Made by a program: the position numbers and the translations under genes. The notes below the pieces were generated by a model. It was not told the origin of the DNA. It saw nothing but the letters and a program-made list of their open reading frames with translations, and ran no database searches. From the NCBI GenBank assembly GCA_044892525.1, contig CM097885.1, positions 248,682,001 to 248,746,000 of the forward strand: a stretch of DNA of 64,000 nucleotides. Direction: 5' to 3'. Shown here in pieces: positions 1 through 64,000 of the stretch (position 1 is the first letter of the stretch; each line of letters opens with the position of its first letter). This DNA is from Schmidtea polychroa (lineage: Eukaryota).

Positions 1-1377
1 TGGAAAAAATGTTGGTCTGGTGAAGTTGATGAATAATAAAATTAAAGAAAAACATCCTAACCATGCACTTTACCTCTCCACTGTGTCATCCATCAGGAAA
101 GTCTGTGTAAAGCTGCATTGCATATTAAGCATGTTATTGATCCAGTTGTCAGTGTGATAAAACTCATCAGAGCCAGGGCACTTAATCACAGGCAGTTTCA
201 GACACTGCTTAAAGATTTGGAAACTGAGCATTCTGACGTTATCTACCACAGCAGTGTCCGCTGGCTAAGCCTAGGCAAGATATTAAGGCGAGTGTGGGAT
301 CTCAAGGAAAAAATAGTTATGTTCTTGGAGATGAAGGGGGTTGTTTGTGACTTTGGCACTAACATTGTTAACGAAGAGTGGAAGTCAGACTTCATGTTTG
401 CCATTGACATTGTGGAAAAGTTGAATGAGCTGAATGTTAAACTTCAGGGCAATAGCTTGTTTGCACATGAAATGTATGTACATGTTAAATCATTTCAGGC
501 AAAACTCTCCCTGTTCTCTAGGCAAGCTGGTGAAAACAGGTTTTGCAATTTCCCTTTGCTGAATCAGAATACCATTTCTGGTCAAATGGCTGACAAGTAC
601 AAGGCTCAGTTGGATGCCTTGGTTGTGGAGTTTGAAAGGAGGTTCCAAGACTTCAAAACCCTAGAACCACTCTTCAATATCCTCAGTTCGCCATTTAGTG
701 CAGAAGCTGATTCAGCCCCAGAGGATATACAGTTAGAACTGCTTGACTTACAAGGAGACCTGAAGGAGAAGTTCAAGTCAGTTCTTATGGATGTTTGTTA
801 GCAGCAGTTTTTCCGCAGCTAAAACACTTTGCTGCCAAGCTTTTGTCACTATTTGGGTCCACATACATTTGTGAGCAAGCGTTTTCTTGTATGAAAATAA
901 ATAAGTCTAAGAACAGATCGATGTTGACTGACTGCAATTTAAATACAGTTATGCGAATCACAACCAGTAAACTGGTTCCACAGTTCAAGAAAATTATTCA
1001 AAATTGTGAACAGTTTCATACTTCTCATTAATTATATTTGTACATTGTGGTCGGCTTGTATGTAAATTAAGTTTCTTTGTCTTCATAATTATTATGACGT
1101 GTAACAATAAACTTTTGTTGGAATAATTATGAATAGTAAAATCTTATTCCCAAATTAGCAATTCGTTTAGTTCCTATTTGAAAATGTAATATGCATTTGT
1201 AATAGAGTGGGAATGTGAAATAAACTGACAAATACATGACTATTCTCATCAATTCATATTTTCATAAGTTGTAAAAATTGTAACTAAAGTAAAGTAGTAG
1301 ACAAAATATATATGCGGCCCCCGATAACAATCAAGTTTTCTATGTGGCCCTTTATAGAAAAAGTTTGCCCACCCCTG
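1..1377 (+). mobile_element. hAT (SPIN/Buster, GTF2IRD2-like) transposon, 3' part, frameshifted transposase
   Basis: ORF 118-801 has HRQF...VRWLSLG, DIVEKLNELNVKLQG and EFERRFQDF. ORF 795-1031 has the hAT dimerisation motif LFGSTYICEQAFSCMK, in another frame. The element ends in a TIR-like TTTGCCCACCCCTG at 1364-1377 after GCGGCCC/GTGGCCC subterminal motifs. Confidence 0.9.
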
Positions 1378-1631
1378 TCCTATATGATTCTGTATAAAAC
1401 AAGCAAAAGTATAAAACAACTATTGAGTAGATCAGTGGAAAAATCGAAAATATTGAAATGCGATAATGAATCGATAATTTAAATGTTTCTTTGTTTTTGG
1501 TTCGGCAAATTTTGAACCCGTCCCCAAAAATGAATAATTTTCATGATAATACAACTTGATACAATTGTTTTAATGGACTTTAATTGTAATTGTGCCATCA
1601 TATATTTTATACAACTAATAAATTCATTCAG

Positions 1632-4600
1632 TTGTAAGTTAGATGTTCGAACAAGAGGATTAACAGTGTTTTTTGAAATTATCAAAAGTTATGGTACTCG
1701 TTTTAAATCGCGTTGGTGGCGTGATACATTCAGTGTGGTGTTTCGAGTCTTTCAACACGTACCCTCAGGCAAGGATAATACTAATATAAGCTTTGGAATA
1801 CCTAAGTTTACAGCAGCTAACGACCGTAGTGAATGGCTCAATACGACTTGTAATCATACACTCTATGCAGTTGTGGACGTGTTTTCTCAGTACTATGAAA
1901 CTTTACATATGGTTCTTTTAGGTAATTTACGTAATTATTTAAAAAATTCATTAATGAACTTTTGAAATTATTGTAAAAATATTTAAATTACCTTAAAAAA
2001 CTACCAGGACTCTTAAAATTATAGTAAATATAAAATACAAGGAAAATAGTAAGAATAAAACTTGAAAAAATTAAATCATTAATTAGTAAAATATAAAAAA
2101 AATAAAATCTTATTGAGAACAAAATCTTAAATCATTAAAAAAAATTATTATTAATATATATTAATTACACAAACAAAAGAAAATCACCAAATTATTTAGC
2201 TGAAAGATGTTGAAGAATAGATAGAAATATCATCATAATAGATTAATTAGTGTTTTGTAAATAGAAAGAGATATTTATAATTGGAATCTCACAATGTTAT
2301 GCGCCTTTGGAAATGAATAAAAGATTAAGGAATAATATGTTGAAGATAAAAATTTAGTGAATAGAAAAAGAATTATTGACAAGAGATAAATAATCAAATT
2401 TAATCAAAATTAAAATGAAATATATCGATCTTCATAAAATATACACTTTTCAGATTATTCTGGCCATTGGTATTGATGGGCACCGGGATTTTGAAATAAT
2501 TGGGAAATCAATTAATAATTGTGAAATCAATAAATATTAATAAATCTCTCGGAATCATTATTATTAATCAATCATTACTAAATCAATTAATAATTGTGAA
2601 ATCAATAAATATTAATAAATCTCTTGGAATAATTATTATTAATCAATCATTACTAAATCAATTAATAATTGTGAAATCAATAAATATTAATAAATCTCTC
2701 GGAATCATTATTAATAATCAATCATTAATAAATCAATAAATAATTGTGAAATCAATAAATATTAATAAATCTCTCGGAATCATTATTATTAATCAATCAT
2801 TACTAAATCAATAAATAATTGTGAAATCAATAAATATTAATAAATCTCTCGGAATCATTATTATTAATCAATCATTACTAAATCAATAAATAATTGTGAA
2901 ATCAATAAATATTAATAAATCTCTCGGAATCATTATTATTAATCAATCATTACTAAATCAATAAATAATTGTGAAATCAATAAATATTAATAAATCTCTT
3001 GGAATAATTATTAATCAATCATTATTAATTCAATAAATATTAAAAAAATCTCCTGGAAGTTTATCTAATATTAAGAATAACTTTATAACTTATAAAATAA
3101 CTGTTACAAAACTATTTATAAGCGAGAATCATTTGAACTGAATATAAACTGAATATAAATTTCAAATAAATAGCTGTCAATTTCCTTTGACTCAATTCCA
3201 TTATACAGAGCAAAACGCGAAATTTCAACAGAAAATCGATTATTTCTTGTCCCAAATGAAGGAACAGGAAATAAAAATTAAAATTGATCAATGATGAAAA
3301 TAAATAAATCTTTAAATTTTTAATCGAAAATATTGAATCATTTGGAAATTGAGAAAAACTTCATTGACTAAATAAATTATCCTTCTAAGCCAGAGATTCA
3401 CAAATCAGGAATCGTGAAATAAAAATATTGAGAAGATTTTATGAGAAAAACCCAACACTTATCAAAAGCATTTATTAATCATAATTATTAACAACACATT
3501 TCTAAGAGCACAGTTATTTTAAAATAACTATTTAAAATCCCATTTTTTTAATGTGATGGATGAGTTTGGTTTTCATTTAAAAGATTGATCATGTTTTCAA
3601 GTGACATGAGGCGTTTACTCTATTTAGTTCTAATGTGGCTTAGATGAAAAGGCTTTCCACATAGGTAATGGATTAATATTGTCAAGGTTTCTGTGACTAA
3701 ATTTGTGTATTCACTGTGACAAGGTAGCCAAAACTTACCTAAATCGTGCAGTGGAAACTGAAGATGTAATGATTAAGCTAATAATTCAATGATTCGATTA
3801 TATTTTTCAACTGATAGTCACACAATGTATAAAATTCAATTATTTCTTTAAATGTTTGCTCTTATAGTTAGCACCTTGATACTGCATTTAACAAAATATA
3901 TCTGCTAAACAAATCCATAATTGCTAATATATATTTCTTACCATTGATGGTATTATTAAATGATCCGAGAAAATCTATTAAAAACCGTTTTGAATAACGT
4001 TGTAATTTTATGTTTTATTATCCTCTCTTTGGTGCGTGTTGTTTTTTTGTTTTTGTTTTTTGGCTGTTTTCACAACTTTGAATCACCTTTTCAAAATGCT
4101 CGTTTCTATATCATATCAAAATGAGAAAATGTATAATTATTAAATATTCTTTATTCCTGCATGTATAATTTATAAATTCTTGACGGTTTTGCTTTGGGAT
4201 CCATATTTTATTGTTTTTATTACTTCTTGCATAATTTCGAACTTTTTTTTTCATTTCTGTTTTATTTCCAATTCGGTTGTATATTATAATTAATTTCTGC
4301 TGAATTTTCTTGCCATTTCTCATCATTAATGTCAGTATTCTTATTATCACTCTCCCTTTCTTTGAATCATCATGTATTTTCTGACATGGAACTCAGGTGT
4401 GATAATCTTTTCGAGGCATTGCATCGGTGTTTCAATGTAACCCACATTTTTCTGTATTTCAGTTCCATGTCTAAGCTGCTTAGGTGATTAATTCATGTCT
4501 GAAATTGTGGCACCCAATCGTTCTAGGCTAAAGTATTATTTAAATCATTTGCAAAATTGACCAGTTTCACAAATGATGTATGCACTTGTAATTTTCTTCA

Positions 4601-7600
4601 TTTCTTTTTTCATTATCTAAAATATCAAATAAAACTTGGATATTTCAATAATATATTTTCATATTCTGAGCTATATCAACTTAGTGCTATTTAATATATA
4701 ATATAATAAATTTAGTATATACATATATTTAAATTGCTAGATTCATCTCACATGCATATTTATAAATTATATTTAAATATAATAAAATCTGGAGAAATGA
4801 TATATAATTTTGTAAAGTAAAATGACAATGTCCACGTTTTGAAATTAAAAATTTTATTATTTTTTCTCAATCAAAATAGAATTTAAAAACATTGATAAGA
4901 TATTTTTAATAAAAATATCATTAAGTTCATTTCATAGAAATATGTGACTTTTTATGGTTATTTAAGTTTCCCTGATTTCTTTTCATAGATCATAATCATT
5001 ATAATTGGACATCAAGTATTTTAATTATACACATCATTTTTACTGATTATAGTTTATAAATTCATTTCTTGGAATTTTCTTTTCTCAAATTATAAATAAA
5101 AAACAGAGTTATCCAAAGGAGATTCCATGATCTGGGGTAAGGGGTTTCTTGTAAAATATCAATAATGAAATTTATTTATTTTTATTCTTATTCATACATT
5201 AACACTATTTAACGTTTGAATTTAATTTAACTTCTTGGTGATGCTTACTATAAACATTTTCGAATTTAATGAAACCGATCATATGGTTCCTTCTATTGCT
5301 TGGGATATCTCTATAATGCGAAAATATATAAATGGATTGAATGACATCTTTAGTGCTGAAAGAAATAATCTGTAAAGAATTTTTACGAACAAGAATCGTT
5401 ATTATTATTACGATGGTCCTGTGTCAAGATCTAATAATTACTTAATAGGCTTCGGGAAAATGTCATCGAAAAGGTTGGTTTTACAGTCAAATTGTAGCTG
5501 CTAATTCCAAGTGAACGTTTAATATCTCACAACAACCGGACTCGATATTTATCCAGTATGCTCATAGCACGCTTCTTATTTTTTTTCTTTTTAGAGATTT
5601 TTTTTGTCAAATTGAAAAGGCAAATATAAAACTTTGAAATTATAACACTAAAAATATTAATAATTTTTATCATATTCTAAGGATAAAAAACTTTATTTTA
5701 TTCAGTGTGATTTTTCAGAAATAACATTTTTTCTTTGCAAAATAATTCAATCAGTATTTGTTGACATTAATTGCGATATTTGACAAGTTTCCCCCATAAT
5801 CATAGTTGGTTTTATATAATATAAATTCTTTAACTTATAGAGGAAATTGGCTAGATTAAAAATTATATAATCTCCCTAATATTTACAAATTGTAAATTAA
5901 AAGTTTAGACCAAAATTTATTTTATATTAATTGATATTGGTTTATAACGTTTCCCACCTGTAGCACTCACTTAGTTAATTAATTCCTTATATTTCTCGAA
6001 TCTTTAATTCTTGAGCAAAGGATATTTATTTATAATTATTTTGAAAGGATTGAATATAAATTGAAATGAAAATTATATAATTTCTGAATGAATAGTGCTA
6101 TAATCAATAATTGTCTGGACAATTTAATACAAAAAAATCAATATTTTTGTTAATTCAAAAATAAAAATTTTCGCAATTATTAATTTCAAATTTAATTTTG
6201 TATTTACATTATAAAATTTATAGTATAAATAATTGTGTTTACTACTGTTTATGATGCATTAGAAAATTTACCACAATATTTTACAGAATGAAATTTAACC
6301 ATTTTGTTGATTGACCGTTTTGATGACAATTATATTTGTTTTGATGAAATTTAGTATTTATTTAATGTTTTTTATAAATGTAACATTTGGCTCTGTTGAA
6401 TGTATAGAGCAGTGTTGTCCAAACCTTTTTTGAGCTACGGAACACTTGGCTGAATTAAAAATTTTCGCGGCACACCTAAATTGTTTTTGCTTTATTTGCA
6501 ATTTTTTATTGCACTTTTACTAATCTTTTAATAAGAAATGAAAAACTTATAAACTAAAAAATATTATTATTTAATATTTAAGATTCTAAATAAACATAAT
6601 TAAGCTGCTTACGTATTTTAGATAAACAAATAAGTTTCGCAATTAATTGACTGATTAACATTAAAATTTGAAATAACTGTTAAAATATCCACAATTCAAT
6701 TTCCTTTTATTAAGTTGTTTGGAAAAACAGGGTTTTTTGACTTTTTTAAAAAAAATTTCACGGCGCACCTGGGCACCCGCCACGGCACACAGTTTGGACA
6801 ACACTGGTATAGAGTTTGACTATAGCAATTGTCACTAACTTTGATTTGGCACATGCTATATGGCGATTGATAAATCATAAAATAATGCAAGCCGTTATAC
6901 TAAAATAGGCAATATTGATGAAATGTATTATTAAGTATTTGAATTGTAAATTTTCCAGAAAATTTTTATTAAATAAATATATTAAAAAATATATGAAAAA
7001 ATGAAATTGAAAATGAAAAACGATAGTTGTAAAAGAGATAAAAATAATTGAAAAATATATTTTGTCACATAGTTCTGTTTTATTATCGAAAGAGTAAAAC
7101 AATGTTCATACTAAAAGAACAATTTATTTTGTCGTTAAGAAGTTGTTCTCAATGTCTGAGTTCTATGATGTTTGTATTATTTAAGGGAGAAAATATGATT
7201 TATTGAATCAACTCTTACGAAAATGTATTTTCTTTTCTGAAAAATTGAGCAGTAGTTTGAGTAGTAGTCTAAATTAATGTTGAGACAGCTGTTATCATTT
7301 TTTTTAAAATTATTTGATTCAAATTTAATTACTAAATAAACTTCAGTACACATTTTCCAACAACATTCATTTTCCGAGCTCATATCATTCTTGTATTAAT
7401 AAATTATGTAAGACGGAAATCTATTCCATCTTACCAATAGGAGCCATATAAAATCAAAACTAGCCCGCCATTAGAAATTGCATCAAAAATCATATGAAAA
7501 ATAATTATAATATTAATATAATATATAATAATAACATCTCCCGCGTGTGTTAATAACTTTAAAACTAATAATGATAATAATGATATCTATATATCATTTT

Positions 7601-10502
7601 AAAGGTCTTGCACCGGGTTTTAAAATAAGCCGTCGTTCAATGACATTGGTTGATAGGAACACTAACTTTTTTAAAAAAAATATTTTTTTTGGGGGAGGGG
7701 TAGGGTGGTATGTCTTTGTGCTCACGGCGACCAATCCATCTACTTAAATTAAATAAAACATTTAATATTTCAACACCTCCCGGAGAACACGTGATTCAAC
7801 TTTATTTTAAATTTTTTTTATTAAAAGTTTTCTGGGTACAGCTAAAATATGTTAAAATGTAAGTTTTTATTTCCTTGAAATAAGACAAAACTATCGGCAT
7901 CTCCCTTTTAAAATAAATAATTTACTTCAATATATCGAAACTATTAAAATTGATAAATGTTGACAAAGGTAAAATCATAGAATTTGTCCAATAAAAAATT
8001 TCACGATAATCAATTCTGTTATATTTTAAAAAATAAAAAAGGAATGACGACTTTTTTATTCAAATTTTTTCTTTACCGACTTTAGACGATTTACTTATCA
8101 AATTGAAATGGTGCTGTCTCCAAGATTACGAACAATTAGCTCGTTCTGGTACAAGTTGCCTCGAAACATTAATCATTTCAAACGGCCAAAAGTTTTCTCC
8201 AGAAATATGGGAAAAGTCATGTTCTCTTTTGATAGAAGTCTTTGATTTATCGACTCCAAAGCAACTGTTAACATGGAAACCGATTTCACAAAAAGACCGA
8301 ATCGTAATAGTTTGATAAAAGAAAATGTGAATTCCATTTCATTTTTAGGAAAATGATGATTCTAGCAAACATACTGAGAATAGAGTACAAACTTTCGCAT
8401 CACTCTTGGTGAAATGCGTAGTCCAGTTTGAATTGATACAAGCCATTAACAATATCGTTTTCTATCCAGCTGCTAGTAAAAAAGAAGACGCAGAATTATG
8501 GAAAAAAGCTAGTCAATTGGCATCTACGTGTACTTGGATGGAACAATCACATGATAGTGTTGAAAGAAAACGATCAAATGATTTTCGTGGTACTTCTGAA
8601 CCACCACAGAGAAATGTTCCTGAAGCTGATAGTAGATATTTTGCTCTATCAATAAGATTTTATATTTTAAATAAGCTTCATCACTTGATACAAGAATGCA
8701 CCCGATGCGATCAGAATCATCTCTCAGTATTACTAACGAATCTATTGATGAACATCTCAACCATTGGGGACTTGAAATTCCAAAGGAAGGCCTTTATATG
8801 TATCTCACTCCATGTCAGTTGTTTAAATTAGTTGAATGCCTTTTGGAATCTCACGAATTTGCTAAGCAGTTCAATTCAGATCAAGAGCAAAGAAATTTAC
8901 TATGGAAAGCTGGTTAGTTTTATTTTAATTTTATACTTAATTATTTATATATATTATTAATTATTATTTATTTATTATTAATTATATTAATGATTTTTAT
9001 TATTAATTATTATTGATTATAATTATTAATTATTATTGATTATTAATTTTTTAACTTTTGCTATAATTTATTATTTAATACTATTGATTATTAATAATAT
9101 TTTTAATTTGTTTTTAATATTCAAACAACTGAGTCATTTGTAAATTTTGACAACAATACAAATATTGGCCAATACATTTTACTTGATGCATGGGACAATG
9201 GATAATTGAGTGCGAGTCTATAAGCATAAATAAAGATGAACATCAATATTTTGTAAAATATTGATTGACAGTCTTAAACAGAAAATTGAAAAAATATCAA
9301 GATAAAAGATATTTCTGATAAAGAAATTGGAAACTTCATTAATTTTGAAATAATTTTGTATAATTGATTAAATTCGAAAGATCGAGAATAAATATGATAA
9401 TGAATAAAATTGATTGAAATTTAATTATATAAATCAATCTAAAATATATCATTTAGTTATCGACTATAGATCAATATTTTCTATTTAACAAATGTTTGAC
9501 ATTATATTTTGAAATTGTTATATTTGACATTGATTTATAATCGAAAACTAATTGAAGATTAATGAAATTGTAAATGAAAATAGATGAGATTTATCAGTAA
9601 AATCCTTTACTCGTTTGTCAACTTTGATCTGTTTTCTTTTTATCATTCATTTATTTCCAAAAACTTATTACATTATTATAATGAAAGTAGTTGAAAGATC
9701 AGATATATAATTTTTTCGTAACCCCGTTCTATTTCACTGAAAAACGCTAAACAATACAAGTCCTCACAAAGTATTTACCCATAATGTTAAAAGTGCTAAA
9801 CTCATTCCGGGTCATAGTTATGATGGATAAATGACCGATGCATTTTACTCTCTGGAGCAAACAAAATGGCGTCTTATAAATGGATATTTAATTTCTCCTT
9901 CTCTTGCGATGAAAATAATGGCGAAATTAATGATAAAAAACACTACGCAAATTACATGACGCTATTGAACTCGGGATTTGAGAGAAATTTTGTGATGTGA
10001 TATCCAATGACAATGTTTTTACAATTAACGTTTCATTAAGGTTTTAAAGGCAAGGCAAAACCTAATTTGATGAAACAAGAAACTCACAGTTTATCACTTG
10101 CGATCCGCATTTTATTTAAGCTCTCAGATGATAGCCGAGTTACTGTGACGTCAGAGTTAACCACTGAAGTAGAATTATTTATCTCGAGTTTTTCTAAAAA
10201 AACAAATTTCCTTATTCCAGGTCGTAGAAAACAAACTAATCTCGACTGTCAATGAATGTCTTCGTTATTTTCGTAATTTAAATACGGAAAATCACAGAGA
10301 ATCGTGGAATCCGATAATCGTATTGATTCTTTCACGTTTCTTTGATGTCAATCTATCTGAAAATCGTTTCAAAGTTTATGCCAAACATTTCTATTCAAAT
10401 CTATGTGATTTTGTCACTTTGACTTCTTTACCCATACAAATTCGGGCATTGTATAGAGGGTTTCTTATTCGATTTGGAAACTTATTTATACATGATCAAT
10501 AA
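1632..10502 (+). CDS. ARFGEF1: Brefeldin A-inhibited Sec7 ARF-GEF (BIG1/BIG2 family), 3' exons only; the 5' part is upstream of the window
   Basis: GT-AG exons with consistent phase: 1632-1921, 8086-8303, 8349-8631, 8676-8912, 10041-10168, 10221-10502 (TAA). Peptides [89 protein letters not shown] and HRESWNP match the BIG1/2 C-terminal half. BIG1 versus BIG2 orthology cannot be resolved here. Confidence 0.93.
2506..3050. repeat. 75-bp tandem repeat (minisatellite), about 7 copies
   Basis: Unit AATCAATTAATAATTGTGAAATCAATAAATATTAATAAATCTCTCGGAATCATTATTATTAATCAATCATTACTA recurs every 75 bp, inside a BIG intron. Confidence 0.92.
6410..6806. mobile_element. hAT-family MITE (397 bp)
   Basis: TIRs CAGTGTTGTCCAAAC / GTTTGGACAACACTG, with a perfect 8-bp target site duplication (TSD) GTATAGAG at 6402-6409 and 6807-6814. 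Confidence 0.95.
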
Positions 10503-10616
10503 CCGTTTCTCGAGATCCTTCTGATGTCGCAGCCTGTTGATCTAGTGCTTTATTGTACATTCCAAAGTAAGATCACAAAATATATCATGTTTTATTTTAG
10601 AAATTATGCAAAAATA

Positions 10617-11040
10617 TTGATTTTCTTAAGGAAATTTATTGGTACAATTTATGGTATGTGAGTAATTGTCACTATTAGATGGAAATTATTAATTAATCTT
10701 TAATTAAAAAAATAAAAAATGTTGAAAATGTTCTATTTAAAAATTTAAATAAAATAAAATTAATAAAAAATTTTAAAAAATAAATTTAAATCAATAATTT
10801 TGAGCAAAAAATAAAAATTTATTTATTAAATACGAAATTGATTTTCTTAAGGAAATTTATTGGTACAATTTATGGCATGCCAGTAATTGTCATTATAAGA
10901 TGGAAATTATTATTTAATCTTTAATTAAAAAAATGTTGAAAAAATTTAAGTAAAAATAAAATAATAAAAAACGTTTAAAATAATTCTAAAATTTGTAAAT
11001 CAATAATTTTGAGTAAAAAATAAAGAAAATTTATTTATTA
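10617..11040. repeat. Direct tandem duplication of about 221 bp downstream of the BIG stop codon
   Basis: TTGATTTTCTTAAGGAAATTTATTGGTACAATTTATGG occurs at 10617 and 10838, with collinear similar sequence following each. Confidence 0.8.
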
Positions 11041-11359
11041 TTTTATTTTAATTAATAAATGTAATAACAATAATTTTAAGGTTTAAAATTAATTTTATAG
11101 ATTACAAAATTTAAGTAAAAAGTGAAATTTTTATAATTGATTATTTATTATATTAAAAATTAATTTTATAAAAATTTCTAGATTTAATAAGTAAAAATTA
11201 AGATATTATACTTTATTATTATAAAAAATAAAAAAATATTTAAAATACATTAAAATTTTTATTTTAAAATACAAAACACATTTAAAATAAAATTTTAAAG
11301 TGTAGCAGTAATTTCATGTAGAAAATATATTATTTATAATCATTTATTATTATAAATAT

Positions 11360-12101
11360 NNNNNNNNNNNNNNNNNNNNNNNNNNNNNNNNNNNNNNNNN
11401 NNNNNNNNNNNNNNNNNNNNNNNNNNNNNNNNNNNNNNNNNNNNNNNNNNNNNNNNNNNNNNNNNNNNNNNNNNNNNNNNNNNNNNNNNNNNNNNNNNNN
11501 NNNNNNNNNNNNNNNNNNNNNNNNNNNNNNNNNNNNNNNNNNNNNNNNNNNNNNNNNNNNNNNNNNNNNNNNNNNNNNNNNNNNNNNNNNNNNNNNNNNN
11601 NNNNNNNNNNNNNNNNNNNNNNNNNNNNNNNNNNNNNNNNNNNNNNNNNNNNNNNNNNNNNNNNNNNNNNNNNNNNNNNNNNNNNNNNNNNNNNNNNNNN
11701 NNNNNNNNNNNNNNNNNNNNNNNNNNNNNNNNNNNNNNNNNNNNNNNNNNNNNNNNNNNNNNNNNNNNNNNNNNNNNNNNNNNNNNNNNNNNNNNNNNNN
11801 NNNNNNNNNNNNNNNNNNNNNNNNNNNNNNNNNNNNNNNNNNNNNNNNNNNNNNNNNNNNNNNNNNNNNNNNNNNNNNNNNNNNNNNNNNNNNNNNNNNN
11901 NNNNNNNNNNNNNNNNNNNNNNNNNNNNNNNNNNNNNNNNNNNNNNNNNNNNNNNNNNNNNNNNNNNNNNNNNNNNNNNNNNNNNNNNNNNNNNNNNNNN
12001 NNNNNNNNNNNNNNNNNNNNNNNNNNNNNNNNNNNNNNNNNNNNNNNNNNNNNNNNNNNNNNNNNNNNNNNNNNNNNNNNNNNNNNNNNNNNNNNNNNNN
12101 N
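11360..12101. other. Assembly gap
   Basis: Run of N. Confidence 1.
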
Positions 12102-12863
12102 TTCTTTGAACGATTTCTCTCAACTTTAACATCAGCGACCAACTCTACTAACACAAATAATAATTCTGTAATATCATAATAAGTTTTACAAAGGAAAATC
12201 TATTCGTCAATATAACTTAAAATTACAGTAGTAATAAGGAAAATACATAAATCTTCAAGTAGCTGCTCGGATATGGAAAAAATTCAAAATTCTAAACCAA
12301 TACTCCTTCAATAACCGTAACACTTGGAACAACATTTTTTCCTTTTTTAGATAACATCAAGTAAAAAAGAAATCAAACAACTTTTCCACAACATAAAAGC
12401 TCTTATCACTGTTGCATCCTAATATGAAATGCCGTTCATCATTACTTGTCTTTCTTTTATTTAGTTTTCACTGAATATTGTTTATAAATTCACTTACATA
12501 ATATGTGACGTAACCTAGATTAGAAAAACGCATATGAATTTTCGGACTTGATGAATGCATTAAAAATAAAACCAACAATTACCAAAGGCATAAGATGATC
12601 TCAATTATCCAAGAAAACTAATTTAGAATACAAAATAGAGTTTTTGTTTCCATAAACTAAACCAAAACAATAAAATCTGAGCCCTTTAAAAGAATTATAG
12701 AAAATCGTAAGAAAAGAAGCTCTATAATTAATAATTAATAATTTCAAATAGTGAATTTTTTTCATAAAATTTCAGTTTCAAATTAAATTTTTATTTCATT
12801 TACAAATTTGTTTATTTTCATTCTTTTAGGTTATTGCGTAATAAAAAAAATATTGATATATAG

Positions 12864-13060
12864 CAGTGGTTCTCAAACTTTTTTGATCACGACCCAAATT
12901 TTTGACATTTCATGCCAAAAATTTTATTGCGACCCACATGACAAAGATTAATTTTAAAATAAATGTTTATTTAATGAGAATAACTCTATTTAACTCTAGT
13001 TATTCTAGTCATCGCGACCCACCAAAAATTCTTTCGCGACCCATAGTTTGAGAAACACTG
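12864..13060. mobile_element. hAT-family MITE (197 bp)
   Basis: TIRs CAGTGGTTCTCAAACT / AGTTTGAGAAACACTG, perfect 8-bp TSD ATATATAG, internal (C)GCGACCC repeats. Confidence 0.95.
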
Positions 13061-13246
13061 ATATATAGTGGGAAATAATGAAGATAAAGAAAAAAAGATA
13101 AAGATTGAAAATAAAAATTTGTTATTTATTTTAAATATTTTAAAAAACTAATTTTAAGAAATTTTCGACTTAATATGTTGCTGACAAATTGTAAGTAGAA
13201 TAGTAAAATTAATTATTTTTATATGTATGTAAGCATTTTATATATA

Positions 13247-13794
13247 CAGGGTGGCCCAAAAAAAATGGGAACACTAAATTTTTTAAATGAAATTAAAAAA
13301 ATATAAAGAAGAAAAGCAAATATTTTAAAATTTAAATCTAACTTTGCAATGCGTTGAATTGAAGATCGCGAAATACCAGTTTCTTTTTGTATTTCTCTAG
13401 GACTTTTATGGCTGTGTGGATTATCTTCTTGACTACAAATCATCTCATTAACAACCTCGATATTTTCTGTTGTTCTAATTGATCTTGGTCTTCCACTTCC
13501 ATGTTTACGATTTAAAGTCGTATTGTTGTCAATTTTTCTAATTAAGCGACTAACAGTGGATTTACTCCACAGCTTATTTGGAAATTCATTTAGTATTTTT
13601 CTTGCACCCCATCGCTTTTCTAGTCTTATAATTTTTATAAAAAATTTTATATCTTCAGGTGTAAGTTTTGTCATTAAGGATATTTTAAATATTTGAATTT
13701 ATCGAAAAATAGAATAAAAAATCTTAGTATTATTTTATCAATATTATCATTCTGCATTAATTCATCATTTTTTTAATTAAATAAAAATGTTCCC
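13247..13794 (-). mobile_element. Internally deleted Tc1/mariner element (DNA-binding N-terminus only)
   Basis: TA followed by CAGGGTGGCCC terminus at 13247. ORF 13219-13674 has a paired-like HTH (KHGSGRPRS...KSPREIQKETGISRSSIQRIAK). The inverted copy of the terminal sequence (ATGTTCCC) runs into the N gap. Confidence 0.8.
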
Positions 13795-13927
13795 NNNNNN
13801 NNNNNNNNNNNNNNNNNNNNNNNNNNNNNNNNNNNNNNNNNNNNNNNNNNNNNNNNNNNNNNNNNNNNNNNNNNNNNNNNNNNNNNNNNNNNNNNNNNNN
13901 NNNNNNNNNNNNNNNNNNNNNNNNNNN
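13795..13927. other. Assembly gap
   Basis: Run of N. Confidence 1.
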
Positions 13928-15079
13928 GTATTTCCAGGTTGAACAAATTATTTAGAAATTTTATCTATCTTGTCATGATTACTACCGCGGGTTATGCCAA
14001 TTTTAAATACCTTGCATAAGGGGGTACGGGGTATATATATGTGCGTGGGTTATATCAAACGGAGCACCTTTATCACATTCATTTGCAATTTGGAAGTCTG
14101 GTTCGAATCTCCGGCCATCACAGGAAGTATTGAACGTAATGTGGACTATGATACATATAGGACCTTTATTTAGCTATTCCATTGGCTACCATTTAAGCTA
14201 CATTTAAACGTTTAAGTAAAAAAAAGTTAAAGAAATGTTACAAATTTCAGTGTTTTTATATATTTAAAATAGTTTGCAAATAATAATAATAACAAATTAA
14301 AAGAAATTTCCATCTAATATGATGTTACTGACAAATTGTAAGTAGAATAGTAAAGCTACAAATCTATCTATATATAAAATAATTATTCTAGATCCGTGAT
14401 TATTATTTGATCATATCAGAATTTATGGCGTGATGAAAATCTGTGATTAATCTTTATTATTTGTTATTAATAAACATGAAATAATGAATTAGAAAGAAAT
14501 TACATTCATCACCTTAAAACGATTTTCTAGCACTTTGTTTTGCTATATAATATTATTACTATTATTGTTGCAATTATTAATGGTGATGATGGTAAGATTC
14601 CAATTTTTTGCAATTACTCATTTTTTAGGTTCAAATCCAAATGTCAGCACCTTGTAACATCAGTTATTATCAAAATTTTATATAAAAATTGTGTTGTTTC
14701 CATGTGTACTGTTATTGTGTTGAAGAAGTGCCTTGATTTAGTGTTGCATTATTACAGAATTGCATTGTGTTTGTTTGTATTTCCTATTCATAACTATTGG
14801 CCCCTTCTCTAGGCTGTGCGTATGTGCTCGAGCACACAGCCGGTAAATCTCATTCAGATTGGCCTCATACTCAATTGACAAATAAAAAACATATTATGTA
14901 TTTAAAAAATGTAAATAAAATAATTTAAAATTGTTGAGAATACCTAAAGCAGTGGTACTCAATTAATATAAAAGCGCGGAACACCATTCACATGATTTTT
15001 TTTACGCGGAACACTGACAAAAAATACTTGCCCACAATGAGTGACCAATCACAAATTACTATAAATCTGTCGTGAACGT

Positions 15080-15412
15080 TTTAGTGAGGAATCTATGCAC
15101 CCCAGCACCCCAACCCTAAAAAAAAACAGCGCTATTGACCCATATTTTCCACATTTATATGCTTTTTTACCCCATATTCTTCACTTTTTTTAACTTTTAA
15201 ACTTTGTCCCCTATTGCCATTAACCCTTAATTTCTTCCCTTAAAAGTAAAAAAGTTCGGAATAGATGTATTTATAGATTAGTAATTCCGAGAAAAGGTAA
15301 CGGGGTGCATAGATTCCTCACTACTTGGTCTTAAGGATTTAATGTTATAAGGATTTAATGTTATAAGAATATCAGATTACCTAATTCATAATGATCTAGA
15401 TCGCCTGATCAC
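15080..15412 (+). repeat. Left terminal inverted repeat of the Polinton
   Basis: Reverse complement of 29734-30066. The first two bases are TT instead of AG. Confidence 0.95.
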
Positions 15413-15732
15413 CTTAAGGTTTTGAAAGTTTTAAAAATAAAAAATTTTATGAAAATAGTAAAACTGCTCTATGGTGGTATTTTTTTTTTTTTTTTCACTG
15501 TCCCCTCAACAGTTTTTTTTGATCCGGATCATTTTTTTTTATTTATCAACCTCTTTCGTTTATCAAATCTCTTCCAATATACAAGCTGGCCAGACTCATA
15601 CATCAGAATCAATCCGATAATAGCAGCACGCCTTATTATTCGCTTCTCGCTCACGAAGTCGATTTCAACGGTGTTTTAAGCGTGCTGCTCGAAAGTACAA
15701 ATGAATTCGAAAGCGAATCCGAAAGAGGTCCG

Positions 15733-15824
15733 AAAACAACCAAGAAATAAATGTGCACATTATAGAATCGATCCGGGGGTGTTCGAAAGACAGGTGGCGA
15801 TAATTACCGGTTCGCCACCATCAC
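15733..15824 (-). ncRNA. Probable fourth tRNA-like Pol III unit (degenerate boxes), possibly extending into the hairpin region 15580-15730
   Basis: A-box-like TGGCGAACCGG starting at 15817 and B-box-like GGATCGATTCT at 15774-15764. It sits in register (232 bp) with the other three units, contains a GGTGGCGA/TCGCCACC hairpin and has only a weak T4 at 15736-15733. Confidence 0.45.
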
Positions 15825-15974
15825 CCGTTTCAATATTTTTTTTTTCATATTTATGTTTAAAAAATAATTAATTAATAAAAAAATAAAATAAAATAAAATA
15901 AAATATACAAGTACTTTATAAATATAAGATACCCACACTATTATTTTCAAATTTTTAATATTATTTTTATGTTG

Positions 15975-16056
15975 AAAAAAAACTAACCACAGTTAGGATT
16001 TGAACCGCTATCTATTTGAACCACTGTGCCGGTCTAGCCCACTGCGCCATCAAGGT
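15975..16056 (-). ncRNA. tRNA-like Pol III unit 1 (74 nt plus T8)
   Basis: A box TGGCGCAGTGG at tRNA positions 8-19, B box GGTTCAAATCC (16006-15996), T8 terminator (15982-15975). Cloverleaf stems are poor. It carries a second A-like box (CGGCACAGTGG) and a second B-like box (GGTTCAAATAG). Confidence 0.72.
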
Positions 16057-16215
16057 TTGAATTTTTGTCATTTTTTAGACTATAAATAATCGATTCAAGT
16101 TAAAACGTTTTTGATCTTAAATTTCCAAGAGTTGCCGTTGACCAATCACCTTTAAAATTTGTACAAGTACTAAATCGAGTATGCTGATCAATATTTTGTT
16201 TAAAAAAAAAATTTG

Positions 16216-16296
16216 AAAAAAAATGACCGAAATGGGATTTGAACCCATTGGTATTGGCAATGCAGTCGAGTGCTATTACCACTAAGCTATTAGAGC
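16216..16296 (-). ncRNA. tRNA-like Pol III unit 2 (73 nt plus T8), tRNA-Cys(GCA)-like
   Basis: A box TAGCTTAGTGG, D-stem GCT/AGC, GACTGCA anticodon-loop motif as in tRNA-Cys, perfect T-arm AATGGG-TTCAAAT-CCCATT and T8 terminator. Acceptor and anticodon stems are broken. Confidence 0.78.
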
Positions 16297-16458
16297 TATG
16301 CTCAATATAAAATAAGTTGTTAATGTGTGACTATTTATTGATGAAATTAATAATTAATTATTCATTTTCTCGACAACTACCACTCAGATCCATCATAAAA
16401 TTTAAATATATACTAAAATCAGTACGCTGAATCAGATTCCGTTGAAAAAAAAATATCG

Positions 16459-16540
16459 AAAAAAATTGACCAAAATCGAAAATTGAACCCGGTACTCCCG
16501 GTGATAAAATTGAAGCCTATTCCCACTCCGCTATAATGGC
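16459..16540 (-). ncRNA. tRNA-like Pol III unit 3 (75 nt plus T7), tRNA-Asp/Glu-like
   Basis: A box TAGCGGAGTGG; TCACCGGGAGTACCGGGTTCAATT resembles the tRNA-Asp/Glu variable and T-arm region; the B box is degenerate at its 3' end; T7 terminator. Confidence 0.68.
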
Positions 16541-16596
16541 TTACATAATATATTTAATTAATCCTATTGTGTGTGTGTAAATTTTAATATATAAAA

Positions 16597-17889
16597 ATGA
16601 ATAATATAAATCTTAAAATTCAAGAAAAAAATAAATTAAATCTTGATTATAATAAAGAATTTACTCATGAAATCAAGAAAAACGATGTACTTAAAATCTC
16701 CCCAACTTCAGGATCTATTGCAAACTTAAATCGTAGGGGTGATATAGTTTTTCAATCTCTTCAAACATCAAACCCTATAGATATTTGTAATGCCAAATTA
16801 TATTATAAAATCGAATTAGAAATTGAAGCAAACAAAGATATAACCCTAGAAAATAATTTCTTTCCAAATTTATTCTCCAACATGAGATTAAAACTAGGAT
16901 CATCAGAAATTGAAACTGTTTTGCATCCGGGAGTATATTCTACAATGTTAAATTTTATTTTGACTGGTTGTGATTATAAAAACGAATATGGTGAATTAAC
17001 AGGTTGGATTCCTGATGTTAATAAAGGGGATTTAGATAAAGATGGTTTAGATGTAAACCATGGTTACCATAAAAGAGCTGAACTTTATAAATCTAAAAAA
17101 TTTGAAGGTTATTTTGAATTAAAACACTTGTTTGGATTCCTTCAAAACTATAATCGTATACTTCATAATGTTTTTATAGAATTCATCTGTAATAGAGTAG
17201 AAGGTGATAAAAGATTGTTCTATGGAGCTGTAGATACAAAAGCTAAATTAAAATTATCAACACTTGAATTACATATACCTGAATGGACATTAAACCCACA
17301 TTCTGAGATTAAACTCCTTGAAAGATTAAATTCCAACAAGTCTATAAATGTAAATTATTTAAATAGAATCTGTAGTGAATTTAGTATGACAGAGGGTTCA
17401 ACATATTCTATAAAGGTAGCAAATTTAGCATACCGACCAAGATATATCTTGATTGGATTCAAAGAAGTAGATTCATCTTTCCAAAAAAATAACAACTTGT
17501 TTATTCAAAAGATTGGAGTTGATAATTTAAAAACAATCCAAATTCAATTAAATAGTTCTTATTATCCAATAAATAGAATGGAATTTAATATTGAAAATAA
17601 TGAAAACATATTCCCATATCTAAATTATATTGAAACATGTTATGATTTCAAAGTTGAACCGCAATTAAGTTTAGAAGATTTCAAAAATTTATATTCTATA
17701 TTTTGTATAAATGTTTCAGACCAAGATGATCGCCTAGCCATAAATAATGTTGATGTTACACTTCATGTAACAAAGGATTCTAATTTTAAAGCTAAAGTAT
17801 ATACATTAATATTAGAAGAAAAGAAAATAGAAATGAAATTATATGGTGGAAAGATTTCAATAATCGAAAATGTTAGGGGAGATTCTTGA
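16597..17889 (+). CDS. Major capsid protein (double jelly-roll type, 430 aa)
   Basis: Size, beta-rich pattern and Polinton MCP-like motifs (LNRRGDIVF, ENNFFPNLFSNMRLKLG, FGFLQNYNRIL, RPRYILIGF, IFCINVS), within a Polinton virion module. Confidence 0.85.
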   Translation: MNNINLKIQEKNKLNLDYNKEFTHEIKKNDVLKISPTSGSIANLNRRGDIVFQSLQTSNPIDICNAKLYYKIELEIEANKDITLENNFFPNLFSNMRLKLGSSEIETVLHPGVYSTMLNFILTGCDYKNEYGELTGWIPDVNKGDLDKDGLDVNHGYHKRAELYKSKKFEGYFELKHLFGFLQNYNRILHNVFIEFICNRVEGDKRLFYGAVDTKAKLKLSTLELHIPEWTLNPHSEIKLLERLNSNKSINVNYLNRICSEFSMTEGSTYSIKVANLAYRPRYILIGFKEVDSSFQKNNNLFIQKIGVDNLKTIQIQLNSSYYPINRMEFNIENNENIFPYLNYIETCYDFKVEPQLSLEDFKNLYSIFCINVSDQDDRLAINNVDVTLHVTKDSNFKAKVYTLILEEKKIEMKLYGGKISIIENVRGDS

Positions 17890-17918
17890 TATAATCCCTG
17901 ATATTTTAACATTTTAAA

Positions 17919-19328
17919 ATGTCTTTAAATAAATATTGGAGATGTGAAACTTGTAATTGTCAAGTTACAAGACATCATAAAGCAAGCCATCTTAAAACTA
18001 AAAAACATACAGTAGGTGACCTAATTCCACGAGCTGGAGGCGATTTGCAATCTTCAAAAACAACATCTTCAATATTAAAACCTTTTACTACAGAAAAATA
18101 TCCAGGTGAAAGACATTTATTTAAACACAACTATACTGGACCAGGAACAAGATTAGATATTAGATTAGATGAAAATAATAATCCCAAACAAGGAGAAGAA
18201 CCAATAAATAGAATTGATCAAGCAGCTTTAAAACATGACATTGCATACAATTCAACAAATCTTAGAGATAGACATGTTGCAGATGTGAATTTAATACATG
18301 ATTTAAATAGTATCCAAAATCCATCAACCCAAGAAAAGATTCAAAGAGCTCTAGTTAAATTAGCAATGAAAGGTAAGATTTTCATAGGCTTAGGACACAG
18401 TCCGATCACCATGGGTGCAAGACTTCCTAGGAAAGCAAAAGATGTTGCTTATAAAAAGATTATCGAACAAGCAGAGATTGAAAGATCCCTCGAGAGTACA
18501 GCCAAGACTAGTTTACAAACCCCAACAGAATCAGAAATAAAATATGCAAAGGAATTACACCATGAATTTAGAAAAAATAAAAAATATTTAAAAGTTCAAG
18601 TACATGAAAAAGATCAAACATGGTCTGCAGATTTAGTCTTTATGCCCAAATCATCAGACCCTGAAAAATATAAAATAATTTTAACTGTAATAGATTTATA
18701 TACAAGATTTGCTTTTGCAAGATGTTTAGAAAATAAAACAGGATATTCTATTACAGAAGCATTTGAAAATATATTTGAAGAAAATCAAAGAATCCCAAAA
18801 TATTTATGGTGTGATAAAGGAACAGAATTTTATAACAAAGTTTTTACAAAGTTTTTAAATGAAAATGATATTAAATTATATTCAACAGAAAACGAAGGAA
18901 AAGCAGTCGTAGTTGAAAGATTAAATAGAACATTAAAAAATAAAATGTGGAAATATTTTACTGCTATTGGAAAACAAAAATGGAACAATGAATTGTTACA
19001 AAAGATTGTAAATGAATATAATAATGATGTACATAGTTCTATAAAATTAACACCTTTAAATGCTTCCATGAAGCCTGAAACCATTAAAGTGGTAAATATT
19101 GAAAATGATGTTATTGAAAAACCAAAGTTTAAAATTGGTGACCGAGTAAGAATATTTAAATATAAAAATAAATTTGAAAAAGGATTCACAGCAAAATGGA
19201 CAAATGAAATTTTTATTATAAATAAAATACATTATACAACTCCAATAACATATAGCATCTTTGATTTAAATAATGAAAAAATATTAGGTAGATTTTATAA
19301 TAATGAACTACAGAAAACAGATTTTTAA
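17919..19328 (+). CDS. Zinc finger + parvovirus-type phospholipase A2 + retroviral-like DDE integrase fusion (469 aa)
   Basis: N-terminal C-x2-C-x11-H-x5-H. PLA2 calcium loop YTGPG and catalytic DQAALKHDIAY. Integrase core WSAD, CDKGTEF and VVERLNRTLK (D-D-E intact). C-terminal FKIGDRVR SH3-like domain. Confidence 0.93.
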   Translation: MSLNKYWRCETCNCQVTRHHKASHLKTKKHTVGDLIPRAGGDLQSSKTTSSILKPFTTEKYPGERHLFKHNYTGPGTRLDIRLDENNNPKQGEEPINRIDQAALKHDIAYNSTNLRDRHVADVNLIHDLNSIQNPSTQEKIQRALVKLAMKGKIFIGLGHSPITMGARLPRKAKDVAYKKIIEQAEIERSLESTAKTSLQTPTESEIKYAKELHHEFRKNKKYLKVQVHEKDQTWSADLVFMPKSSDPEKYKIILTVIDLYTRFAFARCLENKTGYSITEAFENIFEENQRIPKYLWCDKGTEFYNKVFTKFLNENDIKLYSTENEGKAVVVERLNRTLKNKMWKYFTAIGKQKWNNELLQKIVNEYNNDVHSSIKLTPLNASMKPETIKVVNIENDVIEKPKFKIGDRVRIFKYKNKFEKGFTAKWTNEIFIINKIHYTTPITYSIFDLNNEKILGRFYNNELQKTDF

Positions 19329-19339
19329 GTCGACAAGCC

Positions 19340-20131
19340 CTAAAACAAACTTTTCCATATTTCAGCTTCTTCTCTATCCAAATAAATATAATTATATTTT
19401 TCTTTCCAATGATTATCAACAAACATATCAAACATATTCTTATCAGGTTCAACATTTGAAAATAAATCATTATAAATCATATTCTTATCACGGCGATCTA
19501 ATTTAAAAAATATAAAACAATTGGAATTATTTCTTATTGAATTTTTATCTAAAGCATAATATGTTTGAGATATATAAATAACATTACAATTATTATGTCG
19601 ACCTCGTGTAAAGTAACTCTTTTGAATCTCTTGATTTTTCATATTAACAACATCATCAAATATAACTAGATTCTTTTTATCTTTAGGAAGTAAATCACAA
19701 TGTAAAACATCTTCAGGTTTATTAGAGAATAAAACTTGAATTGCCTCCTGCCCTTCTTCACAAATATAATCATTTTTATTACTAATATCTGATTCTAAAA
19801 TCTTTTCCTTATACCAATCAACCATATCACAAGGTTGAAAAACTTCTTCAGGACACCTATGTTGATTTTTAAAAATATCAATTATTGCTTTTTTAGTTAA
19901 TTTATTTTCAAATCCACATTTCAAAAGTTGTAATTCTGGTTGATTTATGGTTGTAGAATAAAAGATTAAATTATTATAATCTAAAAAATCATCTTCAAGT
20001 AACATTCTCAAAACAAGTACATTCTTTCCACATCCAGAAGAACCAACAATTAATAATCTAAAATTATCAGGAAATACTTTATTATTGAATTTACTCTTAT
20101 GTCTATTTAAAATTGGTTTCCAAGTATCCAT
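19340..20131 (-). CDS. A32/FtsK-like DNA packaging ATPase (263 aa)
   Basis: Walker A GSSGCGKN, Walker B LVIFDD, and the RGRHNNCNVIYISQ arginine-finger/sensor motif. Confidence 0.92.
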   Translation of the reverse strand: MDTWKPILNRHKSKFNNKVFPDNFRLLIVGSSGCGKNVLVLRMLLEDDFLDYNNLIFYSTTINQPELQLLKCGFENKLTKKAIIDIFKNQHRCPEEVFQPCDMVDWYKEKILESDISNKNDYICEEGQEAIQVLFSNKPEDVLHCDLLPKDKKNLVIFDDVVNMKNQEIQKSYFTRGRHNNCNVIYISQTYYALDKNSIRNNSNCFIFFKLDRRDKNMIYNDLFSNVEPDKNMFDMFVDNHWKEKYNYIYLDREEAEIWKSLF

Positions 20132-20147
20132 TTTTATTTATTATAAA

Positions 20148-20726
20148 ATGACAACTGAAGAATCTTTGCAAGAATTAATAAATTCAAATAAAAATAAATC
20201 AGTTGTAATTGATGGTAAAAAATATTTTATTGGAAAACATGTAAAAGAACAAGTTAGAGCGAAGCTCCACGAAGCTAAAGAAGGTGGCATTCTTCCATTA
20301 GCTGCTTTAATACCTGCAATCATTGCTGGTTTATCAGGTGCTGCTGGAATAGCTGGAGGAATTGCAACTACAGTTCAAAAAGCTAAAGAATCTCAAAAGA
20401 CAGACCTAGAAAAAGAAAAACTACAAACTGAAATCGATTCAATGAAGAAGGTAGGGCAAGCTAAAGGGGGAGTGTCCGTTGGAAAGGGTCTCTATCTTAA
20501 TCCATATGAGGGGAGTCGGCAAAAGTCTCAGGGCAAAGGTCTCTATCTTGATCCTTATAAAGGTAGAGGTTTAAATGATTTTTTAAAAAATCAAATTTCT
20601 ACATCTGAATCTTTATCTTCAAAAGATAAAGAAGATTTAAAAAAAATATGTAAATCTTTAAAGAATGGATGCCTTTGTAAAACTAAAAATGGTAAAGGAT
20701 TATACTTGAAGCCCTTCAAACTATGA
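20148..20726 (+). CDS. Putative virion core protein with an adenovirus pX-like segment (about 192 aa, ATG at 20148)
   Basis: GGILPLAALIPAIIAG resembles adenovirus pX GGILPLLIPLIAAAIG. There are three GKGLYLxP(Y/F) repeats. The start lies in the element's AAAATG context. Confidence 0.7.
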   Translation: MTTEESLQELINSNKNKSVVIDGKKYFIGKHVKEQVRAKLHEAKEGGILPLAALIPAIIAGLSGAAGIAGGIATTVQKAKESQKTDLEKEKLQTEIDSMKKVGQAKGGVSVGKGLYLNPYEGSRQKSQGKGLYLDPYKGRGLNDFLKNQISTSESLSSKDKEDLKKICKSLKNGCLCKTKNGKGLYLKPFKL

Positions 20727-20748
20727 TACCATTTTTGATACCATTAAA

Positions 20749-21633
20749 ATGGTATATGAAGAAAGATTAGCACTTTTAAAAAAATTACAATCAGAACAAG
20801 ATAAATATAATAAAAAAGATACAACTCAACATGCTGAATCTATAATATTAAATGAGGTAATAACACAACAACAGGGGCCAACAATTAAAGCTATAAAAGA
20901 GTTGGAAGATTTCAATGAGCAAGCAAAATTTAAAGAGTTAGAAGATAAAAAACAAAAAATAAAAGAACTAGAGTGGCAGGATAAAGAAAAAGAATCCAGT
21001 GAAAACCATCCTGAAAGTCATTCTGAAAGAAATCAAAGAAAACGCAGAAGAATTTCTAATGTGGAAGAAGAAGAAATGTTTTTAAAAACAAAACCTCTTA
21101 AAGTTGATCCTAAAATTAGAGATGATTTACCTCCTTCAATTAGACCCACATTTAATACTAATACTGAAGGATATCAAATAATAACAATTAATAAACAAAA
21201 CTTTACTTTATATTCAAATTCAGAAAATAAATCACGTATTCATTCACAAAATGTTTATAATAATGAATATTTAGACTTTGAATTTACAGATGATTTTTAT
21301 AGATTACTTTGTGGATATTCTTCAGATGATGTTGAAGAAATTAAAAAATATTTAAATTTAATAAAATTAATAAGAGCTAGTTCTAAAGCAAAATATATTC
21401 AAGATTTAAAGAATTATTTAAATAAAAATGAAAAGGGTTATGTTGTTACAGAGGGAGAGGGATTAATTAGTGAAGGAAATCCCATCAATCTTTTTATTGA
21501 ATTAAGAAAACTATTAGCTGCAAGGAAAGCAGGACATAATAATTTAGATTCTGATATTTTAAAGATTTCTAAAGATTTGTTAAAACAAGGAATAATTTCA
21601 AAAGATAAATTTAATAAGTATACGAAGTTATAA
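20749..21633 (+). CDS. Polinton uncharacterised protein (294 aa)
   Basis: Intact ORF in the gene array. The C-terminal GEGL...ELRKLLAARKAGHNN...LLKQGIIS motif resembles a recurrent Maverick accessory protein. Basic RKRRR patch. Confidence 0.7.
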   Translation: MVYEERLALLKKLQSEQDKYNKKDTTQHAESIILNEVITQQQGPTIKAIKELEDFNEQAKFKELEDKKQKIKELEWQDKEKESSENHPESHSERNQRKRRRISNVEEEEMFLKTKPLKVDPKIRDDLPPSIRPTFNTNTEGYQIITINKQNFTLYSNSENKSRIHSQNVYNNEYLDFEFTDDFYRLLCGYSSDDVEEIKKYLNLIKLIRASSKAKYIQDLKNYLNKNEKGYVVTEGEGLISEGNPINLFIELRKLLAARKAGHNNLDSDILKISKDLLKQGIISKDKFNKYTKL

Positions 21634-21655
21634 ATACGAAGTTTTAAAATACAAA

Positions 21656-22120
21656 ATGACTCCTTCAATATTAGATTTTTTAAAAACATTTGGAATAAAT
21701 GCAAAAACAAATTTTGATTTAAAAGATTATGCAAATTATTTAAATTTAAAAATTAAAATATTAATGAATGATGAATTATCAAGTCTGGAGAGTCCCCTGA
21801 ATATAATAATCAATTATCAAAATTCAAATGAAAAAGGATCTCATTGGGTTTGTATATATAAGAAATCTATCTACTTTGATTCTTTTGGGATTAAACCTAC
21901 TAAAGAAGTTGAAGATTATCTCTTGAGGGGTTCTCCGATTGATTCCCCAAATGGTTATACTTTTAACTCTTTACAAGTTCAACCTTTGAATACTAAAATA
22001 TGTGGTATTTTAAGTTTATATGTTTTGTATAGATTGAATAAGGGAGAGGGAAAGGGGCATACGCAGGATTTTGAATCTATAATTCAAGAAATTTATAATG
22101 ATCTAGAATCTCTACTATAA
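21656..22120 (+). CDS. Adenain-like cysteine protease (154 aa)
   Basis: GSHWV (His), YFDSFG (Asp) and VQPLNTKICG (Gln, Cys) catalytic motifs. Confidence 0.93.
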   Translation: MTPSILDFLKTFGINAKTNFDLKDYANYLNLKIKILMNDELSSLESPLNIIINYQNSNEKGSHWVCIYKKSIYFDSFGIKPTKEVEDYLLRGSPIDSPNGYTFNSLQVQPLNTKICGILSLYVLYRLNKGEGKGHTQDFESIIQEIYNDLESLL

Positions 22121-22168
22121 GGATTTTTACTATAAGAATTTTTACTATATGAATTTACTACTAAAGAA

Positions 22169-22933
22169 ATGGAGCTTCACAACCCTCCGGAAGATAATTT
22201 AAAAAAAATGGTAAACATAATGTCAGATAAATATTCAAGAACTTTATCTATAAATTCAAAAGAATCAGAGTTTACTATAAACTTTCAAGATTCAATTAAA
22301 TTAGATCAAAATTTAAATTATGAATTGGGGCTATTATGGTTTTGTGCTTATAATACTATTTTTAATATAACTAAAGATAATAATAAATTTACTATTCAAA
22401 CTCGTGATGGGCATAAACCAGAAATTATAACAATAGAACCTGGGGCATATGAGATAAAAGATTTAAATGATATACTTTCTATAAAAACAAATGAAGGTAT
22501 TAAAATTAAAATGGATATACCAACTTCAAAATGTGTAATGACTTTGAAGAATATAAAAATTAGTTTTTTAGATAATTGTTTCTTTCACACAGTTTTAGGA
22601 TTTAAACCTATGGATATAACAATAAAAGAAGATAAAATAATAACATCAGAACATATTATAAAAATAATAAATACAAACACAATAAATATTCATTGCGATT
22701 GTATAACAGGTTCTTATAATAATGGTAAACAAACAAATGTTTTATATTCCTTTCCCTCAAACACAGTTCCTATGGGATATAAAATAGTTGAAAGAATGAA
22801 TCCTCCAAATTATTTACCTTTATGTAGAAAATATATAATGGATATTAATTTTAAAATTCTTAATCAAGAAGGAGAATTGATTGATTTTAATGGAGAAGAG
22901 ATTTCAATGTATTTACATTTGAAACAGGTTTAG
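22169..22933 (+). CDS. Minor capsid (penton-like, single jelly-roll) protein (254 aa)
   Basis: Polinton mCP-like motifs YNTIFNI, IEPGAYEI, INIHCDCITGSY, VLYSF and NQEGELIDFNGE. Confidence 0.88.
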   Translation: MELHNPPEDNLKKMVNIMSDKYSRTLSINSKESEFTINFQDSIKLDQNLNYELGLLWFCAYNTIFNITKDNNKFTIQTRDGHKPEIITIEPGAYEIKDLNDILSIKTNEGIKIKMDIPTSKCVMTLKNIKISFLDNCFFHTVLGFKPMDITIKEDKIITSEHIIKIINTNTINIHCDCITGSYNNGKQTNVLYSFPSNTVPMGYKIVERMNPPNYLPLCRKYIMDINFKILNQEGELIDFNGEEISMYLHLKQV

Positions 22934-22973
22934 TTCCTCTCAGGGGACTCCGTCCATTTTAAATTATTAATAA

Positions 22974-23984
22974 ATGAGTTCTTATATTCCATGTAATAGA
23001 GGTGGTGGAACAATAAAAACAGGGTTTAATACAGAAGAAATATTAACTTTAACAGAAAATAAATATATTAATGAAAGAGGTGATTCAATGAAGGGTGATT
23101 TAATTTTAAATGGACACAAGATAAAAGAATTATCTTTTCCAACTGATGAAGCTGATGCAGTTAATAAGAAATATGTAGATGGTGTTAAAAAATATACTGA
23201 TTTAACAACAACAAGAATTGAAAGTTCATTAACAACAAAAATTGATTCAATGGAATCAAAGCTTAATAATATCGAACAACGATTTAATGATAAATTTGAC
23301 AAGTTACAAAGTCTGTTAACTGAACAAGTTGTAAAGTTAAATACTGCTATATTAAATTCTAAAGATAAACAAATTATGAATACTAAATTTAATGCAATAT
23401 ATAATATAATAAATGAGATGATTACATCATTTAATAAAAGAATTTCAAATTTAGAGTCTCATGGAACACACATTAACACCACACATAGTATTAGAAAAAG
23501 AGCTGCTGAATTAGAACAGAATAAAACATTATTACCCCATACATATAAACATTTTATAGAACCAAGTTTAATAACAACAAAAAGTAAAGAATGGGGTGTT
23601 TTTATGGTTGTAAAAATTATTGATCCTTATTTCTTTTTGTTTGATGATGATAATGAAAGAATGAAATGGTTTGTGAAATGTGATTATAATAGTAAGCTTG
23701 AAAAGGGTGATGTTATAATGACTAGTTATGATTTACCACACGGAGATTGGTATGTTAATACTCATTCACATGGACTACATAAAGTTAAAAGTAAGAATAT
23801 TCATTTTTCTAGTTCACTTGTACAATATATAGATTTAATATTTTATGAAAAAAAGGTTGATGTTGATGAAGTTCGTAAAGCATTGAGAGAATTGTATAAA
23901 GATATCCTCTCAACAAGAGTTTCTTTTGATATCCGAGTATTGGTGCCAGATGGTGCTCAGAAGAATAAAGTCTTATTTTTTTAA
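22974..23984 (+). CDS. Putative fibre/spike-like protein (336 aa)
   Basis: GDSMKGDLILNGHKIKELSFPTDEADAVNKKYVD tail-fibre-type motif, then a long heptad coiled coil and a globular C-terminus. It follows the penton gene. Confidence 0.55.
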   Translation: MSSYIPCNRGGGTIKTGFNTEEILTLTENKYINERGDSMKGDLILNGHKIKELSFPTDEADAVNKKYVDGVKKYTDLTTTRIESSLTTKIDSMESKLNNIEQRFNDKFDKLQSLLTEQVVKLNTAILNSKDKQIMNTKFNAIYNIINEMITSFNKRISNLESHGTHINTTHSIRKRAAELEQNKTLLPHTYKHFIEPSLITTKSKEWGVFMVVKIIDPYFFLFDDDNERMKWFVKCDYNSKLEKGDVIMTSYDLPHGDWYVNTHSHGLHKVKSKNIHFSSSLVQYIDLIFYEKKVDVDEVRKALRELYKDILSTRVSFDIRVLVPDGAQKNKVLFF

Positions 23985-23992
23985 TTATTAAA

Positions 23993-24604
23993 ATGGAAGA
24001 AGTAAGAGAAGAAAAAATTTACCCAGAATTGAGATCATCAGGATATTATTCCGAAGGTCACAAAGGTTCCAAGGCCTCGGCTCCCACAGAACTTGAAATT
24101 ATGAGAGTAAAAGAATTTAAATCAGAAACCTTACATTTACAAGATTTATTAAAGCATTATAAAAAAATTAAAAATAGATGGAATAAAGGGAATACAGTTT
24201 TAAAAGTTATAGGTTATTCTTTAGGATTTGCATCTGCAATATTAACAGTTATTTTACCCATAACTTTACCAGTTTTAACACTTGCACCTGTAATACTTGG
24301 AAGTATTTCTGTGGCTGATGGTTTCTTAACTGAAATAGTTTCATTATCTTATACTTCTAAAAAGAAAAGTTTATATAGAGAAGTTTGTTTATCAATAGAA
24401 TTAGGAATCTCTAAATTATTTTTATTTCAATTAAAAGCTTTGGAAGATGGAATCCTGACAGACGAAGAAATAATGAAATCAAATCAAATAATACAAGATA
24501 TAAAGAATGAGGTTATAAGATTAAAAAGGGAGGGCATGGTGGCTAATGTTATAAGTAATAAAAAAACATCTCGAGAAAAATGGTTAAAGAATTCTTACTT
24601 ATAA
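23993..24604 (+). CDS. Polinton accessory membrane protein (203 aa, hydrophobic hairpin)
   Basis: IYPEL...SAP N-terminus, hydrophobic stretch VIGYSLGFASAILTVILPITLPVLTLAPVILG and C-terminal KALEDGILTDEE motif, resembling a family seen in Mavericks and some large DNA viruses. Confidence 0.65.
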   Translation: MEEVREEKIYPELRSSGYYSEGHKGSKASAPTELEIMRVKEFKSETLHLQDLLKHYKKIKNRWNKGNTVLKVIGYSLGFASAILTVILPITLPVLTLAPVILGSISVADGFLTEIVSLSYTSKKKSLYREVCLSIELGISKLFLFQLKALEDGILTDEEIMKSNQIIQDIKNEVIRLKREGMVANVISNKKTSREKWLKNSYL

Positions 24605-24698
24605 AATGGGTGTATTTTTAAAAAAGTAGATCAGGTTGCTATAGTTGCTTAAATTAATTGTCGACATTTTATTATTAAAAAATTAAATATCGTTGGTT

Positions 24699-25244
24699 TC
24701 AGTTATGGTTGAAAGCCAACCTATGAATCATTAATTTATGATCTTTAAATTCTTTATCACTTAGACCTTTTATATATTCAGGATCAGTATTAAAATATTT
24801 AAGTTCTAAACATATAGGATTAAAAACTTGAGAATATAAAGGTTTCTCGATTTCTCTCTCGGGATAAATAATTTCAACATTATAAATATCAAGATCAGTA
24901 ATCTTTGTATCATATAACTTATTCAACTTTTCTAGATTTTTTATTATAGGGATTAAATTATTTCCAATAGGTAGAGTTGTCTTTAATATGAATCTCTTAT
25001 CATCATAATTTGATAATGATACTTTTTGAGATTCTATCAAGTGAATATCATGGTTTTCACTTTTAAGTTGATGTATTTCATCAATTTTATCTTTATGATT
25101 TGGATTCAATGTATCTATATAATCTTGATGAGAAAGATTCTTTGCAACCACTCTCTGTATTCCTTTACATCTGTTATCCTTTAAATTAGTAATATTTTTT
25201 ATAATTTCAAAAATGTTATTTTCTTGATTTTTAGTTTCCATCAT
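24699..25244 (-). CDS. Stand-alone paralogue of the pPolB C-terminal region (thumb plus extension), 181 aa
   Basis: Aligns by eye at roughly 60% identity over about 150 aa with the last about 165 aa of the adjacent PolB (KGIQ, NYDDKRFIL, KTTLPIGN, ELKYFNTDPEYI). It has its own ATG in TATAAAATG context and an open frame. Confidence 0.85.
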   Translation of the reverse strand: MMETKNQENNIFEIIKNITNLKDNRCKGIQRVVAKNLSHQDYIDTLNPNHKDKIDEIHQLKSENHDIHLIESQKVSLSNYDDKRFILKTTLPIGNNLIPIIKNLEKLNKLYDTKITDLDIYNVEIIYPEREIEKPLYSQVFNPICLELKYFNTDPEYIKGLSDKEFKDHKLMIHRLAFNHN

Positions 25245-25268
25245 TTTATAGTGTTAAAATTCTAATTC

Positions 25269-28200
25269 TTAGACCAGTCGTAATTGATTTATAATTATTT
25301 CTGCAGTAATGCTTTTTAACATTAATTTATGTGATTTAAAGTCTTCTGGTGTTAGTCCTTGGATATATTCAGGATCAGTATTAAAATATTTAAGTTCTAT
25401 AGGTTTTATATTTTGAACTTGATTATATAAAGGTTTAGGAATTAATATTTCAGGATATTGGATTTCTACTTTAGCAAGTTGAAGGTCTGTAATCTCTAGG
25501 TTATAAATTTCATTTATTTTATCAAGATTTTTTATTATAGGGATTAAATCATTTCCAATAGGTAATGTTGTCTTCAAGTCAGAAAGTATAAATCTTTTAT
25601 CATCATAATTTGTTATAGCAATCTTGTTACACTCTTCAAGATATATATTATGTTTCTCTGATTTAAGATGATGGGTTTTAGCAATTTTATTTTTATAATT
25701 TATATTTAATGAATCTTTATACTCTTGATGTGTGAAGGTTTTTGACACTGATTTTTGAATTCCTTTACTTTTATTTTCTTTATAGCTTTTCGGGTTTTCA
25801 GGGAATGAAGGATATTCAAATGTGTGATCTATTTCAACAGATCCTTCTCCCTCCCCTATTATAAATTTTATTGTATGCTCTTTCATAATTGGTTTGTCTT
25901 TCATTTCAAGAGAATATTGTTTAGGTCTAATAAACACTCCTCCACTTATTGGAGTATTTGGTTTTTCATCTTTAAAAGTAAATAATTCTCCAGAGTTGTT
26001 TATTAATTTATTTAAGGTTTCGTTTTCACTTATTTCCTTTTTTAAATCTTTACTATGACCTTTTAAAAACATACTATCAGTGTCCATAGCATGCATGGAT
26101 ATTCGATCTCCAAAATGTGGTACTAGAACATCATAGTAGGCTTCATACATTTGAAGCTTTGAAAGTTCTAAAATTGAAAACCCTATAAAGATTGGTTTAT
26201 TATAAGTTTTTACAGAGTTTTTAATCTCTATGGCTATAAGGTTACTAGAGAATATCTCGGCATTTTTAAATGTGGGCTTTCCAATTATCCGGTTGTACCT
26301 ATTAAGGTCTTTGGATGTATTGGTCAAAAGCTCTACACGTGTGTACTTGTCTATATTCTCCATGGTCTTTCCAAAGACCGCATTGTTCAGGAGTTTGTAA
26401 ATCATATCAAGAAATGCATTTCCAGCTCTCTTTGCTGCATTTCTTTTCAAAATATTTCCCTCTATGAATTTTTTCATAAAAGGGGCTTGTCGAAATTTAA
26501 TAATGGAATGTACTTTTTTTAAAACCATTCCATGGGAGAGATAAAACTGAAGGAGTCTATAATGACAAAGGTAATCAGTTTTATCGGTCTGATCGCATAA
26601 AAGTTTTATACAGGGCGATCTATCCTGAGCCATCTGCCAGTCTGAAAGTTCTTCAGTCGAGATCTTTCTTCTTACTGGAGCAAATGGAAAGAATCTTGTC
26701 CTGGATTTTATTTCATTGGGATATTCAAGATCGCATTCTATGACATATCCAAATTGAGAATCTTTTGGTGTTTTTAGAATTTCTTGTATTAATTCCTCAG
26801 TGGGCTCTTCCCAGGTGAACTTGCCAATTGGAAGGTATTGAGTCATTACTCCCGCATATAAAGCTGTTGCATCTATATACATTATTTCAGAAGGATTAGA
26901 AAGACCTTCCATTATTTCCTTACGATCTTCTGGGTTTGTTATTTCTACATATAGAGCATCAGGATCTTTGAAAAATTTAGGATAAAGAGTTGTAAAATTA
27001 TTAGCATTTATTTCTCTATTCCCTTGTACTGAAGAAATACCTCCTCTAATATTATATTTATATACATTAAACATATCAAGCTCAACTAATAATTCAATAG
27101 TTTTATTTCTTACTGCTACATCTTCATCAGTCCATATGGTATATAATAATATATCCCAAGCTAGAGAGGGAGCGGTTATATAATTATAAGGTTTTAATTC
27201 AAAAGCTTTTGAAAATGTCTCGAAGCAATCAGCTAAGATATAAACATCCAAGGAAAGATACATGTCAGTATATTCTCCAAGGTTTCTACAGTTGAATAGA
27301 TTCCACATTTTAACTGCACGGGAATATTCCTGATCAGAAATCCCTGATTGTGTTAAAACAGAAAAGAAATCTTCTTGGGGTGGGAGTAATTCATTATATT
27401 TTTCAAAGGAGTCTATATAATCATATGGATAGATTCCTTTTGCTAGACAGGTATTATATTCCTCTAATGGAATATTGTTTTTTAATAACACATGTTCTTT
27501 TGTATATTTAAAATCCTCAGGGTTCATAGTTTTAGCAATCCCATCCAAAGACATCCCTAAGAAATTTAACGAGTCCAAAAACTTAAAGCATCCATATTGA
27601 ATGCTTTTATATTTTTCTTTTGTAAGTCCAATAACCTTGAAAGAGTTTTTAGCATTTGCGGCCAGATGCTTAATGAATAGGTGAATATCATAGCCAAAAA
27701 GATTGTGAAATATAAATGGTATGTGTGTTGGTTTTTTACAATTGAGATTACATTTTTTATGGGCTGCTCCTCTGTAATTATTTTCTCTTTTAAAATGATC
27801 ATGGTCTGCAACCTTTGGCTCCTCATCCTCCTCCTGAATATCAAACTCTTGTTTACACATCCAGCAGTGTGTTGCATTTTTATATTCTTCCTCTTGTTCT
27901 TCTGAAAAATTCATAGGAAAGTTGGATTTTAATATTATATATAATTCATGTTCTAGATTATTTAAAGTTTTAACAAAATGATCTAGAGTCTCTTTGTCAG
28001 AAGTTCCTCTAAATGAATATTCTCTAGATTCTACAAGTTCTGGATAATTACTTTTAAAAAACATTTTATAAGCAGAGGGTAATTGTTTTGTTAGTTTTAC
28101 AGTATTAGTTTTTGTTCGTCTTAGTTTTACATTTATAGCTTCAAAATCACAATAAACCACTCCCAATGCTTCTAATAGATTGGAATAGTTTTTAAACCTC

Positions 28201-29660
28201 ATATTAGCATTTTTCTTGTGTGGCATTTTTATTAAAGCAGGTTGATTCTTACAACAGAGTCTCTCATGTTTAATAGCAGCAAGTTTTGAACTTGAATGAT
28301 ATAAACATCTTTTACAACATATGCCTCCACGAATGAGTGTGTTTCCTTTCATAAAACTTTGAAAATTCTTTATTAAGATATAATGAAGTTTTTTATCTAA
28401 CATAGTGCCTCCGGACGCAGTGCTTTTTGCTTCTGGTTCTAATGAAATGTCTTCTTCTGCTTCTCTCCTCGGGTGAACGCTTTGAACCTCTTCACCATAT
28501 TCTTCTCCATCAAAGTCTTCATCTGGTTTACCTTCTTCTAATATTAAAAGATCTACTTCTCTCTTTTCATCTGAGATTTCCATGTTAGAAATGTAAATAG
28601 GAATAATGTGTTTATAATTTTTATTTTTTCTAGTTTTTGTAATTTTGGTTGGAATGAATTGATAAATATTAATTTTAAGATTATTTAATTTTTCAAATGC
28701 TGGAACATCTTCAATTTTCATTGGGTGGGAAAAATCTTTTGGATAAATTAATTCAGATTCATATTCTTCATATTTTTGAACTCTCTGTGGGTTAGTTGCT
28801 TGAGGATGTAAGTGTGCAAGTATTGACCATTGAAAACATTTATTATCTTTATTCTGTACATTTATAACATGGTTGGAGGTGAATGGTGTGTGAATAAAAG
28901 ATTTAGGATTTGGTGGTGCGCCTCTCCAGTATTCAATCTCTATATTTTGAAAAGAGTGGAATCTTAAATTAGATTCTCCTAGTTCTTGTTCCACCTGTTC
29001 TTGTTTTTCTTCCAATTCTTTAGCTATATCATTAACAAGTTTATTTCCTGCTTTTGTAGAAAATAAATATTTATATGAGGTTTCAATTTTTACATCTAGA
29101 GGCATTGCGATCGAATCATCTCCTCTCCAGTATTTTGCATTTCCTGTAAATTTAACTTTTATAACATTAAATCTTGATCTACCAAATTTTTTTATAGCAT
29201 CATCCATTGATGATATTATTTTTTTTTTATTTTCTCTTATATATTGCATGATTGATCTGGGTCCTCGTTTTACTTCTGCAATTACATCGGTGTGATTGAA
29301 GTCATCCCAATTAAACTCTAGTTTTTCAGCTTTTTCAGTCATTGAGTTTGAATCAGAATCTTTTGCTTCAAGACCACAATCTTCTATGTGTCTTAAGTAA
29401 AAAGATTTTATCCTCATCGTTTTTCCACATGCTGAACATTCGAATATTTCTCTGTTTTTAGGAACTCCAATACAATTTTTAAAATGCTTCTTATAACCTG
29501 AAAATAAATATCTATCCTTACATTTAGTACAGATTTTGGAATTAGTGTCATCTAGTGTGTTAGCTTTTATTAAATGGTCTTTTGATTTTTTATGAGATGT
29601 TAAAGCAGTTTTATTTTTAAAATTTTTTTCACAAATTTCACAATTGAAAATAGCTTCCAT
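25269..29660 (-). CDS. Protein-primed family B DNA polymerase (1463 aa)
   Basis: Exo I YCDFE, Exo II FHNLFGYD, Exo III YLSLDV. Pol A YIDATALY, Pol B KLLNNAVFGKTMEN, Pol C DTDS, RPKQYS. Endonuclease VII-like insert (CWMC...DHDH...AHKKCN). N-terminal zinc fingers. Confidence 0.97.
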   Translation of the reverse strand: MEAIFNCEICEKNFKNKTALTSHKKSKDHLIKANTLDDTNSKICTKCKDRYLFSGYKKHFKNCIGVPKNREIFECSACGKTMRIKSFYLRHIEDCGLEAKDSDSNSMTEKAEKLEFNWDDFNHTDVIAEVKRGPRSIMQYIRENKKKIISSMDDAIKKFGRSRFNVIKVKFTGNAKYWRGDDSIAMPLDVKIETSYKYLFSTKAGNKLVNDIAKELEEKQEQVEQELGESNLRFHSFQNIEIEYWRGAPPNPKSFIHTPFTSNHVINVQNKDNKCFQWSILAHLHPQATNPQRVQKYEEYESELIYPKDFSHPMKIEDVPAFEKLNNLKINIYQFIPTKITKTRKNKNYKHIIPIYISNMEISDEKREVDLLILEEGKPDEDFDGEEYGEEVQSVHPRREAEEDISLEPEAKSTASGGTMLDKKLHYILIKNFQSFMKGNTLIRGGICCKRCLYHSSSKLAAIKHERLCCKNQPALIKMPHKKNANMRFKNYSNLLEALGVVYCDFEAINVKLRRTKTNTVKLTKQLPSAYKMFFKSNYPELVESREYSFRGTSDKETLDHFVKTLNNLEHELYIILKSNFPMNFSEEQEEEYKNATHCWMCKQEFDIQEEDEEPKVADHDHFKRENNYRGAAHKKCNLNCKKPTHIPFIFHNLFGYDIHLFIKHLAANAKNSFKVIGLTKEKYKSIQYGCFKFLDSLNFLGMSLDGIAKTMNPEDFKYTKEHVLLKNNIPLEEYNTCLAKGIYPYDYIDSFEKYNELLPPQEDFFSVLTQSGISDQEYSRAVKMWNLFNCRNLGEYTDMYLSLDVYILADCFETFSKAFELKPYNYITAPSLAWDILLYTIWTDEDVAVRNKTIELLVELDMFNVYKYNIRGGISSVQGNREINANNFTTLYPKFFKDPDALYVEITNPEDRKEIMEGLSNPSEIMYIDATALYAGVMTQYLPIGKFTWEEPTEELIQEILKTPKDSQFGYVIECDLEYPNEIKSRTRFFPFAPVRRKISTEELSDWQMAQDRSPCIKLLCDQTDKTDYLCHYRLLQFYLSHGMVLKKVHSIIKFRQAPFMKKFIEGNILKRNAAKRAGNAFLDMIYKLLNNAVFGKTMENIDKYTRVELLTNTSKDLNRYNRIIGKPTFKNAEIFSSNLIAIEIKNSVKTYNKPIFIGFSILELSKLQMYEAYYDVLVPHFGDRISMHAMDTDSMFLKGHSKDLKKEISENETLNKLINNSGELFTFKDEKPNTPISGGVFIRPKQYSLEMKDKPIMKEHTIKFIIGEGEGSVEIDHTFEYPSFPENPKSYKENKSKGIQKSVSKTFTHQEYKDSLNINYKNKIAKTHHLKSEKHNIYLEECNKIAITNYDDKRFILSDLKTTLPIGNDLIPIIKNLDKINEIYNLEITDLQLAKVEIQYPEILIPKPLYNQVQNIKPIELKYFNTDPEYIQGLTPEDFKSHKLMLKSITAEIIINQLRLV

Positions 29661-29733
29661 TTTTAAAAGAATCTTTTGGTTGGATACGATGTTTTGGTTT
29701 TGATATTAATTTTTATTTTTTTTAAATCTAAAA

Positions 29734-30066
29734 GTGATCAGGCGACCTAGATCATTATGAATTAGGTAATCTGATATTCTTATAACATTAAATCCTTATA
29801 ACATTAAATCCTTAAGACCAAGTAGTGAGGAATCTATGCATCCCGTTACCTTTTCTCGGAATTACTAATCTATAAATACATCTATTCCGAACTTTTTTAC
29901 TTTTAAGGGAAGAAATTAAGGGTTAATGGCAATAGGGGACAAAGTTTAAAAGTTAAAAAAAGTGAAGAATATGGGGTAAAAAAGCATATAAATGTGGAAA
30001 ATATGGGTCAATAGCGCTGTTTTTTTTGAGGGTTGGGGTGCTGGGGTGCATAGATTCCTCACTACT
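29734..30066 (-). repeat. Right terminal inverted repeat of the Polinton
   Basis: Reverse complement of 15080-15412; ends in ACTACT. Confidence 0.95.
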
Positions 30067-31649
30067 CTTCTTATAAGCAAAGAAAATACCACGGGCAACA
30101 ATAACAAGCAATAAAAACACTTTTATATTTGTATGTTTATATATCTGTGTAACGGCTTTCTTATTGAATCATCTTATAAAAACATTAATTGAGGTTTTTG
30201 ATGATATGTATCTTAAATGCAAATATAAAGATAAAATGTCATTTTTTTCGTGGAACACGTGTTGAGAACCACTGTCTTAAATAATGTTCCAAAATTTTAA
30301 GAAACAAAAGTGAAATTAAACAATGTAAAACGAAAAGGTGGTTCTTAATTAAAAGTGCAAATTAGAAGCGAGAATCAAAAAAATAAATGGACCACTGGTG
30401 AAGTCAAAAATAACATTTCATAGAGTTTTACATCTCGACAGCTCTCAGAGATAGCAGAAAGAATATGAAAGAAATAAAATTAAATAATTATCTATAAGTG
30501 TTATTAGATTTCAGTATAAAAAGTAACACAAGATTTGGATTCAGGGATATAATTTGTAAGATAAATAGAAACACGAAATTATTAGTGAAACAATTTAGAT
30601 CGAAAGCGAAATTTAAGCACTTTATTTAAGTTATTTATCGTGAGTATAAAGTAATTTCAAATTATAACTATGAAAGCCTCTAAGTCGATTCTAAGTCTGT
30701 TGAACCCAGAAATAGTTCTTTTCGGGGTGTTTTCATGAACACTAAAAGTCATTGTTGTAAGTTGGACAAAAAATGGATTTGAATAAAATGATTGAACACA
30801 ACAGTTGTGGGTAAAATATTTATTATTTTTTTAACTAAGTCAGTTTTATTACATTTTAGAGTAAGTCCATAAATTAACATTACGCAGAATAAATATTAAT
30901 TTTAAATAGATAATAAGAGAGTTACACGAGGATTGTAAACTGCAGAAATATTATGTATCTCATTATATGTTACCAGATATCGCTAAATTTATCACGTATC
31001 TTCACTTCTTAAACATTAGCTTGAAATTCCAATAACATTAAATTATTTCTCTGTGTCCAACAGAATATGATTAATAATAAAAATCTCTACCTCATTTTTT
31101 GTCTTGTCGGTTGCAATAAAATTTAATGATAAATGTAAAGGTTCTGGGTTCAAATCCTGTTCCGTGACAAGTTAATGAGACCTATTATGGTTTATGTGGA
31201 GCAAAATAACCGAGTTCTTCTACAAAACTTGAAAATTGTTATAAAAGTTTCCTCATTTTTAGCTTCTTATATATTGTAAGTTCCACGCCATTTACTTTGG
31301 ATTGTACAACACATTTATAAATATTGGCACAATTTCAAAAACTGTGCACACAAAGAATTATTCGTGCACAAGACGAACGAATAACATTCAGTCTTATATT
31401 CATTCTATTATCCTTTCCTCGGTACTCAGCGCTGGCTTTAGACAATTTTGAAATAATGCTGCTCTAGGCGGATAATCTGTTATTACAGGTGTAATAGCAT
31501 AGTTGGCCTTTGAGTTTGACCGGAATATTAAACAATTTTTATTTATATACTGAATCTGAAGAAAAAATTAAATTGTAGATGGCTTTCAATTAGTTAAATT
31601 TAGGGTGTAATAGAGCGTTAAAATTTTAAATCATGATTGGCTTTCAAAG

Positions 31650-33357
31650 GCCAAAACCTTAATACTTTCTTTGTTGTTATGTATTTACTATAAGATTCAA
31701 TATTTGGAATCGTGGGTATATATTTTTCAATTTAGTCTTGCATTGCAGGTCAATTAATTCCATTTGTAAGGTTTCTGAAACGGTAGAAACATCAACACCA
31801 AATGGAGAGCTGAACTTCTGAAATGCTTTCTGATAATCTACCAGTTCCGAAAAACGAGTATTAAATCCTACCATAAGTTTTTTTTATTTCGTCAGAAAAT
31901 TTAGAAAAATTCTTAATATTTATTTTTTTCAATAATGAAAAATGTGGTGCATTGTTATTGTTAAATTGGCCTTCGAAAAACAATAAATTCATTTGGAATG
32001 CAAGCATCGGTAATTAAATTATTCTGACCCTACAAGTCTTTATTTAGCTCACTCATTTTTTGTGTAATATCTACAAAAAAACACAAGTCTATCAACCACT
32101 CTTCAGTTTTTAATTCTGGAACAGGCACATTTTCTTCGGTCATAAAATTTGCGATTTCTTCCCGTAACTCAAAAAATCGTCTTAAACATATTCTCGACTC
32201 AACCATGTAACATTGGTAAAATACATGATAAATACAGAATTTAATTCACTAAGGTGTGCCTTAAATTGGCGATGTTGAACGGCATGCGATCGAAAATATT
32301 TGACTGTTTTTATAACAACAGTCAATTCTTGGCTCATAGATAATACTTGAGCGCATAAATTTTGTTGGTGTATCAAACAATGTATCACATATGTATCACT
32401 GGTTTTGTTGGTTTTTGCTTCGAACTCAGTGATAATCAAATTTACAGCTCCTTTATTCTTCCCAATTATAGCCGGCACACCATCTGTTTTTAATTCGGAA
32501 AGCATTTCTAAATGACTTGGAAAATATCTTCAGCTTTGGTAGTATTTTTCAAGCTTATGAGATTTAACAATTCTTGTGTAACTTATAACGATTCGGTAAT
32601 ACCACGGATAAATGTAGCAAACTGTGAAGTTTCTGAAATATCTTTGTTTTCATCGAAAGGTAAAAAATACGCTTTGAAGTATTTAATATTACTACGCAAA
32701 TTCCCAACTATTAATTAACAATACGACAGAATAACTTCCTTTGACGATATTGGATGATTGTTGTAATGATGAATTGAACATACTTTGTTAAGCTTTTAAT
32801 TGAGATTTTTTAATTTTAAGCTTATATTTCTCCATTTTCAGATAGTTAATATGCTTAGTTTCATGATGTCTTTTAACATTGAAAAAAAAGCCGCATTATG
32901 AAGAGTATTATGAAGAGAAGAAATAATCTTCCTTCAAGCGGTCATAGAATTTCATTTCACCTTTTCATCTACAAGTTTTCTTTTCTTTGAATTCATTCTT
33001 AACGGCAAGAAAATAAATGTACTAATTAAGTATTTATATAAACAGATGCATCTTCCATTGTGCTTAAAATATTTTGCTTGAAACACTAGTCTTATTTAAA
33101 TATTTATTGTAGAACACTACACCTACATGTCGAAACAAATCAAAAAGCAATGAAACACAAGTTTAACCTCACATACACTAGTATGCCGTAATGAAACGCT
33201 GTGGCGCTACAGCAGTTGACATGAAGTGACCCGTAGCGGTGTTACAAGTTTAAATCTTTTTCAGATATCTTGACTTTACTTAATACTCGTACTTAAAAAA
33301 ACATTATAATAACATAATTCATTATATGAAGCTGCGAGCCCGGGTTGGCCACTCCTG
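31650..33357 (-). mobile_element. Decayed hAT (SPIN/Buster-like) transposon
   Basis: ORF fragments 32182-32505 (TDGVPAIIG, HCLIHQQNLC, HRQFK, TWLSR) and 31677-31874 (LQMELIDLQC). Terminus TTGGCCACTCCTG at 33345-33357. Confidence 0.8.
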
Positions 33358-36300
33358 ATCTAAACCAAATAATGAACAAACTAAATAATTACATACGCAT
33401 ACCACAAGGCTACACATAGCTACAAGATATTCAAAAATCGACTTAAACGACTTCTACAATTTATATAAATTTTAAAAGTAAAAAATCCGGACACTACGGA
33501 ATACGTAAGAATCCTTGATATCCCGATCAGACTAAAGCGAAATTGGTTTATGATTCATAAAAGTTAATCAAAGAAAACATGCCTAATAAAGTTAATTTAA
33601 AAATTCCGATAAAATTTTTCGACAGAATAAATTGCTGAACTTTAAAAAATTATATTAATACAAAAAGGATTTTGGTAAAAGATATTGTTAGTACTCTAAT
33701 TACCAATGTAATTTAATGCAAGAAAAATAACAAAATTGTCGGCACTACGCCTACTTTTTATATCGTCGCTGCTAGTAAATTAAACAAAATTTTAGCCTGG
33801 TCAGTATTATACGAAGTTTTACCTATGAGAATTGTGGCAATCATCACTTTGTCAAGTACACGATGATAAGGGCACATGTTCACATGAATTGCATGACAAA
33901 ATGATCTCGATTTTTGTTATCGCATTTAACATCTTCCAAATGCGTGGATTCTGTGGCTTCAGGAGTTGTAAACAAAATCAGTTCATAACCACCCAATTAA
34001 GCCGCAACGATTGTGTGATTGTTTAGTTTTCTGTTTTAAAAGCATTGAATTAACAAATGTTTGTCCCATTTTGAATAATAATTCTTTCAAACACCATTTT
34101 CTTTGTATTCACGTTTGCGACTTGTACATAATTACAAATAAACTGCGGTCTTCTAGTCTTATTTTATTAACCCTCAATACATTATTACGATCCACACCTC
34201 CTTTTGTCGCATTGAAATCATAAATCGGAATGGGTTTCTTGGTTTCTTAGGAATTGTAAATGGAATTTGTATGGTTCTCCATAGTAAATAAAATAACCTT
34301 TCTGTTTTATGCGGTGCATATGTAACAAATATTACTTTCAACTCTTTGGCAAGACCGAAAAAAATTGACCATCAAAGCTACGTCGCCCATCGATTGAATA
34401 TAATTAATAACGGATTTACTTGCCAAGTATAATCGAAGAAGTGCTAGGGATGTGCATTTGCCGTCTAATTTAGAACCGGCGTCCGTTTAAAGGACAATAA
34501 TTGGGCACTGCAGTTCACTCTGTCCTACCTTTGAACTCCTGAGTCCATTGCGGCATCCAATAGTCTCTATACGATTGCCTCAATTCCAGGCCTCTGTTTT
34601 GGCTTCCATCCATTTCCGTCAGTTGATTGCCACTCAATAAGACCTCGCCCGCTCCTGAAAACTCCTAGAGCATTCTCGACCATCATTTAATGTTTTACGC
34701 CATTCTATATAAGAAAAAAAGTATTGTTACCGCAGAACCTCAGCATTCGTTTCACATAACGCATCTCTGACATAACCATGTTCGGCAGCATGTCAATTAA
34801 GTGGTTATGGCTAGGGTGAACTCATTGGTAGTTCCTTACTTATATTTTGAGTGTATTTTTTGTGTATGTGATTACTTTCATGAAATTCTTTTATATCTGC
34901 ATTATTTTATTTTACCTTTTTCTTATTTTTATCAATTTTTCATTTTAAATAGTCTATTTTCGAAAATTTTAATTCTCATGACTTCATGTCGGATTTCGCG
35001 AGTTTAATCATTTTCATTAAGTTTAATTCATTAAAATTAAATATTTGTACTTTTTATTTTATTTTTATTTATTTTCTTAATTAAATTTTTGTTCTATTTT
35101 CATTAAATCCCTGGAGTTTTCCAATTTGTTTTAATTTTGTTATTTTATGTTCAATTTCATGATAAAACGTCTTAGATCTATTGTTATATTTACTTAAATT
35201 TTACGGGAATTTATTTCCATCATCATTTGATGTTTTGTGTTTGCTGGGTTTGGCCAACTTTAAGTCGTGATAATAATAAGTATGATATTAAGTATGATAA
35301 TAGGCAATAATCGCCACCCCTAGGGCTATGCACAGTTACACGCCTTGCATCTGTAAATAATTTTTACCAAACACTTAGTTGGGCCTAGTCGGTGCTAGTT
35401 CACAAAGATTTATTGACATGATAAACACCACCATTATTGGATATCATCTTTCATGTGGAGTTAGGCATTCTAACTGAAATTTCCACGGTTAAAACATGTT
35501 AATTAAATACATATTTTAAATGTAATATTCTTCACCTGGCTGGGACTCGTCCTGAATTCGATTAATTGGCGCTGCAGATGAAAGTGACATTTTGGATATA
35601 ACTTTCATAAAAATGACTATTTCCTACACGGCCATTGACTTATATGCGGTGTGGATGTATTCCCGTGTGAGTCGAATTCTTCTTCACGGTACATGCAAAT
35701 AACAAGTCTTTCTGTTCTCCTCTGTCTACTAGGATCATAAGGCGTGCAAATTGATCCAGAGGAGTGTGTCGGGGACACTTTCCACGCTCCATTTCGCCTT
35801 GTCTAAATGTTCTTACATGGTATTCGTTCTTAAACAACGGCGAGATTGTGCAACTATCATGTTGAATAACTTCATAATTCAATGAAAGTTGGTTTCACAA
35901 TTCTATGGCAAAGTCGTCAAACGATTTCTATCGTATTTAACTTGTCGTTGAACCAATGCAAATGGTGACCACGTCATAATCTATTTTCGCTACATAATCG
36001 TTAGAACTCTGTTTTGAAACATCATCAATAGATTGGAATCTGTCGGCTGCGTATAATATGCTTATAATTCCAAATCCTAATATAACCTGTGGTATTCTAA
36101 ATGCTGTCCGATGTGGCGCAGTGGATTAATATAATATATTTTTTAAATCTTATCCTTTTTATTTAAAAGTCAAAAAATGTAGCTCTTATTAAATGCCAAA
36201 AACTTCATTTTGTCGACTTATCGAATTTACTCCACCAATGATGATGTGGTTTATTGTATTAATACGGTGGTAGCTTATTATTATGCATACTTTTGTTAAT

Positions 36301-38372
36301 GGTGGCTCGGATTTTTAAATGAATATAGGTGTGTCTGTCGGTACAATCGCTTGGTGCTCGTTGGTACTATCTTTTCTCAATTTTACTTTGAGTTAAAATG
36401 TTATATTTTTTCCTACCAACCGCCTTTACCACAGTTTTACGAAGTAAATTAAGTGCCTCAAAGTGGTCAGCTCCTGTTCAGTTTTCTCATTACTGAATGT
36501 TATACTATGCCTCGAAAATATTTTACAGGTCAGTGCCCTTGTTCCCCTTTCCGTCAATATTCCTCTTTTCGCCTTGATTTCTCAGTTTTAACAATATTTT
36601 ATAAAACTTCTTGTCTCGATTGGAACAACTCTTAAACCACTTTGACTAGAAATACATTCTGACTCCCAGCTTTATTTATTTTATATTCAACCTCCTCATA
36701 ATAATCGTTTCTATTGAGAATATCATGACGAAATTTGCGCCATTATTTTCATGTTTGATTTAAAGCTATTTTAGGTTCTTGATAACCATCGACATTATTT
36801 TGATGTATCCATATTTTTGTGCTGGGATACCCCTTATTTTCAATTTTTATATGAGCAACCTTACCTGGTCATTACTCAAAGTTATTCGTTAAAATTTTGG
36901 AGCAGTGATCTCTCTTATTTTTAAATTTTGGAAATATATTTCTAAGTTTCAATGTTTCCTATTAAATTTGGAGTAGTGCCCTTATTTTCATTAATCAACC
37001 TCTTTAATGATTATAAGGATTCTCATCCGTTACAACATTAATATCTGTTTGAAAATCACTAAATAATTCCATAAATTTTATTTAAGAAATTATACACTCA
37101 AAAACTTGTCTTTCTTTTTGTTTGTTATTTAAACAAATTTCAATCTTTTTTCGATAAAAATATTTTTTAAAAATTCTAAATTTCAATCTTCTTTTTAAAA
37201 TATTTTTCAATAAAAATATTTTTAAAATTTAACAAAATTTCTAATTAAATCTTTAACAATCTTTCAACTTCCTCATAATGATCATTAATAATAAAAATAT
37301 TTTTGACCAGAGATCTTAAGTGTTAATATATTCGCCTAAAGTTTATCATGACGGGTAATTGTTCTGTGATTAGTGTAATCATGTTGAGTCAATTAGCTCA
37401 GAAAAGTTTGGTCTACTTAAAATTTCAGAATTTAGTTGTGACTGAAATGCGCCGTTAGTTAGTCTGACTTTTGTGTGCGAGTATGTGTGCGTTCACTGAT
37501 TCAGTAAAAACAAATTTAATTTAATTTTGATGTCAATTTTTTATAAATTTATTTCATTATCAGATTCTTGTTTTTTTATTAATTTTGCCGCCATGATGAG
37601 TATGGCCATTTCTAGAACATTATATTTTTTTATTATACAATTCCTATTTATTTTAATCCTTACGTTATTTTATTTTAGGTTTTGGAAATTTAAATTCTAA
37701 ATTTTTATCTATTACTTAACTTCAACCAACTTTTGGTGGCGATGGTGGATTTCACCATTTTCATAGAATATTCCAGCATCTCTTATTTCAATTAAAATTT
37801 TAACTTCTAATTCATTTATTTTGTTATTTTATGGAAATATTTTCCATTTCCATTCCTACTTTCTGTCATCGCCATTAACTCGAATTTGTTTATTTTCTGT
37901 TATTTATCTATGCGATGTTTGAGTTTGTTTCGTGCAATACTTCAAGGTGTTGTTTTTTTATTTTTGTGGTTTATAATTTTGTTGATATGAACGTTCTTTT
38001 AATATTGTTTACTTGATGTTTTACGTTTTTATTTTAACTTTACTCAGTGTTGTGTCTCAATGCTATTTACCTATTTGGTCTTTGCATACTGCTAGGTGGG
38101 CCTAAACACATTATTTACCCATCACTCTTTAAAAATGGAATTTTTATTTATAATTCATGAAACGCTATATTTTTCTTATCGAATATAGAGACGCAATTTT
38201 ATATCACAACATAAACCTGAAAATTGGGGAGGTTTATTAAATAATATCTTACCATCTACATAATTGATGACAAACAATAGAAAAATTAAATCACCAAATA
38301 TTAAAAGGCAATATTTAAAAAGTTAGATGTCATAATAAAATCAAATTCATTGAATGAATAAATATTACTATT

Positions 38373-41300
38373 TTATATTAACTCAAATTCTTCAGCTGAA
38401 TCATCAGTACCTAAAGATAAAACAAATTTTACATAAAAAATAGAATTCGAATTTTACCGACAACAAAAAAATACAACAATACTTCCCGGCTATGAGATTT
38501 CGAAAACAATTTTCGGCAAATATATATTAAACGTTAAATATAGAAAATGTTGAAAAAAATATCTTGTCTATGTCTAGCATAAAATTTAGACATTTGGTAT
38601 CTATATTTCGGGATGAAAATTCGCGTTTATATTATATAAACACATTACAGTTATATTACTATGTTATATCCATCTCAGGCACGCTCGGATTATAGAGACT
38701 GCATTATTGCAATTGAATATCAAAAAATAGGAGTCGTATTCAATGAAATTTAATGCTATTCTTAAATTCGAAAACACCAGATACACTTGGTCCAAGTATG
38801 GTCAATAAATAAGCAACGAAGAAAGTATAACTTTGGGTAAATTGAGAATAGAGGAACTACTGAAATTGGTTCAACTCATCAAGTTCATTTCATCGAGTAT
38901 CGGAAAATCAATACCGTAAATAGGAATCAGAAAAACAAGAATAAATCAATTACTATAGATAAACAGTAGAATTCTCTGTAAATATCGTATCTCCTCCCGG
39001 ATAATCTGTTATTTGTCAAAAATTCTCAATGAAATGTATTGTGAACAAAATTTCCAAAACGTCCAATACATTCTATACAAAGATGTGGAATTCGATCATC
39101 CAATAGAAACTGCTCAAATCTACTTGGTCTGCTTTTGAAGAAATTGATAAAACCAATAATGATCAATAAATGTTACCAATAAGTCTTATGTTTCTCTCTC
39201 CTGCTAACTAATAAATTGCTGAATAGCTTGGAAAATGAAAGGCAACATATATCTCAAGACTTCAATAAATTAAGTTGCATCTAAAATTAGTGGTTAGCCT
39301 CAAAAGGTTAAAGGATTATTTAACATGATTTGAATATATTAGTGTTGGGTTTTAGATTAATTCAAGTCGGTTCTCTCTGACTCCTAGTGTTCTTTAAATC
39401 AAAACAATGAACGACCCAACGTATATTGAAACAACAGGTTCACAATTCATTATCACCACTTTACAATTACTAATCAAAGTTTTTAAGCTAGGCGTTGATG
39501 CTCTGCAAACAAATAATATTCACCTTTTATTCCTTCCAATTCTCTTGCCCCACGTTTTCCTCGGTTTCTGTTTGATTTGATTCCTTTTTCACCTTTCCGT
39601 ATTCCTAATTCTATTTCTTCTTTTCCATACTTTCCCTAATTCGTTTCCGTCTTTTCCTACGCTCTGATTCTTCGAACCTTAGCTGAGGCCGATTTTCTCT
39701 GATTTTCCCTTTCCTTATATACTCGTCGAAATCAGGATGACAAATGGTTATTGCCGAGCCAATCTTTCGTTTGACATTTGCTCCTACGTATTTGCTTCGG
39801 CTGTCACCCATAATGGTCCAACGAATCCAGATAATTAATGGCCCTACCGGTCTTCCTACGTGCGCTATCTTCTCCTTACTCTTTTCCCATTAATCATTGT
39901 GTCAAGCTAATGGGCCCAAATCTTCCTTCTGTTTGCTTTTCTTCTTGTTTACCCAGCTCGGGTTTCCTTTATCTCTCGGGTTCTCCATTGGCTCGGGTTT
40001 TCCATTAGCCAATTAATTATTTAATTAACGTTTTCTGTTTTCATACATTTGAATGTTTTTCGACCCTTCCTAACCATTTTCTGATAAATCCCTAATCATC
40101 ATCTTGTTGACCATTAGCTAATCTATACCTGTCCCGTTTTTCCCATTCGATTTCGATGATTTTTCTCGGATTTCCGGATTCTTGCCTTTCGTAATTGCTT
40201 TTGGCATTTTCTAATACTGTTTCCATCACACTTTCATTACTATTGATTCTGTGCGCGATCCCGCTTTTATTTGTCTTTTTTCTTCGCTTACTTTCTATTT
40301 GAATTATTATCCTAAATTTTATTTAAATTTTAATTTTAATTTACAGACCTCAACATTAGTATGCTTAACTTACTTTGAAATGAACTAACAATATATTCAA
40401 TAGAAAGCTCATTAATGCACAAATCCACATGTTAAACTGTGAAAAAAATTCGATGAAATTTTTTACACGCAATTTAATGCTATGTAAAAAAATGCAAAAT
40501 TTTCAAAAATGAACTTCTTTATTATCTCTTCAATGTGTTTTTATTTAAATTGCACATTTTTGGTTTTTTGTCTTCCTACTCACCAGTCATTTTTGACAAT
40601 TCCAACACCGAACTAACCAGTAATTAAATGAAGTATGAATTTAAATTAAATTGTATTTAAGTGCATAATTTGTGATTGATTACCTTGTTTCTTGTAGATT
40701 GTCATAAAATAGCAACTTTCGGTATGACGAAAGCTGAACTCATTAACAATCAGGGTACACCCACCAGATCAGGTATCAAAGCTTTCATGCAATCCTTAAC
40801 TGCTGGAGCAGATATTTCTATGACCGGTCAATTTGTTGTCGCTTTCAATAAATATATTGTACGAATTAGTTTTATGTTCCTACATGAGCTACAAAAACAT
40901 TTCGATGATTGTTATTTTTGTTGAGTTCATTTTTCTCTTAGTGTTATTAGAACTAGAAATATATGACATAGCAAAATGTTCTATCAGCTTCTAGTCCAAT
41001 ACCAAACATATTCTATTCAAGTACTCAAGAAACCTGATTACTTACTTTAAGAATTAAATACAGACACTCAAGACGCAGATGGTGACCTATACATTGTACA
41101 CAAGGATAATGACTTTCTTCCATCATCATAAGATTTAAATGATAACAGATCTCAATTGTTTTCACAACCCATAATAATTGATTTGGTTCGAGAACTGAAG
41201 CTGAATTAAGGCGAGAGGGAACTCCTAAGTCCAAGATAAAAAGATAAAAACTTCTTTCAAAACTATATTAGAATATTATTTTATCGTAACCGCTTAGAAA

Positions 41301-44300
41301 ATGTTATGCTGTTTCATTAGTCTTTGATGATGGACTAAAGAATGATGTTACTTGTTTCACCGAACAAGATCATATTCCCACTTTTACATAGAAAATTTTT
41401 CAAAGCGAGTTCTACAAAATTAACAAAAGCTTTTTGACTGCTATATATATTTACACTTATGATAGCAAAAAGAGAAAAATTAACGCAGCAAAAATAACAA
41501 TCATTGAATAGATTTAGTGGCATATGCAAATTCATAGGAATACTAAATGGCATGTTTAAATCAGTATTTAACCAATTACTTAGTCGCGAAGAACAGCTAG
41601 TGCAACAATATTGTGAAACCTAAATACCCGCATCTACTTTTGTAAAATAAGCAGGTCACAGCTTTCGAATATGTTTATTAAATGTATGTTGCTTCTGGTT
41701 CGAAGAATACTCACAACATATATCACAATAGTCGTTTCTATTATTTATAAGTTGCAAAGAGAAAGAAGCCATTTTATGGCAATCTACAAGTGTTCTTTTC
41801 AGTTAATATAAGTCTGTTACCTCTGACTTCTCGTGTCCTTTTAATCAAAACAATAAACGACCCAACGTATATTTGAATCAAAAATATATTTTCTCTTAAC
41901 AATGCACAATCAATAATCAATAGTTCAACAGTTCGAGTTTGACCGATTCTCCACTCGGTGTTGATAATATTCACTTTTTATTTGATCCTTTTTCACCTTT
42001 TCGTATTCTTATTCTATATCTTCTTTTTCCTTAATCTCCTTAATTCGTTTTTACCTGTTCCTAAACTCGATTTCTTCTAACCCTAGCTGAGGCAAAATGA
42101 CCATTTGCTCTGATTTGCCCATTCCTTATATACTCTTCGAAATCTGGATGACAAGTGGTTATTGCCGAGCCAATCTCTCACTTGACATTCGAATCCACAT
42201 ATTCGCTTCGGCTGTCACCCATAATGGTCCAACGAACCAAGATAATTAATGGCCCTTCCGGCTTTTCTCCACGCACTATCTTCTCCTTGTTCTTTTCCAA
42301 ATAATTATTGTGTCACGTTAATGGGTCCAAATCTTCCTTCTATTTACTTTCCTCTTTGTTTACCCAGCTCGGGTTTTCTTCATCTCTCGGGTTCTCCATT
42401 GACTCGGGTTTCCCATTAGCTCTAAATTTTAAAAATGTATCTTTCAATAAAGATAAATCGATTTCCAGATAATTTTAAAATAATTTCATTTTGTCAATTA
42501 AAATTAAAGATTATTAGCAAAAATTCAAATCAATAACATAAATTCATTTAAAACAATATTCTAACATCATAATAGTGTATTTAAAAGGAAATCTTTAGTG
42601 AAATTGAATAAATTATGTATCGTTCGAGTGTGAGAAAAGTTGACTTTTGAATAACTTTGGAAGAAAAATGCCTTGTTATCAATTAAAAATATACTACCTC
42701 CTTTCCACAATAGTTGTCACATTTGGATACTTTTGGTATGATTATTGAAAGTGTATGCTATTTGAGTAATTTTCATAAAGATTTGCTAAATTTGTACTGT
42801 ATTAATTATTTTCTAAAAGTGCAAATTTAAGAAAAAAAATTATTTAGTTAAAAAATTAAATTAATTATTACTCACAACAATGTACTTTTTTTTTGTTCTA
42901 CATTATTTGTCACATTTCGTCTTACAGTGTGAATATGCCCTGTTTAAAATTTGTGCGCGCTAAAACGCGCATGCTTAGAAGTAACACTGAGTGTGATCCG
43001 TCAAATGTCAAGTTTTTGACAATAAATTCGTGGTTACTGTTAAGATTAGCTCCCTTTTGTGTTACTCGTATTTTTTAAGTTTTTTAAACCCCTTTTACTA
43101 AAGATGGATGAAAATCGAACACACAAGGAACTAAATAAAAATCAGCGTGAGAGTATTCAATTTTTATTAATGCGTTACAAAGATAACAAACTCAATCATG
43201 GAGCAATAAATGAAGCAGCAGCAAACTTTAAGCTGCATCGTAGAACAATATCTCGTTTGTGGAAGCGAGCACAGGAATCTAAAGAAAACGGAAATGAAGT
43301 TTTCAATATGGAATCCAGAAAGCGTGGACGTTGTGAACCAAAAAAGCAATTAGAAAAAATTAAAGATATTCCTTTAAATCATAGAACACTAAGAAGAAGC
43401 TTATCAAATGCAGTAAATGTACCAAGAAGGACTTTGCATAGAATTTTAAAGAAAGGGAATGTATTTAAGCGTGTTTCATCTTCTATTAAATCAAGCTTAA
43501 CTGACTTTAACAAAATCGAAAGAGCTCAATTTTGTTTACATGCTCAACCTAATGGTTTTTTTCTGTAATGATGGATGTTTACATACAGCAAGACAATGCC
43601 AAGCCTCATTTAACAAATAATGATTCTGCTTTACAAGAAGAACTTGTAAAAGAAGTTTGGAGTCTGCAATTGAAACCTCAACCTCAGAATAGTCCAGACC
43701 TAAATGTTTTGTATCTTGGGTTTTTAATCCAATACAAGCATTGCAACATCAGATGGTCACTAAAAATATTGATGATTTAATTAGTGCAGTAGAAACAGCT
43801 TTCCAACAATTTCCAACAAGTGCATTCTTAACACTATAAACATTGTATGGAAAATATCATGATATCAAACGGAAACAACTTTTAAAAGATTACTCGTATA
43901 AAGAAAATAAAGAAAAACTTCGAAGAGAAAGTCAACTCCTCATAAATTTAAAATGTAATGCCGAAGCCGTGGAGAATACAAAAATTTTAAATATTGAATA
44001 ACTGAAATAAATGTTACTACTTTAAAATTAATAAAGAACTTATTTCTGACTCGCAAGTGCCCACGCTTGTTAGAAAGCCTTGAGTAACCCTTTTCAACAA
44101 GCTATTACCTTTGAAAATCGGTCTAACGCAAGCGAAGCTATAGCTATAAAAGTTTGATCAAATCTGACAAGTATTATGGAACAAACTTTATGCATTAAAT
44201 TTGACAACTATTGTGGAACGGAGGTAGTATAAAATTATGGTAAAATTTCATTATGTCAAGTAATTATGTAATGAATTTTGGACAGATTTAGTAAATTTTA

Positions 44301-47300
44301 TATCTAACAAGATATCTATTTATATCTATTTGGTATTTGTATTAATAATTTTGGGATGAAAATAAAAATGAGATGATACAAAGATTTCGATTTTTCTTTT
44401 CAATGAGATAAGAAAACTTTCATACATTCAAAAAAAATCTTAAATCAAATCTAATAACTTTAAAAGAATTGCATTAATTGATAAAAATCAAAATAAATTA
44501 TATAATAAAAATAAAATTTACCATTTATTGATATGTTACAGTTGCATATCGGGGGAAAATAATATGGTCTTTTCTGATGAATTTCAAACATTGGATAACT
44601 TCCTGCGGGTATTAATATTTTCCTTTTTAATTGTTCACATAGTGTGATTAGTGAATCTTCACTGGTACAAACAAAACCTATCGCTAAACTTGGATCAACT
44701 TTAAGAATAGGCATTTTACACCATTTTGTGCAATGATATGATTCATCATCTAGCACTTCATACATGCCTTTCAGAGGAACGACAGGTTGTGATTCATGAG
44801 GATCTAGATAAATTACATCATCTCCTACTTGACCAATGAACCACAATGCATGACTTGGTCGACCACCAATAATACCAACACACTGAGGTAATTGAAAGAC
44901 ATCCTGCATTTACTTTATTGACCATAGTGGACAAAAACTCAAATAAACCTTTAAAGCTGAAACATAACATTCATTCAGCTCAGTTAAACCTAAGCGAACA
45001 GGGATAATTAGTAACAAAGGACGCCACAGTGATCTGGAAGAAGTGGTAGGATTATCCATTTTATTTGTTTGAGCAATAGGAGGTATCATAATTTCAACAC
45101 AATTTTCATCTATTTCTTTACTAATTGCTTGTATTTTACTGAATTAAAAATATAAAGGTATTATTTGAATTTAGTAATTTTAAATTTTAAATAATCTTTT
45201 ATTTTTAAAATTCAATTTTCTCGTTTTTGTTTTAATCTACTTGATTAATTTACCGATATTGAATTCTATCAAAATATTTATAATAAGAATAATTATCAAA
45301 TTCGACAGCACTTCCTAACTTAAAGAAATCTCAAATTTTTTATCAGTTAACTGAAGTTTGGATATAAAATAAAATTATGCAAAGAACCACAACAATTTTC
45401 TGGAAGACGATTTTGTAAATAAAATATTTCAAGAAATATCGAATATCGGTTAGCAAAATTATGTCAAATTCAGAAATTGAGCAGTTTCTGATGAACTGAT
45501 TGAAAAAGCAATTGCTGTTAATATAATGAATATAAATATTTACAAGCTAATCAAGTAATTGTATGGAAGCACATAACAAATACTGTCGATGTTTAAACAA
45601 TAAATCACTCGAAAATTTAAAAGTTTATGGTAGTTATAGGAAATGTGTTAATATGTATAATTAGGAGAGTATTGTCAGACGCCTTATTACGTTCGCGCTA
45701 GAATAATTGATAGTAAATTGAAAAATCCTAAATTGAAATTTCCCCAAATAATAATAAAGTTGTGTAGGTCTAAACTAAATTAAATTTATATTGCGAAAAA
45801 AACCACAAATGGTACAAATGAATGAATAAAATCCTTAGAAATTTCATTTTTGCAAAAATTACTTATTATATAATTTCACGATTTCATTGGTTGATTTGAA
45901 AGTCATTTTATTTTAATGTTATAATATATATATATATATATACCGTTACAAATATGTGATGCCTGGAGCATTGAAAAGCCAAAACTCAATAATAACGCTA
46001 TTTATTTAGATTTTGATAAATTCTACACTTTGTGGTGCACCGGATTTTTGGTTTATGATCCATGTATTATTTTTCTTAATCTTTTGCTCATGACATTTCA
46101 ACATACAGCTGGCCATATAGGAAGCATTTGTCTGCAAATCTAATATTATAAGTCAGGCCTGAGCAAACCTTTTAGGTGAAGGACAAAATTAGGAATATAA
46201 AATGATAAGCAAATGGCGAGTAAAATACTATTTTTAGACTAACATTATTTATTACCACAAATGTTTGATCGTAGGATTATCCAAAAATTACCAAATTTTT
46301 CTAACAAAAAAATCATTAAGTTGTTAAAATTGATTCTAATTAAGAATATTGTAAAATTCGCAGATTTCTTTTCGTGGTTCAATAACCTTAAATCAGTATC
46401 ACACTACAGATCCATAATATCTAATCGCGTCTATTTGTTTCAATTTTTGGAAGTCTCCAAATCTTCGAGAAAAAACGTCACTCAGAGTCCTAATAATTGC
46501 ACAATATCCTTCCTATTTATATCCTGGTATCTTCCTCAACTACCTTTTTAATCAATAAATGTTGAAGAATCAACTTAAGTTTCAATTGAAATCCATTCAA
46601 AGTTTTCATCTTATTTTCTTTGTAACACGATGTTGGAAGTATTTAAGTGTGTCACGATGCCCAGAGTAAATGCAAAATCACAAAGTCAGTTATCAGTTTA
46701 TTCGGAAATGTCCATAATATTTTTCATTTCAAAAAAGAGAATAATATTTTCATTTAGATCCCATACTAGTAGAAGTACTTTTTCCAAGTTAAGACATTGA
46801 ATTTGACTATAATAAGAAATGTCTGTAAAATCTTTAGGTAAACTATATTTCGGGCCCTTTGTATTTAATTTGCGAGTTCAATAATACACGATATAACATG
46901 TTCAGCTTTTAATATATTTTTACACAATATTTGTTGATGTATAATATAATGAAATTGTAATCAGTATAATTTTCGCACATTATATCCTAAATTTTATTTA
47001 TTCCATCCTTTCACATCCTCTCACTCTCACATTGGTTCGGTCCAGCTCACGCGCAATTTCGAATTCTGATCAAAACCAATGATGAAAAAACAATTAACAA
47101 GTAGACCATATATTAAATACGCATATTCAAATTTTATTTTAAAAAGTTAAAATGTAGAAAAAAGTAAACTTTTATCAGAAATACGACTAAAGCTTGCGGA
47201 GTGTAGTGTGCCTCGGTCTGACCTAATCACTGCTTCTGATTTTCAAATTCGGTAGTAATGATCTAGTTGCTTTCCTTTCCATAACTTCTGAAACTCGATA

Positions 47301-50300
47301 TTCACGATAAATAATACGGATTTAAAAATGTATCTCCGATTTAGCAATACTGTTCTTCAAATATTTATTCTATTTCGTTTTCTTTTTTCATTTCTCGTGG
47401 GTTTTATTCAAATTTCTTATTCAGTTTTATACTGTCTTATTCAATGGTACTTATAGATAATTTGCTGTAGCTTTCACTATCCCAACTTCGATACATAAAC
47501 AAACATCCGACTTCCCTAGTGATCCATCTGTTATTTCGAATAAGCTGTCTCTTTTTCATTCATGCTTCTCAGAATTCTGGAACATCATTCTCTTTATTTT
47601 TGTCTATTTCCTCTGAATCATTTTACGCCTTTTTATAATTATTTAATTTCATTATTTAAGTTTCCACAACAAAATCAAATAAATAAATAAATAATAAATA
47701 TTTTGTAGGGTGCATTTGATTAATTATTTTTGACAGGTAACTTTTTCAGAGTCAGGAAAATCTGAACACCTTAGCAAAAGTAACAAACATTAGGGAAATG
47801 GGAAAGAAGTTATAATTTATTAACAAATGTGATTGTATGTGCGACAGTATAAATACGGAGATTTAATGAAGAATAACTAACGGTTTGACTTTAGTAACCA
47901 TTGCATTTTTTTGATTAGAGTTTTCCCCGTTGATTTCTTCTATATTTCTACATTCGGCTACTGTAAAAAAAACAATTATCTTTGGGGAAAATGCATATTT
48001 AAAATAAAAAAATTCTTAGTCACTATTAATGTCAATATATTATTATTATTATTATTATAAATTTCAAAGCTTCTTATCAATTAATATTGCAATATACTTT
48101 TCAAATTATAATCGTTAAATAGCGATTTTAAGTAAAATATATAAATTAAATCAATTAAAAGTGTTTATAATCAATTATGTCATTAATGTTAAAATTAAAT
48201 TCATCAATCTTTGAAAATTAATTGAAAAAATGTTCATTTGGTATTTGTATTAAATTAATACTATTAATAATTATTTTTTTAATGAAAACCTGCTTCCATC
48301 ATAGTTGTACATTTAATATATTAGAGTCAGGATTTGAGAAATAGATGATCTATGTCTGCAAAATATTCAACCCAATTTTAAAGAAATGCTCAAAAAATCG
48401 AACAAGTTTCACATAAATTGGAAAAAAATTATAAACTTGTTCAAATCATTTTTCCGAAAAGAAATATTGTTGGGTTGTATGATATCAAAAATCAACCGTT
48501 GGTTACCCTGACTCCACGTGTTCCAAAAATTAATAAACACAACTCCCAACGTATATTTGTTTTATAGAAAATTTACAATTCTCGATAAATAACGATACTT
48601 TTAGTTAACCACAATTTTCTTACAATTTCCGATCGAACTCCACTCTGGAAAGTCTCAACCTTGTACAATTTAAAAATAAGTTTCACCTTTTTGTTTGATT
48701 CCGCTCTCTGATTCAAACTCTTTTAATATTCCTTTCCGACTTCTCGATTCCTCTTATAATTCTTTTCTTCTTTTATTTTATTCCTCGAAATCCTATCGTC
48801 TGTTTCTTCTTCCCTACCTAAGGCTACCGTCGATTATGTAAATTTTGAGTTTCTTTATATACTCCCATAATCATTGTAAATGCCCCATTTTTAACCTAAT
48901 TGGTTTTGACTTCTTTGGTTATCATTCCCTAATTAGCTATTTCTGTTGACCCTCTTCGTAATTCCCCTTCTTTTGTTTACCCTCGTTTATCCAGTTGTTT
49001 GGATAATTGCCCTCTGAATTCCTCGTTTGTTTACCCTTCCAAATTGCCGTGCTCGGGTTTTCTTCATCGCTCGGGTTCTGCATTGGCTCGGGTTTCCCAT
49101 TAGCCAATTAATTAATTAATTAATATTTTACGTTTTTCCATATTTGTCTGTTTTACGACCCTTTCTAAACATTTTCTAACAATTTCTTGCTCACTATCTT
49201 TTTCACCATCCCATAATCTACCTATCTCCTGTTTTCCAGCGTCAATTTCGATAACTTTTCACTTTATTCCACTTCCTCAGGTTTGCGCATTTTTCCATTT
49301 TATGTCTGATTGTATAGTTCTGTTTTTATCATATCTTTCTTTGCCATTGCTTCTCTGCTTGACCGCCATTCAATTTTGGTTTACCTTTTAATCTGAACTA
49401 GATAATTTAATAATTTACTTTTAAAACCTCAACAATATTACAAAAACTGTTAATTCTTGGTTGACCAATAACAATTGTAGGAATGATAAAGGACATTTGA
49501 AAAAATTAAAATTTTATATTTCTAGATTGCTTCGAATTATTCATCTCATAATTTTTATTGAAATATATATATAAAAATCGGCTTGTAGGATAACGCCTGA
49601 TTTCATAAAATTAAGTCAACTATAATATAAAAACTAATAAGTTTATATTAGAGAAACACTGACTTATCTGTGTCAATTTTTTATTTCATTGAATAAGATC
49701 GTTTAATATAGAAATTGAGAAAGTGGAAATTAAGCACACGAACACAATTTAGATACTGTGAATTTGGTATTTATAAGATACATAAATTAAAATTTTAAAT
49801 TAATTTATTCAAATACAATGTCAATTGAAAAGAAATCAGGGATGAAAATTGAAAAAAATTCTTATAATATTTAAATAAAAAACCGATATTTTTCTCTATT
49901 ATTCAAACTGATATTTTGAGTTTTTTTAAATTTAAAATATTGATACTTTCAGAAGGATAGATTTTATTCATCACACAGCGTTTCTCAGATAAAAAAAACT
50001 ATATTAACAAATAAAAAAAAACTACATACAACATTTGATTTAAGTTATTTAATTAAAATTTTTCGCGACGAATCGCCTTTAAAGCAAACATCCTAACATC
50101 ACCATAAAACCTAAACAATAATTTTCCGTTACAGAAGAAACTCCGCCTAGAATTGCGTTTTCAAGTTCACCAACGGTATTGGAATTCATGTATTTAACAT
50201 GGTGCTTCCATTTACTAAAAATACTATTCAATGGGATTCAATTGCGGACTATATGGCGGAAGAAATAAAATATTGTGTCCATATTCCGCTATAACATTTT

Positions 50301-53300
50301 CAACTCCCAAAACCCTGTGGAAAGCCACATTATCCATAACTATCGTATAATTTTCCATGTCCAAATCGTTTGTACGTCGTAAAACACTTCTAATTGTTTC
50401 ATAGTTCAACTCCAGGGCCGTCGCAATTACTTGAGGCGATTTTCCAGCCTCTTGTTTATTTATTATAGATCTTCTTGTTTCATCTGACATTTGCCTTTTC
50501 CTGTTGTTCAGAGGGTTTTTTAAAAAATTTTAATTGAATTTAAAAAACGTATAAATAATTAATTTAAACACCTGGTTTAATTTTTATAAAAAAACTGGCC
50601 ATGTATTTGAATCGTATAATAATATATACCTTTTGCTTTTTTAATAGATTTGTGTTTTTTTTTAATATAATATATTTTTAACAAGTTTTTTTATTTGTTA
50701 ATATAGTTTTTTTATTTGTTAATATAGATTTTTATTTGTTAACATAGTTTTTATGTGAGAAACGCTGTATATTTCATTAACATTAAATTTACTATTTTTA
50801 AATTTATAAAAATACATTTTAAATGTTAATTTGAAAATACTATATTAAAAATATTTTACATAATTAATTTTTATGGTTAACATTTAATTTTTAAATATAC
50901 ACTTAATCACAACACATTAAAAATGCAAGAAAACTTTCGACGTGTAATTGTTGCATGGAATAAACTCATTTAGAAATTTTATTAATTTTTAAAAAATTAC
51001 AGATAGAAATTTAGAATTTGATACCGATGAGACTACTAAATAAAATTTTTCAATTCTATGAGTTAAGAGATAAATTACTAAGTAGTGAGGACTAATTTCA
51101 TTTTGTGAAGTTTTGGTAATCCATAAAGTTCATTCGCTAGATAATTTATAAATTAAGGAAGATTAGACGAAAAATTTGCAATATAAAAACGTGAACATGT
51201 GTCGAATAATATGTTGGGGTTTCTATAAAGTATCTGAAAATAAATGTGAACGTGCAAAGAAATATGGAAATCGATAACAAGACAAAACTCATAAAAATTT
51301 TGATTGATATATTCCGGGGGGAAAGAGAGGTGTACGAATAGCAAATATTGAAACGAACACAGATATAATAAAATAAAATAAATGGGGGTTCAAAGAAAAA
51401 TATATTCAAAAAATAGAAATTAATTAAATGTAAATAAATAATTTTTTAGCTATTTATATAACCCAAATGGTAAACAAGAGGATAATGAAATTAAGCGTCC
51501 TTCCAAAATCAATAAAGATGATTAGTTTTGAATTAGAGAAATTATTGACTAAATCCCCAAATATTGATAGAATTATCGATATATAACGCTGGTAAACAGC
51601 CAAAATGTATCGGCGAAGCTGTTGTTTTCCTAAAGATTGGGTATATCGTCGTTTCAGTCGTACTTGGTGTTAGCAGCAACGACATCAAATTCATTTTCAA
51701 TATCAATAAAAAAAACTGCGTTTTTTTCGTAATATTCAAACAAATATCTTCGAGGCTTTTATATTTATTTTGATGTTGATTTCAATGCTGGTTTAATTTA
51801 TTTTTATATTTTAAGCTTACTTTAATTTATTAATTTAAATGTTTATATAAAAATTTATGTAATTTGATAAATACAATTTAAATGTTTATTAACAATTTTC
51901 CGTTTTTTCCCTTTCACTTGGTATAGCAGTCCAGCAGAATTTCGTGTTGTGTCATCACATTTACTGATTAAATACCCTCTTTTGTTATGAATCAATCACA
52001 GACAACCTTTTGAGTAGTGCCAGTTAGCATTCATTATCTCGAAAGTGTGTAAAAATAATGCTGATAAATTTTGTTATACACCCGTTTGCACTGAATAAAC
52101 GCATCTATAATATGGGTTGGTATGTACAACCAAATATAGATGCGTCATTCTTTATGGAATTTTTTGAAATGCATGTGGGTAAATGAATGTAACTACTCAT
52201 GTACATATGCATTTAGTTTAACTACTATTTATTTATTTATTAGCTATTTGTATTTAGCCATTTTAGAAATGGCTTTCAAGTAATTTTTTTTATTTAAAGT
52301 AAACTTTAAGGCTAGAATATTGATCCATATAGATATGAAATAATTATTCAAGCTCTTAAATAATACTTTTCATCAACATTTTTTATTATAAATAATTTTT
52401 AATTAATTTTTCAGGAGTTTTAGATGTTATTATTATTATTTGGAATTATTTCAATATAATGTGAGTTTTATTATTATTTTATTAAGTAATTAAGTAAGAA
52501 ATACAATTTATTAATCGCCAAAAATATCAATTTTTTACAACATTTAGGAAAAAACGGTAAATAAGTTGAAAATAGTTTTTAAAATTTACGATTTTCTACT
52601 TTTTTTCGCATCATCTGACGGCAAAGTTGAGATTTCAGGGCAATGTGAAATACTAAAAAGCTATTAAATTTATTAAAAAACGAAATAATGTCTTAATTAT
52701 CTATAGAACTCAAAGTTGAGTTTTCGGAATTTTCGTTAAAATTTTTTCATTCATTATTTTCTAAAAAATTCTAAAAATGTCTGTAAATGATTTATTATAG
52801 TGTGTTTATTCATTGCAACGAATATATATATATATCGAAAATTTGCATGCATTTTTTACTATGTGTTGTGTTTGTGTGTGTCAGTTTATTTTTTCTACCA
52901 CTTTCTCACTTTCTATATTAAATGCGTTTATTCATTGCAACGATAAAAGTCAACACACACGTAAGTTCGTATGTTTATATAATATACACATATTGATTTT
53001 TTGTTTCATATTATAGGTGCGTTTATTGAGTGCAAACGGGTGTATGTGTGGTAATTACTACAGTGATTAGGAATGCTTATCACTGCTATTTTGGGTGCAA
53101 GATTGGAGACCAAGATAAAAAATGAGCGCCAAACATCTGTTTCCGTTTCTATGATATGGAGAGAGCTAACCAAATATGCCACAGACTACTATTTTTGTCT
53201 GCTGTCATCCCTACAGCACGGAATGCCAAGAAGAAAGAAAGAACTGTCAGCTATCCCGATATACCATCTGTAATTCGTCCAGTACCTCATGGAGAAGGAC

Positions 53301-56300
53301 TCCCAATATTAGATCCACCAGCAGACTATTCTCTGGAAAATAACTATAAAGAACTTGTGACGAGACTTCTCTCAGCATATCCTGCACTCTCATATGGACT
53401 TCTTCCCTGATAACTGTGGTACAGATAGCGATGAACATGGTGATCGTTTCTCTCAAGACATTTCGACGATGGAAAACAGATTTCAGGGAAAATTAAGACT
53501 TCTGCTGGAATGTGTTGGGAGATCCCCCAGATGTAGAGTACAAGCGATAGGCAAAGAAAAAAGAAAGGTGTAATTAACGATCTAAATTCGATTATAAGTA
53601 GCTTTAGAGCTCCAAAGACAATCTAATTATCCACTTGAGTTTCAATCTGATAGCCTGGCAATTTTATTTTGACCTAGGGAATATCTAAAGTGCTTTTTTG
53701 ATTAATTAATTAGTTTTTATTTTTGTAAATCGTTTATAAATAATTTGCTTTTTTTCATTTTGAAATAATTTCAATTTCAAATTTGTATTTGTTAATTATT
53801 ATTAATTTGGTAACAATTGATTAAAACAATGATTATACATCATTAAAAATGGTAAGTTTCACAATGATTTATATAAACATTCAAATATGTAATAATTTAT
53901 CGATAGTGTTTGATGGTGAACTTTATTGAACTTTATTATAGCATTAAATGTCCTCATGACTTACTAATTTCATCAATAATTACTCCATCTTCCATTGTTA
54001 TATGTACAACTAAATTTGTCCATTTATCTTCTCTGCTAAGATTTCTGATTAAGACGAAAATTATACTTGAAATAATTTATCTCCAAGAAATTACTTTATT
54101 ACTTGAGCTACTGTATTGGGTCCAAACCACTTTCCAGTTGATTTCCCTTCCACTTGTCCGAACATACCTTAATTATAAAAACTTTACAAGTATTGAGTAA
54201 TACGTAAAGATTTCTATATTGGTAAATCTTGGATTTTGTGATAACAACTTAAGTTCGTGAATAAAACTATTATAATTTGATATTCAAAATTGTTGACTTC
54301 TGAACAGTATTTTCGTGAATGTTTTAATTTTGGCGTAGAAAATTTTCGTATTGGCGAAAAGAGATATATTGGAATAATACATCAACATTACAGCTTTAAA
54401 ATTTAAAAATTTCCAGAATTTTTTTAAAAAAACACCCATTAATAGAACAAAACACACACCAGGTCCTTAACAAACATACATCAAATGACATAAATTACGG
54501 GTGGTCTAATATATGATATAATTAGTTTTTATGTAGAAAAAATAACGGCCTAAATGACAAAAAATAAGAGCCTCAATAATATTAAAAGCTAAACAATAAA
54601 TATATGTGTGTCACTAACAAAATAGAAAATAAGGCATTTTGTTAATAAGTAAGGGCCTATTATATAGAAGGTTGGAAAAATTTAATGAGTAAAAATAATT
54701 TATCTACAAAATTTCTATAAAAAAATACACAGCTGGACAATATATAAGAACTCTTGACAATAAGTAATAACCTCATTGTAAATATAAAGAATGAATCACA
54801 AATGTTTTCAAAGAAATTTACCTAGATAAAATTAATTATTAGTGTACATCAAGCGTAATAAATAGGGATACAGGCAGGCCCGGCGTGAGGCGGGTACGAT
54901 GCGTGATTTTCACGCAGGCGCCACGGCGGAAAAATACAAAAGGCGGCAAAATTGTACAGAAATTTGTTATTTTCATAAAAATTTCCATTCTATTGTTTAA
55001 TAACTAGTCCAATTTGAACAATATTGTTCCATCTGTGAAAAATATTTTTGTTTTGAAAAATAGTTAAGTAGGCGAAAAAATTTAAAGAATTTTTTTATTT
55101 CCAGTGCAATTTACATTTTAGTTTAATAATGTGTGAATGTGTCCAATTTGAAAAATAAATAAATCATTTTTGAAAAATAGTTAAGTAGGCGGAAAATTTA
55201 TAAAGAAATTTCTTATTTGCAGCGCAATTTTCATTCTAGTTTAGTTTGATTGCACATAAAGTTAGGTAGGCGGAAAATTTATAAAGAAATTTCTTATTTG
55301 CAGCGCAATTTTCATTCTAGTTTAGTTTGATTCCACATAAAGTTAAGTAGGCAGAAAATTTATAAAGAAATTTCTTATTTGCAGCGCAATTTTCATTCTA
55401 GTTTAGTTTGATTCCACATACTGGTAAGTCACTAGTCAGTGCTTAAAAAATATTAAAATATTTTACCATAATACATTTTTTTTAAAATTTTATATAATTC
55501 ATTTTAATTTTTTAGCAAACATTATAAATTTTAGATATTAACTTTAATCTATAATATAAAAAAAAAGGATTTTATTGTCGTAAATTTAAAGAATAGAAAT
55601 TTGTAAGTAAATCAAATTAATTTAAACTTAAAATTTTATTATTTTTAATAAGTATTTTTACTATTATCTAAGAAAACTATGGAAAAGAGAAAACTTTCTG
55701 GTTGGTAATACAAACAAAAACGACAAAAAAAAGAGGAGCAAATGAAGAAAAATCAAACATTGTTGGGAAACTTTTTGTTGCAACCTCGTCGTCAGGAATT
55801 GGCCAATATAAATCAAATAGACATTATTCAAAATATTGAAGTGGGATCTGAAACAGAAACATTAATGCAAACAAGTGACTCTGTTGAACCGGCAACTGTA
55901 CGTGTAGCCAACTCTAATGACTCTGCTGATACAATTGAAATAAGGCCAACAATTGAACCGGCAACTGCATCAGTTGTTACTGCATTATGTTTTGATGATA
56001 TCAGTGACTGGCCAGAAGCTATTAACAAAGACTTCATTCAACATACTGTTATTAAAGGACCCGACAATTGGAGAGCTATGATAATGGAGCGAATATGAAG
56101 GGCGTTAGAAAGGGCGCTCAAGCTCAAATTCTAAATAAAAACTCCCGAGCATTTTATATACCATGCTGCAGTCACACTTTAAATTTAGTAGTGGTAGATA
56201 CAGTAAAGTAGATAGATATAGATAGATATAGATAAATAGATACAGATTGCCATATTCTTCAACATGATTGAAGAAGTTTATAAGTTCTTTTCTGCGTCAA

Positions 56301-59300
56301 CAAAAAGATGGGTAATTTTGCAGTCAAAATGTCCATCTTTAACTCTTAAACCACTAAGCGATACGAGATGGGAAAGTCACATCAATGCTATAAAAACTCT
56401 TCACTTTGAACTGCCAAAAATTTATGAAGCACTTCAAGATGTTGCTAAATCAACACACGAAGCAGTTGTGAAAATTACAGCAGAATCAATTGCTTCAAAA
56501 ATCACAAGTTTCGATTTCCTATGTTCAATCAGGATTTGGTATGAACTTTTATTTGAAATTAATTTGGCAAGCAAACAACTTCAATCCATTCAAATGAATA
56601 TTATGGAGGCTTCAACTTCACTGGAAAGAACAATGACTTTCTTGAAGAAAAGTTATAACCAAAATAAATTTGATACCATTATTTTGCAAGCTCAAGAACT
56701 TGCTTATATTTTGAAAGTGGATAATTGTTTTCCCATAGAATCCACTAGAAGGGAAAGAAAAAGAAAAAGATTTTTTGACGAGCGAGAAATTATAGAAGAA
56801 AATTTATGTCCAAAGAAAACATACAAGCAAAATGTTTTTGATAAGATGTTTGAATGTGCTACAAAGGTGATAAAAGATAGATTTGAAGCCTTTCAAGCTG
56901 GAATTGAACCATTCAAATTTTTATTCGACATCAAAAGTCTCTCTTTGATGCCGGATGAAGATATAAAAATTTGTTGCAACAGATTGGAAACTAAACTGAC
57001 TGAAGGAACTAAAAAGGATATTTCAGGAGCAGATTTACATTTTGAACTTAAATCCCTTTCCTCTCAATTTTGCGAAAATTTTGGACCAGAAAAATCTTTA
57101 AAATTTTTGTATGAAAATAATTTAAACGAAATCTATGCAAATGTATCTGTTGCATTAAGAATTCTTCTTACATTGCCAATTACTGTAGCATGTGCTGAGA
57201 GAAGCTTTTCAAAGCTTAAAATTATAAAAAACTATTTACGATCGAGCATGAGTCAAGATAGACTGAACAATTTGGCTACGATTTCGATTGAAAGCGACAT
57301 TGTGAATGACTTGAATATTGAAGATTTGCGATTAAAATTTTCTCGAATGAAAGCCAGAAAAGCTTTTTTTTCAAAATAGTTTGCTTATATATTAAGATTT
57401 TTATGTTTTTATAATAAATATGAATTAAATTAAAAGTAATAAAGTTATATTGTTTTGTTATGTATGCATTTATCGTTTTTTTTACTCTTATTATGGAATG
57501 CGAAGGCGGTAATATGCAATTTTCACACATCATCTGAAACTCTAGCGCCGGTGCTGGATACAGGTATACCTCGGTAACACGGCGGGTATGGTTCCAGAAC
57601 GCCGCCGCCGCAATGCGAGTCAATTACTTTAATGCTGGACCTTATTTTAAATATTAAAAAAGTTATCAAATTTTTTCATTCAATACGAACAAATATGTAA
57701 GTATTTAAATTAATTTATGTTTTCTAGTATAATTTGTGCCAAAAATTGCTGACTACTAAGAAAAATTACTACATAAAATTCGAAAAATTAAAAACACATT
57801 AAGGAAATAATCAACATTTTGAATTACTAACAAAATTGTTTACTTTCACAAATACATGATTAAATATGACTAAATCTATTAAATTGAAAGCATTAAAATT
57901 AATTACTAATTAACTTAAAAATTAATATTAAAATTTATTATTACACTAAAAAATCAATTACAGTAAAATAAATAAGTAAAAACTCTATTGGCGCAATTAA
58001 TACACCTCTATTTAATTTCATTAAGGCTTTAGTTTATGCACCAAAGGGACTTAATTTAATATGGGCATTTTTAAATATAGAAATATGTGATTTGAGAATA
58101 TTTCAAGCGGTTTATTCAACTCTTCCACGAATATATGAGCATACATTTTTCAAATCAATATGACAATAACAATGTAATCACAGGTTGATCAAGGATTTCT
58201 TTCGTAGTTTGATGAACAGTTTAATAATAAACAGATTGATCAGCAGTTTGAATGTTATTCTGCAAGTTTCCCACTATTCGTGATGATATAATGACCATAT
58301 TTCATTTTTTCCCACCAAACCCTTTTATCATCATTATTTATAAGTGCGACTTTAGTAGTTTGAATACTATATAACTGGCGATTGCTTGTACCTATTAGAA
58401 ATTGAGATACCCTAGGTGTTTCCAATCCACTGTAACAATTCAGGTATGGCTGGTATTTAATGTCAGTATCTTTCAATGTTACACCTTTCGTTTTTGTCGT
58501 ATTCGTATTACCTAGTGAACTATAGTATTTTAATAGCAGAAATACCCACTCTTTATAACCAATAAATTTTCCAATCAGTCTAATTTTTTACTGTATAAGA
58601 AGTGAGTTACATCACAGGCGTATTATCATTGATCATTGGAGGTAAGTTTCAAGTTTAAAATTTGTAAATTCCAAAAAGTCTGTAACACCTGCAACAATCT
58701 TGACACTGCAATTGAATTGACTCCGATATTTAGCCAATTCGACATATTGAAGGTCATACAACCAAAGTTTAGATAAATTCAAAACTGTTTTACCGATAAA
58801 ATTTGGCCAATCTAGGCATATTGATTCTTTGTCCAGTATGGTCGCAATTTAATCATTTGTAAATTTGATATTTTAATACAGTATGACAATTGATGGTGTC
58901 CCTAGCATGATGGAGTCTATGAAATGATTGGTTACACACATTAACAAGGAGATGAACAAACACACCCATTTACATCCAATACAGTGCTTAATCCATCAAC
59001 AAACACTGTGTTATAGATCACTGATGAAAGACTGTCATGAAAATTATCTTGAGTAAACTTCATTAGAGCTCACGTTTTGTTTCAGGAATTCGAAAAATAG
59101 GGTATTATTGTGAAAGACTAAAGAAGAATTAACCACAGATAACTGGCAATTAGACTTAATATAAGCACGAAGACTGTTCAGAACATGTTGAAAGGCATTG
59201 GAATCAGAAAATTGTGCAGTCAATTCGTCCCACGTTTCTTGGGCAACAGAGATGAGAGAAAAGCATGTCAAGAAGATCTTGCCTTCTTTCATGATTTTGG

Positions 59301-61952
59301 GCAGAATATTTTGAAGAGTATTATAACAATGAATATTAAGGAAGACACCATTAAGTCTTTATGTTCCATGCAATAAGTATGAGTCTCCTGAATGTGGTAA
59401 ACCAACAAAAGATTGCTTTGTTCACGGGCATCTCACAGAAAATGCTTTATATTCAATGTTTTGGGACGCAAAACGTGTGAACAAGACTGACTTTATTCCG
59501 GGAATCATCGACTCTGAGAAAGTTCTGACGGGAACGCAGGATTCAGGAATCAAGATCTCTATCTCTTGCATAACGACACACAAGTTTACACAGTTCACCG
59601 AATTGTAGACGCAACCGCCAAAAAGTGATTCGTACTAGTTTCCCACCCGTCATATGATATGAAGTGATTTTTTCTTGTTTAATCTCTTAAAGAAACATTT
59701 GCAAAGGTATAGAGTTGAGTCAAAAGAGTTTCAGTGAAACTAGTACAAGATTTTGCCATTGAAAAGGATGCCAATTTCTTCGAAAATGGTTTCTTTTCAC
59801 TGGTAAATCACTGGGCAATGTGTCTGAAAACTGAAGCTGGTTTACACAGAAAAATTAATCTATCCATTTACAATATATAATTCACTTGTTGTAAATACAA
59901 AGTTTCATTGCAGTAGCATTTATATATTTATGTAGGATTCTAATAACTTTTATTCACACCACATATGTCAATATTCTGTAACTATTATTAAAGGTAACTC
60001 GGCATTATTTTTTGAGTAATTCACAATTCATATACTTAGGTGCCCTGGCTTCAATATCATATTTTTATACAAGCATATTAATAAATACTGATCAATTTTC
60101 TAGAAATTTAATTGATTATACACCAACAAATGCAATCGATTGTAAACTAGTGAAAATGAATGTCTTGGGCAATCTTTCATGGAAACCTTTCAAGAAACAT
60201 TCGAAATTTAGTTATTTCATAATTATAAATTAAAACTACACATAAAAAATTTATAGCTTAATAATACTCAAAATATCGATTGTGCTATTTGTAGAAAGCT
60301 AGCTTAATTATATATGTTTATATAGCTAACAAGTTGTATTTTTTGTCTACAAAATCAATCTGGCGAAGCATTTTACACGCTACATTCGTATTGTTGCATT
60401 TGTTTCCCAGCTGATATTCGATTAATATAACATAAAATGATTAATGGAATAATTTAATGATTTTCATTAATTGATTAATTAAATTGATTAAATGTATTAA
60501 TTGAAATAATTAAATTGATTAATTCAATTAATTAAAATAATCAATTGAATTAATAAAAATGATTAATTAAATAAGTTAGTGATTTTAATTAATTGATTAA
60601 TTAAAGTTATTTATTGAAATAATTTTAGTTAATTATTTTTAATTATTTTTAATTTAATTATTTTCATTAATCAATTTAATTATTTTAATTAATAAATTTA
60701 ATCAATTAATTAAAATCACTAACTTATTTAATTAATCAATTTAATTATTTTAAAGTGATTAATTTAGTTAATTAAATGTATTAATGAAAACAATTAAATT
60801 TATTAAATGAATTAATTGAAATTATTAAAATGATTAATTGGGTTAATTAAATTAATTAGGTGAAATAAATAAGATGATTAATTGAATTAATTAAAACGAT
60901 TAATTTACAGTGATTTTAATCAATTGAATTAACTGCAGTAATTAAATGAATTAATTAAAATAATTTATTGACAAATCAAAATAATTAAAAAATTAATTGA
61001 AATAATTAAAACGATTAATTTAGTTGATCAAAATAATTAAAGTGATTAAATGTATTAATTAAAATAATAAAAGTGAATAATTCGATTAATTAATTGAATT
61101 AATAAAAATGATTAAATGAATTAATTGAAATAATTAAAGTAATTAATTGAAGTAATTTAAGTTAATTAAAATTATTAATGGAATAATTTAAAGTAATTAA
61201 TTTAATTAATTAAAATGTTGGTAACTGATTCTTTTAATTGAATTACTACATTAAAAAAATTTTCTCGTGTAGATTTCTTCAGATAATATTATTGATGAAA
61301 TAAAATTTTCAATATTTAATGATGGATGTCATTAATTCCAAAAGCAGTTAGAAGTTATATATATATATATATATGGAGAATAGAATTATTATATTGATGA
61401 ATTTCTACTTACTAATCATGTGAATGGAATATGGCATTTTTCTATTATCATGAAACATGGCAAGAATTTGATGATAAATAGGATTCTCAATGTTACGATA
61501 CCAACGCCATTCTGATATGAATTGATAAATAATTATCTATGTATAATTCGCAATAAATACGTCGTCCAAGATGTATCATTATTAGAGCTTGGGCTAACAT
61601 CATCTGACCACAACGATGCATACAACCCCAACCGGCATCTGATGCAAACCCGGACGATCCACCAATTGGTTGAAATCCTCTCCGATAAGTGAACCATAAT
61701 TTTGATATAATATCATCTCTAATTTCATCTCTATCTATCATAATTCACAATATTATGTAAAAAATAATATTAACTTAAATACCATAAAGAGCACTATAAA
61801 TTTGACCTAAAATAGTGATTGGTAAATTTGTTTTTGGTATTGCATCTTCATCATTCATATCGAAACTATATGGTTGAGCTATACTCAATTATAATAGAAT
61901 AAAAGTAAATTATTTTTAGAAAATTTATATTACCTTCCCAGTAAGAATCCAT
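38373..61952 (-). CDS. ATG4B: Cysteine protease ATG4 (ATG4B-like), complete multi-exon gene
   Basis: Exons on the - strand: 61952-61934, 61878-61783, 61734-61561, 61511-61413, 54167-54095, 54044-53965, a probable phase-compatible 45314-45254, 45138-44949, 44903-44522 and 38410-38373 (TAA). Catalytic [32 protein letters not shown], and C-terminal EEFELI. Confidence 0.93.
39400..40330 (-). repeat. Dispersed repeat family copy A (LINE-like remnant)
   Basis: Shares CCCAACGTATAT and the triple CTCGGGTT...CCATTAGC block with 41850-42420 and 48530-49400. Broken K/E/R-rich coding potential on the - strand. The class is not certain. Confidence 0.55.
40721..40846 (+). pseudogene. HSP90: HSP90 N-terminal ATPase-domain fragment
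   Basis: Translates to [42 protein letters not shown], versus canonical [42 protein letters not shown]. Conserved Gly residues are mutated and the flanks are missing. Confidence 0.85.
41850..42420 (-). repeat. Dispersed repeat family copy B (LINE-like remnant)
   Basis: Collinear with 39400-40020, e.g. CGGCTGTCACCCATAATGGTCCAACGAA occurs in both. Confidence 0.6.
42694..44227 (+). mobile_element. DD39D-type mariner element, internally deleted and mutated
   Basis: TA-flanked TIRs CTACCTCCTTTCCACAATAGTTGTCA / TGACAACTATTGTGGAACGGAGGTAG. ORFs 43059-43568 and 43568-43780. QQDNAKPH is followed after 39 residues by Y at the third catalytic position ([10 protein letters not shown]). Confidence 0.85.
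46154..47050 (-). mobile_element. Decayed hAT (SPIN-like) remnant
   Basis: TIR-like CAGGCCTGAGCAAACC at 46154. The - strand near 46600-46690 reads ...[15 protein letters not shown], like the hAT DITxHLNxLNxxLQGK motif. Boundaries are approximate. Confidence 0.5.
48530..49400 (-). repeat. Dispersed repeat family copy C (LINE-like remnant)
   Basis: More diverged copy carrying the CTCGGGTT triplet and CCATTAGCCAATTAATTAATT block also seen in copy A. Confidence 0.55.
49976..50767 (-). mobile_element. Internally deleted Tc1/IS630-like (DDE) element
   Basis: TIRs CAGCGTTTCTCA / TGAGAAACGCTG followed by TA. ORF 50224-50490 joins the HTH directly to IVMDNVAFH...[12 protein letters not shown]. Confidence 0.85.
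53030..53520 (+). mobile_element. Chapaev3-like (CMC) transposase remnant
   Basis: Frameshifted peptides [17 protein letters not shown]...[18 protein letters not shown] and [19 protein letters not shown]; the central part is deleted. Family assignment is from recalled motifs. Confidence 0.6.
55180..55420. repeat. 81-bp tandem repeat x3 in the hAT 5' region
   Basis: TTA(A/G)GTAGGC starts at 55181, 55262 and 55343; a diverged copy lies near 55062. Confidence 0.9.
56264..57379 (+). pseudogene. C-terminal half of a hAT transposase (371 aa)
   Basis: [14 protein letters not shown] and dimerisation motif [37 protein letters not shown]. The N-terminal and central catalytic regions are lost. Confidence 0.85.
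58255..58590 (-). pseudogene. Relic C-terminus of a second, unrelated Polinton-type pPolB
   Basis: One frame reads [19 protein letters not shown]...KTKGV...[12 protein letters not shown]...YGHY, matching GKFK...KxYS, KAKGV, DDKR and terminal YGHY motifs of Polinton polymerases. Confidence 0.65.
58700..59040 (+). mobile_element. hAT (GTF2IRD2-like) transposase remnant
   Basis: [10 protein letters not shown] ... [10 protein letters not shown] motifs with stops. Confidence 0.65.
59080..59922 (+). mobile_element. Decayed mariner element
   Basis: [36 protein letters not shown] and LLHND fragments. TIR-like GTTTCATTGCAGTAGC near 59902-59917. Confidence 0.75.
60440..61230. repeat. AT-rich low-complexity (AATT/TTAA) tract
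   Basis: Degenerate AATTAATT reiterations in an ATG4 intron. Confidence 0.8.
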
Positions 61953-63379
61953 TTTTAAATAATTTATAATATAGAAATTACAGGTGTGAAGACTATATTG
62001 AAGAGAAAGATAATCGTTATATATACAATAATGAATAAATAAAGTTCAAAAGATTTTTATTTTATAAAATCCATCGAAACGGTTTAAACAAATGAATATT
62101 AAAGTTATATAAGTATAATTTCACTAAATTTATTTTAAGAATATATAAAATTATAAATATTTAATAAAATTGATATTCTTATGAAATTCAGGTACCGAAA
62201 AAAAGATTTTCAAATTATAAATGATTGTCCTATTTAAATTAAAAATATATTTTACTTCATTCAACATTTTCTATTTTAAATAATAGTTAGGCAAAAATTA
62301 AGTCTTAAACTTTGTTTTCGTATTTAGTTTGTTCGTATCGATAACAAAAGAATATTAAGAGTTGTTGGCGCTTAAGGCGTGTGTTATATTATCTAGGGTT
62401 GATGTTAGATTTAACGCCTTCATGACTATTACTTTTTCAATCTGTGTACTTATGGCAGCGACCATGTGAGCTCCACTGCTAGAAATACTCGTCCTTTCAC
62501 TTTCATTTTCGGGTTCTTAACTGCCGATAGAAGGTTGTACGTTGCTTTATCATTACTCATTCATTTTATGTGTTATAATCTATGTTCAACTCAATAATTT
62601 TTTTGTTCTCAATGCTAATTTTCGTTGGATGTAAGAGTAATTAGAGTCGTATAAATTTTTCTGTGCCTCTGATCAGTCCTACGTTCAACCATATTCTAAA
62701 AAATCTCAACTACAGCAAACCTGCAAGCACACATTATCGTTATTATACTTCTTTTTGTTCGGTCATCGGAGGTCGCACCCATCCGTTTGACTCTATCTAT
62801 TTATTATAGGTCGACAGTAGAATGTCGACTCCACACAACATTAAGGCTTGTCGTAGCGGTCATGGTGAGGCCGTGTAAGCAAGCACTCTTCCCGACTTCT
62901 AACGCATAACACAGTTAAAATCAACACTAAAGTCTCTACAATAGCTCACACTAGGACTATAATCGAGTAGAACTCCGGCTTAAATTACCCACAATACTAC
63001 AATTCACAGTTAATGTAGACGGTTAAATTTCATAGAAATAAATCTACCTATACGGTTGTCGAAGCTAGATTTGTAAATGAACGTACTAATAATAAAGTAA
63101 ACGAAAAAAAATCTTTTTTGACTAACTTAAGAGTGATAAAATGATTCAACATACGTATCGATAGAATTCGTCTATAAATTGGGAAGATCTCTAAATTAAT
63201 CATATGAAACTCTAAATTAGAAATTTCTCAAGAATATAAATTACAATCTTATAATAACTAAAAAGGTATAACGGATAAATTTAAATTACTTGAAAAAAAA
63301 TTATGTTATGATCTTGATTTCGTAAAAATGTAAAGTATAACTAGCCATAAAAGCATCAGGTAAAAGTAATCAACTTCAT

Positions 63380-64000
63380 TTCTTAAATTATAAATTATAA
63401 GTTATAAGCTCGACTTTGTACAATTAAAGATGTAACATCGAAATTATAAATTCCATTTCTAAAAAATATAAAAAATGAAGTATAAGCTCGACCTCATAAA
63501 AGTACGAATTACAATTAATTATAAAAGTGTAAAGTAAAAGTTGTGGATTTCATTTCGTGAAGAGAAAAATTTTAAATTATAAATTATAAATTATAAAAAT
63601 ATAAAGTATAAGTAAAAATTATAAATTTAATTCCATAAAATATAAACTATTAAGTGTATATTATACCCAAAAATATAATTTATATATTCCTATTATTCTT
63701 AAATTATAAAGTATAAATTTATATTATACCCAGAACCATAAATTATATATTCATACTATTCTTAGATTATAAAATATAAATGTACATTATACCAAAATAT
63801 AACTTATAAATATATGACCCCTCAATTATAAAGTACAAATTTACATTATAAAATATAATGTATGAGTTCATAGTATTCCAAAATTATAAAGTATCAATCT
63901 ATGTCATATCAAGAATATAACTTACAAAGTCATATTATTCCTAAATTATAAAGCATAAATTTATATTATAATGAAAGATCTAACTCAGGAATCTATATTA
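63380..64000. repeat. Degenerate AT-rich tandem repeats
   Basis: Recurrent AAATTATAAAGTATAA / TTATATTATACC units. Confidence 0.6.

What the first reader, a model, noticed from the sequence alone, without database searches (positions are those of the whole stretch)
15080..30066. Young, fully intact polintovirus with a complete virion module
Seen: eleven uninterrupted ORFs and TIRs differing at only about 5 of 333 positions, while the other long transposon copies in the window are frameshifted or deleted. Established: MCP, penton, ATPase, protease, integrase and pPolB define Polintoviruses, and virions have rarely been demonstrated for animal elements. Inference: a recent insertion that could still replicate or form particles.
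Basis: partly seen in the sequence, partly recalled or inferred. Interest (0 to 1): 0.7.

Follow-up and report, generated by a model that had tools for sequence, protein, structure and literature searches.

The report
Young Polinton with Pol III RNAs
This is a recently inserted virus-like transposon (a Polinton) whose capsid, packaging and replication genes are all unbroken, a known kind of element, but one of its ends is damaged and it carries a small cluster of tRNA-like and strongly folded non-coding RNA genes of unproven function.

Summary
The element is real: a 14,987-bp Polinton/Maverick with 11 open ORFs and 333-bp TIRs differing at 5 positions. Major capsid, penton, packaging ATPase, adenain protease, integrase and pPolB were each confirmed by profile, fold or motif tests. 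'Fully intact' is not supported. Two of the five TIR differences are the outermost left bases, so that end lacks the (AGT)2 motif, and there is no target-site duplication. One of the 11 ORFs is a diverged duplicate of the pPolB C-terminus. Three are degenerate tRNA-like genes with their own T-run terminators. The fourth runs into a ~300-nt, strand-specifically folded RNA (z -4.4) with a pre-miRNA-like hairpin and no Rfam family. Each TIR also starts with a 246-bp unit bounded by its own inverted terminal motif. The cassette could be a counterpart of adenovirus VA RNA, a chromatin barrier or a captured passenger (tRNA pseudogenes plus a SINE). No relative's DNA was available to decide.

The parts
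15080..15412 (+). Left TIR (333 bp). Its two outermost bases do not match the right arm, so the end motif is incomplete; no TSD beside it
15080..15325 (.). Left self-inverted end unit (246 bp): the 24-bp terminal motif recurs inverted at 15302-15325; the single strand folds its two ends into a stem
15332..15367 (+). 16-bp tandem repeat inside the TIR (mirror copy at 29779-29814)
15440..15829 (-). Pol III-type unit 4. A box 15817-15807 (1 mismatch), B box 43 nt on (2 mismatches), folded core 15826-15524 with a 25-bp hairpin at 15620-15560, A16 run near 15481-15496, first run of 5 or more T 373 nt after the A box
   Evidence: no Rfam family
15979..16056 (-). Pol III-type unit 3: degenerate tRNA-like gene, perfect A and B boxes, T8 terminator
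16216..16296 (-). Pol III-type unit 2: tRNA-like gene, Rfam tRNA 32.4 bits (gathering 29), perfect A and B boxes, T8 terminator; not called by ARAGORN
16459..16540 (-). Pol III-type unit 1: degenerate tRNA-like gene, A box perfect, B box 2 mismatches, T7 terminator; 74% like unit 2 over 95 bp
16597..17889 (+). Major capsid protein, double jelly-roll (430 aa)
17919..19328 (+). Integrase (469 aa): N-terminal zinc finger, parvovirus-type PLA2 domain (residues 66-147; H106, D107), rve core with D238, D299, E333
   Evidence: catalytic assignments from known motifs, not tested against homologues
19340..20131 (-). A32/FtsK-type packaging ATPase (263 aa); Walker A ends Lys-Asn, as in its 8 nearest relatives
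20148..20726 (+). ORF4 (192 aa): basic, one hydrophobic segment, weak adenovirus pX match (E 0.04), three repeated Gly-containing motifs; probable core or membrane-active precursor (inferred)
20749..21633 (+). ORF5 (294 aa): no significant family
21656..22120 (+). Adenain-type maturation protease (154 aa; H63, D75, Q109, C116)
22169..22933 (+). Penton / minor capsid protein, single jelly-roll (254 aa)
22974..23984 (+). ORF8 (336 aa): N-terminal motif like phage tail fibres (PHROG E 2e-5), then a probable coiled coil; probable vertex fibre (inferred)
   Evidence: Atlas gave only unnamed clusters under 0.9
23993..24604 (+). ORF9 (203 aa): strongly hydrophobic segment, no family
24699..25244 (-). 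ORF10 (181 aa): diverged tandem paralogue of the pPolB C-terminus (58% aa, dN/dS 0.34), with its own AAA-ATG start context
25269..29660 (-). [quoted passage not shown]
29734..30066 (-). Right TIR with a complete (AGT)2 end; self-inverted unit 29821-30066, whose inner motif has one mismatch
14950..15079 (+). Left half of a small hAT-type element interrupted by the Polinton
30067..30274 (+). Right half of the same small hAT-type element

Best explanation
This is a recently integrated, coding-intact Polinton provirus (Polintoviricetes, Eupolintoviridae type) lying between an ARFGEF/BIG-like gene and an ATG4-like gene and inserted into a small hAT element. Its left junction is imperfect, most likely from a short deletion after insertion that took the TSD and the outermost bases (inferred). 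How it works: the rve integrase inserts the linear genome through its (AGT)2 ends (family knowledge). The pPolB, whose vOTU protease would release a terminal-protein primer, copies the excised genome from the TIRs (domains shown, activity inferred). MCP and penton build an icosahedral shell, the A32 ATPase pumps in DNA and adenain matures the precursors (folds shown, assembly inferred). ORF8 (fibre-like), ORF4 (pX-like) and the PLA2 domain on the integrase would serve attachment and membrane entry (inferred). The 24-bp motif repeated inverted inside each TIR lets each single-stranded end fold back into a short local duplex, which could act as an origin without end-to-end pairing (fold shown, role hypothetical). 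The left non-coding region is a cassette of four tandem Pol III genes read away from the capsid gene. The three short units kept promoter boxes and terminators but lost a decoding cloverleaf, so they are not tRNAs. My preferred reading of unit 4 (about 0.3) is an abundant structured decoy or Dicer substrate that blunts small-RNA silencing, as adenovirus VA RNAs do. The stated confidence refers to the identity, youth and damaged end of the element, not to the cassette's function.
For: Gene identities. pPolB catalytic residues match 53-60 of the 60 homologues aligned (the top 60 of 120 listed), and the unusual residues in motifs A and C are shared with the two closest homologues. ATPase Walker B Asp 62 of 62, arginine finger 62 of 62; the Walker A Asn occurs in 8 of 62, all in one clade with the query (SH-aLRT 98, quick tree of 55 rows), so it is not a lesion of this copy. 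Youth: 3 internal TIR differences (0.45% per arm, 95% CI 0.09-1.3%) and no stops. The flanks belong together: a 10-bp motif occurs 3 times in 64 kb, twice in the left flank and once in the right, with 0.01 expected, between matching hAT-type ends. Pol III units: 5 A-box + B-box pairs in the window, 4 of them in this 720-bp array on one strand at 43-44 nt spacing and about 240 bp apart; 40 shuffles gave a mean of 0.5 and a maximum of 2. Boxes are 8 of 11 invariant across units 1-3, against 3-6 of 32 between the boxes. Unit 4 folds at -106 kcal/mol, z -4.43 on the minus strand against -1.53 on the plus strand. Confident helices hold 16 G-U pairs and no single A-C mismatch, which favours RNA-level over DNA-palindrome selection. 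36 host control folds reached at best z -2.4.
Against: There is no transcription, particle or copy-number evidence. The lack of a TSD could also be imprecise integration or an assembly error, and the scaffold has gaps 1.2 and 3 kb to the left. If all three internal TIR differences arose after insertion, zero stops has only p 0.04-0.07; this mild tension is also what a collapsed consensus would give. The boundaries of the RNA core were chosen after seeing the fold, which inflates the z of -5.3; in a blind 300-nt scan the region ranked 6th of 624 windows. Unit 4 has the weakest promoter boxes, a T4 run 81 nt after its A box that might end transcription early, and SINE-like features (A16 tail, possible A-rich TSD, no own terminator). 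No related element's DNA could be obtained, so conservation of the cassette is untested. Tandem low-scoring tRNA hits already occur in protist PLV tables (PMC12220804, Table S11).
Confidence: 0.85

Rival explanations
1. One reading: a fully intact provirus that can still excise, replicate and form particles by itself.
For: All six core genes are open and keep catalytic motifs; the structural proteins fold as expected; near-identical but distinct relatives exist (MCP 97%, cluster of 9 sequences; ATPase 93%, cluster of 10).
Against: The left end lacks the terminal motif and there is no TSD; no expression or particle data; the papers read state that Polinton virions have not been observed (PMC8097293; bioRxiv 2023.08.22.554363).
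Confidence: 0.25
2. The intact sequence is a consensus artefact of several collapsed copies in a gapped assembly.
For: N gaps at 11360-12101 and 13795-13927; missing TSD; mild mismatch between TIR divergence and absence of stops.
Against: Both flanks are halves of one small hAT-type element sharing a motif found nowhere else in the window; the two TIR arms keep private differences, which a collapse tends to erase; the nearest database relatives differ by 3-7% in protein.
Confidence: 0.12
3. Cassette rival 1: passengers. Units 1-3 are captured, duplicated and decaying host tRNA genes, and unit 4 is a retroposed host Pol III RNA or SINE.
For: Units 1 and 2 are 74% alike over 95 bp including flank; cloverleaf arms are broken; unit 4 has an A16 tail, a possible A-rich TSD and no terminator of its own; tandem weak tRNA hits are common in protist PLV regions (PMC12220804, Table S11).
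Against: Boxes, spacing and terminators are kept while the middles are unalignable; no other copy of unit 4 or of the short units occurs in the 64-kb window; the G-U bias shows the fold is not simply decayed, although a young retrocopy of a structured host RNA would show the same.
Confidence: 0.4
4. Cassette rival 2: it acts as DNA. TFIIIC/Pol III-bound tRNA-like genes form a chromatin barrier or open region that shields the capsid promoter from silencing; the RNAs are by-products.
For: Selection on boxes and terminators but not on decoding arms; position between the left TIR and the first gene; the region keeps CpG (o/e 1.44) while the coding part is depleted (0.35). The barrier role of tRNA genes is recalled knowledge, not from a call.
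Against: It does not explain the strand-specific 300-nt fold and the 25-bp G-U-rich hairpin of unit 4.
Confidence: 0.25
5. The copy is older than it looks and is kept intact by host selection, for example as an inducible defence against a large DNA virus.
For: Proposed for vertebrate Mavericks (PMC8097293, passage seen); loss of a mobile end with intact genes would fit.
Against: TIRs are still 99% alike internally; integrase, ORF10 and all accessory genes are open too; nothing in the window links it to a helper virus.
Confidence: 0.08

Closest known systems
Animal Polintons/Mavericks = adintoviruses (family Eupolintoviridae, order Amphintovirales; PMC8502044, PMC8097293)
   Same: 15-kb size, TIRs of about 330 bp, (AGT)2 end motif at the right end, pPolB with vOTU, rve integrase, A32/FtsK ATPase, adenain, DJR hexon, penton, PLA2 and pX-like and fibre-like accessory genes.
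   Different: No TSD and an incomplete left end in this copy. PLA2 is fused to the integrase, whereas it is a separate PLA2X gene in the Starrett map seen and a separate CAP ORF in Spodoptera Mavericks (PMC5803895). Also a pPolB C-terminal paralogue, a Lys-Asn Walker A, self-inverted 246-bp end units and a Pol III cassette; none of these was mentioned in the passages read. Named pPolB relatives are only 32-36% identical (15 of 120 listed carry a taxon: 14 insects, 1 sponge).
HNH/EndoVII-bearing pPolB Polintons (nematode and oomycete pPolB2, bioRxiv 2023.08.22.554363; Spodoptera Mavericks, PMC5803895)
   Same: A Cys/His nuclease-like insert in the exonuclease region, conserved in 56-60 of 60 homologues; 30 of 120 listed relatives carry PF02945 (its name, endonuclease VII, is recalled).
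   Different: Placement in the pPolB2 clade was not tested (no reference sequences); Pfam gave no endonuclease hit on the insert alone.
Adenovirus VA RNAs (PMC4378190)
   Same: Tandem Pol III-type genes with internal A/B boxes, a strongly paired RNA with long stems, in a virus of the same phylum.
   Different: Lengths are about 75 nt (three units) and about 300-390 nt, not about 160 nt; no Rfam match; transcription and any action on Dicer or PKR are untested.
MHV68 tRNA-pre-miRNA chimeras and BLV/foamy-virus Pol III miRNA cassettes (PMC4378190)
   Same: tRNA-type promoter followed by a pre-miRNA-sized hairpin; several units in an array.
   Different: Units 1-3 end directly after the tRNA-like part; the head of unit 4 does not fold as a cloverleaf and its hairpin sits inside a multibranch fold.
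tRNA genes in protist PLVs and virophages (PMC12220804: 558 Rfam tRNA hits in 8,300 genomes)
   Same: tRNA-like units inside polinton-like elements, some as pairs or triplets 120-240 bp apart with scores of 30-45 bits (Table S11 rows seen).
   Different: The S11 rows seen are protist hosts (no Metazoa or Arthropoda match in that sheet) and are read as codon-compensating tRNAs; no long structured Pol III RNA is described in the section read.

Membership tests
Polinton/Maverick (gene-content definition) | [quoted passage not shown] | tested here: met
   PF03175 E 3e-14; catalytic motifs match homologues
Polinton/Maverick (gene-content definition) | Retrovirus-like rve integrase | tested here: met
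   PF00665 E 8e-12; D238, D299, E333 motifs located
Polinton/Maverick (gene-content definition) | 13-25 kb with TIRs of 100-1500 bp | tested here: met
   14,987 bp; 333-bp TIRs, 5 differences
Eupolintoviridae / adintovirus virion module | [quoted passage not shown] | tested here: met
   PF21738 E 6e-26; model pLDDT 90, Foldseek E 3e-14 to PBCV-1 and Sputnik MCPs
Eupolintoviridae / adintovirus virion module | Single jelly-roll penton | tested here: met
   model pLDDT 94; mavirus penton E 5e-11, Z 13.6, rmsd 7.4 over 227 residues
Eupolintoviridae / adintovirus virion module | A32/FtsK packaging ATPase | tested here: met
   PF04665 E 1e-8; Walker B and arginine finger conserved, Walker A has a clade-wide Asn; activity untested
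Eupolintoviridae / adintovirus virion module | Adenain-type cysteine protease | tested here: met
   Atlas 0.96-0.97 to clusters with Peptidase_C5 on 15-62% of members; His, Asp, Gln, Cys motifs located; Pfam and PDB sequence searches alone did not detect it
Eupolintoviridae / adintovirus virion module | Formation of virions or free linear genomes | not testable with these tools
   No reads, expression or EM data
Alphadintovirus vs Betadintovirus | Clustering of PolB, hexon and penton with the reference genomes | not tested
'Intact Maverick' as defined in PMC8097293 | Conserved intronless core ORFs | tested here: met
   Six core genes identified; PZ and PW homologues not assigned
'Intact Maverick' as defined in PMC8097293 | 6-bp target-site duplication | tested here: not met
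   None found; this copy is not filed as intact
'Intact Maverick' as defined in PMC8097293 | End motif at both termini | tested here: not met
   Present at the right end, incomplete at the left
tRNA genes (units 1-3) | Complete cloverleaf with a canonical anticodon arm | tested here: not met
   ARAGORN 0; Rfam 1 of 3 above gathering; arms paired: acceptor 5 of 7 each, anticodon 5, 2 and 3 of 5, T arm 4, 5 and 2 of 5
Pol III type-2 genes (units 1-4) | Internal A and B boxes and a T-run terminator | tested here: met
   weakest for unit 4. Box consensus patterns are recalled, not from a call
Pol III type-2 genes (units 1-4) | Transcription by Pol III | not testable with these tools
   No RNA data
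Adenovirus VA RNA | About 160 nt with the VA fold | tested here: not met
   Lengths differ; no VA family among the matches at E up to 10
Adenovirus VA RNA | Antagonism of dsRNA sensors or Dicer | not testable with these tools
   Needs RNA and reporter assays
SINE / retroposed Pol III RNA (unit 4) | A/B-box head and A-rich tail | tested here: met
SINE / retroposed Pol III RNA (unit 4) | Flanking TSD | tested here: inconclusive
   An A-rich 12-bp candidate of low complexity
SINE / retroposed Pol III RNA (unit 4) | Many dispersed genomic copies | tested here: inconclusive
   None in the 64-kb window; rest of the genome not available

The most novel reading that the evidence does not exclude
The four-unit Pol III cassette is a conserved, transcribed part of this Polinton lineage. 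Its ~300-nt folded RNA is a decoy or Dicer substrate that suppresses host small-RNA silencing: a functional counterpart, and possibly a model for the origin, of adenovirus VA RNAs in the group from which adenoviruses arose, evolved from duplicated tRNA genes whose intermediate stages (units 1-3) sit beside it.
Probability: 0.27. Interest if true: 0.75.

Novelty: new variant of a known kind. Interest (0 to 1): 0.45.

Why it matters
As a young, coding-intact Polinton it is one of hundreds known and matters only as one more candidate for the open question of whether animal Polintons make virions; its damaged left end makes it a poorer candidate than a sister copy with both ends. The cassette matters more. 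No Pol III non-coding RNA of an animal Polinton turned up in the searches made here. If it is conserved and expressed, it would show how these proviruses evade host silencing and would link tRNA genes to VA-type viral RNAs. It is cheap to test with existing genomes and small-RNA data.

Tried and rejected
Relatives' DNA. Two scans of GTDB genome contigs, with the MCP and ATPase alignments, found no relative, and a tblastn of MCP against phage records found none. Conservation of the cassette, of the self-inverted ends, of ORF10 and of the PLA2-integrase fusion therefore stays unchecked, as do copy number and host identity.

The ATPase Walker A Asn as an inactivating lesion of this copy: rejected, since it is shared by 8 relatives of 52-93% identity in one clade. 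The Ala before pPolB motif C and the Thr-Ala in motif A as lesions: rejected, shared with the two closest homologues.

Units 1-3 as real tRNAs: rejected. Unit 4 as a known RNA such as SRP, 7SK, RNase P/MRP, a ribozyme or a miRNA family: none listed; the best matches were E 2.6-8.2 (mir-15 13 bits against a gathering score of 57) and are treated as chance. A resemblance of its 5' end to the SRP Alu domain is recalled only and was not supported by Rfam. Targets of the hairpin arms inside the window: none significant.

The protease was not found by Pfam, PHROGs or PDB sequence search; only the Atlas and motifs identify it. ORF5 and ORF9 have no significant family; ORF8 gave only sub-0.9 unnamed Atlas clusters and PDB fibre matches at E 0.04-0.3. 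The ATPase tree is the quick tree, not the finished careful search; 8 of 62 relatives were left out (6 shorter than 225 aa and the two weakest hits). No complex prediction was run.


Full report
OBSERVATION. The stretch 15080-30066 (14,987 bp) holds 11 large open ORFs covering 85% of its length, with gaps of 8-94 bp. Outside it, none of 96 stop-free frames of 62 aa or more encodes a whole transposase; hAT and Tc1/mariner-type hits are fragments, the longest 379 aa. Three corrections follow. Two of the five TIR differences are the outermost bases of the left arm, so the (AGT)2 motif typical of Maverick ends (PMC8097293) is complete only on the right. No target-site duplication was found under any nearby choice of boundaries. 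ORF10 is a duplicate of the last 165 aligned residues of the polymerase (58% identity). The scaffold has N gaps 1.2 and 3 kb to the left.

IDENTITY OF THE GENES. MCP: Pfam DJR E 6e-26; the AlphaFold model (pLDDT 90) matches PBCV-1, Sputnik, iridovirus and mavirus capsid proteins at E about 1e-13 to 3e-14. Penton: no Pfam hit, but 1,312 relatives at E up to 0.001, and a model (pLDDT 94) matching mavirus penton (E 5e-11; Z 13.6, rmsd 7.4 over 227 residues) and the adenovirus, PBCV-1 and Sputnik pentons. Protease: missed by Pfam, PHROGs and PDB sequence search, placed with Peptidase_C5 clusters by the Atlas at 0.96-0.97, with His63, Asp75, Gln109 and Cys116 in the expected motifs. ATPase: Pox_A32. 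Its Walker A has Asn in place of Thr/Ser, but 8 of 62 relatives share this and form one clade with the query, so it is a lineage trait and not damage. Integrase: zinc finger, PLA2 domain and rve core in one frame. pPolB: the vOTU Cys and His, exonuclease I-III, an HNH/EndoVII-like insert and polymerase motifs A-C all match 53-60 of the 60 top homologues aligned, out of 120 listed. ORF8 has a phage tail-fibre-like motif and ORF4 a weak pX match; ORF5 and ORF9 remain unassigned. The virion module is thus complete at the level of sequence and fold.

AGE AND SITE. The three internal TIR differences give 0.45% per arm (95% CI 0.09-1.3%). No stop in about 12,030 sites bounds neutral divergence at 0.4-0.5%. 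The two figures agree only loosely (p 0.04-0.07 at the point estimate), so some TIR differences may predate insertion, or the sequence may be partly a consensus. The element interrupts a small hAT-type element with matching ends at 14950 and 30274; a 10-bp motif found only three times in the window lies in both halves. The flanks therefore belong together, and a short deletion at the left junction is the simplest account of the missing TSD and end bases (inference). The site lies between an ARFGEF/BIG-like and an ATG4-like gene. The host is an AT-rich, intron-bearing eukaryote, probably an invertebrate animal (inference); all 15 named pPolB relatives are animal but only 32-36% identical. Unnamed relatives at 97% (MCP) and 93% (ATPase), in clusters of 9 and 10 sequences, show a family of close but distinct sequences.

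The 24-bp terminal motif recurs, inverted, 246 bp inside each arm and nowhere else in the window. Each end is thus a small unit with its own inverted termini, and its single strand folds into a terminal stem. It might serve as a local origin for protein-primed synthesis, or be mobilised as a mini-element; both are hypotheses.

Between the left TIR and the capsid gene, on the minus strand, A boxes start at 16533, 16289, 16049 and 15817, each with a B box 43-44 nt on. A lenient scan found 5 such pairs in 64 kb; the fifth lies inside the MCP gene on the other strand. Forty shuffles gave a mean of 0.5 and at most 2 (the box patterns are recalled consensus). Units 1-3 end in T7-T8 just after a tRNA-length body. 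Only unit 2 passes the Rfam tRNA threshold, ARAGORN calls none, and the arms are broken, while the boxes are 8 of 11 invariant against 3-6 of 32 between them. Unit 4 has weaker boxes and continues into a fold of -106 kcal/mol (z -4.43; 0 of 100 shuffles as good), whereas the opposite strand gives z -1.53. It forms a closing helix, a long stem and a junction with three hairpins, one a 25-bp stem with a 7-nt loop (z -3.84). Confident helices hold 16 G-U pairs and no single A-C mismatch, which points to selection on an RNA of that strand. Controls: 36 folds of the 18 most GC-rich host windows reached at best z -2.4; a blind scan ranked the region 6th of 624, behind mostly two-stranded inverted repeats and one coding window. 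No Rfam family matches. Against a viral origin, unit 4 has an A16 run, a possible A-rich TSD and no terminator of its own, as a retroposed RNA would, and a T4 run lies 81 nt after its A box. No second copy occurs in the window.

MECHANISM. Shown: gene identities, folds, retained catalytic residues, end structure, promoter boxes and RNA fold. Inferred from the family (PMC11161782, PMC8502044): integration by the rve integrase, release of a terminal-protein primer by vOTU, protein-primed replication, capsid assembly, packaging and maturation. Inferred more weakly: entry through fibre, pX-like and PLA2 functions. For the cassette I rank: passenger tRNA pseudogenes plus SINE about 0.4; functional VA-like or miRNA-yielding RNA about 0.3; DNA-level barrier about 0.25. 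The short units may be barrier or passenger while unit 4 is the active RNA, so these readings are not exclusive. Whether this copy can excise with its incomplete left end is open.

COMPARISON AND NOVELTY. It is a Polinton by gene content, but not an 'intact' one by the definition in PMC8097293. Coding-intact animal Polintons are common in print (134 in 17 vertebrates, PMC8097293; 266 Polintons in 66 nematode genomes, bioRxiv 2023.08.22.554363), and both papers state that virions have not been seen. tRNA hits in polinton-like elements are also in print (558 hits, PMC12220804), including weak tandem pairs and triplets in protist hosts. Five literature searches combining Polinton, Maverick or adintovirus with tRNA, tRNA-like, Pol III, VA RNA, microRNA or non-coding RNA returned no report of a Pol III cassette or structured RNA in an animal Polinton. 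The library lacks most subscription papers and Repbase, so this is weak evidence of novelty. One search for a PLA2-integrase fusion gave three papers; the two whose passages I read show PLA2 as a separate gene or only name it. One search on palindromic TIRs and two on virions were read as listings only.

PAPERS SEEN. PMC8502044: passages, part 1 of 3 of Results, and a term search of its supplement, which was cut when stored. PMC11161782: passages. bioRxiv 10.1101/2023.08.22.554363: passages; supplements not seen. PMC8097293: passages; supplements not seen. PMC12220804: passages, the ncRNA section and parts of the supplementary tables (first rows and part 39 of Table S11). bioRxiv 10.64898/2026.10.13.758929: passages and one section; supplements not seen. 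PMC4378190, PMC3671162 and PMC5803895: passages. Unseen supplements and genome maps could hold animal elements with tRNA-like units.

VERDICT. The overlooked Pol III cassette and self-inverted ends make it a new variant worth one comparative analysis. Overall interest is 0.45; the VA-like reading has probability about 0.27 and would deserve 0.75.

Noticed in passing
window 16597-29660: CpG is depleted in the element's genes beyond codon usage (33 codon-junction CpGs against 74 +/- 7 in shuffles; GpC not depleted), while the host flanks have CpG o/e 0.9-1.0 and the Pol III region 1.44. This suggests methylation-driven loss or anti-CpG selection in the lineage's history.
   Followed up: partly
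window 19340-20131 and relatives P0312-P0319: A clade of nine Polinton packaging ATPases has Asn where Walker A normally has Thr/Ser. That such a change disables other P-loop enzymes is recalled knowledge; here it is kept over about 50% divergence.
   Followed up: partly
window 24699-25244: The pPolB C-terminal paralogue could be the stub of a displaced polymerase (replicase exchange is described in bioRxiv 2023.08.22.554363 and 10.64898/2026.10.13.758929) or a retained accessory subunit. It is open over 181 codons with dS about 0.8 and has the same start context as the other genes.
   Followed up: partly
window 16552-29705: All 11 start codons are preceded by an A-rich run, 9 of them by AAA directly, with very short intergenic gaps.
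   Followed up: no
window 1534-10499 (+) and 44463-61744 (-): Host genes: exons of an ARFGEF/BIG-like gene (BIG2_C hits at 8675, 10040, 10173) and of an ATG4-like peptidase C54 gene (44463, 44913, 61496); the Polinton lies between them. The host was not identified.
   Followed up: partly
window 12864-13060: A second small hAT-type element with a perfect 8-bp TSD.
   Followed up: no
window 52076-53045: A 970-bp element with 39-bp inverted ends, 95% complementary; related sequence at 49609-49726.
   Followed up: no
window 2420-3104, 55179-55429, 60421-61212, 63567-63970: Tandem arrays with units of 75 bp, 81 bp, 9/13/22 bp (very AT-rich) and about 63 bp.
   Followed up: no
window 39350-40165, 41796-42420, 49044-49260: Three diverged copies (76-86%) of one unclassified repeat.
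   Followed up: no
window 36114: An isolated perfect A-box match without a B box, possibly a decayed tRNA-derived head.
   Followed up: no

Follow-up and report, generated by a model that had tools for sequence, protein, structure and literature searches.

The Polinton and its left spacer

The window, by which we mean the whole 64-kb stretch of DNA analyzed, is AT-rich, with a GC content of about 27%, and carries a compact and apparently intact Polinton/Maverick element (Table 1). Genes for polymerase B, an rve integrase, a double-jelly-roll capsid protein, and an A32-type ATPase are all found together with terminal inverted repeats, which bears out the assignment to the Polintons made in the initial annotation. 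Each of these four hallmark genes is encoded by one uninterrupted open reading frame (ORF), the number of breaks counted being zero. With respect to a maturation protease, a penton protein, and a target-site duplication of 5 to 6 bp, six ORFs of the element gave no significant Pfam match, and no clean duplication is visible at the element ends. A nested position of the Polinton inside another transposon was considered and rejected, the inverted-repeat score of the flanks being 28, compared with a maximum of 38 for shuffled sequences.

The intergenic gaps of the Polinton measure 8 to 94 nt, the sole exception being the long gap that separates the capsid gene from the left terminal repeat. The initial annotation had placed a group of tRNA-like units in this gap, which is correct. 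At the right end of the element, the gap comprises just 45 nt and holds no counterpart of these units.

Elsewhere in the window, features of animal type can be recognized, namely an ATG4-type peptidase exon (positions 44460 to 44909), ORFs of the mariner-like helix-turn-helix kind, and a hAT transposase ORF (positions 56264 to 57379), the best named relatives of the last being Hydra vulgaris proteins with 62 to 67% identity. Masked runs of N are found at positions 11360 to 12101 and 13795 to 13927.

TABLE 1 Features of the Polinton and of the spacer next to its capsid gene, in window positions
Feature	Position	Strand	Description
Polinton/Maverick element	15082-30064		About 15 kb, gene-dense, with terminal inverted repeats and hallmark domains
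Left terminal inverted repeat	15082-15440		359 nt, 96% complementary to its partner at 29706-30064
Long noncoding gap, left terminal repeat to capsid gene	15441-16596		1,156 nt, contains all tRNA-like units
Block near left terminal repeat	15441-15830		GC-richer (38.5%), about 97% identical in copy L007
T8 run	15975-15982	-	Directly after u3
Unit u3	15983-16056	-	74 nt, exact A and B boxes, no tRNA fold; common to four other family copies
Old tandem duplication	16065-16548	-	Two repeats of about 240 bp, each made up of a unit (u1 or u2) and its spacer
Segment with u1 and u2	16073-16576		504 bp, present in the window, absent from L001, L006, L007, and L044
T8 run, then T10 run	16202-16223	-	Directly after u2
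Unit u2, tRNA-Cys(GCA)-like pseudogene	16224-16296	-	73 nt, found by the Rfam tRNA model and by ARAGORN at 90% thresholds
T7 run, then T9 run	16445-16465	-	Double terminator-like, directly after u1
Unit u1, decayed tRNA-like unit	16466-16540	-	75 nt, A box intact, B box without its last two C's
Major capsid protein gene (double jelly roll)	16597-17889	+	PF21738, E value 6e-26; divergent from the tRNA-like units
Integrase (rve) ORF	17919-19328	+	Domain match; phospholipase-A2-like domain at the N-terminus
A32-like packaging ATPase	19340-20131	-	Domain match
Protein-primed polymerase B	25269-29660	-	1,463 amino acids
Right terminal inverted repeat	29706-30064		Partner of 15082-15440

Three tRNA-gene-shaped units in the spacer

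The left gap holds three units, u1, u2, and u3, which are clustered within 600 nt beside the left terminal repeat, an arrangement seen in this copy of the element only. The A boxes start at positions 16533 (u1), 16289 (u2), and 16049 (u3) on the minus strand and the B boxes at positions 16489, 16245, and 16006, respectively. The resulting distance from A to B box is 43 to 44 nt, as in a tRNA gene, where it spans positions 8 to 52, and falls inside the range of 30 to 60 nt taken for a type 2 Pol III gene. T7, T8, and T8 runs begin 0 to 2 nt past u1, u2, and u3, so that at the motif level, all three show the layout of a type 2 Pol III gene, with an A box at about +8, a B box at about +52, and an oligo-T stop. 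In the window, 57 to 59 nt separate the capsid ATG from the 5′ end of u1.

The degenerate box patterns used for counting were generalized from the letters of the units themselves but coincide with the textbook A- and B-box consensus; they give evidence at the motif level only. The A-box pattern matches 4 times in the 64 kb, compared with 0.10 expected, and three of the four matches are in the left gap; the B-box pattern matches 6 times, compared with 0.64 expected, with three of the six in the left gap. A composite pattern (A box, 28 to 40 nt, B box, 8 to 30 nt, TTTT) was run over 188 kb, comprising the window plus 43 loci, and matches solely u1 to u3 and the u3 orthologues. Runs of at least seven T's have a background of 0.85 per kb per strand, which amounts to a chance of about 0.5% that one begins no more than 6 nt from any chosen point.

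An explanation of the motifs as chance matches in AT-rich DNA could draw on the many spurious ARAGORN matches that appear in the window at relaxed thresholds. It is already refuted by box counts far above those of shuffled sequences, by the composite pattern being unique to these sites, and by the T run following each of the three units, and its probability is negligible. The three tRNA-gene-shaped units are real and nonrandom, the combination of A box, B box, and T run being far beyond chance. The description in the initial annotation of three minus-strand units of 73 to 75 nt with A and B boxes and direct T7 to T8 stops agrees with the pattern counts and the T-run statistics.

Resemblance of the units to tRNA

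Only u2 passes the Rfam tRNA model, and barely, scoring 32.4 bits where 29 are required. Its T arm is intact, its acceptor stem retains 5 of 7 pairs and its anticodon stem 2 of 5, and the loop carries GCA, the anticodon of tRNA-Cys. For u1 and u3, each searched alone in 96 nt, there is no Rfam tRNA match even at an E value of up to 10, and beyond the tRNA match of u2, no Rfam family is matched by any unit. ARAGORN at default settings makes no tRNA call on the units. At relaxed thresholds, it finds u2 at 90% and u1 first at 85%, where five further matches appear elsewhere in the window; u3 is never found.

The folding z-scores are +0.15 for u1, −2.45 for u2, and +0.82 for u3; u1 and u3, and likewise the proposed fourth unit, u4, fold no better than shuffled sequence, and none of the units has a cloverleaf as its minimum-energy fold. 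No hairpins were found between the units and their terminators or in the spacers, whose folding z-scores range from +0.6 to +1.6. The statement that promoter boxes and terminators are kept while the stems are broken is thus a fair one, judged by Rfam, ARAGORN, and the folding of u1 to u3. Decoding is impossible for all three units, and a tRNA fold is impossible for two of the three.

Tandem duplication of u1 and u2 and the proposed fourth unit

The units u1 and u2 are homologous across body and spacer, with 74% identity over 81 to 95 nt (blastn E value of 3e-10), and an 81-nt stretch that is 74% identical recurs at a spacing of 243. The identity amounts to 64% for the bodies and 62% for the spacers, both exceeding all 200 shuffles. 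The initial annotation was therefore mistaken in stating that the units are not tandem duplicates, as far as u1 and u2 are concerned. The regular spacing of these two is the result of a tandem duplication that included the spacer, and because their divergence of about 36% is far greater than the 2 to 4% between copies of the family, the duplication must be old. The comparison of u3 with u1 and u2 gives a body identity of 59%, close to the limit of what shuffles reach, and a spacer identity of 53%, which equals the shuffle mean. The resemblance of u3 to u1 and u2 is solely through the boxes.

A weaker fourth unit, said to lie in register with the others, has to be dropped. The A-box spacings of 244, 240, and 232 given for the series are arithmetically right. 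The proposed u4 (positions 15745 to 15830, minus strand) has two mismatches in each box, no detectable similarity to u1 to u3, and, unlike these, no run of four or more T's until about +95. Its distance from u3 is not conserved, three copies having values of 223, 213, and 247 nt. The u4 sequence does hold a perfect 8-bp hairpin with arms at positions 15812 to 15819 and 15793 to 15800, and a search of IMG/VR with a 27-mer from this hairpin gave no match.

Distribution of the units among relatives of the element

Seven metagenome copies of the element, most of them on short contigs, encode capsid proteins 96 to 98% identical to that of the window (L001, L006, L007, L008, L044, L045, and L046). 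The copy L045 shows 14 nt upstream of its capsid gene and is hence uninformative on the units, leaving the window and six copies for comparison. The only unit of L001, L006, L007, and L044 is u3, whose 5′ end is found at a distance of about 40 nt from the capsid start; the segment of the window that holds u1 and u2 is absent, and no target-site duplication is found at its edges. Upstream of the capsid gene, 76 nt are visible in L008 and 63 nt in L046, and the sequence there is unrelated. The unit u3 is thus found in 5 of the 7 informative copies, and u1 and u2 are found in 1 of 7; in 5 of the 7, the distance between the capsid start and a unit is 40 to 59 nt.

The boxes of u3 are near consensus in five copies, with the A box altered in one and the B box altered in two. 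Its acceptor-like pairing (5 of 7 pairs) withstands three one-sided changes between copies. The sequence of L007 extends past u4 as far as the terminal repeat, and this part shares about 97% identity with the window. When u3 is compared between these two, about 13 of 75 positions are changed, whereas its flanks differ at 2 to 3%; the differences within u3 fall on 2 of 22 box positions and 11 of 53 nonbox positions, numbers too few for significance. Small ORFs in the GC-richer block adjoining the left terminal repeat are preserved in both the window and L007, the differences again being too few to judge coding.

More distant relatives comprise L002 to L005 and 35 JGI metagenome loci, with capsid identities of 25 to 75%. 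Neither ARAGORN nor Rfam detects a tRNA in these roughly 40 loci, and the composite box pattern has no match in them. Several of them have a divergent gene directly upstream of the capsid gene. Others carry their own unrelated tandem repeats at this place, and these repeats indicate that duplication is a general mode of change in the spacer. The 125-bp repeats of L002, whose capsid protein is 73% identical, were considered as possible kin of u3 and rejected, the alignment score of 24 lying close to the shuffle mean of 24.8. A capsid search of IMG/VR found no relative, and a 17-mer of u3 gave three matches there, on large contigs without tRNA genes, which are put down to chance.

The tRNA-like units are confined to one young family, and their number is variable within that family. 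A conserved and regularly spaced four-unit cassette, as proposed initially, is not what the copies show, given u1 and u2 in one of seven and about 40 relatives without units. The initial annotation had itself named absence from other copies as an observation that would speak against its proposal; this is the case for u1 and u2, which are missing from every other copy visible, and is not the case for u3, which occurs in four of them.

Comparison with known tRNA-like Pol III genes

Genes of the tRNA type inside small double-jelly-roll elements are known from other systems. A survey of 8,300 Polinton-like virus and virophage genomes reported 558 tRNA matches (PMC12220804), and predicted tRNA genes are also present in MELD viruses (PMC8502044, Fig. 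6). As in the element described here, these genes were presumably captured from hosts. However, the tRNAs of those viruses are called as intact and discussed in terms of codon compensation, whereas here one unit barely passes as a tRNA and none decodes; furthermore, the carrier here is a polymerase-plus-integrase Polinton of an animal. The remark in the initial annotation that it was not aware of such a cassette in Polintons therefore holds only in part, since tRNA genes are reported for Polinton-like viruses, virophages, and MELD viruses (PMC12220804, PMC8502044). For tRNA-like Pol III units in a degenerate state within a polymerase-plus-integrase Polinton, our literature searches returned no report.

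The TMERs of murine gammaherpesvirus 68 are similar in that several nondecoding, tRNA-like Pol III units with A and B boxes are clustered at the left genome end (PMC4337559). The TMERs combine a tRNA-like fold with one or two pre-miRNA hairpins ahead of the terminator (PMC4337559), whereas the units described here stop directly and without hairpins, two of the three are unfolded, and the copy number is not conserved.

Adenoviruses are related to Polintons through their capsid, ATPase, and polymerase genes, and the Pol III genes for their VA RNAs contain A and B boxes internally and give highly structured RNAs of about 160 nt. Compared with the VA RNAs by description only, the units here are shorter (about 75 nt), a stable structure is absent in u1 and u3, and the one Rfam match is to tRNA. 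A VA-RNA- or TMER-like role of the units lacks structural support.

Sequences with B boxes at chromatin boundaries, such as tDNA barriers and the so-called extra TFIIIC sites, can act without a functional RNA. The Polinton likewise offers candidate sites bearing B boxes, but these are missing from some copies. As in tRNA pseudogenes and the heads of SINEs, decayed tRNA sequence keeps its promoter boxes here; unlike tRNA-derived SINEs, the units have no body, tail, flanking duplications, or dispersed copies in the window.

Origin and possible function of the units

We give about an even chance to the explanation that the units are decaying captured tRNA genes in a fast-changing spacer beside the capsid gene, without forming a conserved small-RNA cassette. 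A lineage of Polintons would have picked up tRNA genes, of which u1 to u3 would be the remnants, within the single long noncoding spacer of the element, which appears to change quickly through duplication and deletion. Here, u2 would represent a tRNA-Cys(GCA)-like pseudogene and u1 an old tandem duplicate of it, spacer included, with u3 probably being a separate and more decayed unit that is common to most copies of the family. The surviving promoter geometry and the stops make it plausible that TFIIIC and Pol III could still bind the units and yield short RNAs of about 75 nt. At the same time, the loss of decoding, the inability of two of the three units to fold, and the unit count varying among near-identical elements suggest that the units are dispensable and are probably not selected as RNAs. 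If they have a present effect, the binding of Pol III factors next to the capsid promoter would be likelier than a structured decoy RNA.

A role of the units as DNA would need no RNA structure at all. Bound by TFIIIC or Pol III, they might form barriers that shield the element or keep the capsid promoter open, and several features fit this: the boxes are retained and the stems lost, the units separate the terminal repeat from the first gene, to which they are divergent, and lie close to the capsid start in most informative copies, a compact element still keeps a long spacer, and the period of about 240 bp may correspond to one unit plus roughly one nucleosome. We nevertheless consider such a role rather unlikely, since two near-identical copies have no unit in the 63 to 76 nt visible upstream of the capsid gene, the number of units ranges from three to one, the B box of u1 is weakened, and the box letters of u3 differ between copies. 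In addition, the short gap at the right end has no matching feature, and all more distant relatives are without units. Working Pol III genes for short, nondecoding RNAs acting in trans, as decoys in the manner of VA RNAs and TMERs or as sources of small RNAs, would account for the complete layout of promoter and terminator occurring three times and for the retention of u3 in most copies, and the eight nonaminoacylated tRNA-like RNAs of murine gammaherpesvirus 68 set a precedent (PMC4337559). Their existence here is quite doubtful, however, because neither u1 nor u3 has a stable or conserved fold, hairpins are lacking before the terminators and within the spacers, none of the other copies seen has u1 or u2, u3 changes more quickly than the sequence flanking it, and the Rfam match is limited to tRNA for u2.

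The units could also have nothing to do with the Polinton and be separate host insertions into a tolerant spacer, either tRNA-derived SINEs or retro-copied tRNA pseudogenes. Isolated fragments resembling tRNA halves in the host flanks, near positions 14628, 31147, and 36114, point in this direction, as does the presence or absence of u1 and u2 as a single block. Against this, each head is followed immediately by its T7 to T8 stop with no SINE body or tail, the 504-bp segment has no flanking target-site duplication, and the spacer common to u1 and u2 indicates a local duplication and not two insertions; there is no further copy within the 64-kb window, and the position of u3 agrees among five copies that stem from different samples. 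The units thus do not look like independent SINE insertions with their own target-site duplications, which the initial annotation had listed among the outcomes that would contradict it, and we assign a low probability to an origin of this kind.

Some observations sit uneasily with the decay of captured tRNA genes. It is odd for a compact element to retain 1.16 kb of useless DNA, strong T7 to T8 stops are kept in all three units, and u3 combines near-consensus boxes in five copies and a similar distance to the capsid start with an acceptor-like pairing that outlasts the changes between copies. A possible but improbable interpretation is that u3, with u1 and u2 as extras, might be a maintained Pol III or TFIIIC element abutting the capsid promoter, either as a gene for a short noncoding RNA or as a chromatin boundary.

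Implications for Polinton biology

If the units are nothing but decaying captured tRNA genes, they would be a small footnote, indicating that animal Polintons once acquired tRNA genes, as Polinton-like viruses and virophages did, and that the spacer adjoining the capsid gene undergoes quick turnover. Should u3 be transcribed or bound by TFIIIC, it would provide an example of a bona fide Polinton carrying a Pol III module, for which we found no earlier report in our literature searches. A maintained u3 would then represent a tRNA-derived Pol III module in a lineage related to the adenoviruses, echoing the presumed tRNA origin of the VA RNA genes, and a transcribed or TFIIIC-bound u3 would offer a tractable case of an integrated virus-like element using the Pol III machinery.

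Protein domains in the element

The integrase ORF of the Polinton carries a parvovirus-type phospholipase-A2-like (PLA2-like) domain, which lies N-terminal to the rve core (see the table below). For adintoviruses, a separate gene has been described for the PLA2-like protein (PMC8502044). The same pairing of PLA2-like domain and rve core is on record for the 463-aa product encoded at positions 1414-2805 of L006, a near-identical family copy on a metagenome contig.

The zinc finger at the start of the polymerase ORF is of the dsRNA-binding 'jaz' type. Adenovirus core protein X (PF05829) is matched faintly and below threshold at 20085-20726 on the plus strand, with an E value of 0.048; a sub-threshold match to the same family, also marked as faint, is located at 3286-3798 of L005, a more distant Polinton relative. 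The related metagenome contig L010 shows a mir-754-like match at 3810-3889 on the minus strand; its score of 48.6 bits falls short of the 84 required for that family.

Features of the element and its flanks
Feature	Position	Strand	Details
Integrase ORF	17919-19328	+	PLA2-like domain (PF08398, E 4e-9), then rve core
Polymerase ORF	25269-29660	-	1,463 aa; N-terminal C2H2 zinc finger (PF12171, E 1.7e-5)
Isolated B-box-like/A-box-like motifs	14628-14638, 31147-31157, 36114-36124	+	Host flanks; tRNA-half-like context
GC-richer block adjoining left terminal repeat	15441-15830		38.5% GC vs 27%

Repeats in the host flanks

The isolated box motifs in the flanks hint that the host genome contains tRNA-derived repeats or pseudogene fragments. 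The flanks also contain a tandem array (approximately 2505-3040) whose units recur roughly every 75 bp, recognized by regularly spaced BLAST matches, as well as an AT-rich nested inverted-repeat cluster and a pair of inverted arms (60442-60753 and 40883-41526, respectively). The arms, of 82 nt each and 480 nt apart, possibly represent a small DNA transposon. A 274-aa "ORF" at 11330-12154 is an artefact of the masked N run at 11360-12101.

Element ends and the spacer upstream of the capsid gene

The sequences adjoining the element ends (15076-15081 and 30065-30070) show no clean match as a target-site duplication of 5-6 bp. The GC-richer block is about 97% identical to its counterpart in L007, another near-identical family copy, and includes small ORFs on both strands and an 8-bp hairpin with perfect pairing between its arms at 15812-15819 and 15793-15800.

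The region preceding the capsid gene also contains direct repeats in two more distant relatives: in L002 (1-277) they recur about every 125 bp, and in L005 (1337-1753) they are 51-nt copies 366 nt apart, with 84% identity. These repeats are the relatives' own and unrelated to the tRNA-like units, and repeat formation in this spacer seems to be general.
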